A model generated the notes under the pieces. That model searched no databases, had not been told where the DNA came from, and worked only from the letters and a program-made list of their open reading frames with translations. This document shows positions 1-64,000 of a DNA stretch of 64,000 nt, piece by piece. The DNA comes from a virus (taxonomy: Duplodnaviria > Caudoviricetes). Numbering within the stretch: the first letter of the stretch is position 1; every line of letters begins with the position of its first letter. The translations under genes and the position numbers were made by a program. The DNA lies in the IMG/VR virus record IMGVR_UViG_3300033073_001153, positions 96,001 through 160,000 of that record, one strand, 5' to 3'.

Positions 1-170
1 TTTCTGATGACCAGCTCAAATTTAGTTCCGTCTTGCATTACGACCAGATTGCAGTCTCGAAGAGTATCAACAAATGCGACATCTTGGTACACCTCGTCCA
101 AAGTGTTTTTCCGGATACGAGCTTCCATGAGCATGTCGCCAATGAGTTCGAGCAGTTCTTGTTTTTTCAT
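1..170 (-). CDS. hypothetical protein, truncated by window edge (MKKQELLELIGDMLMEARIR...)
   Basis: Open frame from ATG at 170, downstream of the sigma28-like promoter at 230-256; not in the ORF track. Confidence 0.6.
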   Translation of the reverse strand, partial: MKKQELLELIGDMLMEARIRKNTLDEVYQDVAFVDTLRDCNLVVMQDGTKFELVIR

Positions 171-268
171 AATGTTATGTGTTTTTTTCTGAGTGTGAAC
201 CGGAAGGACTGGAACCTTCCGGTATATTGTAGTCGGTTTTCTGTAAGGAAACTTTAGGAATTTTTTGG

Positions 269-451
269 TTATCTTTCGACTTCAATTTCCACGGATTCAA
301 TCACGTTCGGAAATGCGGTTTCCAAGTCGCGAATGGTCTGGAGATGTGCTTCCCAATCATGCACGGTGGATTCGTACTGATTGTAACTTTGGAGTGCGCC
401 TACCAGATCGGCATAAGCACATTTAATGGCAATGAGTTGTTCGGAGTTCAT
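269..451 (-). CDS. hypothetical protein
   Basis: ORF track; directly downstream of promoter 490-517. Confidence 0.7.
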   Translation of the reverse strand: MNSEQLIAIKCAYADLVGALQSYNQYESTVHDWEAHLQTIRDLETAFPNVIESVEIEVER

Positions 452-514
452 ATTAGAGAATAGTGTGTCTTACCCTTTTGGTACTATAGTATTCGGAACT
501 TTACGGGAATCCCT

Positions 515-706
515 TTAATCTTTTTTTAAGGTTTCGATAGTTTTTTCCAAGTACGCCCGAATTTCTGGAACATATGACAAATCTTTCAAGATACCACGAA
601 GGTATCCAATCACATAAGACTCCCAAAATTCCGGCGACTTCTCAATACTCTTTTCTTTCAGAGTGTCAAGCATTTCGTAACAAATATCCAAAGATTTTTT
701 CGGCAT
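515..706 (-). CDS. hypothetical protein (leaderless)
   Basis: ATG 7 nt downstream of the -10 box at 713-720. Confidence 0.7.
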   Translation of the reverse strand: MPKKSLDICYEMLDTLKEKSIEKSPEFWESYVIGYLRGILKDLSYVPEIRAYLEKTIETLKKD

Positions 707-748
707 ACCCAGTAGTCGGCATTTGTATTAAATATCTTTAGGAAAAAA

Positions 749-1024
749 TTAGGAAATATACTTCTTGACAATTCCCATTGTTAGCTTTCCTTGCATTATT
801 CCAAATTCGCTGGAATAAATTTTTCTGAGCCATTGTCTAGCTTCTGGACAAGGCAAGCCCCTTTCTTTATTGACATTTTCGTTATATGACGGAGCGTTTT
901 TAACTCCGCCCCCCTGAGACAAGTTAAATGCATTAAGATTCTTTTGCGTAATTGTAAAAGTCACAATAGCAGGTGTGCCACTAATCTGAGCTTCAAGGTT
1001 GGATTTGACAAGAGTAACTTTCAT
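749..1024 (-). CDS. hypothetical protein (start revised to MKVTLVK)
   Basis: Promoter 1070-1097 lies inside the longer ORF call, so ATG 1024 is the likely start. Confidence 0.6.
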   Translation of the reverse strand: MKVTLVKSNLEAQISGTPAIVTFTITQKNLNAFNLSQGGGVKNAPSYNENVNKERGLPCPEARQWLRKIYSSEFGIMQGKLTMGIVKKYIS

Positions 1025-1419
1025 GATTTTTAGAGGTTCGAGAGAAGCACTGTGCTCCGCCGTGTCTACTAATAGGCATTCCCCTTCTCCCACTTTAGGA
1101 AAAACTGAAAATCTTTTTTCTTTAGCTCTTTTTTTATTTTTCTTTTTTCTTGTACTAATAGAGGATTGTCATTAACCTAGAGGTAGGGGGGAGGGTCTAT
1201 CCCAAAATCAAAAAAGAAAAAAAGTACAAAAAAGTGCTTGTACTAATAGAGAATCCTATATAACCTATCGGTGGAGGGAGGGTCTGTCTCGAAACAAGAG
1301 AAACCCCACATGCACAAAACGCATAATACACTATACGCATAAAAACATATGCTATTCGTGTATATACAAAATACACATAAAGCAAAATACAGTATACACA
1401 AAAAACATAAAGACTAGAA

Positions 1420-1474
1420 GATCCTCTACTCTCCCGTGTTCCATGTGGAACATAACCCAGAAGAGTAGAGGATC
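1420..1474. terminator. long inverted repeat GATCCTCTACTCT...AGAGTAGAGGATC
   Basis: 13-bp arms downstream of ORF 1510-1776. Confidence 0.5.
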
Positions 1475-1509
1475 ACCAAAAAACGGGGAGTCACTCCGTC
1501 AAATTCCGT

Positions 1510-1776
1510 TTACTCCCCAGTCCATACAGTAGTTCCCACTCGAATAGAATTTATTTGTTCCCGTACAAACGTCTTATAACCCTTATTAGTCGCAGTAACA
1601 CTATAAACCGTAACACTGTCCGGCACAAAATACTTCTCACCCCCACGCAAATGCTTCTTCACCCCCAACCTACATGTATAATTCTTCGTCTCACCCTTCT
1701 TGTTAGTATACGAAATCGCAAAAAACTTTCCCTTCGTCGCCTTAATAATATTCAATGGATCAATCGTGTTATTCAT
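1510..1776 (-). CDS. conserved-looking phage hypothetical protein
   Basis: ORF track; promoter 1808-1834 upstream. Confidence 0.75.
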   Translation of the reverse strand: MNNTIDPLNIIKATKGKFFAISYTNKKGETKNYTCRLGVKKHLRGGEKYFVPDSVTVYSVTATNKGYKTFVREQINSIRVGTTVWTGE

Positions 1777-2878
1777 AATATCTATTTGTTAATTACTGAC
1801 ACTAACTATATCGGCAGATTCTACTAAAACTTTAGCAATTTTTTACAGATAAATCTCTGGAGCGGATGCCTAGCACTTGTGGACGTAAGCGAGACTTGTA
1901 GAGGAGAACGAAACTTTTTTCACAAAGTCACGACTTTATTATATTTAAAAGTTTATAGTATACATTCGAATATACAAATGAATATAACATGTATTCATCT
2001 TTTTAGTCCTAGAGAGGGCATTTCAAATTATTGTAAAACTCTTCCTCAATCTTCCGCAACTCATTCATCTTAGCCACATACTCCTCGTCCGTAATAAGCT
2101 CACTCATGTAACTCCGGTCAATACGGTCAATCTGATTTTCAATGTAAATCTCAAACATCATTTCATTCATATCTTCTAATCGGTATTTTTTAGAGGTTCC
2201 TTTAATTTTTTGTTCGGAAAATTTAACGCTACTCTGAAAATCATCTTTTTTTTCCTAGACGGAGCATTTTTTGTAATACAGAATTTTAGGATTGACAATA
2301 GAAGAAAAATATTTTTTGGAGGGGTCGGGCTTTATAAAAGTCCAATATAATATTTAGTTTAAAATCTTCAGTATTGCAAGCCTTTTGTGAAAAAAGTTTG
2401 TGTCGGATTTTCAGAGTAAAATAGTGTCTATAAAAATTCAATAAAAAAAGACAATCATTAGTAAAGTTTTTTTGTATTGAACACATGTTCTGAGACTTTA
2501 TGTCGCACTATATGATAATAAAAAATGTCACAAAGTGGGGCAAAATGGGTTAAAGTGGGGCGGTTTTTTGTAGTAAGTGTATGGATTTATACAATAACCA
2601 GACTTATTATTAATACTAATAGAGGATTGTATATTAGTTGATAATGTTTACTATTAATAGGCTTTAGTAATTACTGGATCTTTGGCATGTCGTCTGATCT
2701 TTCGTGTGTCTGGTTGTTATTACTAGATAATCTTTTATGCAAAATTCTCAGGAGATACATCACTTTTTAATACATGAGTTCTTTGCCATTCTTTCACTCG
2801 TTTATGATATTCATCGTCTATTCGATACAATTCAGTTTTATACATATCGTATAAACTATTCTGTTTTCCGGCATGATG

Positions 2879-3376
2879 CTAAAATTGTGAGAGTACTCTA
2901 TTAACAAATTTTTCTTTTTGTTTTAAATCATTCCATTCTGGATAAGGCTCGCTGAGTCTGGGATGTTCGTCCATGAAATATTCTTCTAAATCTGGATGAT
3001 AAACATCACTTGGCTGTAATCTTGCTAATACTCGTATAGTGTCTTTTTGCAAGAGAGGTTCGCCGTCTGTGCCGTAACCTATTTCTTTGCCTTTTAATAG
3101 ATAAATGGGTCTTTCTGCCACGTCGATTAAAGTAACAACTTGATCATGATCCGCATCTTCTACGAACCATCTTTGATAATCCGGCCACCACTTTGCCCAG
3201 AAACACGAAATTCCCTTTTCGTACAAAGGCTCGTTTCCTTTTCCCACAATAGAATGACCGATTTTAGAAAACTTTCCCTCTGGGACATTGCCGAATCTTA
3301 TGTAGAACTGATCTTGTTCTGTGTTTTCTTTTAAAGTTTTTGTATAACTCTCCCAGATCATTTGTTCATCGTTCAT
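2879..3376 (-). CDS. MNDEQMIWESY-tag protein, unknown cargo domain
   Basis: N-terminal tag; TAAATA at 3382-3387. Confidence 0.8.
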   Translation of the reverse strand: MNDEQMIWESYTKTLKENTEQDQFYIRFGNVPEGKFSKIGHSIVGKGNEPLYEKGISCFWAKWWPDYQRWFVEDADHDQVVTLIDVAERPIYLLKGKEIGYGTDGEPLLQKDTIRVLARLQPSDVYHPDLEEYFMDEHPRLSEPYPEWNDLKQKEKFVNRVLSQF

Positions 3377-4271
3377 TTTAGTATTTAACAGTACGCTCGG
3401 ATCTTTAATATATCCAAGGGTTTTTAATGATTAGTAGTTACTAATAGAGGATTGTATATTAATTAGTAATCTTTATTACTTTTAGTTCCTTGACATCTTT
3501 TTCTCCCTACACGGAGCATTTATTCGTAGTATCGCTTTCTCGCTCGCTTGCTTGGTATCCTGTATTAAACCCTTCTGTATATGAATTCAAATGTCTTGTT
3601 TTATCCCAAAGATTAAACTCTCTTAATGACCAATGACCTGTTTTGACCCATTGGTACGCTTGATTAACCGAAATGTTTAGTATTTCTTCTTTTGTATTAT
3701 AAGAATCAATATTCATATTACTTAACATAATAATCTTTTGACATTAATTCACAGATGAACCAATTCTCAGTCTTAATGATTCGCTTAATTATCCTGAGAT
3801 TAATAGGACATCCCCATCGACCTTCTTTGGCAATCTCTCTAGCTTTCATTTTAGCACTAGCTTCGTCCTTAAAATGATAAGGTTCTCCGCTAAGAGTCTC
3901 ATGCAATTCATCCCATTTGTAGGTCATTTCTTCTGTCTTGTGATCGACATAACCTGCATGAAATTCGATTGTGTAATATTGTTCTTCTTTATGTATCATA
4001 AAACATCGAGCATTTATGTCATTACAGTATGAGTAGTCACTACATCTTCTTTTACTACTATATAGTTATGTGGTGGTCTGGATTTCCATTCCATCATACC
4101 AACACGATCTCTCAGCCTTACCATGTCAGTCTGTGCCTCTTCCAGAGTATTGTGTGGTAATGAAGTCCAATTACCAATCAAATTTTTAACTTTATAAATT
4201 GTTTTTGTGGTAGTCGTGTTCATGTCATTACTATCTCACATTAGTTTCTTTTTGTCTACATCTTTCGCTCC

Positions 4272-4961
4272 CTACATCTTATAATATTTTGTCTGCAATT
4301 CAATCAATGTTCGTAGTTCTTTCATAGTTCTATAATGAACTAGATCTTTCTTTTGTTCATCAAGTGGCAGATCTTGATAGGGCACATGAAGATGCTGATT
4401 GTAATCAGCTTTTGGATTACGCTGCATCCACTTTGTGTGGATATAATCTGCGCCTTTTTCTTCGTCATCAGGGAAAATGATTATAGCCTCAAAAGCAGCA
4501 AGAGCAGCACATTCGTTTTCTTTTCTCCACATGGTATCTAATTCTGAAAAAGGAACATTGATATCCACATCTTGATCTTCTTTGTTCTTTTTGATCCTTG
4601 GAACACTTTGGCCGTTGTTGGATTTGATCCAACTATTCCTCCATTCTTCATGGATATCCGAAGCAAATTTTTCCAAAATAGTATTTGTTTTTCCATCATG
4701 GAGCATATCAGTTTGTTCTACGACATTGTATTCCATGCCAGTATTACTTAGCATTTCTTGATCATACACAAAAAACAAAGGCTTACCATAAACTTTGGAA
4801 ATCCCCATCATAATAATTCCAACTCTTTTCTTGAGATTATTAACCATAATATCATATTGTTTAAGTGATTCTTCGGGATTAGTAGAAGACGTAATTCCTT
4901 CTCCATTGAAGTTATTAATAAGGAAATCTTTGATAAGTTTGGGATGGATTGTAATAAACAT
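4272..4961 (-). CDS. RyR-domain-like phage protein
   Basis: Two repeats of IH..W...VP(F/Y)..L....(K/R)K(E/D), the RyR repeat pattern. Confidence 0.55.
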   Translation of the reverse strand: MFITIHPKLIKDFLINNFNGEGITSSTNPEESLKQYDIMVNNLKKRVGIIMMGISKVYGKPLFFVYDQEMLSNTGMEYNVVEQTDMLHDGKTNTILEKFASDIHEEWRNSWIKSNNGQSVPRIKKNKEDQDVDINVPFSELDTMWRKENECAALAAFEAIIIFPDDEEKGADYIHTKWMQRNPKADYNQHLHVPYQDLPLDEQKKDLVHYRTMKELRTLIELQTKYYKM

Positions 4962-5072
4962 ATAATGATGTTATTGGATATTTTTGATAGTTTGTGTGTT
5001 GGTGTCTACACATTCTCACACTGGTTTCGGTCTGTCTACATCTTTTTCTCCCTACACGGAGCAGTTTTTTAT

Positions 5073-5465
5073 TTAATCTAAATGCAAATACATCTTCACC
5101 AATTCATCAGCAGTACAATAACTGTGGTGAGTGCGAACTTTAAGCGTTTTAATATTCCAATTTGGGATATCCCAAAAAGATACTTCAGGGCCGATTAATA
5201 ATTTTCTTGTATAGATTACCGCTATTGTTTCGTCAGCAAATTTCAAATTCCATTTACAAACAGGCTTTATTTTGGTTTGTTTATCTGTTTTGAAACAAGG
5301 CTCCCCAAAAGCTTTAACCATGTGTTCGTATCTATGGCTAAATGAAGCGCACCATATTATATCTTTATTAGATTCTGATACATTAATGTCTGGAACCCTA
5401 AGAGGCTTTACAAAATTACCAGTTTCTTTATCAATGAATTTTTTAAAATCTTCGTCACTTATCAT
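5073..5465 (-). CDS. hypothetical protein, paralog of 11292-11582
   Basis: Shared FG(E/Q)P...W.LKF...T(I/V)A.IY...W.I pattern. Confidence 0.7.
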   Translation of the reverse strand: MISDEDFKKFIDKETGNFVKPLRVPDINVSESNKDIIWCASFSHRYEHMVKAFGEPCFKTDKQTKIKPVCKWNLKFADETIAVIYTRKLLIGPEVSFWDIPNWNIKTLKVRTHHSYCTADELVKMYLHLD

Positions 5466-5758
5466 ATGTTTATTGGCTTAAATCATGTTTTCTCTTTACA
5501 CGGAGCATTTAGTTAATCTGCCAAACGTACCAAATGTTACCAACTTGTTGAGCGACTCCACCGTTGATTAGAGTCTTGATGAATTCGTTTGCGTTTTCTT
5601 CACAAACAAATGAGCCGCGATAGGTGAGTTTAGGATTATTCATATCTAGTAGTCGGCAGGTTCGGTCGTCGGGTTTAGGAAAATTTTTAAAAATTTTGTT
5701 AGACTGTACGTCGAACTTTTTTAATGATTAGTTGTTATTAATAGAGGATTGTATATTA

Positions 5759-6196
5759 TTAAAGTTCGTAGTTTATTCTTCTGCTTGTGGGAGTCCAGCC
5801 TTTTCGATCTGTGAGTGTTAATTCAACAGGTTCTATTTTTTTTACGTTTAGTAACGGATAGCCGTACTTTACTTTGTCTTTCTTTATGTAGAATTTACTG
5901 TTTTTATCAACTAAATGTTTATCGTAATCTTTATCGAATTCTTCTTCGTTGTGGTAGATTACGGGTTCGCCAATGATTGCGGAACCCACTAGATATGATT
6001 TAGCTGGCTTACTTTTAGATGTACCAGTTTTAATGATACCCACACGTTTACCGATATATTGGTTTAGAGTGGGTTTGAATTTGGTTTCTATTGTTTTCTC
6101 GCCGCGAATGATCTGTCCGGTGAAGTCTTGGAGTTTATCATTAATATGTATACCCATATTTTGATAACTCTCCCAGATCAGTTCATTGTCATTCAT
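5759..6196 (-). CDS. MNDNELIWESY-tag protein with ASCH-like domain
   Basis: IIRGEKTIETK matches the ASCH GxKxxExR-type motif; TAAATA at 6203-6208. Confidence 0.7.
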   Translation of the reverse strand: MNDNELIWESYQNMGIHINDKLQDFTGQIIRGEKTIETKFKPTLNQYIGKRVGIIKTGTSKSKPAKSYLVGSAIIGEPVIYHNEEEFDKDYDKHLVDKNSKFYIKKDKVKYGYPLLNVKKIEPVELTLTDRKGWTPTSRRINYEL

Positions 6197-6236
6197 GATT
6201 ATTATTTAACTATCTTTTTCTCACTACATGGAGCAG

Positions 6237-6710
6237 TTAGATATCCGCATTCATTATATTTTCTACACCATTTTTTGTGTGTTCATCACTAGTATCCTTC
6301 CCAAGACAATACTTATCAATTAAGGATGTTGCATGATCTTCAGTTAAACCTAGCTTTTGTAATCTATCTAATAAATCATAATAAAGATTGTTGGTTAGGT
6401 TTTCATGCGTCTCCCAAACTCTGTCTTCAAAATTATCCACTGTTATGTCTTCTGTGTCTCTTGATCTTTGTAGATATTCATCTCGAAAGATACGAGCATC
6501 ATTCTCTTCTTGTGGTGTAATTGGTTGTCCTTTTTCCGAGTAATCTCTTCTATCAACATTAAATGTTTTTTCATAAAATGAAAAGTAATTCCAAACCATT
6601 CTTTTATAACCTCTAAAACCTTCCAATGTATCAATCAGTTCTTGTTTAATGGGACTGATTTGAACTTTTTGTTTTTTGTATGCCTCCCAGATCAGTTGTT
6701 CATCATTCAT
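6237..6710 (-). CDS. MNDEQLIWEAY-tag protein
   Basis: N-terminal tag; TAAATA at 6717-6722. Confidence 0.8.
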   Translation of the reverse strand: MNDEQLIWEAYKKQKVQISPIKQELIDTLEGFRGYKRMVWNYFSFYEKTFNVDRRDYSEKGQPITPQEENDARIFRDEYLQRSRDTEDITVDNFEDRVWETHENLTNNLYYDLLDRLQKLGLTEDHATSLIDKYCLGKDTSDEHTKNGVENIMNADI

Positions 6711-7557
6711 AATTACTATTTAATCACTTATTCAATATTATAAGAAGGAATACCTTTCCATTGAGACAATACTTCTGCTTCTATTTCGGCTTTTGCTAGA
6801 TTTTCTGGATGATGAATATCTTCGTAATTGTTGACCGCTTTCATCAGATCATTCAGTTCCCATGCCAGATCAATATTTATGGGCTGAATTTCGGGGTTCA
6901 GAAGTTCTTTGATACGGTTCTTGGCTGTGTTGTATTGGTCGGTGGTCATATTTTAGAAGCGTTCGTTTTGATCGGCACAGGCGTTGCAGATTACATAATT
7001 CCGGCGCAAGAATACACGTTCTTCGCACTGTTTACAAGTTTTCCATTCAGAGTCTTTCTGAACTTGATGATAGAAATCGACCATTTCGGGATCGTCCATG
7101 CCTTCCCATGTGCCAAAGTTGTCGTCGTAATATCCGCTCATAGTGTTCGAGGTTTTTTGTTGTTCCTTAACGTGTATCTAGTAATCGGAAGAATTTCTGG
7201 AAACTTTAGGAAAAAATTAATCTTCCATTTTTTGGATAGTGAGCTGATTCACCACTCGCTGGTCAATCAAAAAACGCACCGCTTTGGGGTTTCCGAAATA
7301 TTGTGCGTCTGCGAGAATGTTCATGCAGATGCGTGAACCAAGTTCCCATGCGCGATCCATGTTGGGTTCTTCGCTAGTGTGGTAAACCGTCCAGTTTTTG
7401 TAGGGTTCGGAGTTGTTGAGGGGCAGATAGTCAGGCGACTCGATTTCGACTTGTAGGAGGTGTGTATTTTTGGTCATGACTATATATCGGCAGGTTCGGT
7501 CGTCGGGTTTAGGAATTTTTTAAAAAAATTTTCTTTCGACTCTAGATCGGGGAGCAT

Positions 7558-7821
7558 TTAAATTCCATATTTGATCTTTGCCAGAAACCATTTCTTTTTG
7601 TTTTTGATCTTTATTCTTGACATAGAAACGTGTTCTAGTCCACAAGATTTAAGAAATCTATCCCAATTTTTGGGCGTTGAATCATAATTATGATCTTTAC
7701 AGTGTTTATCATAATGGGGAATTAGCTGATATATAACAGGAGGAGAGGTCACCGGATCAAAATGACGGCCATCGTAATGTTGTTGCAGCATTTGGTGCTG
7801 TTTGTAATACTCAGATTCCAT
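7558..7821 (-). CDS. small protein, C-terminal LAKIKYGI family
   Basis: Ends KKKWFLAKIKYGI. Confidence 0.75.
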   Translation of the reverse strand: MESEYYKQHQMLQQHYDGRHFDPVTSPPVIYQLIPHYDKHCKDHNYDSTPKNWDRFLKSCGLEHVSMSRIKIKNKKKWFLAKIKYGI

Positions 7822-8014
7822 ATTTGATCTTAGCTAACATCCACTTATTTCTATCACGAATCACTAATTCTGTATACCAAATACCGTCGGTTTTTCGTTC
7901 TTTTGTGCGTTTGGCTCCGTGATGCCACAAAAACCTTTTCACTGTCACTCCTTTGATATTCGAAGAATATGCGGCTTCTGATAACTCAAAGGTTTTAACT
8001 ACATCAGATTCCAT
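7811..8014 (-). CDS. small protein, C-terminal LAKIKYGI family
   Basis: Ends RNKWMLAKIKYGI; overlaps next start by 11 nt. Confidence 0.75.
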   Translation of the reverse strand: MESDVVKTFELSEAAYSSNIKGVTVKRFLWHHGAKRTKERKTDGIWYTELVIRDRNKWMLAKIKYGI

Positions 8015-9274
8015 TATAAATGGATTTTATAATATTTTAGCATTTACAAACCGGATGAATATCGTATCGGTTTTCTAGAAAACGCATTCTTTTGGAATAT
8101 TCCTCTCGTTCAATTCCCCGTACACCCTCGATAGCTTCGAATACCGTTTCTTCGAATCTCGTTTCTTTGAGTTCGGGAAACTTTTCGGTGATTCTCAAAA
8201 ATACTCGGCAAGCGAATTCATTGTCGCACATAAAATATTACCTGACTGTTCCGCAAGTACAATCGTTACTGCCGCAGAGTTTATTTTTGATTCTATTCAT
8301 CAAACCTTTGGCAGACTTGTTATCTCCATACAGGTCATTTGAATCAGATGCACGGAATTGAATGTACCACCAAGTCAAATCTTGGTTCTCCGGAACCATG
8401 TAGCTTTTGTATCTGACACGAATTTTCGTGTTGTGGAAGCTGTTTCTGAGTTCGACTGTTTTAGGTGTTTTCATAAAACTTTTAGTTAAATACTACCAGT
8501 TCAAATAAGCCTTGCCATAGACTCCAACAGGTTGACCGTCATGCCGAAAAACTGCAATCTGAAAATTTTCGTTTCGGTCGTTCCAAGTTTCTAGGTTTTT
8601 GCTATCTTCGTCCGAAACAAACATCATGGTGTTTCCAGAACTAAACTGTTCACGGAAGGCTGTAAAAGCCACACTAGGAACCGTGGACAGCAAATTCTTC
8701 ACATCTGCTCCAAGATCAGCGAGCGATTCGGCAGTGTCCAAAACCGTGTTGAACTTCAAATCGCTTTTAATCATTTCAAGCATAGAGGTGAGATAAGTGT
8801 TGGCGGCGTCGTCAGAGTTGAGGATGATCGTGTGCATTTTTGGATTTTTGGTTGGTTGTTGGTTTAACTAGCGTATCTATATATCGGCAGATCTCGGAGA
8901 AACTTTAAGTTTTTTAGGAAATTTTTCCATTACGAAAATAATCGTAACTCCTACCTAACAAATCATACGATTCTGTGAAAGAACATTCGGGAAACACAAT
9001 TCCGTCAATGTTCCAAATGAATCGAAATTCATTCTTTGCCTGTGGATCATATGAATCTAAAATGTTTCGGATGTTGGTGAAACTGTCCATCGTTGAAGTA
9101 TACCCATAGGTTGTTTCCCAATAGTAAACTCCTCCGTTTTTGTGCGCCTCCTCAAACGAGGAGTACTGAGAGGTGCGATAGTAAGAGGATCGGTAGATTT
9201 CGCTCATATTTGGATTTTAATGTTTCGCTGACAACATATATATCGGAAGTTCTGGGGGGAACTTTAGGAATTTT

Positions 9275-9595
9275 TTAACTATAGGAAAGTTTCCGTCCGT
9301 CTGCGAAGTGAACGTGAGCGTAAGGATTTCCTTGACTCTTCCAAGAAGAATGCATCGCAATTAGCCCATCATCTGGAGCATCTTGTGCATCATCCGCGTA
9401 TGCTCTTCTCCAACGGTCTCCGCAGCAATCGCAGTCCGCACCACTACTTACTCCGTCAAAATAGATTCCAATTTCTTGTGCAATAATATTGGCGGCATCG
9501 GCATTAAGTGCTTCGATGACCACGATTTGTGCTACATTTTCGTCCGCATCGTAACTTCCTCCGGAATTGTTCTGATCAAAGTGAAAGAATGGCAT
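9275..9595 (-). CDS. conserved phage protein with QNNSGG and DCxCCGDRW motifs
   Basis: Cys-rich motif typical of large-phage early proteins; promoter 9633-9660. Confidence 0.75.
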   Translation of the reverse strand: MPFFHFDQNNSGGSYDADENVAQIVVIEALNADAANIIAQEIGIYFDGVSSGADCDCCGDRWRRAYADDAQDAPDDGLIAMHSSWKSQGNPYAHVHFADGRKLSYS

Positions 9596-10248
9596 ATTGT
9601 GTTTTTGGTTAGGGATTTTCTACTGTACCTATATATCGGCAGTTTTGAAGAAGACCTTTAAAACTTTTTTTAGTTTTTTGTGGTAGCTGCGCTTTTGTAG
9701 TGCTCTTTTAACGAGTCTTGTAGGTATGTCACAAAATCGGTCGGGAGCGTGTCGGTAATGTCGTCGCATTCCCAGTCCTGAACCCAGAATTTACACGGAA
9801 CTCCACGTTTGTCCAAATTTTCAAAAACATACAACAATTTACGTTCACCGTAGAGGTCTACTTCGAGTTCGGTTACCCGTTCAACAACTGCTCTGAGTAT
9901 CGAGTCAATGATTTTCATTTTTGTTGGTTGGTTTTTGGTGTACTTGTATATCGGTAGTTCTGGGAGGAACTTTAGGAATTTTTTAGTCAAGCGGAAGAAA
10001 TTCTGAACCCATATCAGCGTCGAACCATTCGTCAACAAGTTCTTTCACCAATTTTTGTGGATCTTTTGTGTAGGAAGAAAATTTCATCTCTGAACACTTG
10101 ACCCAGAAAGTTCCGTTTTCTTCCACAATTTTGAAGGATAAAGAGTGCGTTGGCATGTCTATTAGTCGGCAGATTTTGGAGAAACTTTAGGAATTTTTTT
10201 AATCTTCAGTATTATATCATATTTTTATTCAATCTGTAAATATGTCAT

Positions 10249-10890
10249 ATGGCATATTATAGTCCGTATTTTCATAAAACAAAAAATAGATGGGTAATAT
10301 CTTTTCCTGCTGGAATTTTGAATATTAAAAGGACTACAAGATCTTTCAAAACAGAAGAAGAAGCAAAAAAATTCGTATTAGAAATTATACCAGATGCTTA
10401 TGATGTAAAACTAGAAATTGAAAGAGAATGTTTAGATTGTAAACAAATATTACCTGTTGAATATTTTAAAAAAGGTTATAAAAAAATATGCAGATCTTGT
10501 CTTAATAAAAAAAGAAGAATTGATTTAAATGAACGTAGGAAAAATAATATTTGCTCATGTTGTAAAAATATTAGACTGCGTAAATCCGAATTTTGTTACG
10601 AGCACTGGTTTAAGAAAACATCCCAAAGATATTTTGGAAATGGTAATTATACAATTGATTTAATAAATTTATATGAAAAACAAAATCGTAAATGTATTTA
10701 CACTGGAGTAAATCTAATCCCAAATGAAAACATGAGTTTAGATCATATAATTTCAGTACACGATAATAAAGAATTGTATAATAATATAAAAAATGTTCAA
10801 TGGGTACACAAAGACATTAATTTAATGAAGAGCAAATTTTCACATGACAACTTTATCAAGCTATGCAAACATATAGCCAATAGATTCTAA
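10249..10890 (+). CDS. HNH homing endonuclease
   Basis: CIYTG...SLDHIIS...NVQWVHKDINLMK HNH core plus N-terminal CxxC pairs; TAAATA upstream. Confidence 0.85.
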   Translation: MAYYSPYFHKTKNRWVISFPAGILNIKRTTRSFKTEEEAKKFVLEIIPDAYDVKLEIERECLDCKQILPVEYFKKGYKKICRSCLNKKRRIDLNERRKNNICSCCKNIRLRKSEFCYEHWFKKTSQRYFGNGNYTIDLINLYEKQNRKCIYTGVNLIPNENMSLDHIISVHDNKELYNNIKNVQWVHKDINLMKSKFSHDNFIKLCKHIANRF

Positions 10891-10894
10891 AAAT

Positions 10895-10950
10895 CTACAC
10901 TAAACCTGCACACTACACTCAAGCGGTGTAGTGTGCGATATCGGTGTAGT
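10895..10950. terminator. inverted repeat between convergent genes
   Basis: GCACACTACAC / GTGTAGTGTGC arms with outer CTACAC / GTGTAG extension. Confidence 0.55.
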
Positions 10951-11291
10951 GTCAATTCATTTATAGTTCGATTTGTTCTTCCGATGTTACTCTTCTAAAG
11001 ATGGTAATGATCAACTTTGAATCACTCTTCTCTAATTCTTTAGCATATTCTTTGATATATTCTAAAGAATCGCTTTCTTTAGTCAAAGAAAAAAGACCAG
11101 TATGATTTTTTGCAGTAAGAAGATATTTAACTGATATTTCTTTCATTTTAGTGAATAAGTTTATGGTATAAGAAATTTCCTAAAACAACTCCAGTGGTGA
11201 CGATTCCAATCAAATAAAGATGTGATCCGAAAAACAACCAAAACAAAAACAAAAGTGTTAGAGAGAAAAGAATGTTGAGCATATTAATTGA

Positions 11292-11582
11292 CTATTTGAA
11301 AATTTCGTTCTTTACAAGAGCAACTGCCTCTGAAGTAAAACCACCAATGTGCCAGTTGTAATTTTCATCTGGTGCTGGATCATTTCCGTAGTTTTTCCAG
11401 TTGTAAATTGTCGCGACAGTGTTGCAAGGAAATTTCAAACACCATTCAGTGGTAACTTTTTCGTACTCGGATGGCGGGTCGTTCAGACAAGGTTGTCCGA
11501 AAACTTCAACCAATTTGTTGTAGGTTGTAGTAACATAACCTTTCAAAGAGGTTCCGTTGATGTTGGAGGTGCGTTTGATCAT
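11292..11582 (-). CDS. hypothetical protein (start revised to MIKRTS, leaderless)
   Basis: Promoter 11589-11616 inside the ORF call; ATG 7 nt after the -10 box. Confidence 0.7.
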   Translation of the reverse strand: MIKRTSNINGTSLKGYVTTTYNKLVEVFGQPCLNDPPSEYEKVTTEWCLKFPCNTVATIYNWKNYGNDPAPDENYNWHIGGFTSEAVALVKNEIFK

Positions 11583-12653
11583 AGTACTGTATCGGTCAAT
11601 TGTTCGTGGTTCTTTAGAATTATTTCGCAATAAGAGCAAAATATTCTTCGTCTGTCATAAGCATGTCGGAATCTACGTCCAAGTAGGCATGTTTATGTTG
11701 TTTCGGATTGTAACAATAGAGAATCCTTTTGTTTCTGACAACAAAAATCTCTTCGGTTCCGCCGCACGCTGGAACCCATGCGTCCAGCTTCATTGAAGCC
11801 GCCCTGTTGTACTCTGCCTGTGATTTGGTCATGCCTAGTAATCGGCAGAATCTAAAAATTCTTTAGAAATTTTTTAAAATTCTTCTCCGCCACGGAAGGC
11901 AAAGCGGTTCCGGCTGCGAAAAATTCCAGCGGCATCACCTTTTCGGAAAATTCCGATATCGGAAAGTGCTGGTCGCATGAGTGCTTTTTCAAAGGCTAAA
12001 AGCATAGCATCTAAAGTTTCTGGTTTAATTAAATTATCATCAGAAGAAATATTAGAAATGCGTATTCTAGACATATTTCTAGCATCTAAATTAGCAGACG
12101 GAGAAACACCATCGTAATAACCACAAATGCAATCATGTACTATATCTCCGTCTACATCTAAACCAATTCTGAACCCAGCCGCTGCATGATATAACAAATC
12201 TCTATTAAAGAAATAAACATTTTTAGTAGGAATATGAACAATGAATCCAACATCATTATCTTCGCCTACCATTGTGCTACGTTCTTTTGGGCCAGCATTT
12301 CTAATAATACTACCAGAACCTCTATTATTATTAAAATCAATGACTCGATCAGGAGAAACAGATTCTATCAAATATTCGGCATATGAATCATAAGATAAAT
12401 CTGATATATTAATTTCTATCATATAAATTTATTTATGATTAATCTGAATCAATAGGTTCGTCACAATCGTAACATTCAAAAATATCTTTCCTATATTTTG
12501 ATAATTCTTTTTCTTCGCATTTGTGACAAACTTCACAAAGATAAATTCCATACCCATCAAAAATAGGATATGAGAATTCTCCGCTACCGCAATGACATTC
12601 GTTATTCATAGTGTTAAGTTTCTTATTTTGTTGAAATTCTGATAAATATATGA

Positions 12654-13022
12654 ATGGAACCACAAACACCATTAAATCTTAAACAATATGGAATAGACGT
12701 TGGTTTATTGATTTCCGGTCTTTTTGGTTCGATTTTACTAACAAGTAAATCCGGAGCATTAAATCTTACTAGAACAATTTCATCTTTAATAGGAGGAGCG
12801 GCATCTGCCAATTACATAACTCCAGTTATTATTAGTATAACAAAACTAGAAAACATGAACTTTCAATACAGCATTGCTTTTATTCTGGGTTATCTAGGGC
12901 TCCGATCTGTAGACTATTTGGGCGATAAAGTATTATCAAGCTTTAATATACCACAAGAAGAATTTCAATCAACATCAAAACGTAATCTAGCAAAACGTTC
13001 TCGATTAAATGCTAAAAAATAA
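12654..13022 (+). CDS. putative holin (3 TM segments, basic C-tail)
   Basis: Three hydrophobic helices, AFILGYLGL motif, charged tail, TAAATA upstream. Confidence 0.55.
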   Translation: MEPQTPLNLKQYGIDVGLLISGLFGSILLTSKSGALNLTRTISSLIGGAASANYITPVIISITKLENMNFQYSIAFILGYLGLRSVDYLGDKVLSSFNIPQEEFQSTSKRNLAKRSRLNAKK

Positions 13023-13103
13023 ATACTTGAGCTTCATTTGAAATAATTTACATTGCTTAAGATGTTTTTACAATAAAAATGAAGCCCAAGCAATAAATAT
13101 TTA

Positions 13104-14105
13104 TTGCTTAAGATGAATATTACAAGTACAAATAATACGGAAGAACTATTTTTAAAAGAAAAGAAAAAAATTTACAATAAGGCTTACAAAGAAGCCAATA
13201 AAGAAAAATTAAAAGAAAAAAGAAAATTATATAATGAATCTAATAGAGAAAAGAGGAGGGCTTATAAAGAAGCCAACAAAGAAAAAATAAAACAACAAAA
13301 TAAAGCATACAGAGAAGCTAATAAAGAAAAAATAAAAGCATATTTAGAAGCTAATCGAGAAATATTAAAACAGAAACAAAAAACATACAGAGAATCTAAT
13401 AAACAAAAAATAAAAGAATCAAAGAAATCATATTACGAAAATAACAAGCAAAAAAACAAATTTAAATACAAAGCATATTACGAAAATAATAAAGAAAAAA
13501 TAAAAGAACGAGGGAAGAAATATCGAAATAACAATAAAAACGAATTAAAAGTTCGTAAAAAAAAATATTACGAAGCTAACAAAGAAAAGGTATTAAAAAC
13601 AACAATTTCTTACTATAGAAATAATAAAAAAAGAATGTTAGAAAAGCAAAAGTGTTATTATCATATTAATAAAGAGAAAATAAAAGAACGTTGTAAAAAT
13701 TATTACAAAAATAATAAAAAAACGTATTTATATCAAAAAAATTCTAAACACAAAATTAGGATGAAAACTGATCTTCTATATGCTGTTAAATTTAAATTGA
13801 GATCAGCAGTGATTAGATCCTTTAAACGTATTTCTAAGAATAAACCAACAAATACATTAAATTTATTAAAATGCACATGGCAAGAAGCTAAATGTCACAT
13901 AGAATCATTATTTAAAGAAGGAATGACATGGGATAATCATGGAGAGTGGCATATAGATCACATACGTCCGATATCTAGTTTTGAGGAACATGAATTAGAC
14001 AAGATGAATCATATAAATAATTTACAACCCTTATGGGCCGCTGATAATTTATCAAAAGGAAATAAATATATAAAACTAGAAGAAACCGCAAACGTAAATA
14101 ATTAA
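13104..14105 (+). CDS. HNH homing endonuclease with N-terminal KAY(R/K)EANKEKIK repeats
   Basis: GMTWDNHGEWHIDHIRP...NLQPLWAADNLSKG HNH core. Confidence 0.85.
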   Translation: MLKMNITSTNNTEELFLKEKKKIYNKAYKEANKEKLKEKRKLYNESNREKRRAYKEANKEKIKQQNKAYREANKEKIKAYLEANREILKQKQKTYRESNKQKIKESKKSYYENNKQKNKFKYKAYYENNKEKIKERGKKYRNNNKNELKVRKKKYYEANKEKVLKTTISYYRNNKKRMLEKQKCYYHINKEKIKERCKNYYKNNKKTYLYQKNSKHKIRMKTDLLYAVKFKLRSAVIRSFKRISKNKPTNTLNLLKCTWQEAKCHIESLFKEGMTWDNHGEWHIDHIRPISSFEEHELDKMNHINNLQPLWAADNLSKGNKYIKLEETANVNN

Positions 14106-14108
14106 ACA

Positions 14109-14468
14109 ATGCAAGAAATCAACATTTTTACTATTATCAATGCAATCTCAAATTGTACTATTGCAATGTCCGCTATGGGATTATTAATTCATATTTTCGG
14201 AGATCCCGATAATTTTATATGGAACAATAAATTACAGGCATGGTTAGCTAAGTTTGGTTTAACTGTAATAATTTGCGGAGCCATAAGCAATGTTCTCACA
14301 CTGAATACCCCTGCAAAAACAGAAATTGTTTTAAACTGTGGAATGTCAATTACGTTTTTCTGGCTATCTCTCTGGCAATATGAACAGTTCAGAGAAAAGG
14401 TAAATCAATCTAAAAAATATACTTCCAGAAGAAAGAAAAAGCCTGTTACTCGTGCTTCGAAAAGCTAA
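14109..14468 (+). CDS. membrane protein (3 TM), possible lysis accessory
   Basis: Hydrophobic helices plus basic tail; TAAATA upstream. Confidence 0.6.
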   Translation: MQEINIFTIINAISNCTIAMSAMGLLIHIFGDPDNFIWNNKLQAWLAKFGLTVIICGAISNVLTLNTPAKTEIVLNCGMSITFFWLSLWQYEQFREKVNQSKKYTSRRKKKPVTRASKS

Positions 14469-15299
14469 TCTCCTCGATTCTTTAATCTGATCATAACATC
14501 TTTAGCATCTTCTAAAACTTCTGCAAGAATTTGTTTGCAGTATTCCATCCATTCTTCTTCGGTAATTAAACCATTCTGAAGTTTAGATAAAGTTTCTTTA
14601 TATTCAATAATTCTAGCTTGTTCCATTATTTCAGTTTTCTTGCTAAGAATGATCTTAGTTTGTTTTTATTTGTTACTTTGAAAGTGTAACAATAATAATC
14701 GCTCATTACCATCAATCTTTGGTTTTCTTCAGAAGAACCAATCACCGGATTGAAACCCCATGTTTTAAGATATTCTTTCTGTCGGTTCGTAGTAATATCA
14801 ATCTTGCGATTATATCGGTGAATAGGATCGTGTTTATTTAAGACGTGTGCGGAAACATCATTCCAAACTAATTTAATAAAGAAATCAACTCCAATAAACA
14901 ATTTAGTTTTATCTTCTGCCAAGAAAAGATTAGGAACTAATTCAGTTAGATTTTTATGTTGATTCTTGATTCGCTGAATCGGAATCATTTTATAATCATT
15001 AATATCGAAGTTATATTTGTAGTCCATATTTAAGTAAATAGTTTTATGGAAAAATCATTCGAAGAATTTATGCGGGAGTTTGAGGAAAAAGGAAAAGAAT
15101 ATAGAAGAGAGATGGAGATTAAAAGGAAAAAAGAACTTGCTCGAAAGAAATTAGAACAGGGAACTCCAGAATTACCAGAGAGAGAAGGAAGAATTTACGA
15201 TTCTAGAAATGACGAAGACCGACAAGAAGCATTAAACAAACTTAAAAAAGTTAAAAACACTATAAGTGATATTCGTCAATTAAAACAGTACGAAAGGTA

Positions 15300-15332
15300 A
15301 ACCAGTGGCGGATTATAATTTCCGCCACTGGT
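15300..15332. terminator. bidirectional intrinsic terminator
   Basis: AACCAGTGGCGG / CCGCCACTGGTT between convergent ORFs. Confidence 0.7.
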
Positions 15333-15723
15333 TATAGAATCTATTAAATTTGTTCGTTATTCTTGGACTTCCGGCTTGATCCACCGATCTTGTTTTTCTT
15401 GATGAAATTAACAACATTTGGATAAGAAACTTTTACTCCATTCTGATTAAAGAATTCGGTAATGTTCCTGACCGTCAAACGACGAGCATTACGGAGATAC
15501 CGCACAGTATCGAGATGAGGTTGGAGAACCGAAACACGTCCACGGCGAATTGTCGGCTTCCACGTTTTTGCAGCATCCATGATAGTAACATGAGAGGCAG
15601 CATTGATCTTTTCCTGCTTAACGGACTTGATGGTTTTGATGGTGTTCATTTTATTTTTTGGTTTTTGGCTTGGTTGTTTGGGTTTCACTGACATCTATAT
15701 AATCGGTAGGTTCCGAAAAAAGT

Positions 15724-16062
15724 TTAGTTAATTTTTTCCAAAGTTACACGGGAAATTCCACTCTTGACAATTCCTAGTCTCCGTGCAGCGACTAGGTTAA
15801 GATCTACAATACGGTTTTTAGTATATGGGCCACGATCCTCCACAACAGCCACAACCGTCTTTTTTGTGCGGTGACTGGTGATTTTGACCCTAGTGCCCAT
15901 AGGCAGGGTTTTATGAGCAACAGCAGGCAGGTGACGAACGAGTGGTTTTCCAGTAGCGGAACGAGTGTTTTCCGACCCGTACCAAGAAGCGACACCTTCT
16001 TGTTTATAGTTTGCTTCAGATACCGTAGGAATCAACATTAGGAAAAATAGGATTTTCTTCAT
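15724..16062 (-). CDS. rlpA: RlpA-like double-psi beta-barrel lytic transglycosylase with signal peptide
   Basis: GVASWYG, AHKTLPMGT, VEDRGPY, RIVDL motifs. Confidence 0.85.
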   Translation of the reverse strand: MKKILFFLMLIPTVSEANYKQEGVASWYGSENTRSATGKPLVRHLPAVAHKTLPMGTRVKITSHRTKKTVVAVVEDRGPYTKNRIVDLNLVAARRLGIVKSGISRVTLEKIN

Positions 16063-16502
16063 AACAAGATATCGGCGGAATTTTAGAAAACTTTAGAAAT
16101 TAATTCACTGGCTTCAGAACTTGGACGGCTTCGAACGATTCAGTAAAATCTGCATTTGTCAACGGAAAAACTTCTTCGAGTTTTTCGGTGACTTTTTTGC
16201 GTTTAAACTTACTTTGTGCTTTAGGAAACGGATTGACGATTGGATCGGGATTTTTAGTTAACCAATCGTCCAATACATTTACAAAGCTAATACATTCTTC
16301 TACGACCCATCGTCTAAACTGTTTTGGATTTCGAATCAATCCTTTTTTGTGCGCTTTTGCCATTAGCTTAGACATTCCCAAGATTCCGTGTTTCTTTTGA
16401 ATAATAGAATAAACGGTTTCTTGTGCTAATGTTTTCAACGGAGTAGCACACGGACTTTTAGGACGATGATATTTTTTACTCATAGATTAATAGTTACTAT
16501 AA

Positions 16503-16955
16503 TCAAATGTTTTCTTCGTTGTCAACGTTTTCCCAACGCGATCTCATACGTTCCAACGCATCATCTGGAACACCATGAACATTCTTATAATTTCCGGTTG
16601 CTTTCTTAATGATAATCTCCGCTCCATAATTTTTACCCAACTGAATATAAGGATCAATCTCCCACTTTTGGGTAAACGTATTCGAAACAATTACCGATTT
16701 TCCAAACATCAAATCAATCTCAGTTTGCTTTTTGCACCATTCATGTGCATCTTTGAGTTTCTTTGGATCAAAATGATATTCACCATTATTATTATAAAAA
16801 TACATATCTGCCTCATAATGAGAAAGAGATGGATCTTCTTTCATCAACTGTTTAGCATAAGTTGTTTTCCCAGATCCAGAAATTCCACGAATGAGAATCA
16901 ATTTTTGTGAATGATTTTCTTCTAACAATTCGCCAACCAAATCATCAAATTTCAT
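16503..16955 (-). CDS. AAA_33 / polynucleotide-kinase-like P-loop protein
   Basis: LIRGISGSGKTT, EADMYF, VIVSNTF, NVHGVP; N-terminal MKFDDLVGELLEE. Confidence 0.8.
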   Translation of the reverse strand: MKFDDLVGELLEENHSQKLILIRGISGSGKTTYAKQLMKEDPSLSHYEADMYFYNNNGEYHFDPKKLKDAHEWCKKQTEIDLMFGKSVIVSNTFTQKWEIDPYIQLGKNYGAEIIIKKATGNYKNVHGVPDDALERMRSRWENVDNEENI

Positions 16956-17400
16956 AAGTTTTATATTCTAATTTAAATTTCGAATCATACAAACCATTTG
17001 AATATTTCTCGCAACAAAAAGAGCAAGAAAGTTTATTGTTGTAAGGTAATTCGTTGCGTGTGTGATGATAACCACAAGATCCACAGATTGCCAGATATTT
17101 TTCAGAAATATTTGCTCCGTGAATTTCACCGGAACAACCGATTTCTCTTGCAACTCTTTTCCATTTTGTTCCGTGTTTAGATTCGTAACCACAAATGGCA
17201 TGAGCCACTTCGTGTAGTATTGTATCTAAAATATATTCATGGCTACATCTTGAAAGATAATGCGAAAGTTCTATGGTTTTATAGGAATGTCTACAAATGC
17301 CAGACCATTCATTATGTCTTGTGTTTATATTACACTTCCAATCATTTAAACCATATTTTGTTAATATATCTTGGCAAAGATTTTTATATTCAATCAACAT
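16945..17400 (-). CDS. SprT-like zinc metalloprotease
   Basis: LHEVAH...HGTKWK plus C-terminal CxxC pairs. Confidence 0.8.
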   Translation of the reverse strand: MLIEYKNLCQDILTKYGLNDWKCNINTRHNEWSGICRHSYKTIELSHYLSRCSHEYILDTILHEVAHAICGYESKHGTKWKRVAREIGCSGEIHGANISEKYLAICGSCGYHHTRNELPYNNKLSCSFCCEKYSNGLYDSKFKLEYKTYEI

Positions 17401-18404
17401 TAAATTTCGAACGGAACGATGTTGGATTTGGAAATGAATCTAGGCTGATCATATTCGACAAAATCCTGTTCAAGTTCACAAGAATAACCCAATTCACTGA
17501 GTGCTTCGAAACAAGCACGATGGTACATATATTCCATGAATTGATATACTGATTTACCGGATTCTTTTTCAATCAATACATATTCATGTACATTACCATC
17601 ATCAGTGTTGTGATTCAAACGATAACCAATTTCATTTAGTGCTCTTTCGAAAGGATTATCCAATTCTTCTTGAGAAGAGAACTTATATCTTTCGCGTGGA
17701 TCTAGATCGTTTGTGATAATATAGGTATTCATAGTTATTTATTTTCCAAAAACAAGTCTGTTGTATTCTCTGTTTGCTGCTCTTTCGTCTAATTTTTCCA
17801 AGTGATCAAATGCTGCTGATTCTTTAGAGGCTTCGTCAAGAAGAAAGTTATAAACGTCTTCGTATTTGTCTGCCACTTCGTTGTAATCGTCGGACTCCTC
17901 ATCGACTCCTTCCATCCATCCATCTGGAAGTCTGACACAAAGAGTTCCGTCCATTTTTGCTTCAGCAAGACCAAAGTCTTTCATATAAGACAGTAACTCT
18001 TTATGTGAAATATGTTGGTAGTATATTTCTTCCATCTGATATTCCCAATCATGGGATTGGATTTTAGATTCGATTTTATTCAACAATTCCAAACACTTTT
18101 GTTTATTCATAATTGTGTTTTAATTAAGCAACTGGGCAAAAGATTCGTCCAACATAAATGTTATCTTCATACACCGGAAAAGATCCGTCTGGATTTGGAT
18201 CTTGGTTATCATAATAATAACCGTCTTTAAGAAAGACATCTTCCAACTCTTTTCCAAAAATAGGAGGATCGTTATATACTCCTTCTTCGTTACATGTTCT
18301 AAAAAAGGCAAACACGTTTTCGGAAAACATAACGTCACGGTAGAGAATGATGTTCTTGGTCATACTAAGTAATCGGTAGTTTCTGGACTTTCTTTAGCAG
18401 TTTT

Positions 18405-19157
18405 TTAAATTAAATGCGTATCGATGATGTTCCGCTTTCCGTTCTCGTCGATCTCTAACAATTCCGACATATACACCCTCGCACCGCTTGTGTCAACATT
18501 TGTGATGGACGATTTTGTATTGTCATCCTCGATGGTAGTGATCCGGTAAATTGGAGTGTGTCCGACAACTTGACGCATACCACTAATCAATTCTAAATCA
18601 TGCCAATCTTCCCAAAGAATTGAACCTACTGGACTTATACCACCTCTTTTGTGCGAAGCTGCCCAAATAGCATTATCAGTTGAATCACGAATTTTTAATT
18701 TTTCAATAGAATGATCAATAATTCTTTGAACATTTTCAATCGTTATACCTTCTTTTAATGGATGCTGAAACCAATACTTTGTAATACCAGCATGTGAAAA
18801 CCAATAGCCATTTTCAAAATGAAAGTATTTAAGTTTATTCCAATCTTCTATTGTCAATACTTCATTAATACTAGTTTTTTTTGCCGTAGAAAATCCACTA
18901 CACATTGCAGTAAAATGTGGATGGTAGTGCAGCGTATGATTTCCGTATAGATATACCCAATCTGGAAATTCATTCATTGTCTTTTTCATAAAAGCGGCCA
19001 TCGCAGCATTTATTTCAGGAGTGTCTCCAAATTGATCATACTCGTCACCTATAAAAATAAATTTATGAGTTTTATAAAACTTATCAATAATTCTTTGAAC
19101 TTTTTCAAAGTGTGTATGTTGATCTGGTATTATTAATAATTTTTGTTCGTACTTCAT
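18405..19157 (-). CDS. calcineurin-like metallophosphoesterase
   Basis: DQH, GDEYD, GNH, SHAG, GHT motifs. Confidence 0.85.
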   Translation of the reverse strand: MKYEQKLLIIPDQHTHFEKVQRIIDKFYKTHKFIFIGDEYDQFGDTPEINAAMAAFMKKTMNEFPDWVYLYGNHTLHYHPHFTAMCSGFSTAKKTSINEVLTIEDWNKLKYFHFENGYWFSHAGITKYWFQHPLKEGITIENVQRIIDHSIEKLKIRDSTDNAIWAASHKRGGISPVGSILWEDWHDLELISGMRQVVGHTPIYRITTIEDDNTKSSITNVDTSGARVYMSELLEIDENGKRNIIDTHLI

Positions 19158-19186
19158 AAATTTAGAAATAAATGATAAATATTTGT

Positions 19187-19433
19187 ATGAAAAAATTTAA
19201 AGGAATTATTCATACTGACTATCACAGTAGTATAGTAGAAAGATATTGTAAAGGAGAATCTTCCGTAAAAAATTGCTAAAGATTTTAATGTTTGTTATCA
19301 AACAATTTTAAAAATAATAAGATTTTACAAAAAACCTGTTAAAACCGGAGGTTTTTATAGCAAACGATTTAATTTTGATGATAATTTTTTTGAAAATATC
19401 GATACCGAAGAAAAAGCTTATCAACAAAAATAA
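19187..19433 (+). pseudogene. frameshifted, truncated LAGLIDADG-type homing endonuclease remnant
   Basis: Removing one A from the A6 run at about 19267-19272 joins MKKFKG..SSVK to IAKDFNV..FFENIDTEEKAY, the usual lead-in to phage LAGLIDADG domains; stops immediately after. Confidence 0.6.
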
Positions 19434-19447
19434 TTATATAGTTATTA

Positions 19448-19924
19448 CTAATTGACCTTGTAAATGAAACTATATTCGCTATTATATTTTCCGTTGTTAA
19501 ATTTACGACAGCACCTTGAACATGCTGTATTTGCTCTACGATTAGTTTGAAATGTGTACTCGCAATTACGACAAATTGCCGTGTATTTGTACGGAGCATT
19601 CATAACACCGCACCGTTCGCCATTACAACCAATTTCGATTGCTTTAGAACGCCACACATTGTTGTGTTGGTGCCGACATCCTACGATAGCATGAGCGATT
19701 TCGTGTAGTAAAGTGTTTTTAACAGCTTCAAACGGACTGTTATTCACATGCCAGATACTCAATTCAATAGATTTGTTATATTCTTTACAAACGCCCAGTC
19801 TTGAGCGGTTGTCGTTGAAATAAAACTGCCATCCTTTTTCCAGCAGATTGTATTCATGCATCAGTTCGTAAGCCATCTTACGAATGACCAGTTGAGTGAC
19901 AGTAGAGGTGGCTTGTGTTCTCAT
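19448..19924 (-). CDS. SprT-like zinc metalloprotease (paralog of 16945-17400)
   Basis: LHEIAH...HNNVWR, CxxC pairs. Confidence 0.8.
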   Translation of the reverse strand: MRTQATSTVTQLVIRKMAYELMHEYNLLEKGWQFYFNDNRSRLGVCKEYNKSIELSIWHVNNSPFEAVKNTLLHEIAHAIVGCRHQHNNVWRSKAIEIGCNGERCGVMNAPYKYTAICRNCEYTFQTNRRANTACSRCCRKFNNGKYNSEYSFIYKVN

Positions 19925-20707
19925 GGTAGTTCAATGTCCTACCTATCTATCGGCAAAACCGGAGAATCTCTTTAGCAAATTTTTGAGATTCTCCGGTTTT
20001 TTAGTTTCTTATTTTTCTTTCAATTTGCACCAAGTACACCGTCTTCCTTCTTCACCCTCGTGATAGGAAAAAACTCCAATACTACAACTTTGACAATGTC
20101 GAGCCATTTCGGGAGTTTGTCCTTCAATCGTTGAAGCATAATTAGCTTCGTAACTTTTCGGAACATTCCTTGGACATTCAGTAATAATATTAGAATCATC
20201 CTTTGAATTAAGAATAACTGTTGGATATTCCTGTTTATTCTTCACTACACTTTTTTCTTGTACTCCAAACAATGCAGCACTAACTCCAATCAAACAACTT
20301 ATTAGAACTAACTTTTTCATTATTATTTTGCGTTTTTGTTTTTCAAAAATTCAGCCCATTTAATAATAGTTTCTCGATCAAACTTGCGAGCACTTTCCCA
20401 CTCATTAAGTTTTTTCAAAAAATTAGTAGCTTCTTCGAGCGTCATTTGTTCCGGTTTTTCTTTTTCTTTTTTCATTTAACCTTGTTCAATTTCAAGTGCT
20501 TTGACTCGATTAGATACTTTGTTCAAGGTTCCAGTAATAGCAATTCCCAATTCAGTCTTATCTTGTTCACGCGTGAGAACTTCTACGATATAACGTACCT
20601 GTTCCATTGCGGAATGATAACCAATCCTGTATTGTTCGGTTTGTTCGACTTCGATGTTATTGTTCATAATGGTTAATTTAATGAATTAGTTTTGTTTTTT
20701 GGTTAAA

Positions 20708-20742
20708 AAGGGAAGGGAACTTTTTATCATTCCCTTCCCTTT
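20708..20742 (-). terminator. intrinsic terminator after DUF932 gene
   Basis: AAGGGAAGGGAA / TTCCCTTCCCTT hairpin with T-tract on - strand. Confidence 0.6.
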
Positions 20743-20752
20743 AAGGGGGAAT

Positions 20753-21766
20753 TTAGTTGAGAAGCAAATCCATTGCCTGTTGCTTCATTCGAGCACCTGC
20801 CCCAAGAATTGATCGTTCGAAACGTGCTTCAGCTTCGATAGAAATTCCTTCGTCAGAACGATTCTTACGAGCCTCCGTAAGGCGACCACCTTGATGATGA
20901 TCTACATATTCGGTAACCGCATTGAATAGATCCCATTTAGTACGACCATTGTTTCCCTTACCAGAAGTAAACAATGTGGCGATGTCATTACGACGATTGC
21001 TTGTACGAGTGGAGATTCTTCCTGTTTCTGGATTCAATTCGGCAGGAATTAGCGTATTTACAAATCCTTCAACATAAGACTTTGTAACTTCTTCTTCAGC
21101 AAGCTTATTCATTACAATTTGAAGATCATCGTAGAATGCGTTTGCAAATCCAAGAACTTTCGCAGCTTCATTCTTCTTTTCTGCAAAGTTTTTACGATGA
21201 TAAATCTTGAAACAATTTGTGTGGTTTCTAAGAGCTGCATTAAAAGTATTTTGGCATACGCACCTTACAGGCGTAATACAACCTGTCAATGCCTTTGATC
21301 CATCGTGACTTGTAAAGAACAAAACTTTCTTAACAGTCGTGTCATCTGGATTAGAATTTAGAAACAACTTTCCTTCCAACTCAGCCTGCATGAATACCAT
21401 ACGACCACCCTTCAACGATCCAGCAGTATCCCAAACTGCCTTACCAGAACCGATAATTTCATCGAAGAAACTAAATGCTTCGAGATTTTGGATCGGAGTG
21501 TAGCGAGCACTCATAATGGACAACGGATTGTAATTGTCTTTGCGACGAACAAGGAACTGATCCGGAACTTCCATCAGTTCATTGTCCAAAGGATTCTGGT
21601 GATACACCGGAACCTGCTCGACTTCCCAATCGAGAAGTGCTTCCTTGATTGCCTCCTCTGCCGTCAACTGACGATCAGAGAGTTGACCGAGTTGATGCCA
21701 TCCGCGAGTAACTGCTGAAAAGAATTCAGTACGTCCGTCTTCGCGTTGTGTGAGTTCGTGTGCCAT
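20753..21766 (-). CDS. DUF932 family phage/plasmid protein
   Basis: MAHEL..., WHQLG, TAGSLKGG, SHDGS, TPVRCVCQNT, WDLFNAVTEYVDH; start revised to ATG 21766. Confidence 0.85.
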   Translation of the reverse strand: MAHELTQREDGRTEFFSAVTRGWHQLGQLSDRQLTAEEAIKEALLDWEVEQVPVYHQNPLDNELMEVPDQFLVRRKDNYNPLSIMSARYTPIQNLEAFSFFDEIIGSGKAVWDTAGSLKGGRMVFMQAELEGKLFLNSNPDDTTVKKVLFFTSHDGSKALTGCITPVRCVCQNTFNAALRNHTNCFKIYHRKNFAEKKNEAAKVLGFANAFYDDLQIVMNKLAEEEVTKSYVEGFVNTLIPAELNPETGRISTRTSNRRNDIATLFTSGKGNNGRTKWDLFNAVTEYVDHHQGGRLTEARKNRSDEGISIEAEARFERSILGAGARMKQQAMDLLLN

Positions 21767-22438
21767 AACTTGCTTTCTGTTTTTGTTTGTTTTTGGTTTT
21801 TGTTTTCTGCGAACCAGATTCACTGGCGTATCTAGTAATCGGCATTTTCTTGACCGACTTTAGTTTTTTTTTCCTTTTTCTTTCTCCGTCTGGTTTTTCA
21901 GAGGAGAATTTCGAAGGTGTTAGGACTGTACTACAGCTTTTTGCGTTTGTCTACAACTTTTTTTGGATTCTGTTTCTTTTTTGTTTCGAAGAAACTCCAG
22001 TCCACCGGAGTTGGTGGTTCTTGTGCAAGAAAATTGATAAGTTGTATACAGTTCTTATCTGTTTTTTCTTTTTCGTTTGTAGTTAAAATTTCTTTTTCTA
22101 CTTTTTCGATTGTAGAAATAGAATTTACCATCTTGTATTTAGTTAAATATCTTTAAATTTCGGGTTCCAACATAAATACCATTCATCATCAAGTGGTAAT
22201 ATTCCAATAATATCACCATTATTAGTATCATGTAAAAAACTAAACTTATTCATAGACATTTTGCTTACATTATAAATGCCTAATTTATCATAGAATGATA
22301 ATTTTAAAGTACTATCTTTAATAATAAGATCTACCTTTATATGTTTTTGCAAAACAATACCAAACTTTACAATTAATCCATCTTTTGTTAGATTAATATT
22401 ATTATAATTTGATATATTATACATTATTAATAATTAAT

Positions 22439-22466
22439 ATTATAACATTAATTTTCTACTTGTCAA
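22439..22466 (-). promoter_or_regulatory. sigma70-type promoter TTGACA...TATAAT
   Basis: Near-consensus hexamers; similar sites with TTGACA at about 29382, 38350, 42255, 45507 and TAGACA at about 4258 and 5038. Confidence 0.65.
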
Positions 22467-23531
22467 TAGAAAAATTTTAACAAACTTAAAATTTTCTGAT
22501 GAACATGCGAGTTTATGGTAAACATGCGAGTTTATTATATAAACGCGAATTTAATATGAACACGAAAATTTCGCCGTTAAAGTTTGTATTTCACTTTGCC
22601 AACTTTATATTTTTCTTTGTCTACGATTCTATATTGAACGTAGCGGTCTCGATTTTCGAAATTGGCTATGTGGACTATGCCGAGGTGTCTTTCGAAGTTT
22701 TTAAGCGTTACATCTTTGGTAGAACGGTGGATTGATATGTCCTTTAAAAAGTTCTCGTAGCTTTTATCGAAGGCTTCCATCATGAATGTTATTTTCATAC
22801 GTAAAATGTCCAGTGTTTGTTTTCGTATCCGACGTTAATTTGTCCCCAAAATTCAGAATTCTTTACTATTTTGTTTTTGTGGTTTCTTTTAAAATATAAG
22901 AGATCCGATTCAAATAGTTTATAATCCAGATTATTTGGTATTAAAATAGCCGATAAATCTTGTTGAAATTCGGCATTAATGATCCGGATTCCGTAATTAT
23001 TCCTCCATTCTTTACTTGAAATATAATCAGCAAAAAAAGAACTAGATTGACGAGAAATAAAAATCGCATAGTAATTAACAAATTTTTCAGATTCTAATAA
23101 TATGTTGTACATAATTAATCTTGCCCATACAATTCTTCGTCTTTTAGGTTTAGTTCTTCTTTGTTGAGAAAATAGTAATGATCTTCTCTTTCTTCTGTGA
23201 AGCCTTCGGCATAGTAATAATCTAGTCGCTTTTCTAGTACATTACAAAGAATGTCATTGAAAATATCAACATCAACCACACAGCTTTTTCCCAGAGTGGA
23301 TTCGATCACTTCTAGATCTTTTTGTGTGATGTTCTGAATGTATGGAAGGTTTTTGGGAACCTTTCCTTTGTTCATGATGATGCTTCCAGTGATAATAGTT
23401 TCTGCCATGATCTTGGCAACATTAATGATAGGTTTGTCGTTTTTCATGTCTACATCATCTATATCGGCAGAATTTAGAGAAACTTTAGGACTTTTTTCAG
23501 TTCCGTAAGCCGTTTTAGGATAAATACTTAT

Positions 23532-24113
23532 GTGAGAAAGTTTATTTGTTTCTTACTGGCTTGTTCATTCTTAGTAATTAACAAGATAAATGCAGAAGAA
23601 GATATGTCTTTTTTAATTAAACGAGCATTTCTTGATACTATAGAAAAAATACCAACACGTGAAGAAATAGAATGGTATCTTGTTTATAATAAAAATGGTT
23701 ATTCAATGGCTATTGATTGGCTATTAAATAACAAACAATATAAATGGAACATTTCAAAAGAATATGCTAAAATTCTTCTTTTATCCAAAGAATATCAGCA
23801 TCTTCCAAAGATGAAATTAAATCAATTACAACTTCGTAAAAACTTGCTTTATGTTGTTGGTATGAATGAAGAACCAACAATAGAAAATGTAGAAATTGCC
23901 AAGTTAAGTTTAATTAAAATGGCTATTGAATCTGGTGGAACTGAAAGTGAAATAATAGACTACATGGCTAATTCACTGATGTGTAGAAATACTAACTTAA
24001 CAGAGAGTAATATTTTAGGAAAGATTATTAGAGAATCTTCTAAAGATGAAAACGGCACATGGTTAGATGTGCTTAATACTATATTAGAATTTGAGGACGT
24101 GAAAACGAAATAA
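23532..24113 (+). CDS. secreted protein with DUF1549/PSD1-like motif
   Basis: Signal peptide; LIKRAFLDTIEKIPTREE resembles the PVC RRxxLDLxGRxPTxEE motif. Confidence 0.5.
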   Translation: MRKFICFLLACSFLVINKINAEEDMSFLIKRAFLDTIEKIPTREEIEWYLVYNKNGYSMAIDWLLNNKQYKWNISKEYAKILLLSKEYQHLPKMKLNQLQLRKNLLYVVGMNEEPTIENVEIAKLSLIKMAIESGGTESEIIDYMANSLMCRNTNLTESNILGKIIRESSKDENGTWLDVLNTILEFEDVKTK

Positions 24114-24440
24114 CTAGAATCCGTATTCTATTCTAGATAAGAAGAATTTCTTTTTATCAATTACTTCGAAGTAATTATCCCACCATTCGAATGTAATTTT
24201 ATTGTTTATTTTGTCAAATGTTTCAAAACGAAGATCTATTATTTCCAGCCAATAATTTTCAGACTTCTCAACGTATTTTAAAGATCGTTTAAGTGCTTTA
24301 CATTTGACAGATTTCAATCCTTTTTTTCTGAGATTAACAGCAGGATAAATAGAAGATCCTTTATTAAGTTTTTTATCTAATTCCCAGCCTACTCTTATAT
24401 ATGTTTTTAGCGGAGGAGGAGTTGATTCTGTTGTTATCAC
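24114..24440 (-). CDS. small protein, C-terminal KIKYGI family
   Basis: Ends DKKKFFLSRIEYGF. Confidence 0.65.
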   Translation of the reverse strand: MITTESTPPPLKTYIRVGWELDKKLNKGSSIYPAVNLRKKGLKSVKCKALKRSLKYVEKSENYWLEIIDLRFETFDKINNKITFEWWDNYFEVIDKKKFFLSRIEYGF

Positions 24441-24620
24441 AAGTTTATTAAATTTACGAGTTCTTTATATCTTCGTGACTTTTTGAATAATCCAGAAACA
24501 TTTCAAGAATTTTTTCAAATGCTTCGTTGAAAGTGATATCTCTTTCGTGAGCAAACAAAATAATTTGGATTAAATGTTCTTTATCGAAATCATTTAAATC
24601 TATATCAATCGTGCCAGTTT

Positions 24621-24896
24621 TCATAAATCGTATTTTAATCGGAAAAGCATTAGTTTTTTGTAATTGGTTACATAAACAGCTCCATATCTATATGGAGTCT
24701 TTATATTCCGACCATAAACAAATCCTAAATGTTTTTTAAAATATCTATTTGAATTTTTCTTTGTGAAATAATAATAAGGATAATTAGGAAATCCATCAGG
24801 AAGTTTTAAATTAAATCTTTCTATAATTTCTTCCATTCCTAATGTTACCCATTTTTGGAAAATATGATATTCTAAATGAATTATATCAGATTCCAT
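24621..24896 (-). CDS. small protein, C-terminal KIKYGI family
   Basis: Ends NYKKLMLFRLKYDL. Confidence 0.65.
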   Translation of the reverse strand: MESDIIHLEYHIFQKWVTLGMEEIIERFNLKLPDGFPNYPYYYFTKKNSNRYFKKHLGFVYGRNIKTPYRYGAVYVTNYKKLMLFRLKYDL

Positions 24897-25218
24897 TTTT
24901 AATTTTAGATAACATATAATTGCGTTTATTCACAATATAGTATCTGTAATTTTCTGTAATTTCTTTTCCGTTTCTAATAGAAAAGTGATTCATTTTATTT
25001 TCTCCAATTCCAGCAAATGCTGATGGTTTAATATCTTTCTTGTAAGGACACAAGCCATGGTGAACACGCATGTGTCTTATATAATCATCTATATTATCAA
25101 TTTTAGTTTTTGATAAGATTTCTTTTATCTTATCGAAATGGAGAATTACTTGCCGTGTGCTCATTTCACCACATTGTTTGATAACCAGTTTCGTTATCTT
25201 GGATATACCAAGCAGCAT
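24886..25218 (-). CDS. small protein, C-terminal KIKYGI family (real start probably internal MSTRQ)
   Basis: Ends NKRNYMLSKIKNGI. Confidence 0.6.
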   Translation of the reverse strand: MLLGISKITKLVIKQCGEMSTRQVILHFDKIKEILSKTKIDNIDDYIRHMRVHHGLCPYKKDIKPSAFAGIGENKMNHFSIRNGKEITENYRYYIVNKRNYMLSKIKNGI

Positions 25219-26454
25219 CTTTTCCAGTAGTTGATACTTCTCCAGTACATTCTAGATCTACTTCATTATATCGAACTCCTGTAATAATTTGAATACATTC
25301 GTCAACATCTTCAAATAGAATTGAGAGCTTTGATTGATCGAATTCTTCTCCTTCTTTTAGATTTAAAATATATTCAGCTTGAAATCCTTTGGAATATTCT
25401 TGTCCTACTATGATGTAACGAGAATCGAAATCTTTGAATATAATATCTTGTTCACATTCAGTATTCCATTTATCACCAACTTTATAATCCATTTCTGTTG
25501 AATAAATTTCGTTTTCATTTTCATCAACAATTCGCATGGTGGTGTTTCTGTTGAAATAAGGTCCAAAATTATGATAGAACTTATCGTTTTCGTATTTTGT
25601 TTCTTGTGTTAAACCTTCGTGGATATCTTCGGAGAGTTCATCTTCCATGTTACCACACATGTGATCCGTAACATCAATTCCATTTTCATCAAAATGCTTA
25701 AACATTTTTTCTGTACATTCTCCAACAATAATCTCAGCACCCCAACCGTGGAATTCAATTTTATATTTCATTTTAATTTTTAATCTTTTCTAACATTTCT
25801 GCTTTCTTTTTCAAGAAAGTTTTTCGGATTGCCTGACAAATACTATCTGTTAAGTAAAAACGATAAGTGTTATTTACATTACCAGAAATAAAATTATCAA
25901 TAATATCTCTTAATTCTATTTCTAGAGTATCTTTGGTTTCTTCCACAGCAGTTTCTAATCCAATAAAATCAGGATCAGGAGAAGCCGCTATCCATCTAAT
26001 ACCTCTACTGTATTTGTTATTGTAAACAAAATAATTACCATATCCAATATGGTCTCTGTCGTAGATTTTACCTATTGGTTTATACTTGCCATCTACTCTC
26101 ATGTAAATGGTTTCGTCTGGATATTTCCTAGGCATGATTATTTTTTCAAAATCTCAACCAATAATATGTTTTGAATATCCCTACCAAGATTTTCGACATC
26201 ATTTAAAATGAATAGTTTAGAGGATTCTGTATAACTATTGTCTTTACAAATAATTAAATTAAGTACAAACCCCCCATTTTCTGATTTGAATAATTCCATT
26301 TTAAATGTAGGAAATATTTTAGAATTGAATGGAGAAATCGTGCTAGAACCATTTGTGGATATAGTGGTAATAGTTCCACTAGAATTCAAGGAATTTAATG
26401 CACTTTGTAATAGAGGAGATGTGTTTGACGATGCGTTAATATTGAAGGACATAA

Positions 26455-26898
26455 TTACTTGTACTGTATAAATCCACGTTTGTCAACTACATAATTATTC
26501 GGATATTTATTTTTTAGATCCTCATCTAAGATTGCCCACGAAGGAGTATTTTTAGGATCGAAATAAACAAATATATAAGCCCAATGGTTTACTATCTCAT
26601 AACTCTTTAAGTACTTTTTAAAAGTATCCCGCATTTGTTGGGAATGTAATTTATCTACAATAGTTGGAGTTAAGTAAGTAGTTTTAGAAAAACATAATCT
26701 TTTTGTGAAAGAAAGTGTGTCTTCGTTATCAGTCAAAGGTGGATCACACTTTTCTACGGTGCAATATACTCTTCCTTTATTGAATCCGGCTAATAACCAA
26801 AGCCTCGTACCTAAACCTGCACGAAGTGGAACTTTACCAGTTTTAAGAGCATGTAAAAATTGTTTCTTTTTATAAATTTCTTCAAATTCAGATTCCAT
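26455..26898 (-). CDS. hypothetical protein (start revised to MESEFEE)
   Basis: ATG embedded in the YGI-stop of the upstream family gene. Confidence 0.6.
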   Translation of the reverse strand: MESEFEEIYKKKQFLHALKTGKVPLRAGLGTRLWLLAGFNKGRVYCTVEKCDPPLTDNEDTLSFTKRLCFSKTTYLTPTIVDKLHSQQMRDTFKKYLKSYEIVNHWAYIFVYFDPKNTPSWAILDEDLKNKYPNNYVVDKRGFIQYK

Positions 26899-27085
26899 AT
26901 TTGATCCTAGCCAAAAAGAATTTTTGTTTATCCACGATATCCAAAATCCAGACTTCTCCTTTCCAAGTGTTATTTTCAGAAAAGCGCAAACCAAGTTGAT
27001 ACCAATTTCTAATTCCTTGAGAAAACATATGTCGAACGGTTTCGTCGTCAATTTCAACAATATTACAATCGTTTTGATTCACCAT
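26888..27085 (-). CDS. small protein, C-terminal KIKYGI family
   Basis: Ends DKQKFFLARIKYGI. Confidence 0.7.
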   Translation of the reverse strand: MVNQNDCNIVEIDDETVRHMFSQGIRNWYQLGLRFSENNTWKGEVWILDIVDKQKFFLARIKYGI

Positions 27086-27232
27086 ATGAAATAAACGTAA
27101 ATCATTTCACAGATGAAAATGAGTAGCAACGGTTTCATTGTTTTCTGCATTACAAAAATAAGAAATTCCGCGATATACTCAACTAACCACCAAATAAAAT
27201 GCTTTAAAATAACTGTTAAATTTTTAAAAAAT

Positions 27233-27487
27233 CTAGATACCATATTTGATTTTTGCTAACATCATTTTCTTTTCGTCCACAATTTCGTAAAGACTTGCAG
27301 ATCTATAAATATCTTTTAATCCGAAATTGTTTAAAATCGTTTCGTTTCTATTTTCTATTGGAATATCATGAAACGTAATAAGACCTACCGCAGCATATTT
27401 CTTACCGTTTGCTTCTATGATTAGAATTTCTTGTGAAGAAGGATCGCCATTCATTTCTAAAATGTAGATCCTTCTCAGAAAAAACAC
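27233..27487 (-). CDS. small protein, C-terminal KIKYGI family
   Basis: Ends DEKKMMLAKIKYGI. Confidence 0.7.
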   Translation of the reverse strand: MFFLRRIYILEMNGDPSSQEILIIEANGKKYAAVGLITFHDIPIENRNETILNNFGLKDIYRSASLYEIVDEKKMMLAKIKYGI

Positions 27488-27496
27488 AAGAACTTT

Positions 27497-28450
27497 TTAG
27501 CGTAGGAGAACAAAAATTAGTGCAACTATTACGAACCCAATAATGAAGAGTAAATTTTCGTTTTTCCAAAATGGAGGCAACGGTTCTATTGGTTCTAGTG
27601 GTTTGTTTGGTTTCGGTTCCTCTGGTTTTGGTGGTTCTGGTTTTGGTGGTTCGGGAGGACGTTCGTCTTCAGAAGTACGAATAGTCCAGAAATCAAAACA
27701 ATAATTAGGAGTTAACATTGAGTTAAGAGGAATATGTACATATCCTTCACAAGCAAAATATTTACCCCATGAATTTCTAACTAATATAACATAATCATTT
27801 AGTTCTTTTTCAAAATAATAACCAACTGCCAACATACAGTGCCCACCAAGATACTTTTCTTTTGTTACCATTGGGTGCGGATATATTTCATAAAACATTA
27901 CTTGTTTATAATGTTTAATGAAAGAATCATAAATCTTCATCCCAAAAGTGAACGGATATCCGTCAGATAAACATCCTAGTAATTCTTCTTTTGTTTGTTC
28001 TAAACGAAAATAAGAAAGCGATTGATGCTTTTCGGCATCAACCCAAGCTTCTTTAGGAGGTTCGTCTTTAAATTTAGCTATATCATAAGGCCAAATTTCA
28101 TCTTTTGTTACTCCGTATTCAACAGTAGCTTTTAGTGCTTCTCTAGCAGTTGCACCAGAATCTTCGTCAATTGATCCACGTAATTTTCTAGTGGCATAAT
28201 AAGTAAACAATTGCGAAGTAGGCCACGATGTAAGTTTTGTTTTAAACCTTACGTATCTAACCAAATCATTAGTTGCGAATGATGTACAAGCTCCTAATGT
28301 TCCTTGATTATGAACATCTCCAAACCACCATCCTGTTTTTGCATCTTCTCTAAGATCTACCGATTCTTTAAATACAGGTTCTTCTACTGTTTTTAAACGA
28401 TAGTCGCGTTCGTCATGTGTATCTGGTTCACATCCAAATGAATAGTTCAT
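27497..28450 (-). CDS. papain-like (C1A) cysteine protease with Pro-rich linker and C-terminal TM anchor
   Basis: QGTLGACTSFA, GGHCM, RNSWG; PEPPKPEPPK linker; hydrophobic tail. Confidence 0.85.
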   Translation of the reverse strand: MNYSFGCEPDTHDERDYRLKTVEEPVFKESVDLREDAKTGWWFGDVHNQGTLGACTSFATNDLVRYVRFKTKLTSWPTSQLFTYYATRKLRGSIDEDSGATAREALKATVEYGVTKDEIWPYDIAKFKDEPPKEAWVDAEKHQSLSYFRLEQTKEELLGCLSDGYPFTFGMKIYDSFIKHYKQVMFYEIYPHPMVTKEKYLGGHCMLAVGYYFEKELNDYVILVRNSWGKYFACEGYVHIPLNSMLTPNYCFDFWTIRTSEDERPPEPPKPEPPKPEEPKPNKPLEPIEPLPPFWKNENLLFIIGFVIVALIFVLLR

Positions 28451-28469
28451 ATTATTATTTAACTTTTTT

Positions 28470-29348
28470 CTAGTAAAAACACATGAGCTTCAACACTGCA
28501 AGATCTTTTTGTTTTGCTTCGATCTCAATATCTACATCTACTGCACAATGTGGAATGTTATTGATATAATCGGCATGAGCACGATCTAAACTGTGTGCTT
28601 TACCTTCACTATGATGAAACAAAGGAACCGTATCTTTCCAAGTACCCACACAAACTTCGTGTGCAGTTTCTTCTAGTTCACCGTCGTTGTTAATCAAACG
28701 ATGATGATAATCTAGTGTAATCGGAATGTTTGGGAAATACTTGTATAGATTCTGATACTTCCAGAATGACTTGTCTTCTGTTTCAAATACCAAACGATTC
28801 ATAACACTACTAGATAGTTTGGGTAGATTACGATCTACTTGTCTGATAGCAATTTCTGGATTGTTACCATTACTAACATGAATATTAATAGGACAAAAGT
28901 GACTACTTGGAATATTTAGCATATCAAACATCTTGGCATGATATTCTAGATTACGAACACCATTAGTATTCACGTCATCTTTGGGAGAAGAAATAATACA
29001 GAACTGATCTGGGTGTGTACTGAGCCGACCACCGTTAGCCAAATACTTTTGAACACTCATTCTTGCTGGAATCCAAAAGACTTCTTTAGAACAAAATAGA
29101 TTCCAGTATTGTTCGAAGTCTGGATGATCTGCCAGAGGAAACATATTCGACGAAATACGATAATGACGAATATTTTTAAGAGTCAAATAACCTAGAACTT
29201 TACAAAGCTCAGAGAGATTATGACGATAAACATCAAAGATTTTGTCTTGTTTGTTAGACAAGTCTTTGGTACGATTTAACTGAAGTGTCTTGAAATCAGA
29301 TTTCTGACCCAACGTGATACAACATACACCCAAACGGTTCTTAAACAT
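28470..29348 (-). CDS. uvsE: UV damage endonuclease
   Basis: YRISSNMFP, HPDQF, INIH, LDYHH, HADY, IEAKQKD. Confidence 0.9.
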   Translation of the reverse strand: MFKNRLGVCCITLGQKSDFKTLQLNRTKDLSNKQDKIFDVYRHNLSELCKVLGYLTLKNIRHYRISSNMFPLADHPDFEQYWNLFCSKEVFWIPARMSVQKYLANGGRLSTHPDQFCIISSPKDDVNTNGVRNLEYHAKMFDMLNIPSSHFCPINIHVSNGNNPEIAIRQVDRNLPKLSSSVMNRLVFETEDKSFWKYQNLYKYFPNIPITLDYHHRLINNDGELEETAHEVCVGTWKDTVPLFHHSEGKAHSLDRAHADYINNIPHCAVDVDIEIEAKQKDLAVLKLMCFY

Positions 29349-29382
29349 GGGTGTAGTCTAGAGAAGAAAAACAAGATGTCAA

Positions 29383-30615
29383 CTATTCTTCTACAAAAAA
29401 ATCGGTAGATTCTCCCAAACGAAACCTATCACTGGGAGCTAAAATTACATTTAGCACGCTTTTTATTTTTTCGTTTACGGCTCGGTTTCCATATGCAACA
29501 TACAATCCTAATGCTTCGCAAAAAGCTTCTTCTGCGTTTTTATTAGCATAACCAGTAATAGGAGTATTTGGTACTACAACTTTTCCTTTTATTTGATTGT
29601 TTTTATATGCGTCTACTAAAGATTGTAAATCATAAATGCCATAATGACTAGTAGCATAATTATGAAATAATGCTTCGGCTTGTAGATATAAAATAGGATT
29701 TTCTGTTTTCATTCGTGTTTCGAAATCACGAGATTTTTCATTTTCTCCCATCATATTCACTATTTCTTCTACATCTATTTCAATTTTATCACTAATAATA
29801 AATTCGTACCAAAAGTTTCTACTTTCTTCTGATAAAGATTTGTATATATGATGACCCATTTCATGAGCCAATACTCTTATAAAAGCTTCTTCTTTATTTT
29901 CTTTTGAAGCCCATGCTGTTAATATAATTTTATTATATTCATATAATCCAGCAGAATTAGAATTATCATAAGTATCAAATTCCATATGAATTTCTACCGG
30001 AAGTCCATATCTTAACATTAAAGGAGCTACTTTTCTTGCTCTTTCTACATAAGAATTGATATAATACTTTAATCTTGGTAATCTAGATTTATTTTTATCA
30101 TTCAAACCTATAAAAATAAAAGGAATTCCGTCTACTTTAAAAGTGTGTTTTTCTAAATTTAATTTTAAATCTAAATTTGGATTATTTTCTAAAAATCTTT
30201 TAAATTCAGTCCAAGTTAAATTAGCTTTTTTATTAGCTAATCTTTTTAGATTAATAAGTTTTTTTAAATTATGTTCGTCTCGTCTTTTACTGTATTCTTC
30301 TAATTCATATTTTATATCTCTTAAATGACTTAGTAATTCCCAAAGTGGTTGTCTTACATATGCAGTATGAATTTTTTTATTTTCTCCCCATTTATACATC
30401 AATGTACTAATATCATCATAATAATTGATTACTTTTAAAAAAGGATCTTTTAATTTAGTAGCATTTTCAGGAGTTAATTTAGTTCCTATATTTTTAATTA
30501 TAATATCGTAATCATTTTTTAACTTATCAATAAATTCAATATTTATATCAGTATCTGATTCTTCTAAAAGAATTTTAGATACGTAAGATTCCCAAATCAA
30601 ATCAACATCATTCAT
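29383..30615 (-). CDS. MNDVDLIWESY-tag protein with zincin metallopeptidase-like domain
   Basis: LAHEMGHH plus downstream YA..N.EEAFCEA (lethal-factor-like arrangement). Confidence 0.7.
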   Translation of the reverse strand: MNDVDLIWESYVSKILLEESDTDINIEFIDKLKNDYDIIIKNIGTKLTPENATKLKDPFLKVINYYDDISTLMYKWGENKKIHTAYVRQPLWELLSHLRDIKYELEEYSKRRDEHNLKKLINLKRLANKKANLTWTEFKRFLENNPNLDLKLNLEKHTFKVDGIPFIFIGLNDKNKSRLPRLKYYINSYVERARKVAPLMLRYGLPVEIHMEFDTYDNSNSAGLYEYNKIILTAWASKENKEEAFIRVLAHEMGHHIYKSLSEESRNFWYEFIISDKIEIDVEEIVNMMGENEKSRDFETRMKTENPILYLQAEALFHNYATSHYGIYDLQSLVDAYKNNQIKGKVVVPNTPITGYANKNAEEAFCEALGLYVAYGNRAVNEKIKSVLNVILAPSDRFRLGESTDFFVEE

Positions 30616-30814
30616 AGTTATTTCGCTCCAGATTCTTTTAGATGTTTTTGTACAGCTTTCAATAATGCTTCCACTTTCTTATCATCATCTACTTTCTTCG
30701 TGATGATTCTCTTAAAAGTTTTTTTGAGCTTCTGATCCATTGCTTCGTCACCTTTGTGTTCGGTTAAAACAGATTCAATTAAGTTTAAGAATTTAGAAGC
30801 CATATAGATATTTA

Positions 30815-31537
30815 TTAACTTTTGATAATTTCCAACATCAATCGTTCTTGCATTTTCTTTTTAACGATTGTGTCTAATCCCATCTTTTCTCTCTGAATTA
30901 ATGGCATGATCTCATTCCTAATGAAATTACGCCTACTTCCTTTCGTAACTTTATTAGTTTCGTCTTCTACTACGAATTTCATCAGATCATTCTTTTCTGC
31001 GTATTCTCTGAAATCCTTTTTCTTTGTGAAGAGAAAAGGATGTACAATCAAATTAGTTCCAACTTCAGTGATAAAAGGAATAGGAAGAAATCCTTCTTTG
31101 CCTCTTAAAACATTTAACATGTAACTTTCAGTCGCATCATCTAAATGATGAGCAGTAATGAAAATCTTACAATCATGATAATTTTTAATCCATTCTAATC
31201 TAGCTCGTCTCAGACCATCTTCGGTATGATTTTTTACTAAATCTTTAAGCCTTCTTGCAGGGTATCCACAAAAACCAATCTCAGGAAGATACATGTATTT
31301 GTCATACATTTCTTCCATTTTATCGTTTTGCTCTCTTAGCCCATGATTAAAGTGTTCCATAGATAATATTAAATTCTTACCAAGTAGTTCCCCTAATGTT
31401 TTAAAATACTTATTATTAAAAAAATGATGAGTAGCAGCGACACTATCTACACCCATTGAACAAAGAATAATAATTTCATTATACTTCGGCATCTTATTAA
31501 ATGCCAACTCCATAATCTCTTCGGAAAATTTAATCAT
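30815..31537 (-). CDS. tilS: tRNA(Ile)-lysidine synthetase
   Basis: PP-loop SMGVDS, HFNHGLR, TAHHLDDATE, DETN, RRNFIR; start taken at MIKFS. Confidence 0.85.
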   Translation of the reverse strand: MIKFSEEIMELAFNKMPKYNEIIILCSMGVDSVAATHHFFNNKYFKTLGELLGKNLILSMEHFNHGLREQNDKMEEMYDKYMYLPEIGFCGYPARRLKDLVKNHTEDGLRRARLEWIKNYHDCKIFITAHHLDDATESYMLNVLRGKEGFLPIPFITEVGTNLIVHPFLFTKKKDFREYAEKNDLMKFVVEDETNKVTKGSRRNFIRNEIMPLIQREKMGLDTIVKKKMQERLMLEIIKS

Positions 31538-31842
31538 TTTGTGTTCACTAAAATTGCAGAAACTACTGATAGAATTATTCCAAACCACTGAAGATTTGAA
31601 ATATTATCGCCCATACACTTCAATCCCAACTGATATCCTATTGAAGTAGACACAGTAATTAGTACTGACTGCTGTGTCAAGGATAAAGTAGAAAGTTTCA
31701 ACATAAAATATCCACCAGTCATCATCAGCAAACTACCAAATAATGTAAACCATGTAGGCAAATTTCCACGCTGGATGTGAACATTCACAAAAGCTAATCC
31801 AAAACAAACGAAGAAATAATAGAAATAAAAGAATAAATTCAC
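31534..31842 (-). CDS. small 4-TM SMR/DMT-like membrane protein
   Basis: Four hydrophobic segments, C-terminal ISNLQWFGIIL; similar to 54358-54669. Confidence 0.55.
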   Translation of the reverse strand: MNLFFYFYYFFVCFGLAFVNVHIQRGNLPTWFTLFGSLLMMTGGYFMLKLSTLSLTQQSVLITVSTSIGYQLGLKCMGDNISNLQWFGIILSVVSAILVNTK

Positions 31843-32500
31843 TAGAAATAAAATCTAAATCGTTTTTCAATTGCACCTGTTAAATCTGTTTGTTTCCAGT
31901 AATCTTCTTTATTTTCTAATTCATAAGGAATCTCCGTTCCTTTTGAAATTACTGTTACTTTTTTCCCATTTTTCAAAAAATCTTTTGCCAAATTTTGATA
32001 AAAATTCTTTCCTTTATTATTCATAACAGGACTAGATTCTAAAACTGAAAAATGTTTTGGATAATACTCAGTTATCAAACCACGCACAAGTCCCAATACC
32101 CAATCAATCTGCCATAATCCACCAATTTCCATGATTTCATTTTTTGGTTTGTATTTCACAAAACAAGAAATTTGTTCATATGGAGACTCTCCACTAATAA
32201 ACAAATCCCAATTATATCCTTGTTCTAATGTTCTATATAATTCGTATTCTTGATTATTAATAGTAACATTTTCTATGAATTTTTCACTTTCTTTTGCTTT
32301 TAAAGACCATTCATGATTAACTATTTTGTTATTTAAAAAATGAAAATAATCAGATTGATGAAGCATAGGAGATTCAAATAAAACACAATCCTCTTTAATT
32401 ATGTGTTTGTCTCTTTCTATTTCTTCGTCAATTTGTTTTAAGGAATAATTAAAATATTCCTCAAAAGACATTTCTCTAAACTTATCCCTGTAAATATCCA

Positions 32501-33127
32501 TTATTTGACAACTAGTTGTGGATCGTAACCAAATTCAAAAATACTATTAGCATCTGTAAAAACATCACGTGCAAATACAGTTTTCTTTAAAATTTTATAT
32601 TCTCCTCTTAAACTAGCTTCTCCGTGTTCAACTGCATATCCTCTCACAGTAGTAACCCAATCACCACGATTGATGTCTATTTTTTGTTCTTCAATTTGTG
32701 GTGAATTTTTTATTTTTTCTAATTCATTATGAATATAATCGAAATATTTAGAAACATTATAAAATCCTGCTTTAGCCATGCTTTTTTTAATTTTAGGACT
32801 TTTATCTGCTCTACGAAGAATTTCGCTTTTTTCGTATTCTAATCGGTCTATTATATCTTCTCTTGATTCTATTTTTGGAACTGCACGGTAAATTACAACT
32901 TTAGCATTAGGACGATTACGATAACTGTGCATTATTGAAATTGCTTGTCCATCTAATGGAGATGCATCGCCGTAATATTGAGCCGCTTTTGATGAGTAAA
33001 TATCATCTGGATAAATTTCAGTTAAATTCCAAAGTGGAGCAGAACCTTCACCTTTTGTTGGAGCTTGATGCTCTCCTCTGTAATCAGTGGATTCTAAAAT
33101 ATTCTTAACTATTTCATCAAAACGCAT
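32501..33127 (-). CDS. MRFDEIVKNILES-tag protein, possible ADP-ribosyltransferase-fold domain
   Basis: VIYRAVP...GDWVT...YAVEHG...EFGY pattern; TAAATA at 33133-33138. Confidence 0.5.
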   Translation of the reverse strand: MRFDEIVKNILESTDYRGEHQAPTKGEGSAPLWNLTEIYPDDIYSSKAAQYYGDASPLDGQAISIMHSYRNRPNAKVVIYRAVPKIESREDIIDRLEYEKSEILRRADKSPKIKKSMAKAGFYNVSKYFDYIHNELEKIKNSPQIEEQKIDINRGDWVTTVRGYAVEHGEASLRGEYKILKKTVFARDVFTDANSIFEFGYDPQLVVK

Positions 33128-33135
33128 AGAATTAT

Positions 33136-33660
33136 TTAGAATAACTCTGCATCTTTTAAAAATACGGCATCTTTATCTTTATCAGACAAAATTGGTAATC
33201 CTTCAATCTTCCAATCTATATTCAATTCTGTATCACTGAAATTTATACTACGATCATGTTCTTTGTGCCAGTATTCAGTAGTTTTATACAGTACTTCTGC
33301 TTCTTCTGATAACACAGAAAATCCGTGAGCAAATCCTTCGGGAATATACAATTGTTTAAAATTATCACTAGACAATTCCACTGCTATGTGTTTTCCAAAT
33401 GTAGAGGAACCTTTACGAATATCCACTGCTACATCTAAAATCCTTCCTTTAATTGCTCTCACAAGTTTTCCTTGTGGCTTAACTACTTGATAATGTAATC
33501 CACGAATCGTGTTCTTATAAGAAAATGATTGATTGTCTTGTACGAAATTAAATGGCAAATGCTTATTATTAAATGATTCTAAAAAGTATCCACGAGAGTC
33601 ACGAAAGACTTTCGGAGTAATAAGAAGAACATCTGGGATTTCTGTAGGTTCAATTTGCAT
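33136..33660 (-). CDS. rmlC: dTDP-4-dehydrorhamnose 3,5-epimerase
   Basis: DSRGYFLES, VQDNQS, RGLHYQ, QGKLV, GFAHGF, LSDKD. Confidence 0.95.
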   Translation of the reverse strand: MQIEPTEIPDVLLITPKVFRDSRGYFLESFNNKHLPFNFVQDNQSFSYKNTIRGLHYQVVKPQGKLVRAIKGRILDVAVDIRKGSSTFGKHIAVELSSDNFKQLYIPEGFAHGFSVLSEEAEVLYKTTEYWHKEHDRSINFSDTELNIDWKIEGLPILSDKDKDAVFLKDAELF

Positions 33661-33662
33661 AA

Positions 33663-34934
33663 TTAAGCTAGAAGATCCTTCACAACTACTCCATCTTTAA
33701 CAATAGCTGACGGTCTTCCACCTGCTGCCATAAGTTTTGTTTCTGGATCAATTCCAAGCTGATTATACATCGTAGCAGCTAAATTTTCAACTGTCAATGG
33801 ATTTGATTCCACATCACTTCCAGTCGCATCAGATGATCCATAAACATAGCCACGTTTAAATCCACCCCCAGCAAATACAACAGAGAATACTCGGGGCCAA
33901 TGATCTCTACCCGCATCTTTATTAATTTTTGGAGTACGTCCGAATTCAGAAGATATCATAACTAATGTAGAATCTAACATACCACGTTGATCTAGATCAT
34001 TAATCAGTGTTGCATATGCCTGATCAAATGGTGGTAGTTGTTTACCAATTCCATTAGCAATTCCACTGTGCATATCCCATCCACCATAAGTTACCGAAAC
34101 AAATCGTACACCCGCTTCTACTAATCTTCTAGCCATTAGTAATCTCTGTCCGGCTTGATTCATTCCGTATGCCTCACGCATCACTTGAGATTCTTTATTT
34201 AAATCAAATGCTTCTTTAGCTTTTGGTGAAGAAATTAAATCAAATGCCTTCTGATAAAATGTATCCATTGCTGCTAAATTATCACTAGATTCTAAATAAC
34301 GGAAATGACTATCAACTGTATCTAATATACTTCTTCTTCTTTCAAAGCGTTCTTCTCCGATTTCTACATTTAAATCGCGAACCTTGAAACCATTATTTGC
34401 TGGATCATTTCCTAAACTAAAAGGTCCATACGCTTTTGATAAGTACCCACTATCTGCTGGATCATTACCATTATTACCAATCTTTTGTGGAATACAAACA
34501 TATGCTGGTAAGTTATTCCGGTCTCCTAATTGATTAGAAACTACAGATCCAAATGAAGGATATTCTAATGCAGGAGAAGGACGATATCCAGTAAACATAG
34601 AAGTCACTCCACGTTCGTGTGCAGCTTCTCCGTGTGTCATAGAATGTACTACAGTAAGCTTATCAGCAATTTTAGCTGTCTTTTGTAAGTATTCTGAAAA
34701 TTGTAATCCAGCAACAGAAGTAGAGATGGCTTTTAATGGTCCACGATACTCAGAAGGAGCCAGTGGATGTGGATCAAATGTCTCATGCGATGCAGCACCA
34801 CCCGGCAAGAAGATATGAATCACCGACTGTGCTTTAGGTGTTAATGAGGATTCTGCTTGTAATTTAAGAATATCACCCATGGATAATCCCAACCCACCTA
34901 CAAGCCCAGTGTAGAGAAAGTCTCTTCTGTTCAT
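33663..34934 (-). CDS. DUF1501 family protein with Tat signal
   Basis: MNRRDFL, IFLPGGAASHETFDP, ARRLVEAGVRFV, WDMH, SEFGRTPKIN, GRDHWP; TAAATA just upstream of ATG 34934. Confidence 0.9.
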   Translation of the reverse strand: MNRRDFLYTGLVGGLGLSMGDILKLQAESSLTPKAQSVIHIFLPGGAASHETFDPHPLAPSEYRGPLKAISTSVAGLQFSEYLQKTAKIADKLTVVHSMTHGEAAHERGVTSMFTGYRPSPALEYPSFGSVVSNQLGDRNNLPAYVCIPQKIGNNGNDPADSGYLSKAYGPFSLGNDPANNGFKVRDLNVEIGEERFERRRSILDTVDSHFRYLESSDNLAAMDTFYQKAFDLISSPKAKEAFDLNKESQVMREAYGMNQAGQRLLMARRLVEAGVRFVSVTYGGWDMHSGIANGIGKQLPPFDQAYATLINDLDQRGMLDSTLVMISSEFGRTPKINKDAGRDHWPRVFSVVFAGGGFKRGYVYGSSDATGSDVESNPLTVENLAATMYNQLGIDPETKLMAAGGRPSAIVKDGVVVKDLLA

Positions 34935-35060
34935 ATTACTATTTAACAAAAAAGCCACACAAATTTTACTCTGTGTGGCTAATTTTCAGCAGGATTTCTA
35001 TGTTACTACATTCCAATCATAACAAGACCTATATACCAGTGGGGTCGTGGTTACTGAAAG

Positions 35061-35168
35061 TTATTTTCGCTTTTTGCGGGTTTTGGTAACTGTAACCGTC
35101 ACAGTCTTACGAATTTTTTTGTCACGTACTTTTCTTTCTGTAACACGCTGACGAGTAATTTTAGACAT
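35061..35168 (-). CDS. 35-aa very basic peptide MSKITRQRVTERKVRDKKIRKTVTVTVTKTRKKRK
   Basis: Below ORF-track cutoff; TAAATA upstream. Confidence 0.55.
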   Translation of the reverse strand: MSKITRQRVTERKVRDKKIRKTVTVTVTKTRKKRK

Positions 35169-35181
35169 ATGTTTTATTTAT

Positions 35182-35394
35182 TTAAATTCCGTATTTTATA
35201 CACTTCAAAAAGAACTTCTTCTCATTATTAATTTCAAAAATAATAAAACCGTCTTCTCTCGCAACATTTTCGATGCCGTAGTTTTTACGGACAATTGAAT
35301 GACTAAAATATACCAGAAAATCTAAAATACGCAATCCGTTATTTTTAAAAGAATTGTAAAGACGGGTTTCGTCAATTCTATGGATTGGAAACAT
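35182..35394 (-). CDS. small protein, C-terminal KIKYGI family (start MFPIHR)
   Basis: Ends NEKKFFLKCIKYGI; start supported by duplicate at 36237. Confidence 0.65.
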   Translation of the reverse strand: MFPIHRIDETRLYNSFKNNGLRILDFLVYFSHSIVRKNYGIENVAREDGFIIFEINNEKKFFLKCIKYGI

Positions 35395-35462
35395 TATTGG
35401 AGAATGTGTGTAAGTAGTTGAATATATTTGAATACAATTAAAAGCCAATTTAAATTTTTTGA

Positions 35463-36077
35463 TTACCACGTATTGGTTTCTGGATTAAAAGTTTTAGTTT
35501 GTTTTAACGTAAAAATTTCAATTTTTGGTATATCTTCATCTGTAACTTTATCTCCAAAAAATTCTTTTTTTGACATTAATCTTTTAGATATAATTATAAA
35601 TTCTCCAGATGTAATAGCTTCCTCGTAATGAAAATCTATAGGAAAATTATCATCTTTTAATTCTTTTATTTCATATTTTGATAACATATCATATGGGACT
35701 ATTTTAGTTCCTTTTGGAAATTCAAAAATAGTATCACCCCATGATGTTGCATTAAAAATGCTACCACTCACGGCCATTAATGATATTTTTATTATTTCGT
35801 TAATTTTATATAATTTATTTTTTTTGTTTTCAAATCCATGATATAATAATTCTTCCGATCCTATAAAATCAGAATTTATATATTTCATAAACTTTTTAAC
35901 ATCTTTTTTTTCATGAGTTGTTAAAGAATTGGTATAATACTTATAATCTGGAATTCCCATCAATTCTGCTGCATATCCCGCCATTCTAGTACTTGTTCCT
36001 CTACTAGCACCCCACGCAGCAGATCCTATTTTTCTTCTTTTTGAATATGCCTCCCAAATTAATTGCTCGTCATTCAT
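35463..36077 (-). CDS. MNDEQLIWEAY-tag protein, possible ADP-ribosyltransferase
   Basis: LLYHG...AVSGS...IFEFPKGTK...YEEAI resembles ART strand motifs; TAAATA at 36087-36092. Confidence 0.55.
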   Translation of the reverse strand: MNDEQLIWEAYSKRRKIGSAAWGASRGTSTRMAGYAAELMGIPDYKYYTNSLTTHEKKDVKKFMKYINSDFIGSEELLYHGFENKKNKLYKINEIIKISLMAVSGSIFNATSWGDTIFEFPKGTKIVPYDMLSKYEIKELKDDNFPIDFHYEEAITSGEFIIISKRLMSKKEFFGDKVTDEDIPKIEIFTLKQTKTFNPETNTW

Positions 36078-36810
36078 TATAAATATTATTTACACATATT
36101 CATAAACTTCAAGTACATTAATACAAAGATTTGTAGTTTCCACGAACTAAAAAACACAGCAAATCTAGCATACGCAATCCGTTATTTTTAAAAGAATTGT
36201 ATAATGTCTTTTCGTGGATTCTGTGGATTGGGAACATTTAAAAGAGAAATAGATAAAGAAAAAATAACGTCACCACAAAGATCAACACATATTCAACAAC
36301 ATCTTTTAATGATTTTTCAGAATATGTAGGCGAATCCAGAAATCCAAGCTTATTAAGCTCCGATGTATATACACGTTCCGGTGGAGCATACCCATCTTCA
36401 TACACTTCAAGTACATCAATACAAAGATTTGTATCCTCGTCTATGTAATTTCTTTGGTTCTTATTCTTAGAACCAAGAGGAACCCTAGTAAGATTACCTT
36501 CACTATCCATAGACTCAAGCAAATCATCTGAGTCTTGAAATAACTGAATCAAATGACCATGTTTATTAATAACTTTAATCATATCCTCAGAATCTCTGTA
36601 CGCAAGACGAATCCTGTCACTAACTATATAAGTTCCTCTGACTTTTAAAATGGGTCTACCGAATTCAGAGAGAACTTCAAACGTATCTCCATCTTGGATA
36701 GGATATAAGATCATTATAGATTATTTGTAAGTAGTTGTTTAGATCAGGAATTGAACTAATTTTTAGATAATACCGTAGTTTTTACATCATGTAAAGATAA
36801 ATAATTATAT

Positions 36811-37896
36811 ATGATATTAACCGATTCCGAAACATATCACAAATTGAAGGCGCATGATTTTGTTGATTTAAAATGTGATACATGTTCTAAAATTTACAAA
36901 AAAAATAAAAAAGCGTGGTATTACACAGCATACAAGAGAAAGATAGGATTGGATTTCAATTCCAAAAGTTATTGTTCGGATGAGTGTAGAAATAAAAAAT
37001 ATGGAATAACTAGAAAACAATACAATTGTCTAGAATGTAACAAAGAGTTTGAAGCTTTTATTAAAGAAAATCCAAAATTCTGTTGTCATTCATGTGCTGC
37101 TATCTTTAATAATAAAAAAAGAGATGGAAACAAATTAGTAAATTGTCATACATGTAATATACAATTTACTGTCTGGAAATGCAGAGATCAAAAATATTTC
37201 AGATGTGATTCTTGTATTAAAAATAGAGTAAAATTAATTAAAGAAGAAAAAATCAAAAACCCCCAAAAATACAGAAAAAAAATAAAAGGTCTACGAATTA
37301 AAATAAACAAACAATGTAAATATTGTTTTAATAATTTTGAAACATTTAATAATAATTTTTTGTATTGTAGTGATATATGTAAAAAATCTAATCAAAAAAA
37401 TCAATATAATCACATTTGCAAAGGATGTAATATAGTCTATATATCCGAAAGAAGTGATTCGATGTATTGTACTGGAAGTTGCAGATCGACTAATTTAAAA
37501 TTATCCACATATGCACACAAAGCAGGAGGTAGATCTAGATCTAAAATTGAATTATTTTTAGAAGAAAAATTACCTAAAGATTTTCCAAATGTGAATTTCA
37601 TTTTTAATGATAAACAAACTATAGGATCAGAATTGGACATTTATATGCCTCAATTAAAAATAGCAATAGAATTAAATGGAATAATACATTATGAACCTAT
37701 TTACGGAGAATCGACTTTAATAAGAACACAAAATAATGATAAGAAAAAAATGATAAATTGCGCTAATTTAGGAATTGAATTGATAGTGATTAATATGGGA
37801 AGGAAAGGATTATCAAAATCACAACGAGAAGAAATATATCGAGAAATACATTCTATTATAGAACGAAATAAAAATAGAATTAATTGTAATATTTAA
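36811..37896 (+). CDS. multi-zinc-finger PD-(D/E)xK (Vsr/DUF559-like) putative homing endonuclease
   Basis: Many CxxC..YCS..C units; SKIE...ELDIY...IAIELNGIIHY...DKKK. Confidence 0.75.
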   Translation: MILTDSETYHKLKAHDFVDLKCDTCSKIYKKNKKAWYYTAYKRKIGLDFNSKSYCSDECRNKKYGITRKQYNCLECNKEFEAFIKENPKFCCHSCAAIFNNKKRDGNKLVNCHTCNIQFTVWKCRDQKYFRCDSCIKNRVKLIKEEKIKNPQKYRKKIKGLRIKINKQCKYCFNNFETFNNNFLYCSDICKKSNQKNQYNHICKGCNIVYISERSDSMYCTGSCRSTNLKLSTYAHKAGGRSRSKIELFLEEKLPKDFPNVNFIFNDKQTIGSELDIYMPQLKIAIELNGIIHYEPIYGESTLIRTQNNDKKKMINCANLGIELIVINMGRKGLSKSQREEIYREIHSIIERNKNRINCNI

Positions 37897-37900
37897 AACG

Positions 37901-37985
37901 TGGACCGTGGGTGAATTGAACACCCCGATGATATTAATCAAAGAGTTCTACAGACTCTTCCGCCTCCTTAACGGTTTACCGATCC
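37901..37985 (-). tRNA. tRNA-Tyr(GTA)
   Basis: Anticodon arm AGAGT-CTGTAGA-ACTCT, long variable arm, T arm GGGTG-TTCAATT-CACCC; CCA not encoded. Confidence 0.85.
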
Positions 37986-38017
37986 ATATACGTAAGTAGT
38001 TGATAATCAAATAGATG

Positions 38018-38277
38018 CTCTCCCTCAAGGATTCGAACCTTGCTTTTTCGTCTTACTTTGAATCCACAAGTTTTATTTCTTGTGGAATGGACTTTGTCTT
38101 CATCCCAAAAGGATGTTCCGTGTAAAGTCTCTACACTTGCCCAGTCTTTCGACTTGCTAGCTCGGCGTTGGCATTTCAGCGTTCACCGACTTAGCGGAAT
38201 TTTTCAAATAGAATTACTTCTATAAGCTGCCATTTATAGAAAACAGGACGGCGCATTTCCAGCTATGCTAAAGGAGA
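38018..38277 (-). tRNA. tRNA-Asn(GTT) interrupted by a group I intron (exons 38243-38277 and 38018-38055)
   Basis: Spliced product folds: TCTCCTT/AGGGAGA acceptor, CGTC-CTGTTAA-GACG anticodon arm, CAAGG-TTCGAAT-CCTTG T arm, G discriminator. Confidence 0.85.
38056..38242 (-). ncRNA. 187-nt group I self-splicing intron, no ORF
   Basis: P1 CUGU/GCAG with U.G at 5' splice site; core GUAGAGACU and AAGACAAAGUCC; terminal G. Confidence 0.85.
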
Positions 38278-38350
38278 ATTTTTATCTATTCAAAGAACAA
38301 GTAAGTTTTAACTTACACAAATAATTTACCACATCTCTCCAATTTGTCAA

Positions 38351-40054
38351 CTACTTCTTCACACAATTAGGTACTTTCTTCTTACCTTTTTTCTTCATGC
38401 CTACTTGTTTGAATCCTTTCCAGCAAGCTTCAAGGAAAAATTGTTTAAAGGATTCTAATTTAGGTTGGTTTCTTTGTCTGGATGTTTCCATAGCTTTTTT
38501 AATATCTGATTCCCAAAATTTTACAAGATTTCCTGTAAAATCAAAATAATTAATATCACCAACTCGATATGGCAATCCTTCTAATGAGATTAATTTATTA
38601 TATGCACATTTAAACGCGCCACCGACACGGTATGGTGCTTCTTTTAAGGTGGTTAATTTATTATTATCACAATCAAATGTACCACCAACATACTGTGGTG
38701 CTCCTTTTAGGGTGGTTAATTGATTATATGCACAATTAAATCCACCACCAACATACTGTGGTGCTCCTTCTAGGGTGGTTAATGTATTATTTATACAATT
38801 AAATCCACCACCAATACGATATGGTGCTCCTTCTAGTGTGGTTAATTGATTATCATGACAACTAAAACTAAAACCAACATATTGTGGCGCACCTTCCAAA
38901 GTAGTTAATTGATTATTATGACATTTAAAACTACCACGAACATATTGTGGTGCTCCTTTTAATGTAGTTAATTGCATATTGGAACAATCAAAATTACCTT
39001 CACATTTTATGTTTGTTAAATCTGGCAATTCCATAAAAAATACTCCAGATAAATCAACATCTCCATAAATTTTATTATTCTCTACTCTTTGCATTAAATC
39101 TGAAATTATTTCTTTTTGTATTGGCTCTATTTCAGATTTATAAATTTTATTAAATTTTTTAGAATCTATAGAATAAAATTTGTGATTCCATTTAATCATT
39201 CCTATATTCCCCCCATCATGAATAACTTCATAATTATTGTCTTCTATAAATTCCCTACAAGATTTTCTATATTTTTCACTAACACTTCTGTTTGCTGGCC
39301 CTTTAATTTCATTAATTTTAAAATTATTTTCGCCATAGAATTTTTGTAATCGAAATGTTACTACTGGATGATTATGTTTTTTTGGGTCTCTTAGAGAATA
39401 TATTATCAATTCTCCTTGTTTAAATTGTCTAAAGTATTCACTTTCTCCGCCTTCTACACTAGTTACTTTACTTTCTCCTTCTGCTTGTCCTACGCAGTGT
39501 CCCATATACATGCTCTCTTCTCTGAACGACTTATTAGATGTCAATTTCCAAACTGGATAGCCATCATATACTCCAACTACTTCATAATCTACTCCTTCTA
39601 CACTTTGTAATTTGGCTTTCTTAGCCTTCTCTGCTGATCTAGCCATTTCTTCGTCCCATTTTTGTACTTCTTCAAACATTTGTGGAACCATAATTTTATA
39701 CAAAGATTTCAAATAATTATCATCTTTGGTATTCAAAAAATCTATTAAATGACTTAAACGATCTTTATATTCAGAAGTAAAATTATTAAATTGAAATATA
39801 CCTTCTTTCTTTGCCCATTCTGGATCAGTTTCTTTTGCTGTATACTTTGAAATAAATGGTGTTTTTATATTATCATCAGCAGGTGATTGAAACCATTTAA
39901 TATAAGTTTTTAAAAACCAATTAACTATTTCGGGCTTCTGTACGTTCTTTTCTTTTAATAGTTTTTCTAATTCTAAATGTAAGGGATCTTTAGAAATTAA
40001 ATTAGCTTCATGTAAGCTAGTGTACTTTTCCCATATTAATATAGAATCATTCAT
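38351..40054 (-). CDS. MNDSILIWEKY-tag protein: PcfJ-like domain, 22-aa leucine-rich repeats, basic C-terminal peptide
   Basis: EESMYMGHCVG...IYSLRD...EIKGPAN; repeats FxCxxNQLTTLEGAPQYVGG; TAAATA at 40061-40066. Confidence 0.75.
   Translation of the reverse strand: MNDSILIWEKYTSLHEANLISKDPLHLELEKLLKEKNVQKPEIVNWFLKTYIKWFQSPADDNIKTPFISKYTAKETDPEWAKKEGIFQFNNFTSEYKDRLSHLIDFLNTKDDNYLKSLYKIMVPQMFEEVQKWDEEMARSAEKAKKAKLQSVEGVDYEVVGVYDGYPVWKLTSNKSFREESMYMGHCVGQAEGESKVTSVEGGESEYFRQFKQGELIIYSLRDPKKHNHPVVTFRLQKFYGENNFKINEIKGPANRSVSEKYRKSCREFIEDNNYEVIHDGGNIGMIKWNHKFYSIDSKKFNKIYKSEIEPIQKEIISDLMQRVENNKIYGDVDLSGVFFMELPDLTNIKCEGNFDCSNMQLTTLKGAPQYVRGSFKCHNNQLTTLEGAPQYVGFSFSCHDNQLTTLEGAPYRIGGGFNCINNTLTTLEGAPQYVGGGFNCAYNQLTTLKGAPQYVGGTFDCDNNKLTTLKEAPYRVGGAFKCAYNKLISLEGLPYRVGDINYFDFTGNLVKFWESDIKKAMETSRQRNQPKLESFKQFFLEACWKGFKQVGMKKKGKKKVPNCVKK
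38560..38995 (-). repeat. 66-bp coding tandem repeat, about 6-7 units
   Basis: Recurrent ggtgctccttcta/ttttag..gtggttaattg units on + strand. Confidence 0.8.
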
Positions 40055-40066
40055 GATTAGTATTTA

Positions 40067-41164
40067 TTAATTTAAATTACCTTCAAATAAATCTGGTCTG
40101 TTTTCTTCTAAAAATTTTCTATTATTTTCAGATAAATCAGATATTTTAAAATTATTTTGTGGTAAGTATCCACTTGATGTTAGTTTCTTAATAAAGAAAT
40201 CATTATCTTTTTTTAACATCAACAACTTTAATATAGCATCATGATATTTTTCAACTGGTTTTGTGTTTTGGGAACCTTTTCGTTCAGACAAAGATCTATC
40301 ATTGACATGATACATAAATGTTAAATGTGGGGCAGCTATAATTCTTCCTCCTTTATTTGTTATGGTACGATAACTAAGTAACTTTGTATTTTTGTCGTCA
40401 ACTCCGCCAGATACATTATTCCCACAATGTCCCATTGCTCTTCCTTCTTGTGTACAAAAAGAACTATCAATTATTTGCCATTCGTTATTTTCATCAATTT
40501 TTAATAAAGTTTTTGTTCTTTTTGTCTTTAAATCATTAGTAATGTCTACTATACCTTTAGAGGTTTTTTGCCATTCATGTTCAATATTTGCAAAATTTTC
40601 AAGCACATATTCGATAGATTGATTAACAAACCTAAAATCATCTATTTGTTGTATGTTTAGTGCTAAATAATGTTCTAGTTTTTCTAATAAAGTTTCCGTG
40701 CTAACTTCTATTGCACTGTAATATTCTATATCAAAGAAATCTGCTTTGAGATATTGTAATTTCATAAACTCTTCATAATATTCTGGATGTTTGGTTTTAA
40801 GAAAATATTCTATATTTGAACCACTTGCTTTTGTATCTACACGAATATGAAAAAGTTTTTTGTCAATTACTGCACAAATAGTTTCATTTATCGTTTTTCT
40901 AATATACCACTGAATAATATCATCTCTTCTAAGTTTATCTATTACATTTTTTAAACAAAACTTAAATTCTATTAAAAATTTAATTCTAGTATGATTGTAG
41001 TATACAACATCCATTTCACAATTAGCTGGATTATATATGCTATTTAATGGTTTTGCATCTGGAAATAATTTGAATAATTTATTGTACATATTCAAATACC
41101 TATTCACGCGAGATTCTTGTATAATCTCTAGATATCTTTCCCAGATAATATGCTTATCATTCAT
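40067..41164 (-). CDS. MNDKHIIWERY-tag protein with PcfJ-like domain
   Basis: EGRAMGHCGN...LLSYR...PHLTF...ERKGSQNTKP; TAAATA at 41170-41175. Confidence 0.7.
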   Translation of the reverse strand: MNDKHIIWERYLEIIQESRVNRYLNMYNKLFKLFPDAKPLNSIYNPANCEMDVVYYNHTRIKFLIEFKFCLKNVIDKLRRDDIIQWYIRKTINETICAVIDKKLFHIRVDTKASGSNIEYFLKTKHPEYYEEFMKLQYLKADFFDIEYYSAIEVSTETLLEKLEHYLALNIQQIDDFRFVNQSIEYVLENFANIEHEWQKTSKGIVDITNDLKTKRTKTLLKIDENNEWQIIDSSFCTQEGRAMGHCGNNVSGGVDDKNTKLLSYRTITNKGGRIIAAPHLTFMYHVNDRSLSERKGSQNTKPVEKYHDAILKLLMLKKDNDFFIKKLTSSGYLPQNNFKISDLSENNRKFLEENRPDLFEGNLN

Positions 41165-41168
41165 GAGA

Positions 41169-41948
41169 TTATTTAGTAGGAAGATCGGAGAAAAACTCGT
41201 CTAGTCTCTTAATAGTCTTTTGATCTATTATTAATAGTTTTTTAGGAAACTGTTTCCATTTTTCTAAATCTTTTGGCATAACTTGTCCTTTCACTTCTAT
41301 AAATAGATCATAATCTTTTAGATAGAAATCTGGGAAATATTCGTGATTTTGACCTTCGAATACATAAGTGAAATGTTCTTTGGACTTGCAGTAATGGATT
41401 TTATGTTCATCCATGTATTTTGCTACTTTAAGCTCCCATCCAGCATGTAGTACTTCTTCATTACCTAACCAAGATGTATGATGATAAATTTTAAAAAATC
41501 TATGCCCGTCGGAACGATATTTAATTCTGCCTTCTACAATAGCTTTCGATAATCCTTTGCTTATTTTTTCTTTTTGGGATTTTGGTAATTTTAAATTGTC
41601 AAATTTTCCCCGTAGTCTCGCAGTTTCAGATCCTTTTCTAGTTTTTAAATATCCTTCTTTAATATATCTGGCTAGTCTATGACTACTTATATTATACTTT
41701 TCTTGAACATCTCTATAAGTATGTTTGTCATCATAATAAGCTTGTATTTCTTCCCAATTCAAAGAAGCTAAATTTGCTCTATACACATCATTATTATAAT
41801 TCTTATTAATAGTAAGATTGTTAGATTTTCTTACAGCATGTGATGGTTTGCCATCGCAAATTTCTAAATGTTTTTTGATGTTATTGTTCGAAATTTGACA
41901 ATTACATTTATTACATAATTTAGTAGGTCTTACATGGTTTGTTTCCAT
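41169..41948 (-). CDS. TnsA-like PD-(D/E)xK putative homing endonuclease
   Basis: WE...YFPDFYL...IEVKG. Confidence 0.75.
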   Translation of the reverse strand: METNHVRPTKLCNKCNCQISNNNIKKHLEICDGKPSHAVRKSNNLTINKNYNNDVYRANLASLNWEEIQAYYDDKHTYRDVQEKYNISSHRLARYIKEGYLKTRKGSETARLRGKFDNLKLPKSQKEKISKGLSKAIVEGRIKYRSDGHRFFKIYHHTSWLGNEEVLHAGWELKVAKYMDEHKIHYCKSKEHFTYVFEGQNHEYFPDFYLKDYDLFIEVKGQVMPKDLEKWKQFPKKLLIIDQKTIKRLDEFFSDLPTK

Positions 41949-42020
41949 GTAATTATTTATTCATTTAGCTCCACAATGTAAGAGCAAATTGAAATAAAAA
42001 AAAATTATGTATAAATAATA

Positions 42021-42061
42021 AAAACCTCCATGCGTGTAAGGTACACACCGCATGGAGGTTA
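42021..42061 (-). terminator. intrinsic terminator after tRNA-CAT
   Basis: AACCTCCATGCG / CGCATGGAGGTT hairpin plus T-tract. Confidence 0.75.
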
Positions 42062-42066
42062 TAAAA

Positions 42067-42144
42067 TGGTGGGAGTGGCGGGTGACGATCCCGCGAATTC
42101 ACTTTTTTATGAGAAAAGAGCTGTTCCAACCTAGCTTCACTCCC
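42067..42144 (-). tRNA. tRNA with CAT anticodon (Met or Ile2), CCA encoded
   Basis: GGGAGTG/CACTCCC acceptor, CTTTT-CTCATAA-AAAAG anticodon arm, GCGGG-ATCGTCA-CCCGC T arm. Confidence 0.8.
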
Positions 42145-42261
42145 ATCTTAGCTAGCTACTTAGCTAGAAGAAATTTTAAAATTTTAAAGAACTTTTAAGG
42201 TCAATCTCAACCAACCTTACTCACCTACTATACCACACTTTCCACTAATTGTCAACTACTT

Positions 42262-42438
42262 TAGTGTGTTTTGATCCGTATTTTTTGTCACACTATTCAA
42301 CGAAATATTTACGGAGTTCCGTCTGAGCAATAGAGTTTACCCTCGACTCTATCGGAAAAGAATACCTACACAAGTTGTCTGAGTCACAACTCATATATCA
42401 GCTAGGCTTGCTCCAGCTCTCTCCCGTCATATTTGCGC
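42262..42438 (-). ncRNA. candidate structured RNA, copy A
   Basis: GC-richer intergenic block with several hairpins; 3' module shared with 45514-45652. Confidence 0.45.
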
Positions 42439-42471
42439 TTATGAAAGTTATAAAGATCTAATTAATTTTAC

Positions 42472-42582
42472 CTAGATACTTTTTATATTGCAAATATATT
42501 TTGATTGCTGTTCGTATCTAATCTTACTAGATGCCTTTTTTTATTTCCATTTAATAATATAGAAATTTGCTGCAAGCATCTA
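42472..42582 (-). ncRNA. two tandem ACAGCAA-motif hairpins (42527-42582, 42472-42520)
   Basis: TAGAT(G/A)C-N2-RCAGCAA-variable-A-tract-G(C/T)ATCTAG. Confidence 0.6.
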
Positions 42583-42596
42583 AAATTTAACTTACC

Positions 42597-43385
42597 TTAG
42601 AATTTTACCACAATTCCCGCAGAAGTCAACCAGAAATCATTCTTTTCACCACGATTAGAATTATTTGTGTTAAAATAAGTTACACCAGTGGTAAGTGCTA
42701 CATTTTTGGTGATAGGTGTAGTAGTGTTTACACCTGCTGAAGTGTAGCCATAGCGTTCACCAGAAGTATAAAAATTCTTATTTCCGAATCCTACTGCTAC
42801 TGGAAAACCAATCTTTGTGGAACAGAGCGACACAGATGGAGATACGCCGACTTCGTAATAATTACCGATTGGTTGTCCTACACGCTTTGTACCGAAGTAA
42901 CCTTTGGCATAAGGATTCAAAGCGAGTGGAGTTAGACCAGTGTCATCGAAATGTAGACCTAGATTAACTCCTTGTGCATCTGGAAACCAGTTCTTATCAC
43001 TATTAACCCATTCATAGGTAGAAGTGAGTGTGACACGATCCTTATTAAAAAGGAGTCCTGCATTATATTCAGAACGAGACAGTCCATTTAGAGGAGATGC
43101 TGTATGAATATTTTGTTTAGTAGAACCAATTACAGAAACGTTCACTCCACCAAGTTCTAGCTTAGTTGGAAAGATTACACCAGCAAATGGTTGGAATACC
43201 GCACTAGAATCGAATACACGACCCTTGTTGATGTAACCAGATGATACTTCTACTCCGATAACACCAGTCACGAATGGATCTGACTTGGTTTCGAGAGGCT
43301 TAGTGTTCTTTGTTGAAGTTCCTGCGAATGACGCAACTGAAGTAGCGAGCAATGCAGCCAATGTTGTTGTTTTTGTTTTATTCAT
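42597..43385 (-). CDS. outer-membrane beta-barrel protein
   Basis: Sec signal, alternating beta-strand pattern, C-terminal Phe; AGTSTK N-terminus resembles Verrucomicrobia OMPs. Confidence 0.7.
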   Translation of the reverse strand: MNKTKTTTLAALLATSVASFAGTSTKNTKPLETKSDPFVTGVIGVEVSSGYINKGRVFDSSAVFQPFAGVIFPTKLELGGVNVSVIGSTKQNIHTASPLNGLSRSEYNAGLLFNKDRVTLTSTYEWVNSDKNWFPDAQGVNLGLHFDDTGLTPLALNPYAKGYFGTKRVGQPIGNYYEVGVSPSVSLCSTKIGFPVAVGFGNKNFYTSGERYGYTSAGVNTTTPITKNVALTTGVTYFNTNNSNRGEKNDFWLTSAGIVVKF

Positions 43386-43885
43386 ATGTTTTATATGTTA
43401 CTTTGGTTTCCTTGATATCTCAAGAAATTTTTAGTTATTTTCCTCCATGTATTTTGAAATTTCTTCGGAATTCATGGCTGAATGTAATCTTACTGATTTG
43501 ATGATATTATGATCTAGAATAATGACAGACAGATTAGGTTCATGATTATGTCCTTCGCCAGTGTTGTGATATACTAGTAGGTCGTAATCTTTTTTATATT
43601 TGTCTTCTTCTTGTTGATCGACATTTTCTCCGGAATCGTGAATTAGTTGTTTATGAATCTTTTTTGGATTTAGAACTAATTCATAGATATAAGAGATTGG
43701 ATAAACTTCTTCGTCATTTACTTTAAAATCTGCTCTCCAGACGGCTTGGAAGAGTGAACCAGCATGAATGTTTTTATCTGGTCTGGATTTTACTCGTGAC
43801 AGAAAATCACCATTAAAAGAACAAGCATGATATACTGTGATATAGTCAGACTTTAAAATTTCGTCGAATGAAGTTTGTCTATCTA

Positions 43886-45322
43886 TCATACTGTGACGCT
43901 ATCGTAACGTTTTACGTTAATCGTGTCAAGCATGACTTGTTCAGGGCTGATAATTTTACCAGATAGAAGAGAAGTAAGGATAGATGGAGAGCAACCAGAA
44001 ACTAAACAAGTACCCGCTTCATCAAAGCGTACTGGAACATGAGTATTTCGTGCGTTCACATTCCAAAAAATTAATTCTGGACGTTCATAACCAGCAGATT
44101 TGTATGCTGCGTCGATATTCTGAAAAATTGTTTTATCTGGATGTTGGCAAGCTTGGTTTATTTCCATGTCGCTAATAATGTAAACCTTACTAGGCATTTC
44201 GGACTGTGGGACATTATTTTCCACGGCAGAATCCAGAACCAAATTAAATACAGATTCTAGATTAGTAGACATTCCCCAATCAGCACTTTGGAGATTACGT
44301 ACTTTTTCTCTGATATTATTTCCAATAACTTTTTGTAGTGTGGGAGTTTCTGAGAAAGTAATAAAGTGATCTTTGAATTGTCCTTTATTACGTTCAGAAA
44401 TGTACATGGCGAGTGAAATCGCCACTGCCATTGGGCGACCACTCATCGATCCACTCACGTCGCAAACTACGATGCCATTAGAATTGTCATTATTCGTGTA
44501 GTCAGGAAGGCTATTCCATAGTACATCGAGAGTAGTAGACTCATCACCGGCAAAACATTTTTCAACAATATCATAGGGGTATAGGGTTCCTGAATTAATA
44601 GTAGTTTTTCCTGATTTTACATCTTGAATGAATTGTTGATAACGAACATGATCATGTTTTTCGAAAGCATCTTTATAATTCAAGGCAGCTTTAGAAGGAA
44701 CTCCCTTGTAATTAATTTCAGACCAGTTATTCGAACACATCTTGCGTTCTACGATATCTAGTTCAGAACGCTTTTGCGAAAGTGTCTTACGATAAGTACG
44801 TGGAGAAATTCCTAGAAAACTACGAATCTCTTCAGCGATTGTACGAGTTTCTTTACTAGAAGTATTGTTTGATGGCATCCATTTTGCGAAAAGTGATGGA
44901 GTTCCTTCACGAAACCATTCACTCTTAATCATTGGAAGAACATTATTCTGCCATACCTTTGTACCCCGTGTGGAATAGAGGTCATCCCAACGTCCAAATT
45001 CAACAACATTCTCTAGATTCTTAATTGCTACTTCGGGATATTCTTTAGATAGCCAATTAAAGATTGTACGAAAAGTTTTACGCTCGCCTTGTCCACCTCT
45101 TACGTCCCTGATGTAGAAGAGTGTCTTAACTGCAAGAAGTGGATCTTCCGCAAATGCTTTAGAGAATAGACCGATTACATCAGCTTCTTCACGAGTACGT
45201 AGAGCAGCACCTAGACCAAAAAAGTCCACAGTATGCTTTAGTGTGGATTTAAGTGCTGCTGCACCGTTTTCAGTGGTGGTGATGTTCTGTTTGTTTTCGA
45301 TGGCGTTTAGTAGTGCGTTCAT
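43886..45322 (-). CDS. TROVE/Ro60-related vWA protein (DUF2828-like)
   Basis: TTENGA, RDVRGGQGER, GRWDDL, AKWMPS, LYPYDIV, MIDAS DVSGSM, ISDME, FWNV, VSG.SP. Confidence 0.85.
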   Translation of the reverse strand: MNALLNAIENKQNITTTENGAAALKSTLKHTVDFFGLGAALRTREEADVIGLFSKAFAEDPLLAVKTLFYIRDVRGGQGERKTFRTIFNWLSKEYPEVAIKNLENVVEFGRWDDLYSTRGTKVWQNNVLPMIKSEWFREGTPSLFAKWMPSNNTSSKETRTIAEEIRSFLGISPRTYRKTLSQKRSELDIVERKMCSNNWSEINYKGVPSKAALNYKDAFEKHDHVRYQQFIQDVKSGKTTINSGTLYPYDIVEKCFAGDESTTLDVLWNSLPDYTNNDNSNGIVVCDVSGSMSGRPMAVAISLAMYISERNKGQFKDHFITFSETPTLQKVIGNNIREKVRNLQSADWGMSTNLESVFNLVLDSAVENNVPQSEMPSKVYIISDMEINQACQHPDKTIFQNIDAAYKSAGYERPELIFWNVNARNTHVPVRFDEAGTCLVSGCSPSILTSLLSGKIISPEQVMLDTINVKRYDSVTV

Positions 45323-45324
45323 AA

Positions 45325-45465
45325 CTAGATAGGTTTTTTATCGGCATGGAGCCGTTCGGTATATTTTTTTGGTTTGCTGTTACTATCTTAAAGAGAACTA
45401 GATGCGGTTTGTTCTGGGGAGAACTTTTGGTTTCATGTAATATGAGGTTTGCAGTTACGCATCTA
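45325..45465 (-). ncRNA. two tandem ACAGCAA-motif hairpins in the TROVE 5' leader (45398-45465, 45325-45389)
   Basis: Same consensus as 42472-42582; the last ends 2 nt before the ATG. Confidence 0.6.
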
Positions 45466-45513
45466 AAATTGATGGTGCTATACTAGCAGAAATTTTAAGG
45501 TTGTCAACGGTTT

Positions 45514-45652
45514 TGATGTGTTTTGTTCCGGAATATTGTCACATCATTCATCGCTCGAACGTGATAGCCACATTCCTATAGCGACTAAGGCTAGTGTTTT
45601 CCATGCAATATCAGAGATACAACTCTAAACTAGCCTAACTCTCTCTGATGCT
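45514..45652 (-). ncRNA. candidate structured RNA, copy B
   Basis: Preceded by TTTACT-N17-TATAGT; 3' module shared with 42262-42301. Confidence 0.45.
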
Positions 45653-45716
45653 GACTACTATAGCATAATAAAATAGGAAGTAAAGATTTTTTTGATCAAA
45701 AAAGATAAATAATAAT

Positions 45717-45791
45717 ATGGGCAAAGGTAATCACGCGCACAGAAAAGAAAAGAAGAAGCCAAAGAAAGATAAGCCTAATCCTAAAAAGTAA
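45717..45791 (+). CDS. 24-aa basic peptide MGKGNHAHRKEKKKPKKDKPNPKK
   Basis: TAAATA just upstream of the ATG; below ORF-track cutoff. Confidence 0.5.
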   Translation: MGKGNHAHRKEKKKPKKDKPNPKK

Positions 45792-46452
45792 AGGTTTATT
45801 AATTACTTTGTGAAATAAATCACACTGTATTTGTCATTCGTTATATTATCTTCGAATGATTTAGGAAAATGTTTTCCTAGATATCTAGTAAACATTTTAA
45901 TATACAATTCTCTTCTTTTGTTCTCTGATTTATCTATTCGGAATGAAATTGCTGATAGATTTTCTATCATTTTTCTATTCATCAAACTATCCATTAGTGA
46001 ATCTTTCAAAGAAGAGAATACTTCAAATGATTCATATTTAACTTCATTTGTTAAATGATTTCTAGCTTCTGAATCGATAAAACTAATTATACAAATTTTA
46101 GAATTTGTGTTTCTTAATTTATTTTTAAGAACTTCAAATTCATTAGCTAGTGTATTATTTCTTTTTTGTTTAGCTAATGTTTCGTTTGAGTTAGCTATTT
46201 CGTAGCTATTATCTGGGTTATAATAAGATATCAAAACACTGAATATTTTTCCAGATTTTGTTTCAATATTGTAATTATGCTCAGTAACTCTACTGTTTTT
46301 AGTTTCTGAGAAAAACTCAAACTTCTCTAGAATAAATAACTGAGAGGACTTTTCATATACAGAGAAAATATATTCCCAATCATTATTAGAACTTTTAGAA
46401 GGTTCGACTAATCCACATTCATTTAATAATGATTGGTAATATAAAGATTCCA

Positions 46453-47526
46453 TTATTCAATATCTTTCATATATTCAGAAGTAGAAGTAGGTTTTATTTG
46501 TTGCTTTTGAGTTTTCTTAGCTTGAAGAAGTTTTTCTAAAGTAGATAATTGTTTATCTTCTTTTTTAGGTTTCTTTTCTTTTTCTTCTAATTCTTTAGCA
46601 ATTTTCTTTTCTTCATCTGTCATTGGAGGAAATTGAAAATCGCTTTCTGCCATATTTTCGACGAAAGAATTTGTTTTGTATTTCATACCATGAACTTTTA
46701 CAAAAATGCTTTTATCATTTTCGATTGTTCCACGGCATTTTAAACAATCAATACATTGTGTTCCGTCGAGATTATATTTACAGAATGTTTCGTCGGTATC
46801 TTTTTCTTCCCAAGTTGGACTGACTCTGAATGTTCTCCAACCTAAACTTTTTGCTTTTACATATTCATCTGGCGTATCTACTGATGCCATGAAGAATTTT
46901 TTATATTCTGGAAATCTTTCCCATTGATGAGTGTAACCAGTAATACGTCCGCCACAAATTTCAGTTAAAAATCTAACCATTTCTAAAGGAATACGTACTG
47001 GTTCACCGTAAGCACCAAAACGGATAGAACTTCCTTCGAATAATCCTTTCCATAATTCTGTGTTTGTTGGTACTCCATTTTCAGAAGGAAGATCTGGATA
47101 CTTTCCTTTTTCAAAAGATTCCCAAACTCTATCTACACCTTGTCCCACATTTACATAACAACTGGTTCCTCTGTGTTTACAGTTAAAACAAACAATAGCA
47201 TCTTGTCCAGTTTTAATTGCAGTACTTGGTTTGACTTCAGAAGGAATAATATAAACCTGAACCATTGGTCCGGTTTTTTCATTTGTACTCGGACTCATTA
47301 ATCCAACTGCTACGCAAACATATTTGCTTCCTCTGTAAATAACAACACCGTTACAATCGGTTTGAGAAGCTTCAGTTAAAAGAGAATTGTATTCTTCTAC
47401 ATAGGATTCTTCTAAATGACATCCACACTGAACACATAATTTATTTTTACTGTGTTTATTATGTGTTTGTCTTTTATTTTGTAAATAAATTTCTGATATG
47501 AGTTCAATATCTTCTTTCTTGTACAT
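46453..47526 (-). CDS. Cys-rich gp88-like / radical-SAM-related phage protein with N-terminal tag
   Basis: NEKTGPMVQ, VCFNCKHRGTSCYV, RFGAYGEP, TGYTHQW, MASVD, GWRTFRV, CIDCLKC. Confidence 0.6.
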   Translation of the reverse strand: MYKKEDIELISEIYLQNKRQTHNKHSKNKLCVQCGCHLEESYVEEYNSLLTEASQTDCNGVVIYRGSKYVCVAVGLMSPSTNEKTGPMVQVYIIPSEVKPSTAIKTGQDAIVCFNCKHRGTSCYVNVGQGVDRVWESFEKGKYPDLPSENGVPTNTELWKGLFEGSSIRFGAYGEPVRIPLEMVRFLTEICGGRITGYTHQWERFPEYKKFFMASVDTPDEYVKAKSLGWRTFRVSPTWEEKDTDETFCKYNLDGTQCIDCLKCRGTIENDKSIFVKVHGMKYKTNSFVENMAESDFQFPPMTDEEKKIAKELEEKEKKPKKEDKQLSTLEKLLQAKKTQKQQIKPTSTSEYMKDIE

Positions 47527-48773
47527 GAAGATATTTACTTCTTTTTCTTAATTCTAGAGAAGAAACCTACACCTTTTGGAAAATTACTAGAATCAAACCA
47601 CGGTCCTTCTTCTCCATCGAGTTGAAAACGAAGATTTTCGTAATCGATCTTGTGTAGATAACGAAGAACGGTTTCGCCTGAATTTGGATAATTCAGATCT
47701 GGAAAATTAACTTTTCCGTTATCACGTGCCACTACATTGCTGATAATAAGTACAGTATCCATTGTTATTTTATAAATTAAATTTTTAAATTAGTCAACTT
47801 TTTCTTTTTCCAAAACATCTACACGATAGATTGAATTTTGTGTTTTAAATCCATAATCGGTAATTTCAGTTACTTTAGAAGTAAAGAATGATCCAGAACA
47901 TTCTACTCCATTTCTTGAAGTTCTTTGTACTAGAACACTAGAACCCACAGTTGGTTCGTTCAATAAATATCCTTCTAACCAATATTCAGTGGGAAGTGAA
48001 ACGTCACCATTATCTTCTCCCGGTTTGTATTGATTGAAATTTGGAGTAGGAACTACGGGATTCTCTACTGCACCTAGTTTTGTAATTTTAACTTTTTTCA
48101 TTCGAACTAATTGTATCTCTTAAATTTTCATTTTCAAGTTTCAAAGATTCGATAGTATTTTCTAAATATTGTACTTCTTGTAATCTCTGAATAGCTTCTC
48201 TTATATAAGAAGAAATTCTTTCAAATCCGTCTAATTCTAGAAGATACACACTTTCTTCTAAGTCCTCTATAATTAAATCAATTTTTCTTCTCATCTGAAA
48301 TAGAAAATGATGGTTCTATTGAATTGTTTAAAATTTCATATGTGCTTTCTATATTAGGAATAGTATATGAAATTTCTTGATTAGGTTCTTCGATGTAAAG
48401 AATAGAAGAAATAATACTGTATAAAGAAATAAAAACAATAAATCGTTTCATGTAGAGATTTATTGTTTTCTTTTGAAAATCAACTAAAATTGATATTTCA
48501 TTCTTAACAACATTACTTCTTTGTTGACTTCATATTCTCTTAGATGTGATGTAACTTTAGAGATTTTATATATTGTATTTTCTATTTCTTTTTTTCGATA
48601 ATGTTCTTTTGGAAAACTCTCCAACATTTGCAAGTGTTCTCCTACATCATCTAAAGAATAAAAACTACGATACAATTCCCATCTTTTTCTTTTTGCTTTT
48701 TTAGAAGCCGAATAGATGTAGTAGATATCGAAAGTTCGTTTCTTTTCTTTTTTAAGATTTTCAATTATGTTCA

Positions 48774-49202
48774 TTATGAATTTTTCCAACTATTTAAAAT
48801 CCAAGAACTAGAATTAGATTTATCTTCACCACCAACTCCAAAAACAAATTCTAAATTATCATCAATAATGTCCATTTCTGGAATATTTGTTTTTGTTCTA
48901 TCACCACCATTAGCAAAAATAATTTTGTCGTCAGGATAATAACTCCTCACATGACGAATGGCATCTTTTGCAGATCCGTCGTCATCGTTAAAACCAAAAC
49001 TCAAATGAACTGGTTTCAAATTTTGTACAATAAAAGACCTTTCATAAAAAGAAAGAAATTCTTTTCCTTTTTTTCTTCGGAGCCATTCATCACTGTTCAC
49101 TCCAACTACTAGTAAATCACCAAGATTTCTAGCAGCATTCAAATACTTAATATGTCCAGAATGAATAGGATCAAAACCACCAGTAGCAATAACAATAATC
49201 AT
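48774..49202 (-). CDS. cytidylyltransferase-like nucleotidyltransferase
   Basis: TGGFDPIHSGH, VGVNSDEWL, FANGGDR, SSS. Confidence 0.85.
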   Translation of the reverse strand: MIIVIATGGFDPIHSGHIKYLNAARNLGDLLVVGVNSDEWLRRKKGKEFLSFYERSFIVQNLKPVHLSFGFNDDDGSAKDAIRHVRSYYPDDKIIFANGGDRTKTNIPEMDIIDDNLEFVFGVGGEDKSNSSSWILNSWKNS

Positions 49203-49207
49203 AATTT

Positions 49208-50008
49208 TTAATACTTCTCCAAGACAAACCCAATAGGATCTAATTGATCACTATAATCAGAATTCTGTTTATATTCAAACCAAATTTTAAATCCGACTTC
49301 TTTAATAAGATTCTTAATTTCTTTCTTACTCATGATCTCTATTCTTTGACCATAGTGATAAGTTTCGCCATTCTCCGGCTTTTTGATGTAGCTAAAAACA
49401 AAACAACCACCGTATGGCAACATCTCGTAAATTTGATTCAAATACTTTGTGATCTGATTAGGAGTTAAATGCTGAAAAACATTACAAGAATAAAAGATGT
49501 TAAATTTTTCTTTGTAGTCTCGTACTTGATCTTTTGTGAAATTGCCATCCGCACCTAACTCAATTACATAATCTTTTCTAGGAATAATATCAAATCCAGT
49601 ATACAGGTCAATATCTAGTCTATGTTTGTCAATGAATAAATCTTCAAAAGATCCGTAACCAAATCCAATCTCAGCTATGTTGATGGCTTTGAATTTTCTT
49701 CTACAATTCATCATCGCAAACTCCATTCCTCCGTACAATCCAAGAAATAAAGGAATAAGATGATTTTTGTAGTTTGCTCCTTCAATGGAATGTGTATCAC
49801 CCAAATCAAAACAACAATTAGCTACAGGATCGGTAGAGAATACTTCATCTGCTGCTTTCCAGAATTCTTTCACATTGATTCTGTCTGGAGACAGTTGCCA
49901 TCCAATAACATCATCTGGACGTTTACCAGAGATTAAACAATTATGATAATCTTTGGCATCTTTCCACCCAACAGATTTCCAAAGATCAATGATTTGATTT
50001 TTTGTCAT
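49208..50008 (-). CDS. class I SAM-dependent methyltransferase
   Basis: IAEIGFGYG, YTGFDI, VFQHL, LPYGG. Confidence 0.7.
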   Translation of the reverse strand: MTKNQIIDLWKSVGWKDAKDYHNCLISGKRPDDVIGWQLSPDRINVKEFWKAADEVFSTDPVANCCFDLGDTHSIEGANYKNHLIPLFLGLYGGMEFAMMNCRRKFKAINIAEIGFGYGSFEDLFIDKHRLDIDLYTGFDIIPRKDYVIELGADGNFTKDQVRDYKEKFNIFYSCNVFQHLTPNQITKYLNQIYEMLPYGGCFVFSYIKKPENGETYHYGQRIEIMSKKEIKNLIKEVGFKIWFEYKQNSDYSDQLDPIGFVLEKY

Positions 50009-53000
50009 ATCAACCCACCCATTTTCTATTAATTTCTTTACTGTTTAGAAAGAAAATAAGTTCTTCATTCTTTTCGGAATACTTTATAGTGAACCGATAA
50101 GGTTTATCAACTTTAAATTGTTTTTTGTCTTCTCGATGCCTTGGAGGATGGTTTGTACATACATTTCCGTCATACTTTTCTAGTTCTTCATCAGCCGCAA
50201 CTGCTTTTAAAGCATCGCCACTTTCACTCCATTCCCACAAATCTCTCAAATATTTTCCATCTCCACAAGAGAATTCAATGTCAAAGTTTTCTTCTATATC
50301 TTCTACCGATCCACAAGCTTTGTGCAATTCAACGTAATCCTCTTCTTGATAAGGAGATAAAGGAAATGATAGATAAATGTCAAGTACGGTAGTTCTACTC
50401 ATGTTTTTTAATCATTTTTCATAGTAATCTTTTGGATCAAATTCTTGTACTTTTCAACTCTCTGCTTTGCTATTATACTGTTTTTGGAACTCTTGAAAAG
50501 CATTAAGTGTTTGCTTCTCGCCTTTTCCATAGAACATTCTGCACATAGAATACAAGTAACAATCAAAATCTGAATAGCTCCATATGCCATCTCTCACATA
50601 TTTGAAAGCATCATAATCTCGAACAGCTACCCATTCTTCGGCTATTGATTGACCAGCTTTCGGTCCTTTATAATCTTCTGGATATTCTTTCATTTGGTAA
50701 TTACTTTTAACTTTTCAATCCAATATTTAGGAGGATCGTATTTGCACTTATAATCAGTGTTTGGATACTCTTTGTCGATTATTGCTTGTGTTTCTTTTTG
50801 CCATTCATCGTAATCTTTCAGCAATTTTTTAATGTGCTTTTCAGCAATTCTTTTGGAAGAACAGATTGCTACATTATATTCATAACTCCAATTCTTTTTT
50901 TTGTGAATGGCGTATATGTTCATTTGTTTCTAGTGCTGTTTGCTTTAATGAATTCGTATTGAGCTAGTGCTTCTTCCTTGGTAGGATGACGCTTCCTAAG
51001 CTTATCAATAACTAATTTAACTTCATTAGGAAGATCCACAGTCATAAACTCGATGCTTGCCTCTGGAGATACTACAGAACCGTTTCGTAGATTTGTGGCA
51101 ACCTGACTCAAAGCATTACGAAGCTTTGTATTCTCCTCTATCAAAGCTTCGTTTTCTTTTAGCAGACTAGAAACTGTATCACTTTCAGCAAATAATTTAG
51201 CTAATTCTGCTCCATCACTATTCGAGTCCATAGGTGTAATTTCAATGTTCATTAAAGTATAGCTGAATGATGTTCAAAATATTCTCTGCCATCCCATTGA
51301 CTAACTCCACAAGCAGAACACTTATTTCCATCAGTAATGTGGGATTTCTTATTTTCTTTGTTACAGAAAATATTATCAATAATTTTTATTTCAACTGTAG
51401 TAGCGTTTTCGAGCTTTTCTTCTAGCTCTTTAATCTTATCTGCTGCACACATAGCCAAACTCCAAGCAGTATGATCACCGACACAAACACCATCAGCTTC
51501 TGTAGCATTAGGAAAGTTCTTTGGATCATCTTTGTAATATGGATAGCCTAATGCTTTGCCTAAGATTTGTTCAATCTCTTCAATCTCTTCTCGATATTTT
51601 CTAAGTTGACCCAATACACCAATTCCTTCTTTATTCATTTTCTTTCTTCAGCTCCTCATACTCCTTAATATCTTCACAGACTGCTTCATATATAGCTTGA
51701 TTAGTAGTTCCGCATTTTAGTTCATCTGCCCACACAAACAACATATCAGCACAAGCTTCCCACTTCTCTCTCAAATAACATTCTTCTGCTAATGCTTTAG
51801 TCAAATCTTGCACTCGATCTGGAATGTTTTCTGGAGTGTGTGTAAAGATGTTACCAAACGGCAATACTCTGAGAGTGTCGTTGATGATCTGCATATACTT
51901 CTCTTCAATAATAGAAGCAATAATATTCACCATCTCTGGAACTTCAAGATACTTTCGGTATCCAGCTTCATCATTAACTTCTTTGATTTTTTGAAGAGTT
52001 AGTTCTTCAAGGTGTTGTCTGTTGAATTTCATTTTTTATAAAAATTGTGTATATCTGTTTTTGGGTTATAATCAAAAACAATGTCGTAATCTTTATTATA
52101 ACCAGTAAAATGATTATCTGGAACTTTTATTCCAGTCAATGTTTCGAATTTTTCTTTTGATATTTCTAATTCTGGATCATGAAACAAAGTTTCTGCACCA
52201 AAAGTCAAATCATCTTGTTTGACAATTTTATAAATTTCATTTCCATCGTCTCCGCAATAATCTATACAATTTCCTACAAATTTATATGTTTCTGAAAGTA
52301 TAAGATTTACCAATTTATCAAATTCCATAAAATTAATTATTCTGTTTCATTTTTCTTTGGCATAGAAGTTATTTGCAGATAACCATTACTACTTTCTAAC
52401 ATTTTACAAATATCTTCAACCTTTTCTTCAACCTCGTATGAACGATGACATTCCATTAAAACATTAGAACCTTTTTCTTTTCCGTACTCTGAAGCTGGTC
52501 CCAATCGACATATGACTGGAGTGAAACCGCAGATCTTGTCTTTGTTGAGATAAAGAGAACCACCTTTTTCAGGTCCATTAGCTATTGTTAGTTTGAGTAG
52601 ATTCATATTAACTAGAAGCAATGTAATCACCAATATACCACAACATTGCAGTGAGTTTGTTGTTGTCTAGCTCTCTGCCTACATATGGATCTAGAATGCC
52701 TCCGATATCATTAGCCAATTCATCTTCAATTTTAAAAATGAAAGCATTAGCAATCTCACTTAGCTTTCTTTTTTGCTCTTCTGTTAGTTCGTAGTTTGAG
52801 CTTCCCATAAATTAATTATCATATTATTTCACACAATTACAAGAAGTACCAGCTACGTACTTAATAAATTTTGCATGTAGATAAAAACCTCCACATGCAA
52901 TTACAACTAAACACGTTACAATAAACAATTTCTCTATTAGTTTTTCCATATCCATAATTTTAATCTTTTAAAGCTTCAATTGCTACATTATATATCTCAG

Positions 53001-54357
53001 TATCACACAACGTACACACTGCACTAATAATTTCCATATCCTCTTCATTTCGGCGCATGTCAGTGGTAATCTGCATTATAGCATTCATTCTCAAATTACT
53101 TGGTAGATCTTTCAAGGATTCAAACCATTTCTTAATAGACTTATCAGAATTAATAACTCTTATTAGAGTATTAATTTTATCTAACTGATAAGGAGTTAAT
53201 TTGTAGTTTGAATGTACCATATATTAGATGTTTGTCTAATTCTTTTCTTATGAAGTTATATTTCTCATGTTTATTTCATTCTGTCTCTCAGTTCTTCCAA
53301 AGATGTGAATTCGTACTTCACGGTTTCCCATGCTGCTCTTTCAATCTTCATAGCTTCTTTGGTGGTCAGTTCTTTTTCGTAATTAAACCAACTCAATGAG
53401 AATTTCTTGTCTTGGAATTCTTCTAGAATTACTGCACACCAACTAGATGCTAATTCTAATTTAGAGATTGTGTATTCTTTGCCAACCTCTAATAGTTCAT
53501 TAGCATCTTTTAGGATGTTTGTAAACCAGAAAGGTTGTGTAGTACCTTTAAAGGTAACTTTTGTTCCAAGCTTAGGCCACATTTTCATTACTCTTTATCT
53601 ACAAAGTTTCCACGGAAACAGTATTTGCCGTCTTCTTTATATGTCATGTAAACAACTACATCTTTTGTCTTTGCTTGAAGTTTGAGAAAGATTCGCAATT
53701 CATAAATGTTATCATATTTTTGAATAAAAGTAGCTTCTACTTTTTTATTGCGAAACAAACCAACTGGACCACAAATAAACCCCTTGCAAAAAGAAACTAC
53801 TTCATCATCAACAAATATTTCTTTCAATTTAAAATCAAGATCAGAATATTCTTCGTGTTGTCGAATTAATTGATTCTTAAAATGCTCTATCGATTCTTTC
53901 CATTGTTCTTCAGTAACATCTGGATAAGAAGGACTCTCTACATCTTTAAATGTATCTTCAATTGCAGTAAGTTTTTCGGAAATCGTTGAAGCAAAAGTAT
54001 CTACTAATTGTTTATTCTCTGGTAAATCTAAACAATCTTTTGCTTCATAATCAGGCTGTCCATATTGCTCTGGCGGAACTCCAGAGCAGGTTTTAAAGAA
54101 TCCAAATGCTTCTTCTTGAATTAACCTAACAACAGAAATGCAATCATAAGTATAATTCTTAAAACTAATTTCATGTTTGATTCTAACATCTTCATCTGTA
54201 GAGCTTTTAATATCTACAAGAAGATCATTCATATATTTGCTCTTCTGTGCCAAATTAAACAAAAGTAGATTAATTCTGTCGTATTTTGACATATTTTGAT
54301 GTTCGTTTGTCATATTAAAAGTATAATATATTTTTTGTTGTTTTCAAGTATTTCATT

Positions 54358-54669
54358 TTAAAAATTTATAAAAACTAAACCAGCTATTAATAATATCATT
54401 CCAATGATTTGAAAAATAGAAACACTCTGTCCCATTAACATAAATCCCACGAAATATCCAAAAGCACTAATAGCATCAAACCATGCTGAAAGTGATATCA
54501 AATTCGCTTTTGTGAATTTAATCAAAGCTAACCACAAAATTGTGTTTGCCAAACCAGAAATGAAACATATCCATATAGGAATTTCATTACTTAAAATTTT
54601 GGAATAAATCCAAGAACTAATTAAGCAGAAAACAAAAGTGGTTATTAAAATTGATACATTAAGAATCAT
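54358..54669 (-). CDS. small 4-TM SMR/DMT-like membrane protein
   Basis: Four TM segments, VSIFQIIGMILLIAG. Confidence 0.6.
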   Translation of the reverse strand: MILNVSILITTFVFCLISSWIYSKILSNEIPIWICFISGLANTILWLALIKFTKANLISLSAWFDAISAFGYFVGFMLMGQSVSIFQIIGMILLIAGLVFINF

Positions 54670-55332
54670 TCTGATTTAAATTTTTTCTTTGCTTCTTCTC
54701 TTAAAGAGGATTCGAATTTATCTAATTTATTAGTGATCGGAAGAAATAATCTTCTAAGATTATTACGAAGATCAAATGAAAATGTAGCTAATCTCCATTG
54801 CCAAGTAGAAGTAATTCGGTTCCATTCTTCTCTTTGCTTTTTATATCTAATAGATTCTTCTTCTAAGTTTGTTCGTTCTGCACTTTTTAGTTTGATTTCT
54901 TCAGCTAACTTTCCGTCTTTCACGTGTGCAGTGAAAGTAACAAATATTCTTTCTTCGTTTGTGTGATAAAAATCATAGAAATCAATATAAGCATTTCTTT
55001 GATCTAGAATCAATTCTGGTTTTCCTACAGTTTCTAAAAAACCAAAATTCCATTTTTTATTCGAATCTGGGGCTGATTCTTTGTATTTATACTCTTGCTT
55101 TTCCCAAGAGAAAGATCCGTCTTCTTTAATGTAGAAATTCGTCAAAGAATTGTCTAAATCTTTAGTTTGAAAACTAAAATAACCATTAAAAAATTCCGGA
55201 ACAATATCCGTACCTTCTATTGCTTTTTCTATTAAAGATTTAGCTACGTAAAAATTATCGTACATTCCTATTTGGATAGCCCTATCTTTCTATTTAAGTA
55301 AATATTTTAACACATAAAAAAATAAAAATCAA

Positions 55333-55542
55333 CTAAAAACCGTATTTTATTCTATTCAAAAATAATTTATGTTCGTCTAAAATTTCACATTTAAATTCGT
55401 TTCTTAGTGAGAATTTAATATAAATTCCAAATGCAGAAGCGGTTTCTGATACATCTGAAGTAGTAATACAATACCATTCTTTTCCGGTGAATTGTATTAC
55501 GGCATTATAAAATAAATCCTTATTTATAAAAACATATTTCAT
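55333..55542 (-). CDS. small protein, C-terminal KIKYGI family
   Basis: Ends DEHKLFLNRIKYGF. Confidence 0.7.
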   Translation of the reverse strand: MKYVFINKDLFYNAVIQFTGKEWYCITTSDVSETASAFGIYIKFSLRNEFKCEILDEHKLFLNRIKYGF

Positions 55543-55768
55543 TCGGGTTTAATTACGAATTCCGAATAATTTAATGCAAACATCATTGCTTTTCCTTTAT
55601 CTTCTACTTTAAAGCTTTTTACTTTTTCTTTTTTAGAAAAAGGACATAAAGGATCAAGAACTAAACCATGTTCTTCTCGCATTTTTGTTATGTAATCAGA
55701 AAGAGAAAGGTAATCTTTTGAACGTGGATCAGAAACTCTGTGTGAATTTTTAATAAAAATCCAATCAC

Positions 55769-56278
55769 TCATTTTTTAAAATATTCATTCATCATTTTAC
55801 GCAAAGTTTGAATTGCAGTAGTTTGGTGAAATCCTACATTACCAGAAGTAGTTTTTAGTTTTTCCGCACATTCATTGTAATTAAAATCCTTAAAAAATCT
55901 AAGTTTTAGAATGTCACGTTGACGCTTTGTGAGCTTTTTCATGTATCGCTTCAAAACTTTCTTATAGACATTCATGTCAAATTCTTCACTAGGATTTCTA
56001 CTTTCATCCATTTCATCTTGATCGTTTTCGTTAATTTCACAAAAACGATTTCGTTTTGAAATGTATTTAAAACATAAATTTCTACAAACAACGAACAACC
56101 ATGAATCGAAACGATCTTTTAGATTTTCATAATCTTGTTTATATAGTCTTACAAAACATTCTTGTACAACATCTTGTGATAGATATTCGTCTTTCAGTAA
56201 ACGATATGCATATGCATACAACTTACGATATTTATCTTTATAAAGTTCGTTAAAAATCTCAGTAGGTATTGTATTCAT
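55769..56278 (-). CDS. ECF-type sigma70 factor
   Basis: Region 2 DVVQECF..FDSWLFVVCRN; region 4 LTKRQRDILKLRF...YNECAEKL. Confidence 0.85.
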   Translation of the reverse strand: MNTIPTEIFNELYKDKYRKLYAYAYRLLKDEYLSQDVVQECFVRLYKQDYENLKDRFDSWLFVVCRNLCFKYISKRNRFCEINENDQDEMDESRNPSEEFDMNVYKKVLKRYMKKLTKRQRDILKLRFFKDFNYNECAEKLKTTSGNVGFHQTTAIQTLRKMMNEYFKK

Positions 56279-56643
56279 AGTATATATTCGTTGAATCTGA
56301 TTTTAAATAACATTAATTTCTTTTCACAAATTGGACGGAAATAAGCAAATTTCCATGTAAGATAAGTTAATTCTAAACCAAAATTAGTTTCTAAAATCTG
56401 TTTGAGTTTATATTTATTCCAGTATGAAATTCCTAATTCTTCAGAGATCTCACGTTTGACTTTAATCCTCGTTCGTTTTGAAATCTTTTTCATCTTGGAT
56501 ATATTCTGCTTCAAAAGCTTTCCCACAATACTCACATTTCTTAACGAAGTCAACTTTTTCATCATTCACTTCTAAAATATCCATAAAAGCATTATCGCAA
56601 TCCAAGCAATAAAAACGACAGAGTTTTTTCATTAAATACATAT

Positions 56644-57012
56644 ATGTTGAAATTTAACCAACTAATGGACGAGATCCTAACTGAATCAAAGAAAACTGTC
56701 AACGAATTTGAAAAATTTGTCGAAGCTCGCAAGAGTGGTGCGGATAAAATTAGAAAAACGGCAGAATCAAAGGGTGGACCTGCAAAGCTAACGGCAATTC
56801 ATTTCGCCGCCAAAGAAAAACCTTATAATCAAGCTCTACGTACACTAGAAAAGCCAGATTTTGAAAAAACAATAAAGTCCAAAGCAAACGCTCTAGCAGC
56901 AAGAATACAAGGATGGCACAAGATGACTCAACGTGAGTTTCAAGATCTGATGGGTCAGTTGGAGGCATATGGTGAAGTGTATTTAGAGCACAAAAAAAGC
57001 TCACACCGTTAA
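56644..57012 (+). CDS. MLKFNQLMDEILTE-tag protein
   Basis: TAAATA upstream; second tag class. Confidence 0.7.
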   Translation: MLKFNQLMDEILTESKKTVNEFEKFVEARKSGADKIRKTAESKGGPAKLTAIHFAAKEKPYNQALRTLEKPDFEKTIKSKANALAARIQGWHKMTQREFQDLMGQLEAYGEVYLEHKKSSHR

Positions 57013-57024
57013 GTGTGAGCTTTT
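56995..57024. terminator. bidirectional terminator
   Basis: AAAAGCTCACAC / GTGTGAGCTTTT between convergent genes. Confidence 0.75.
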
Positions 57025-57036
57025 AAGTGATTCGGT

Positions 57037-58836
57037 TTACCGTAGTAGACTCAAATAATGTACGGTATAAGATTCTCCCATAATAGATTCTATTGATTTT
57101 CCTTTTGCTCCTTTACCCATAGCTACTAATTTCTTAACGAAATTATTATATTTAGAAGCATCAATTTCGCCGCCGCCTTCACGTTTAAATTTGTCTAATG
57201 CAGACATTTTAATTTTATCTCTCCATGATTTTGGATCTAATGGTTCTCCATTATATTTTTGGAAATCTGCTGAAGTAGCAGATACGTCTCCGGTTCCTCC
57301 AGTGTAATCACTATCTCCTCCTGCTTCGGTGTCTCCTGTATCACTGGGTTTTAATGGTTGAGCATTTCCTACCGAATCTGATGTATGATCATCAAACATT
57401 CCTTTAATTACACCACCAATTGCTCCTGCTGCTGCTCCTTTTCCTGCTCCTTTTAATACAGATTTTCCTAATTCTTTTCCAGAAAACTTTTTATTACTAA
57501 ATCCTTGTGAAGCAATATTTTTAGCAGCACTAGTACCAGCACCAAATAATGCGCCACTAGCAGCACCAGTAGCAGCAGTTCCTAGGGTTCCTCCACCAAA
57601 TAAACCTGCTTTTGTTAACATCGGAATTAACACTGCTGGTCCACCAACGGCAACACCAATAGCAGCAATAATTCCCAATAAAGTACCAGCAGTACGTTTT
57701 GGATTAGCTTTTACCCAATTAATTGCTTTACGAATAATTCCTTCTTTATTCTTTGTAGCAGGCGCAGATACTCCTGTATATGGTAATTCTTTAGATTTTA
57801 TATCAGAAGTAGTAGAAGAAATAGGTTCTACTTGAATATCATCTGATTTTGGTTCTATCCTAGTAAGATTAGAAGACCCTCCATATCCTAACTGTGGGGA
57901 TACTCTTTCTTTTCCTGAAGAAACCGGAACTAAAGAACCTTCATCACCTTTTAAAACATCAGTTTTTGGTCTCTTACCTAAACTAGTAATAGGAGCACGT
58001 TGACTAACTTGATCTTTGCCTCCTAATTTCTTTGATAAAGTTTCACTAAACTTAGCGATTTGTTTATCGGAATATTTTTTCTTTAATTCGTCTGCCACTT
58101 GTTTTGCATACTTAGCAATAGACATCGGCTTTTCTTTCGATTCTGCCTTTTTTCCTTTTGTACTTTGATTAGATTTTTTTTGTCGTTCTTCTTCTTGTTT
58201 TTTATTTAAAGTTTCCGCATTTTCTCTTCTTTTTCGTTTAACAATTGCTTTATGTGGATTGCTCCTTTTTTCGATTGTTTCTGGAAGTCCTTCGGCATAT
58301 TTTTTTGAATATCCTGATACTACTTTTGCTTCTGTTAAAATTTGTTCATTAACAAATGAATAACGTTCTAACATTCTTTGAATATTAGATTCAGTTAATA
58401 CGCTAGAAGCAAAGAAAAGTTTATTTAAATAAACTGCCTCGTTATTAGTTGCTGGTTCTTCTGAAGAGGCTTCTTTATTTAAAGTAGCCATTCCTTTCTT
58501 AGCGAGTTCTTTTAACTTTTCTGGATCTTTTAAATCTTCAATTCCTTTTAAATCCTCTGGAGTAGCAGTTTTCTTAATTAAACTGAATAATAATTGTATT
58601 CCTTTATTAGCTACATAAGAAGCAGCTTTTCCTATTCCGCCTTTAACTTTACTGAATGCATCTCCTAACATTCCTTCTGTAACCAATTCTTGGATACATT
58701 CTAAATCATATTTGTATAAATCATGAATTTGTTTAAGAGGATCAGAACTATAAAAATCTGCTACACTTTGTTCTAAAATGAATTGCTTTCGGTGATTAGA
58801 ATAAGCCTCGAAAATAGGATCAGTACTATACTTCAT
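57037..58836 (-). CDS. large tagged protein with Gly/Ala-rich hydrophobic region, candidate ejected membrane-inserting protein
   Basis: N-terminal PIFEAY; multiple (I/L)xE sites; glycine-zipper-like GxxxG runs; TAAATA at 58843-58848. Confidence 0.55.
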   Translation of the reverse strand: MKYSTDPIFEAYSNHRKQFILEQSVADFYSSDPLKQIHDLYKYDLECIQELVTEGMLGDAFSKVKGGIGKAASYVANKGIQLLFSLIKKTATPEDLKGIEDLKDPEKLKELAKKGMATLNKEASSEEPATNNEAVYLNKLFFASSVLTESNIQRMLERYSFVNEQILTEAKVVSGYSKKYAEGLPETIEKRSNPHKAIVKRKRRENAETLNKKQEEERQKKSNQSTKGKKAESKEKPMSIAKYAKQVADELKKKYSDKQIAKFSETLSKKLGGKDQVSQRAPITSLGKRPKTDVLKGDEGSLVPVSSGKERVSPQLGYGGSSNLTRIEPKSDDIQVEPISSTTSDIKSKELPYTGVSAPATKNKEGIIRKAINWVKANPKRTAGTLLGIIAAIGVAVGGPAVLIPMLTKAGLFGGGTLGTAATGAASGALFGAGTSAAKNIASQGFSNKKFSGKELGKSVLKGAGKGAAAGAIGGVIKGMFDDHTSDSVGNAQPLKPSDTGDTEAGGDSDYTGGTGDVSATSADFQKYNGEPLDPKSWRDKIKMSALDKFKREGGGEIDASKYNNFVKKLVAMGKGAKGKSIESIMGESYTVHYLSLLR

Positions 58837-59743
58837 AGTAACTATTTACCTTAAAAAAGATTATTTTTAGTAAAATAATAGTGTAAATAGTCAAATTCTT
58901 TTACTGTCATCCAATGCATGTTGACTTCTAAAAAGTCCGACATTCTTACTTCATCCCATTCATGGGCACCATAAGTGTATACTCCGTCTTTATAATCAAT
59001 TGGATAATTAAACAAAGTCTTGAAAAGTATGACTTTATCGGCTAAAGACATACTTTTTAACTTACCATTCACTTCACGAGTAACTTTGCTAAACTCCATA
59101 TAATTATTTAGAGTTTTTTAACAAAATGTAGTAATAATCGTAATACATCATCTTCTGTTATACAATTAACTATTCTACTTTCTGTATACAGAACTTTAGC
59201 TTCTGACCATTCTGGTTCTAAAAGATGTATACATTCGTGTATTATTGTGGGAATCAAATCTTTTCTGTAATCTAATATAATACCATCTTCCCATTCACAG
59301 TATCCGTGTACTCCTTTTAACTTTTTAAAAGTAAAGAAACCTCGTTTTTGTTTTTTGATAACGTCTACGACACGTTCAAACAATTCGAGGCTTTCTTTTT
59401 TAGTTAATTTCTTATTATTGGACACTAAAATTATTTAGTGCTCAATTCTTGAAAACCGCATAAACAGCCATCATGTGAACGATTCCTACAAAAAATAAGA
59501 TAATTTTTGAGAAATCCGAATTTTCCTTTCTCCTCTTTCTTCTCAGAAAACGATATCTGATCCATTCTTCGTTATTTGTAAGTTTAGTCGCTTTTTTCAT
59601 CGCCAAGTACCTTTTCTAATATTTTGATAATTGTTACCCAGATGAGTATTTGATACCACGAAACTGTGTTGGACACAACACCAAAGTAACGTAAGGCGAA
59701 AAAAGAAAATAAGAGTACCATCACCTTATTTATCTTTTGCAGG

Positions 59744-59846
59744 AAAAAAGAAACCCACTCTCTTCAGTAGTGACAGAGAGTGGGTTAAGCACGTGACCAA
59801 TCGTCGTTTGTGGTAGCGAATTCCACTTAGTGCATATTAGTATTTA
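59744..59846 (-). ncRNA. candidate small RNA: TAAATA promoter, about 50-nt three-helix fold, strong terminator
   Basis: GCAC/GTGC, GTGG/CCAC, GAC/GTC helices; AACCCACTCTCT/AGAGAGTGGGTT plus T-tract. Confidence 0.45.
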
Positions 59847-60175
59847 TTCATTTCTAGCAATTTTTCCAAGCTCTAATTGAATGTTTGTTTTGATTGTATC
59901 GGCTTCTGTTTTTCCTCTCACATAACCGAGATAATAAACAAATCCATACACAGATAAATCAAGTACGATTGCAAGTGTTAATAGAATTTTATTTTTCATA
60001 GAGTTTTTTTAGCTGAAGTTACTTCTTATTTTCTGTTCTGTTTCTAAAGTCATCTGAAATTTCACACATAATATAGAAATATACACTTTTTTATAGAAAA
60101 ATCAAGAAACTAAAAATATTTTTCACAAACATTAATAAAATCACATCATTTAGACTAAATAATCCTATAGACTTT

Positions 60176-61480
60176 ATGATATCTATTAAATGTAAAATTA
60201 TTAACGATATTCAAATTGATGATTATGTTCGTCAATTTAATAATGTTAAACGTTTTTCTTATAATAGATTCAAAGATGGTTTTGGGTTTAGCCAAATCAA
60301 TAAACTCACTAAGAAATTAAACAATCTCGATCTTTTAGATGCTTCTATTATTGAAGGAGCAATGATGAAAGCTAAAGAAGTTTACGACCGTAATGGTGAT
60401 AAAAAGGTTATATTTGGTGGTAAGAGTAACTTTAATAAGTTAAAATATAATAAAGAATCAGCTAAACCACTTAATAAAAATGTAAATTTATGGATAGCTG
60501 GTAAATCTAATCAGCATGGAAATCGTAAGTTTAATTTTGATTTTGAAAATAACACAGTAGTTTTCAAACCTAATAGAAATGTTAAAATACCAATTATCTT
60601 TCAAGAGCCTTCTAAAAATCAAAAGAAGTTTTTAAAGAAAGCACAAGAACTAACTAAAACAAATCAAGTTTCTATTTCTGTTACACTTTCAAAAGAATAT
60701 GTTACGTTCGCTTTAGAAGAAAGTATTATTTGTAGTAATAAACAAAATCCGATTAAGAATCGTGTATTAGCTCTAGACTCCAATCCAGAGAACATTGGTA
60801 TTTCTGTTATAGATTGGATTGATACAGATACTAAAACAATCGTTCATAAAGAAGTTATTGATCTAAAAGAACTTAGAGATCTAAGTACGAACAAGAAGCA
60901 TCACGAGATTTTCAGCGTTTCTCAAAGAATTGCTAAGTTAGCTAAACATTATCAATGTGAGTTAGTATGTTTCGAAAAACTTACTATCAAATCTAAAGAT
61001 AATGGTAAAGGTAAGTTATACAATAGTTTAGTTAATAACAACTGGAATCGTATTAAGTTTTTCCAAAACCTTACTAAATGGTGTAATATATTTGGTATCA
61101 AGACACAAGAAGTTGCAGCAGAATTTTCGAGTTTTATTGGTCAATTAACAAATGAGAATGATGTAGATATGGTAGCAGCTTCTATTGAGATCTCTCGTAG
61201 AGGTTTCTTGTTTTACAATCATTACGTTGCTAAAAGAATTTCGTCAGTAAATGGTGGAAAGGTGAACATAGTTTACCCTGAGTTTAATGTTAGTTCTCTA
61301 CCTACTCGTTGGAAGAAAATGGTAGAGAATGACGAAGCATTAGGTTCATGGAAGAAACTATACTATCACTTAAAAAAATCTAAAACGAGTTATAGATTTT
61401 CTCTAAAAGACTGGAAACAGTCCAAAGAGTTTTTAAGGCACAAATCTAGAAAAAGTAATATTTTTCTATATTTTGGCTAA
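60176..61480 (+). CDS. tnpB: TnpB-like (IS200/IS605-related) RuvC nuclease, no adjacent transposase
   Basis: RFSYNR N-terminus; RuvC-I LALDSNP, RuvC-II CFEKL, RuvC-III DMVAASIEISRRG. Confidence 0.7.
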   Translation: MISIKCKIINDIQIDDYVRQFNNVKRFSYNRFKDGFGFSQINKLTKKLNNLDLLDASIIEGAMMKAKEVYDRNGDKKVIFGGKSNFNKLKYNKESAKPLNKNVNLWIAGKSNQHGNRKFNFDFENNTVVFKPNRNVKIPIIFQEPSKNQKKFLKKAQELTKTNQVSISVTLSKEYVTFALEESIICSNKQNPIKNRVLALDSNPENIGISVIDWIDTDTKTIVHKEVIDLKELRDLSTNKKHHEIFSVSQRIAKLAKHYQCELVCFEKLTIKSKDNGKGKLYNSLVNNNWNRIKFFQNLTKWCNIFGIKTQEVAAEFSSFIGQLTNENDVDMVAASIEISRRGFLFYNHYVAKRISSVNGGKVNIVYPEFNVSSLPTRWKKMVENDEALGSWKKLYYHLKKSKTSYRFSLKDWKQSKEFLRHKSRKSNIFLYFG

Positions 61481-62009
61481 CTCGATGGGATCAATACGAA
61501 ACATCCAAAATATTTACAATGTTTTGTACTTCTCTTCAGCTTCTTCTAATGTTTTGAAAGTAAAACCTTTGGTTCCCCATTCAGAATTACATGGATATGT
61601 TTCTGAAGGTTCGATGTAATTTTCACCCAAATGAAAACCATCGTGCTTTGAAATTAAGATAACTTCATAAGCAAAAGTCTTCTTTCCTTTGGATTGCTTA
61701 AAGATAGCTTTTTTCTTTGTACGTTTGATCATTTCAAAATCAAATCCGTATTTTGAAAAAGATTCTTTTAATTGTTTATATTCTATGGTTTTCATTTAAT
61801 CGTTTTTCACTAGTTCTGAGAAATCATCAAAATCATATCCATATGATTCGGCCAAACTAACAATTTCATCAATATCTACTTCTACTTCGTCGTCAATTAA
61901 TGTTAGATAATAACTAATTGCCTTTTCTTTGGCAGACTTTTCATTTGAGGATCTATCAAAAATAATTTCAAAATTTTCGATAATCTCTTCGTTATGTTCT
62001 TTGAATAGT

Positions 62010-62633
62010 TTATTCATCATGATGTAAGGTGTTGATTGATTTGAGAGACATAATAGTTTCAATTTCTAGCATTGTCAACGGTTTTTTGTGGATGTCCCAT
62101 CCACAATCTAGAATTTTGTGAGTTTTATTTTCTGGTCTGGAAATAGGATTATGACCGTGTGAATGTCCACAAAGGTGCATCGATCCATTAGTCATATTAT
62201 CATAAACTTGAATCGGAAAATGAAAACAAATAAATTCTTTCTTATGATTTCTAAATGTGTAGTAATGTCCCAAATAACGAATAAAGATTCCTTTATTAAA
62301 GGCACAAACTTGTTCTCTTGTTCCTCCGTAAGATCTTTGAATCGGATTGTTATGATTGCCCCACAACATCCAAATTTCTTTAATTTTTAGTTTACTGAGA
62401 ATGTCAAAATATTGTTCTTGTGTGGTGTTTAAACAAAAATCACCCAAGTGTAAAAGAATTCCATTTTCACCAACAGTATCATTAATGATACGAATCATAT
62501 CCTCAGTCATTTCTTGAGGATTATCATATCCTCTAGTCTTATAGAGAAATTCTCGATTATGATTAAAATGTGTATCTGAAGTTACAAACAAATTATTGTA
62601 AACTTCGTCAGAGAGTTTTTCCATTACTTGCAT
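62010..62633 (-). CDS. calcineurin-like phosphoesterase
   Basis: SDTHFNH, HLGDF, GNHN, HFP, GHSHG. Confidence 0.85.
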   Translation of the reverse strand: MQVMEKLSDEVYNNLFVTSDTHFNHNREFLYKTRGYDNPQEMTEDMIRIINDTVGENGILLHLGDFCLNTTQEQYFDILSKLKIKEIWMLWGNHNNPIQRSYGGTREQVCAFNKGIFIRYLGHYYTFRNHKKEFICFHFPIQVYDNMTNGSMHLCGHSHGHNPISRPENKTHKILDCGWDIHKKPLTMLEIETIMSLKSINTLHHDE

Positions 62634-62634
62634 A

Positions 62635-62880
62635 TTAAAGTCCGTGTTTAATCTTTGCTAAAAAGAATTTTTGTTTGTTTATTACTTTTCTTTTATTTTC
62701 CCAATTTTGGCAATACCAAGATACCTCGTCATATTTGATGCCTAAATATTCCTCATCGTATTTCCTTCTTGCTTCTATATCATTTCCAAAGTCGTGTTGT
62801 TGTTCCCACCATTCTATAAAAATAGATTGGTAGATAAAAGGATTATTTAAAACTACTTCCATATGCAATATGTTTTCCAA
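62635..62880 (-). CDS. small protein, C-terminal KIKYGI family
   Basis: Ends NKQKFFLAKIKHGL. Confidence 0.7.
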   Translation of the reverse strand: MENILHMEVVLNNPFIYQSIFIEWWEQQHDFGNDIEARRKYDEEYLGIKYDEVSWYCQNWENKRKVINKQKFFLAKIKHGL

Positions 62881-63944
62881 AGTTTATGGGGAGAAATTTC
62901 CTTACCATCAAGCATAGCAAAAGCAATTCCAAAATCATTAGGAAATGCTTTGATGATTATTTCAGCTTGTTCCTTTCTTGTTAAAGTTTTGAAATAATCG
63001 AGTTTCAATAAGTTTTTGATTACTCCAGTCATGTCTTTAATATGCTGCCATTTAATATACAATTCTGAAATAAGAGTATTTAAAGTAGTAACCAACTCCC
63101 AATCGAAATTCTTTGCTAATTCTTCTTCGAATTTATCTCTCTTAGGAGTACCATATTCTACAAAAATATCAAATAAATGATCTACTGTTTTAACACCAGT
63201 GAATACTCGATGCAATTCGAGATAACGAAGAGTCTTAATCTTTTTTAATATTTGTCCAGATTCATCATAAATCACAACACCTTCGATATCTTTCAAAGGT
63301 TCGATTTCTTTCTTCAATAATTCTACATCATTTAAATTAAATGTGTATGTTTTTGGACGTTCTACTCCTAATGTTTTAGCACATAAATCCAAAACATCTT
63401 GTGATAGATATTCATAAGTATTATTATCTATAATACCAATTAACCAAAGAGTAGGTTCTTCTGATTCTCTTAATACAATACGATTACTTGGAGTTGTCCA
63501 TTCAAACAAAAGAGTAAATCTTTCTGAAGTTACAAAATAATCAGAAAATACTCTTGGATATTTATTCTTTAAGAATTCTATCTCATGTCCATTTTCTAAT
63601 TTAGTTGCATCGACGGTTCCGCGAGTACGAACGATAAGTTCATTATTACTAGAACTCACGATTAAAAGTGAACCGTCTAGTTTAGTAATTGCTTTGAATT
63701 TACTAGTATTACCTAATGGTTCAAACTCTGGTTGTTCTCCATAATTTACGAATTTTCGAAACCCCGCACTAATTAATTTACCATCATTTTTTCTCCAAAG
63801 AGAAGAACGAAAATACTTATTTTGTTCGTTCCACTTTATCCCCATGTCCTTGGGAGTAACTAATACACATTCGTCTCCAGCAATTATACAATCTTTAATT
63901 TGAAATTGTTCTGGATCTGGTAAACCAATTTCATATAAATTCAT
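62853..63944 (-). CDS. T4 Rnl1-like RNA ligase
   Basis: KFVNYGE, motif I KLDGSL, FEW..P.NRIV, EGVVI, KIK. Confidence 0.85.
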   Translation of the reverse strand: MNLYEIGLPDPEQFQIKDCIIAGDECVLVTPKDMGIKWNEQNKYFRSSLWRKNDGKLISAGFRKFVNYGEQPEFEPLGNTSKFKAITKLDGSLLIVSSSNNELIVRTRGTVDATKLENGHEIEFLKNKYPRVFSDYFVTSERFTLLFEWTTPSNRIVLRESEEPTLWLIGIIDNNTYEYLSQDVLDLCAKTLGVERPKTYTFNLNDVELLKKEIEPLKDIEGVVIYDESGQILKKIKTLRYLELHRVFTGVKTVDHLFDIFVEYGTPKRDKFEEELAKNFDWELVTTLNTLISELYIKWQHIKDMTGVIKNLLKLDYFKTLTRKEQAEIIIKAFPNDFGIAFAMLDGKEISPHKLWKTYCIWK

Positions 63945-64000
63945 AATTATTCATTAATCCAAGATTTTGAAATAATATTTTCGCTATTATCTTTCTGAAT

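Follow-up and report, generated by a model that had tools for sequence, protein, structure and literature searches.

An N-terminal tag shared by unrelated late proteins of an uncultured T4-like phage is probably a new sequence class of capsid-targeting propeptide

Capsid targeting as a concept has been known from phage T4 since 1996. Capsid-targeting leaders are documented for this phage (PMC9026906, PMC3012670, PMC5694885): the capsid-targeting sequence (CTS) of the internal proteins IPII and IPIII (M-K-T-Y-Q-E-F-I-A-E↓A; the arrow marks the cut) and the propeptides of IPI, Alt and gp24 are all removed by the gp21 protease. According to the account of Repoila 1994 given in PMC3012670, the internal protein (IP) genes are polymorphic between T-even relatives. 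The T4 protease itself begins with M-N-E-P-Q-L-L-I-E↓T-W, which has been proposed as a core-targeting propeptide (PMC9026906), with its cleavage and targeting hypothesised. In phiKZ, 201phi2-1 and SPN3US, a gp21-related protease processes many head-internal proteins after Glu, including ejection and inner-body proteins, and the propeptides removed often hold several redundant sites (PMC5694885, PMC9026906).

The window analysed here is a 64,000-nt stretch from the genome of a T4-like, uncultured giant phage (G000, 242.6 kb). Its DNA gave no match to cultured phages by megablast. The genome encodes a Peptidase_S77 gp21-type prohead protease (PF03420, 101 bits, E 6.5e-30), whose best cultured-phage match shows 41% identity, and a gp23 major head protein homologue (PF07068, 291 bits, E 7.5e-88), whose maturation site C-L-R-E60↓A aligns with L-T-E65↓A of T4. 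The portal, core, protease, scaffold and gp23 genes occupy about 51-64.5 kb of G000, with gp22 at 61875-62762 and a 213-aa protein encoded at 61192-61833. The first-pass annotation had listed seven ORFs of the window that share an N-terminal start followed by unrelated domains, two looser versions, and a promoter box close to the start codons. All seven read as claimed: seven minus-strand ORFs begin with M-N-D-x2-[L/M/I]-I-W-E-[S/A/K/R]-Y (starts at 3376, 6196, 6710, 30615, 36077, 40054 and 41164). These ORFs and the related features of the window are as follows:

2879..3376, minus strand: tagged ORF of 165 aa, with the tag encoded at 3344-3376
5759..6196, minus strand: tagged ORF of 145 aa
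6237..6710, minus strand: tagged ORF of 157 aa, singleton cargo
29383..30615, minus strand: tagged ORF of 410 aa, zincin-like metallopeptidase cargo
30618..30803, minus strand: 61-aa ORF with TAAATA, first of a two-gene unit that includes 29383-30615
35463..36077, minus strand: tagged ORF of 204 aa, without a second cleavage-type site
38351..40054, minus strand: tagged ORF of 567 aa, PcfJ-like cargo
40067..41164, minus strand: tagged ORF of 365 aa, probably PcfJ-like cargo
46453..47526, minus strand: ORF of 357 aa, not accepted as a tag member
57037..58836, minus strand: loose F-variant ORF of 599 aa, with P-I-F-E-A-Y at residues 7-12

The degenerate DNA pattern of the tag matched the window seven times, against 0.00 matches expected from 100 shuffles, and control sequences gave 0 matches. 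Within the window ORFs, I-W-E-x-Y occurs exclusively at residues 7-11 of the seven tagged ORFs. The whole genome encodes 11 tagged proteins and that of a relative (G001, 236 kb) encodes 10; all 22 tag copies in genomes G000-G002 lie at residues 1-11, and none is internal to a called protein. A metagenome scan returned 98 matches, 58 of them preceded by TAAATA, and in 58/58 of the latter the position left free in the search pattern was L, M or I. Genes in common with this phage were found at 33/56 real metagenome loci versus 2/24 chance-like loci. The metagenomes contribute about 70 further tagged proteins, and the set overall comprises 88 unique proteins in 47 cargo families unrelated by BLAST. 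Our literature search found no match to the motif.

The two looser versions fared differently. The one starting at 58836 is credible, given that relatives use an L-I-F-E-x-Y form of the tag and that its G001 orthologue retains it. The ORF starting at 47526 matches the tag weakly and was excluded from the members; its database matches are solely hypothetical proteins of unrelated phages. G001 4041(+) was considered as a tag-less orthologue of 40067..41164 and rejected, since the true start carries I-I-W-E-R-Y: the start of this orthologue has changed and the core is intact.

We then considered the promoter region of the tagged genes. As the first-pass annotation had noted, TAAATA lies within 10 nt of the ATG in 8/9 of the listed ORFs, and the ORF starting at 30615 is second in a TAAATA operon, sitting after the 61-aa ORF that bears the box. 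The 61-aa ORF has its own leader, which is of the other class (M-A-S-K-F...L-T-E). Over the tagged set, TAAATA precedes 77/94 ORFs. The idea of a portable promoter-plus-tag cassette did not hold, because TAAATA is the genome-wide late-gene layout: TAAATA-N5-6-ATG stands ahead of 104/353 called genes, and no conserved sequence was found upstream of TAAATA among the tagged genes. Late mRNAs of this phage probably have their 5' ends at the ATG or immediately beside it. The 5' coding sequence could thus affect initiation, and the tagged genes lie in variable regions, so the shared start might be a functionless by-product, either a recombination scar or an RNA element aiding translation of leaderless late mRNAs. 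We regard this as highly improbable, and codon usage largely refutes it. All synonymous codons are used at the invariant tag residues, with Leu and Ser each drawn from two codon families; since the codons are free and the residues invariant, selection acts on the peptide. Moreover, some 90 further late genes share this promoter layout but lack the motif, and the peptide is retained in relatives down to 61-64% head-protein identity, with W/F exchange.

The proteins behind the tag were then compared with known domains. For 30 proteins, either tagged or encoded nearby, Pfam and PHROG gave few matches. The 567-aa protein (38351..40054) matched PF14284 at 25.1 bits against a gathering cut-off of 25; its paralogue G000 58465(-) scored 29.1 bits, and most close homologues carry a precomputed PF14284 assignment. 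The adjacent 365-aa protein is probably PcfJ-like as well (Atlas score 0.94). The 410-aa protein contains H-E-M-x-H and a downstream Glu, with H251, E252, H255, E363 and E367 invariant among 36 homologues. Its top Foldseek and PDB-profile matches are all zincins with weak scores (E 0.005-0.06), a fold match that taken alone is only suggestive, and the genomic context of a distant zincin homologue offered nothing informative. In the AF2 model of this protein, the leader forms a helix (residues 3-19) of low confidence that stands apart from the confidently modelled body (pLDDT >90). The PcfJ-like (40054) and HExxH zincin (30615) labels of the first-pass annotation thus stand, while ASCH, ART-like and the Gly-rich membrane region found no confirmation. 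We took the ASCH label, by guess, to refer to 5759..6196, whose cargo family is the one found most widely (9 tagged members); this protein gave no Pfam match and no PDB profile match, and its AF2 model (pLDDT 51) was of too low quality for fold comparison. For 2879..3376, Pfam, PHROG and Atlas yielded nothing firm, the Atlas result being an Arr-like lead below threshold; a tagged homologue is present in metagenome locus L192. One tagged protein has an isochorismatase domain that begins at profile position 2 directly after the tag and a short spacer.

We next examined the tag as a substrate of the prohead protease. The invariant I7-W8-E9 fits the T4 cutting rule [L/I]-x-E, and the residue following the tag Glu is Ala or Ser in 38/47 families. 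In 24/47 families a further [L/I]-x-E site follows, its Glu falling within residues 12-21, compared with 3-8/47 (6-17%) in later residue windows; this second site lies 5-8 residues past I-W-E. In the window, second sites are L-K-E in 2879..3376 (last residue 17), L-L-E in 29383..30615 (last residue 18), L-H-E↓A in 38351..40054 (Glu at residue 16) and I-Q-E↓S in 40067..41164 (Glu at residue 17); the loose F-variant 57037..58836 has I-L-E (last residue 22). Natural variants without Glu9 still have the second site, a hydrophobic-x-E near residue 16. Several features count against a CTS reading. Among the G000 tagged proteins, the second site is missing in 4/11 and Lys or Arg follows Glu9 in 5/11. 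Many tagged cargos have an acidic pI (4.8-6.3), whereas the T4 IPs are basic, and some resemble metabolic enzymes such as isochorismatase, which is odd for injected effectors. The T4 cleavage rule explains neither the Trp before Glu nor the invariant Tyr two residues past the putative cut.

A natural exchange of leaders was found on the PcfJ-like cargo. One and the same body is found behind different leaders: the M-N-D tag, M-R-F/M-N-F...L-L-E, or a 10-mer agreeing with the T4 CTS at residues 1, 3, 4 (aromatic), 7 (aromatic), 8 and 10. The homologues with swapped leaders share 39-40% identity (E <1e-90), and every leader ends in hydrophobic-x-E at one alignment column. By this comparative evidence, the sequences present the tag as interchangeable with CTS-like leaders on one cargo. 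The swap is the best evidence for the CTS-like reading. The conserved junction is the second hydrophobic-x-E at about residue 16, and a cut right after the Glu of I-W-E, as first proposed, is just one option.

The invariant M-N-D, Trp8 and Tyr11 exceed the needs of a cleavage site, and the tag might accordingly be a handle for a dedicated partner unconnected with the head (for example a chaperone, modifying enzyme or sorting factor). We consider this quite unlikely. The genes that recur next to tagged genes (UvdE, DUF932, DPBB, a papain-like protease, DUF1501 and a PP-loop protein) include no such partner. The DUF1501 gene, together with PSCyt2-type genes, might hint at the host. In addition, the tag swaps with T4-CTS-like leaders at a protease-type junction, the protease motif is enriched in the tag, and the oldest carrier adjoins the protease gene. 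A Ser-rich 16-mer beside a radical-SAM/SPASM gene was also compared; the tag differs from it in sequence, and the recurrent neighbours include no such enzyme.

This oldest carrier, which belongs to the head module and is conserved, is likely the original bearer of the tag. The candidate founder family, represented by G000 60448(-), is encoded next to the protease gene in divergent orientation, and in relatives it has M-x-N-D-x2-L-I-F-E-x-Y plus L-x-E↓A. Conservation is confined to the leader and the C-terminal tail: cleavage-type motifs are conserved at both ends and the middle is fast-evolving and partly low-complexity. We asked whether a C-terminal cleavage tail is common to tagged proteins and found that it holds in the founder family only. 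The founder protein had no tblastn match in cultured phages.

A head-module founder with motifs at both ends and a variable middle is reminiscent of T4 gp67, gp68 and gp22, and at metagenome locus L161 a tagged 153-aa helical protein is encoded directly after gp23. Both observations would suit an alternative in which the tag loads core or scaffold-like assembly components that the protease degrades, the products being expelled and no cargo kept. This alternative is unlikely, because the majority of tagged bodies resemble folded enzymes or domains (the zincin, the 500-570-aa PcfJ-like proteins, isochorismatase) and because the bodies differ between close relatives, as is typical of accessory cargo and not of assembly components: G000 and G001 have only 5 cargo families in common.

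Taken together, the tag is probably a T4-type capsid-targeting propeptide whose sequence defines a new class. The prohead-loading part of the earlier proposal is the best-supported reading because of the gp21-type protease, the fit to the cleavage motif, the enrichment of second sites, the head-module founder and the leader swap; the promoter cassette and the fixed cut after I-W-E are not part of it. Late in infection, each tagged protein would be expressed under a TAAATA late promoter of its own. As an N-terminal helix, M-N-D-x2-L-I-W-E-x-Y would let the protein dock on the scaffolding core while the prohead assembles, and the gp21-type prohead protease would remove the leader after hydrophobic-x-Glu, at I-W-E (residue 9), at the [L/I]-x-E↓[S/A/G] second site (about residues 14-18), or in both places. 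Once matured, the cargo would be retained in the head and would probably enter the host with the DNA, like T4 IPI-III and Alt. We infer docking, cleavage, head retention and injection.

The resemblance to the T4 CTS lies in a short N-terminal leader on unrelated late proteins, with [L/I]-x-Glu followed by a small residue, and in the gp21-family protease and T4-type head module that this phage also has. Cargo sets vary between relatives here, like the polymorphic T-even IP genes. We call the tag a new CTS-like class because it shares only this general shape with the T4 IP CTS; there is no sequence similarity beyond it, and M-N-D, Trp8 and Tyr11 are invariant in the tag. The tag often has two parts, the other cleavage-type site following 5-8 residues later, and the repertoire is far larger: 11 tagged proteins in a genome and 47 or more cargo families here, versus 4-5 proteins in T4. 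Many putative cargos here are acidic or enzyme-like. The N-terminus of T4 gp21 is also alike, position by position (M, N, acidic, x, Q or x, L, hydrophobic, hydrophobic, E, x, aromatic), but in T4 it occurs on one protein, and the gp21 of this phage begins with M-S-L-R-L-I-V-E. The phiKZ-type propeptides are 80-160 residues long, do not constitute a portable tag common to many proteins, and undergo cleavage at A/S/G-x-E; those giant phages belong to the phiKZ lineage, whereas the phage described here belongs to the T4 lineage.

More speculatively, one virion might have at least two leader classes (M-N-D...I-W-E-x-Y and M-K-F-D-E...L-L-E) that sort cargo to different core partners or layers, with the M-N-D class docking on the conserved 340-400-aa protein encoded beside the protease gene, the bearer of the presumed ancestral form of the tag. 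We hold this to be doubtful. If true, such sorting could set copy number or ejection order, and the dock protein, as a cargo hub, would be the T4-type head's counterpart of an inner body.

The system is most likely a new variation on a mechanism already known, as opposed to one of a new kind, and leaves the concept of capsid targeting unchanged. The tag-swap series and the bipartite layout hint at which residues serve targeting and which serve cutting, and could widen the T4 packaging toolbox. The uncultured freshwater and marine T4-like phages that carry the tag are an abundant group. If the tag is a loading signal, it would allow the proteins that these phages carry into the host to be listed from sequence only. 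The candidate list holds 47 cargo families, including the zincin peptidase, the PcfJ-like proteins and isochorismatase, and its members, if indeed loaded, would be prime candidates for early takeover and counter-defence functions.

The whole 242,607-bp IMG/VR record (G000; G+C 31%), whose bases 96001-160000 form the window, belongs to a T4-like phage without a close cultured phage, and its top protease match, 41% identical, came from cyanomyoviruses. It encodes a gp21-type Peptidase_S77 (G000 60512-61183; E 6.5e-30) and gp23 (G000 62867-64465; E 7.5e-88). Pairwise alignment with T4 gp23 placed C-L-R-E60/A-N-V (slash, cut) exactly on the T4 maturation site L-T-E65/A-E-I, and the scaffold homologue starts with M-A-T-E-I-T-K-L-L-K-E/A; the [L/I]-x-Glu cutting rule has therefore very probably been retained. 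Two window genes may hint at the host: one (33663-34958, minus strand) encodes a full-length DUF1501 protein (E 9e-115), the other (23532-24113, plus strand) a secreted protein with a weak likeness to PSCyt2/DUF1549; both families are strongly expanded in Planctomycetota and Verrucomicrobiota.

The seven tagged starts claimed in the window by the first-pass annotation all read as the strict motif M-N-D-x-x-[L/M/I]-I-W-E-[S/A/K/R]-Y, and further copies lie elsewhere in G000:

3376, minus strand, start of a tagged ORF
6196, minus strand, start of a tagged ORF
6710, minus strand, start of a tagged ORF
30615, minus strand, start of the tagged zincin-like metallopeptidase (29383-30615)
36077, minus strand, start of a tagged ORF
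40054, minus strand, start of the tagged PcfJ-like ORF (38351-40054)
41164, minus strand, start of a tagged, probably PcfJ-like ORF (40067-41164)
G000 58465, minus strand, tagged PcfJ-like cargo outside the window
G000 86878, plus strand, tag copy outside the window
G000 87889, plus strand, tag copy outside the window
G000 89039, plus strand, tag copy outside the window

A degenerate DNA pattern for the tag gave 7 matches in the window versus 0.00 in 100 dinucleotide-preserving shuffles, and 11 across G000 versus 0 for the reversed control pattern. The I-W-E-x-Y core occurred in real ORFs at residues 7-11 only. Of two looser copies proposed earlier, that at 58836 is an F-variant (P-I-F-E-A-Y) kept by its orthologue in G001, a 236-kb relative, and that at 47526 is a weak match left out of the counts. 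A 53-aa ORF (window 2009-2170, minus strand) starting M-N-E-M-M-F-E-I-Y, without a TAAATA box, is a possible degenerate copy.

TAAATA lies 5-6 nt ahead of the ATG in 104 of 353 called G000 genes, tail, baseplate and head genes among them, and in 10 of the 11 tagged genes, which are therefore late genes; ORF 30615 lies 3 nt downstream of a 61-aa late ORF and has GGAG upstream. The box is thus the general late-gene layout of the phage and not part of the tag, contrary to the promoter-plus-tag cassette suggested earlier. No Shine-Dalgarno sequence separates box and ATG in these 104 genes (e.g. window 3377-3390 and 6197-6210), so that late mRNAs are probably leaderless or nearly leaderless. The same layout was seen in a cyanophage-like contig (L208).

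Codons at the conserved residues varied among 22 tag copies from three records: Asn2 AAT/AAC 18:4, Asp3 GAC/GAT 12:10, Ile7 ATC/ATA/ATT 10:6:6, Glu9 GAA/GAG 15:7 and Tyr11 TAT/TAC 15:7, with five Leu6 codons from both Leu families and both TCT and AGT at Ser10. The sole element common to tagged genes 5' of the ATG was the TAAATA box. Selection acts on the tag peptide, not its DNA; these data rule out a by-product: neither a recombination scar nor an RNA element explains the conservation, and neither does recent duplication.

G001 carries ten strict tags and one L-I-F-E-A-Y copy, and a short contig (G002) one. The tagged bodies are mutually unrelated by BLAST, with just five families common to G000 and G001. 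A metagenome scan returned 98 matches over 87 stretches, 58 of them behind TAAATA; position 6, left free in the pattern, was L, M or I in 58/58 of these, and the matches without TAAATA were a mixture of real copies and evident chance matches (e.g. 9-codon ORFs). Other genes in common with G000 (35-92% identity) were found at 33 of 56 real-looking loci versus 2 of 24 chance-like loci; at one locus (L161) the tagged gene directly follows gp22, and gp23 is 61% identical. Remoter complete relatives (protease identity 64-67%) have 1-3 late ORFs with D-x-x-L-I-F-E-x-Y. This distribution indicates that the tag is a property of an uncultured T4-like clade, in which the G000/G001 branch has expanded it.

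The pooled set comprised 88 unique tagged proteins in 47 families (single-linkage BLAST). I7-W8-E9 agrees with [L/I]-x-Glu; in 38/47 families Ala or Ser stands at position 10. A second such site, with Glu at residues 12-21 (peak 16-17), occurs in 24/47 families, versus 8, 6, 3 and 5 for the next four 10-residue windows, and is followed by Ser, Ala or Gly in 15/24. In G000, [L/I]-x-E at residues 3-13 is enriched in late genes (32/104) over other genes (31/249). One gene beside the protease gene is the likely ancestral carrier of the tag:

G000 59420-60448, minus strand, outside the window, likely founder gene, divergent from the protease gene, start M-T-T-D-S-V-E-I-F-E-S-Y...L-N-E/A

Orthologues in relatives with protease identity of at least 80% start M-x-[N/E]-D-x-x-[L/M]-I-[F/Y]-E-x-Y-x3-[L/I]-x-E-A. 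Among the 20 family members the middle falls to 16% identity, D4, F9, E10, Y12, E18 and A19 are near-invariant, and so nearly is the C-terminal tail x-E-S-[Y/F]-x-x-F-I-[K/R]-V-I-P-F (e.g. loci L031-L056 and L109). This pattern suggests that the protein lies inside the head and is cleaved at both termini, like T4 Alt and gp21 (PMC9026906), with the tail as a putative docking element. That tagged proteins are degraded core components is possible for this family and unlikely for folded enzymes.

Homologues of the 38351-40054 cargo share a body starting [A/V]-N-L-[I/F/V/Y]-S-K-x-P-L, preceded in 13 close homologues by the M-N-D tag and L-[H/N]-E. Other homologues carry different leaders: M-R-F-S-D-L-C-L-L-L-E in P0092 (40% identical; its contig encodes a heme oxygenase and a bilin reductase, as cyanophages typically do), M-N-F-N-K-L-T-E-I-L-L-E in P0113 and the 10-mer M-E-T-F-R-S-Y-I-L-E in P0117. 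The 10-mer matches the T4 capsid-targeting sequence (CTS; taken from the T4 record) at M1, T3, aromatic 4, aromatic 7, I8 and E10; mapping in T4 assigned targeting to positions 4 and 7 and processing to 8 and 10 (PMC9026906). All these leaders, the M-N-D form included, finish in hydrophobic-x-Glu at one alignment column. The downstream site persists where Glu9 has been replaced, by K or N in P0070, P0076 and P0100 and by D in G001 38735 (plus strand; L018 18735; downstream site L-T-E/G). We therefore infer that M-N-D...Y would dock and the junction would be cut, I-W-E being an extra or alternative cut, in agreement with the redundant cleavage sites of giant-phage propeptides (PMC5694885). Removal after the I-W-E Glu, as first proposed, fits the rule, but the junction kept across swaps is the downstream site, retained when Glu9 is lost. 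Other unrelated late proteins of the phage, and PcfJ-like homologues in a cyanophage-like contig, start with a leader of another class, M-[K/R/N]-F-[D/E]-x-[L/I]-x-x-[K/N]-[L/I]-L-E, which is nearer to the T4 gp24 and internal protein (IP) leaders:

Window 30618-30803, minus strand, second-class leader
Window 32501-33127, minus strand, second-class leader
Window 56644-57012, plus strand, second-class leader
G000 83122, minus strand, second-class leader
G000 86404, minus strand, second-class leader
G000 66837, minus strand, second-class leader
G000 31227, plus strand, second-class leader

The tag also resembles the N-terminus of T4 gp21 (M-N-E-P-Q-L-L-I-E/T-W), proposed as a possible core-targeting propeptide (PMC9026906). 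An AF2 model of the 410-aa cargo (29383-30615), built on a 36-sequence alignment, had a mean pLDDT of 84.8 and showed a helix at residues 3-19 (pLDDT 40-51) detached from a body with pLDDT >90. In a marine contig (L175:538-1074, plus strand) the tag is fused to a complete isochorismatase/nicotinamidase-type domain beginning at profile position 2, nine residues past the tag. Among the cargos annotated earlier, the PcfJ-like one was confirmed for 38351-40054, and the HExxH peptidase (29383-30615) has H-E-M-x-H and two downstream Glu invariant in 36 homologues, every top fold and profile match being a zincin, but weak; the ASCH, ART-like and membrane-region labels were not confirmed. Remote homologues of this zincin have another N-terminal leader, and some include a fused Topo IB or GNAT domain. 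Among DNA-co-transferred 'polyvalent' proteins, the most frequent domain is the zincin peptidase (PMC5512222). Mature cargo pI ranges from 4.8 to 9.5, so the cargos, unlike T4 IPs, are not uniformly basic DNA-binding proteins. In its last 26 residues (window 38351-38430) the 567-aa ORF has a short Cys-containing, Lys-rich motif, C-W-K-G-F...V-P-N-C-V, which aligns with internal stretches of several unrelated PHROGs (E about 1e-6), is missing from the paralogue at G000 58465 and may be a small portable module.

Accessory genes lie near the tagged ORFs:

27497-28450, minus strand, papain-family C1 peptidase
28470-29348, minus strand, UvdE UV endonuclease
30815-31588, minus strand, PP-loop ATPase
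20753-21766, minus strand, DUF932
15724-16062, minus strand, DPBB lytic-transglycosylase-like protein

A tag serving as the handle for a dedicated non-head partner finds no support: recurrent neighbours of tagged genes are ordinary accessory genes, and the swap with CTS-like leaders speaks against it. The capsid-targeting reading of the first-pass annotation, shorn of its promoter cassette, is favoured by the protease and gp23 site, motif fit, second-site enrichment, head-module founder and leader swap; tagged proteins would be packaged, cleaved and injected. The T4 CTS concept was already known (Mullaney and Black 1996), as were polymorphic IP sets that share a conserved CTS (Repoila 1994), both cited in PMC3012670 and PMC9026906. 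New here are the bipartite tag as a sequence class, how large its repertoire is, the head-module founder gene and the natural swap series.

What the first reader, a model, noticed from the sequence alone, without database searches (positions are those of the whole stretch)
42262..45652. Duplicated covarying module ending exactly 6 nt upstream of a TTGACA box
Seen: GTTGAA-TAGTGTG-ACAAAAAATACGGATCAAAA-CACACTA (42262-42301) and GATGAA-TGATGTG-ACAATATTCCGGAACAAAA-CACATCA (45514-45552). The stems show compensatory changes and the loops keep ACAA..CGGA.CAAAA. The variable loop part is complementary to an upstream segment in each copy (AATAC/GTATT; ATATTCC/GGAATGT), suggesting a pseudoknot. Both blocks have GAGAGAG near the 5' end, adjoin the ACAGCAA hairpin pairs and end 6 nt before a -35 box. 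Inference: a 140-180 nt structured RNA of unknown class, or a DNA activator site.
Basis: partly seen in the sequence, partly recalled or inferred. Interest (0 to 1): 0.7.

Follow-up and report, generated by a model that had tools for sequence, protein, structure and literature searches.

The report
New structured small RNA of jumbo phages
The duplicated block is a real gene for a folded small RNA of a family found so far only in a few very large phages and absent from the RNA catalogue; its job is unknown, and it is neither a promoter switch nor a specific partner of the neighbouring Ro60-like protein.

Summary
Both hairpin blocks lie on the minus strand at the stated coordinates and are the only two copies in the 242.6-kb phage genome.

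They are RNA genes, not promoter sites. Copy 2 (45508-45652) has its own sigma-70-type promoter. It is conserved in a sister phage (G001), with 6 double-sided compensatory changes and one broken pair.

A covariance model of the 3' half (long hairpin H3/H4, then hairpin H5 with an 18-20-nt loop) found further members. One is in G003, a complete 211.6-kb phage sharing 59 of 246 large reading frames at about 39% protein identity. A weaker match (L089) lies between two tRNA genes.

Across five sequences, 12 of 19 pairs change on both sides and 97.7% of cells stay paired.

G003 has no Ro60-like (DUF2828) gene and showed no CAGCAA-handle RNA under a rough filter. G003 and L089 have no -35 box after H5. 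So both local associations are incidental.

In four of five members the H5 loop has a self-complementary core (UUCCGGAA or UUCUAGAA), which suggests loop-loop pairing.

No Rfam family matches.

The scan's sequence look-up showed this RNA only in this genome.

The parts
45657..45684 (-). Promoter P1 of module copy 2: TTTACT, 16 nt, TGcTATAGT.
   Evidence: Consensus scan, 9/12 with a TG extension. The sister phage has TTGACA-17-AATATA at the same place. Sequence conservation begins just downstream, at CATCAGAGAGA.
45508..45652 (-). Module copy 2, a structured RNA of about 145 nt. Helices: H1 45649-45642/45617-45610; H2 45636-45630/45594-45588 (crosses H1, a pseudoknot); H3 45585-45580/45555-45550; H4 45575-45569/45563-45557; H5 45545-45540/45520-45515, with loop ACAAUAUUCCGGAACAAAA.
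   Evidence: In the orthologue in G001, 113 of 148 columns are identical, 98.5% of cells are paired, 6 pairs change on both sides and 1 pair is broken; 4/500 shuffles reach this. The H1/H2 crossing pair was reached by 0/300 dinucleotide shuffles.
45480..45507 (-). Promoter P2 (TTGACA, 16 nt, TGcTAGTAT) for the leader hairpins and the Ro60-like gene. This is the '-35 box' of the finding.
   Evidence: It is conserved in G001 as TTGACT..TACTAT, 7 nt after H5.
45327..45465 (-). Two 'handle' hairpins (AGATGCG-TAA-CTGCAA...CGCATCT and AGATAG-TAA-CAGCAA...CTATCT) in the leader of the Ro60-like gene. They are context, not part of the module.
   Evidence: The same closing stem plus CAGCAA motif lies upstream of DUF2828 genes in many of the 153 fetched loci. 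The leader is near-identical in L083.
43886..45322 (-). Ro60-like protein (DUF2828 + DUF7788/vWA, 478 aa).
   Evidence: Pfam E 4e-52 and 4e-41, phrog_850 'RNA-binding protein'. AlphaFold model with pLDDT 86; the top 13 PDB matches are all Ro60/TROVE, with TM-scores up to 0.62 and most between 0.5 and 0.6.
43431..43889 (-). 152-aa gene overlapping the Ro60-like stop codon; function unknown.
   Evidence: No Pfam or PHROG hit. Found only in G001, at 75% identity.
42597..43385 (-). 262-aa gene that reads like a secreted outer-membrane beta-barrel protein.
   Evidence: The only Pfam hit is weak, to Campylo_MOMP. It is absent from G001 and from every other locus.
42473..42582 (-). Second pair of CAGCAA-handle hairpins (42582-42528 and 42520-42473), upstream of module copy 1.
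   Evidence: Conserved in G001.
42256..42432 (-). Module copy 1, a diverged paralogue. Its 3' domain is 42328-42256: H3 42323-42318/42304-42299, no H4, H5 42294-42289/42268-42263 with loop ACAAAAAAUACGGAUCAAAA. The 5' part, with GAGAGAG at 42423-42417, has uncertain limits.
   Evidence: It scores 36 bits (E about 1e-5) against a model built without it. Its 5' pseudoknot is not significant (151/300 shuffles). G001 has no module at this position.
42227..42255 (-). Promoter (TTGACA, 17 nt, TGgTATAGT) of the tRNA-Met unit. This is the other '-35 box' of the finding.
   Evidence: 11/12 match. The homologous promoter in G001 is preceded by a CAGCAA hairpin instead of H5.
42067..42144 (-). tRNA-Met (anticodon CAT).
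   Evidence: ARAGORN.
42017..42060 (-). Strong hairpin followed by a T run, which reads as an intrinsic terminator after the tRNA.
   Evidence: Read directly from the sequence. The simple scan did not list it because the loop is long.

Best explanation
The module is a gene for a structured non-coding RNA of a small, undescribed family carried by one clade of jumbo phages.

Shown:
- Copy 2 is preceded by a sigma-70-type promoter, and conservation starts just downstream of it.
- The RNA folds into a 5' domain (in copy 2, a pseudoknot of two 8-bp helices) and a conserved 3' domain of about 80 nt.
- The 3' domain is a long hairpin (H3 closed by an invariant G-U pair, then H4), a GA-containing linker, and hairpin H5.
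- The 18-20-nt loop of H5 reads ACAA..U(C/A)(C/U)(G/A)GA(A/U)(C/U)AAAA.
- The family also occurs in a complete phage genome without any Ro60-like gene, and inside a tRNA array.
- It therefore sits in the phages' 'RNA-gene island' rather than belonging to the Ro60-like system or to the downstream promoter.

Inferred, at about 1 in 3: the RNA is cut out of, or trimmed from, longer transcripts and persists as a stable small RNA. It would then act through the A-flanked self-complementary core of the H5 loop (UUCCGGAA, UCCGGA or UUCUAGAA). That core could pair loop-to-loop with a second copy (a kissing dimer) or with an identical palindromic partner.

Copy 1 is a diverged and possibly decaying paralogue. 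The stated confidence is for 'structured RNA gene of a new phage family, independent of the promoter and not Ro60-specific'.
For: - Uniqueness: there are two copies only in 242.6 kb.
- Promoters upstream of the RNA: the window, G001 (TTGACA-17-AATATA) and G003 (TTGACA-17-TATGTT).
- Selection: 76% identical columns between the window and G001. This compares with 58% at third codon positions of the neighbouring gene and 43% in the upstream spacer.
- Structure, two sequences: 34 pairs, 98.5% of cells paired, 6 double-sided changes, 4/500 shuffles.
- Structure, five sequences of the 3' domain: 97.7% paired, 12/19 pairs with double-sided changes, 0/500 shuffles; sliding the partners drops pairing to 31-42%. 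RNAalifold predicts the same three helices on its own.
- Strand: the first pair of H3 is G-U in all five sequences, so only the gene-sense strand can fold this way.
- New members: G003 scores 38.4 bits, E 2e-7; L089 scores 27.6 bits, E 5e-3.
- Independence from Ro60: G003 is complete (direct terminal repeats) and has no DUF2828 or DUF7788 match, while the controls G001 and G002 do.
- Independence from the promoter: no promoter follows H5 in G003 or L089.
- Loop self-complementarity of 6-10 bp in four of five members. Shuffled loop cores reach it in 3-27 of 500 trials, and CCGG is replaced by CUAG, which keeps the palindrome.
- No Rfam family matches at E up to 1-10.
Against: - There are only five sequences from four phage lineages, and two pairs of them are close relatives. 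The five-sequence alignment was fitted to the model, which favours the structure.
- L089 is a borderline match.
- No expression data exist, and both ends of the RNA are inferred. No terminator follows H5 in the window, so the module could simply be the first part of a longer leader.
- MFE z-scores of single sequences are modest (-1.7).
- Copy 1 lacks both the palindromic loop and H4, and G001 lacks copy 1 altogether.
- The 5' pseudoknot is not significant outside copy 2 and G001.
- The kissing-dimer idea rests on loop sequence alone. A palindrome could equally be a site for a dimeric protein.
Confidence: 0.75

Rival explanations
1. Cis-acting nascent-RNA element of the put/EAR type. On this reading the promoter-proximal two-hairpin 3' domain binds the transcribing RNA polymerase. 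That makes the polymerase resistant to pausing and termination, so transcription runs through the hairpin-rich RNA genes and terminators downstream.
For: - The HK022 put RNAs come as two similar copies per genome, are about 70 nt long with two stem-loops, and lie downstream of early promoters (PMC9378689).
- Here the conserved core is about 80 nt with two stem-loops, and this genome has two copies.
- Three members sit directly after a sigma-70-type promoter.
- Each member lies upstream of same-strand structured RNA genes or an intrinsic terminator: the tRNA-Met terminator in the window, and in G003 a hairpin plus T run read at L262:877-905, before tRNA-Ser.
- No terminator ends the module itself.
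Against:
- This mechanism does not explain the conserved self-complementary loop.
- In L089 the element lies deep inside a tRNA array rather than next to a promoter.
Confidence: 0.2
2. Partner or substrate RNA of the neighbouring Ro60-like (DUF2828) protein: a second, larger Y-RNA-like component of that particle.
For: - Both copies in this genome lie within about 1.6 kb of the Ro60-like gene, on the same strand. The G001 copy lies directly upstream of its gene.
- Bacterial and phage Y RNAs are typically encoded within 4 kb of the Ro60 gene on the same strand (PMC4201824; PMC12135203).
- The protein is Ro60-like by fold.
Against: - G003 has the RNA but no DUF2828 or DUF7788 gene, and a rough filter picked out no AGAT..CAGCAA..ATCTAG handle there.
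- About 250 other DUF2828 loci have no module.
- The module has no CAGCAA handle and no conserved GNCGAA motif (for the motif; read).
- Neither ARAGORN nor Rfam reports anything tRNA-like in the module.
- DUF2828 genes commonly sit among tRNA, tmRNA and RNase P RNA genes, so co-location is expected anyway.
Confidence: 0.12
3. DNA-level site: an inverted repeat and palindrome bound by a regulator that activates or represses the promoter 6 nt downstream.
For: - The spacing to TTGACA is the same (6 nt) in both copies.
- TTCCGGAA and TTCTAGAA are perfect DNA palindromes.
- Sigma-70-like TTGAC promoters are rare in this genome: 11 under a relaxed pattern.
Against: - The spacing is 7 nt in G001, and there is no promoter after the element in G003 or L089.
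- The helices H2-H5 keep pairing through changes on both sides and use G-U pairs, including one invariant G-U. Such pairs would be mismatches on the other strand and have no meaning for a duplex DNA site.
- In G001 the homologous tRNA promoter is preceded by a different hairpin.
Confidence: 0.04

Closest known systems
Phage T4 small stable RNAs rnaC and rnaD (species 1 and 2 RNAs) of the tRNA cluster
   Same: They are phage-encoded RNAs of about 120-140 nt lying among the phage's tRNA genes. The T4 record annotates them only as 'small, stable RNA' and names no function. That they are released by tRNA-type processing is from my own knowledge. The L089 member likewise lies between two tRNA genes.
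   Different: The 3'-domain model gives no match to rnaC or rnaD. T4 rnaC ends in a tRNA-like T arm; the module has none.
Y RNAs of Ro60: bacterial and phage YrlA/YrlB, and phiLo Yrl1/Yrl2
   Same: They are small structured RNAs encoded next to a Ro60-type gene on the same strand, often in more than one copy (PMC4201824, PMC12135203).
   Different: The module has no conserved GNCGAA/CGAA motif and no tRNA-like domain. In copy 2 and G001 it has no terminal stem joining the 5' and 3' ends. The family is also present in a complete phage without any Ro60-like gene.
CAGCAA-handle RNAs that accompany DUF2828 genes
   Same: They share the locus. Four such hairpins flank the same gene, and each module adjoins a pair of them.
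   Different: The handle is a closing stem AGAY..RUCU(U/A)G followed directly by CAGCAA. H5 has a different stem, and its loop starts with ACAA and carries a CGGA/UAGA core. The module is absent from about 250 DUF2828 loci that have handles.
HK022 putL and putR antitermination RNAs
   Same: There are two related copies per phage genome. Each is about 70 nt with two stem-loops, lies downstream of an early promoter and acts as nascent RNA (PMC9378689).
   Different: Sequence or structure similarity was not tested, because no put sequence was held. The module is twice as long, with an extra 5' domain. Function was not tested.
Self-complementary apical loops that make kissing dimers or rings (HIV-1 dimerisation initiation site, phi29 packaging RNA). 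This comparison is from my own knowledge and was not tested.
   Same: An A-flanked palindromic core is exposed in a hairpin loop, and a change (CG to UA) keeps the palindrome.
   Different: The loop here is much longer (18-20 nt). No Rfam family, pRNA (RF00044, accession from memory) included, was among the matches. Dimerisation has not been shown.

Membership tests
Y RNA / YrlA-YrlB (Ro60 partner RNAs) | Encoded within a few kb of a Ro60-type gene, on the same strand | tested here: met
   Both window copies and the G001 copy meet this. The L089 copy is 3.8 kb away on the opposite strand.
Y RNA / YrlA-YrlB (Ro60 partner RNAs) | Conserved Ro60-binding motif (GNCGAAN0-1G, or CGAA in a bulged terminal stem) | tested here: not met
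   The motif is defined in PMC4201824. No such motif is conserved among the five aligned sequences.
Y RNA / YrlA-YrlB (Ro60 partner RNAs) | tRNA-like domain (T and D arms), as in YrlA | tested here: not met
   ARAGORN and Rfam find nothing in the module.
Y RNA / YrlA-YrlB (Ro60 partner RNAs) | Co-occurrence with a Ro60-type protein in the genome | tested here: not met
   The complete phage G003 has the RNA but no DUF2828 or DUF7788 match. The same search does find the gene in G001 and G002.
CAGCAA-handle RNAs of DUF2828 loci | Closing stem followed directly by (A)CAGCAA, with the 3' strand ending RUCU(U/A)G | tested here: not met
   H5 reads stem-ACAA...CAAAA-stem, with neither CAGCAA nor AGAT/ATCT ends.
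Any Rfam 15 family | Covariance-model match at or near the gathering score | tested here: not met
   There are no matches at gathering level in the window. There are none overlapping the module at E up to 10, or at E up to 1 in the homologues.
Intrinsic terminator | G+C-rich stem with a short loop, followed by a U run | tested here: not met
   H5 has a 6-7-bp stem and an 18-20-nt loop, and is followed by AAAA.
Promoter-upstream activator or UP-type DNA site | Fixed position relative to a -35 box in all homologues | tested here: not met
   The spacing is 6, 6 and 7 nt in the three G000 and G001 copies. No promoter follows in G003 or L089.
T4 rnaC / rnaD stable RNAs | Sequence and structure similarity | tested here: not met
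   The 3'-domain model, run with filters off over the T4 tRNA region, gives no match in rnaC or rnaD.
put-type antitermination RNA | Two stem-loops, promoter-proximal, and read-through of downstream terminators | not testable with these tools
   The architecture and position are compatible. The activity needs a transcription assay.

The most novel reading that the evidence does not exclude
The family is a self-pairing phage RNA. Its long A-flanked palindromic loop would join two or more copies into a dimer or ring. That assembly would serve as a scaffold or as a polymerase- or nuclease-directed device in the RNA-gene island of jumbo phages. This would be a new functional class of viral RNA, comparable in kind to phi29 pRNA or the put RNAs but unrelated to either.
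Probability: 0.2. Interest if true: 0.75.

Novelty: new variant of a known kind. Interest (0 to 1): 0.45.

Why it matters
Jumbo phages carry 'RNA-gene islands' of tRNAs, tmRNA, RNase P RNA and Ro60-like particles, whose non-tRNA members are mostly unexplained (T4's rnaC and rnaD still have no annotated function). This is a well-supported new member of that set. It has a conserved two-hairpin core, an invariant G-U pair and a palindromic loop, which together give a direct handle for experiments. For this locus, the result also separates the module from the Ro60-like/CAGCAA system next to it. Anyone studying that system should not count the module as one of its parts.

Tried and rejected
- Tools that gave no access to close relatives. 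The single metagenome scan returned only distant loci.
- DNA patterns that gave only chance matches. The H5 loop pattern matched a G+C-rich coding stretch. The leader 20-mer found nothing. TCTCTGATATTGCATG gave 10 chance matches plus G001. A relaxed H5 pattern gave 51 chance matches. The genome contigs pattern gave 11 matches, all without an H5 stem except one inside an HxlR-type coding sequence.
- CGGAnCAAAA motif hits in other DUF2828 loci are coding or chance.
- A 5' pseudoknot in copy 1, G003 and L089 is not significant (151, 95 and 54 of 300 shuffles).
- An 18-codon reading frame inside copy 2 stops after two codons in G001, so there is no peptide (read).
- A 5'-3' terminal stem, as in Y RNAs, is present in G003 (9 of 10 bp read) but not in copy 2 or G001.
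- Homology to T4 rnaC and rnaD is rejected.
- A specific link to Ro60 is rejected as the main reading, because G003 lacks the gene.
Full report
**Setting.** The window is bases 96001-160000 of a 242,607-bp IMG/VR phage record with 31% G+C. Around the finding, all genes run on the minus strand.

In transcription order the locus reads:
- promoter P1
- module copy 2 (45652-45508)
- promoter P2
- two hairpins of the type AGAT..C(A/T)GCAA..ATCTAG
- a 478-aa gene (45322-43886)
- an overlapping 152-aa gene
- a 262-aa gene that looks like an outer-membrane barrel protein
- two more CAGCAA hairpins
- module copy 1 (about 42432-42256)
- a promoter
- tRNA-Met (42144-42067)
- a strong hairpin with a T run.

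The 478-aa protein is DUF2828 + DUF7788 and phrog_850 'RNA-binding protein'. Its predicted fold (pLDDT 86) matches Ro60 structures over its whole length; the top 13 PDB matches are all Ro60/TROVE, with TM-scores up to 0.62.

**The observation.** This covers the two hairpins, two adjacent compensatory pairs in the stem, the shared ACAA..CGGA.CAAAA loop, GAGAGAG near the 5' ends, the neighbouring CAGCAA hairpin pairs, and 6 nt to TTGACA in both copies. The loop motif has 0 expected chance matches. The whole genome holds just these two copies. No Rfam family matches.

**A close relative shows it is RNA.**
- A subfamily-specific protein search found G001, a 236-kb phage whose Ro60-like protein is 84% identical. 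The contig breaks inside that gene, so both flanks are at its ends.
- Copy 2 is present there (L163:4674-4818) behind TTGACA-17-AATATA, and conservation starts at CATCAGAGAGA, just downstream of the -10 box.
- The module has 76% identical columns. Third codon positions of the adjacent gene have 58%, and the spacer upstream has 43%.
- The differences fall in helices and keep them. H2 has one double change, H3 one, H4 three plus one single change, and H5 one. One pair is broken in 34. Overall 98.5% of cells are paired, and 4/500 shuffles reach this.
- H1 (8 bp, invariant) crosses H2, which makes a pseudoknot. No dinucleotide shuffle of the 5' domain gave two crossing helices as good (0/300).
- G-U pairs occur in H3 and H4, so only the gene-sense strand folds.
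- A model built from these two sequences finds copy 1 at 36 bits (E about 1e-5), mostly through its 3' half. It finds nothing in about 250 other DUF2828 loci.
- G001 has no module at the copy-1 position. There a third CAGCAA hairpin abuts the homologous promoter.

**A wider family.**
- A model of the 3' domain (H3, H4, linker, H5) gave a borderline match in L089 (27.6 bits, E 5e-3). That match lies between two tRNA genes and on their strand.
- A degenerate pattern drawn from the four sequences then found a clear member (38.4 bits, E 2e-7) in G003. G003 is a complete 211,587-bp phage with direct terminal repeats. A fragment, G004, carries the same sequence.
- In G003 the RNA follows TTGACA-17-TATGTT and lies in a tRNA region. 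Its predicted 5' and 3' ends pair.
- G003 shares 59 of 246 large reading frames with this phage at about 39% identity, so it belongs to the same broad clade.
- On the five sequences, 12 of 19 pairs have double-sided changes and 97.7% of cells pair. No shuffle reaches this (0/500), and slid partners pair at 31-42%. RNAalifold gives the same helices.
- Caveats: the alignment was fitted to the model, the five sequences come from four lineages, and L089 is borderline.
- The first pair of H3 is G-U in all five.

**What it is not.**
- G003 has no DUF2828 or DUF7788 gene, although the same searches find the gene in G001 and G002. By a crude scan it also has no AGAT..CAGCAA..ATCTAG handles. The module is therefore not an obligate part of the Ro60-like system. 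Its position here is explained by both lying in the phage's RNA-gene island. DUF2828 genes commonly sit among tRNA, tmRNA and RNase P RNA genes.
- The module lacks the features that define Y RNAs and the CAGCAA handle.
- The distance to the -35 box is 6, 6 and 7 nt in the close relatives. In G003 and L089 no promoter follows. The 'exactly 6 nt' is therefore tight packing of two transcription units, not a functional register.
- The model does not match T4 rnaC or rnaD.
- Bacterial genomes hold no member; the 11 pattern matches are chance or coding.

**How it may work.**
- The most distinctive conserved feature is the H5 loop. In four of five members its core is self-complementary: UUCCGGAA, UCCGGA, and (A)UUCUAGAA(U) twice. 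This exceeds shuffled loops (3-27 of 500). CCGG is replaced by CUAG, which keeps the palindrome.
- This points to loop-loop pairing between copies, or to a symmetric partner. It is an inference at roughly 1 in 3. Copy 1 lacks the palindrome.
- A put-like cis action on RNA polymerase is a fair rival. The reasons are two copies, a two-hairpin core, a promoter-proximal position, terminators downstream and no terminator of its own.

**Limits.**
The many metagenomic relatives with 77-89% identical Ro60-like proteins could therefore not be examined.
- There are no expression data.
- Earlier notes of this scan describe the same stretch and the CAGCAA/DUF2828 pairing in many genomes. By sequence look-up, the module itself was noted only in this genome.

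Noticed in passing
window 45327-45465 and 42473-42582 (minus strand); loci L003-L162: A closing stem (A)AGAY.. followed by (A)CAGCAA, a variable loop, and ..RUCU(U/A)G lies just upstream of DUF2828 (Ro60-like) genes in many of the 153 fetched phage and metagenome loci. It is often doubled. Some loops carry tRNA-like T- and D-arm sequences (L054, L057, L144). The leader of L083, a G+C-rich phage with a 68% identical protein, is near-identical to the window's.
   Followed up: partly
L243:1755-2060 (G001, downstream of the promoter homologous to 42227-42255): Where this phage has tRNA-Met, the sister phage has a stretch of about 300 nt. It begins GGGAGAG.. and ends with a T-arm-like GTGGATTCGAATTCCAC plus CTCTCCTACC. 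It may be a tRNA interrupted by a long insertion. Neither ARAGORN nor Rfam recognises it.
   Followed up: partly
window 42597-43385 (minus strand): This 262-aa gene has a signal-peptide-like start and a sequence that reads like an outer-membrane beta-barrel. It lies between the Ro60-like operon and the RNA genes. It is absent from the sister phage and from every other locus.
   Followed up: partly
window 45717-45791 (plus strand): This is a 24-codon frame for a very basic peptide (MGKGNHAHRKEKKKPKKDKPNPKK), divergent from the module's promoter and the only plus-strand feature here. G001 has a converging gene end at this place instead.
   Followed up: partly
L057:736-1113 and L017:736-1148: Other phages with DUF2828 genes carry a full RNase P RNA (class B, 238 bits) or a tmRNA (86 bits) within a few kb, among long tRNA arrays.
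   Followed up: no
L011:5726-5838, L131:1489-1603, L144:360-471: These Rfam tRNA matches are 112-115 nt long, far longer than a tRNA. They lie next to DUF2828 genes and could be intron-bearing or extended tRNA-like RNAs.
   Followed up: no
L262:366-595 and 744-848 (G003): The predicted 5' end of the G003 member pairs with the sequence just after H5 (9 of 10 bp read from the fold), closing the whole molecule. The MFE z-score is -2.6. The RNA is followed by a 34-codon hydrophobic frame and a hairpin plus T run read as a terminator, before tRNA-Ser.
   Followed up: partly
whole genome G000: Under a relaxed pattern, only 11 sigma-70-like TTGAC-N16-18-TAnAnT promoters occur in 242.6 kb. One of the promoters at the module locus is among them.
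   Followed up: partly
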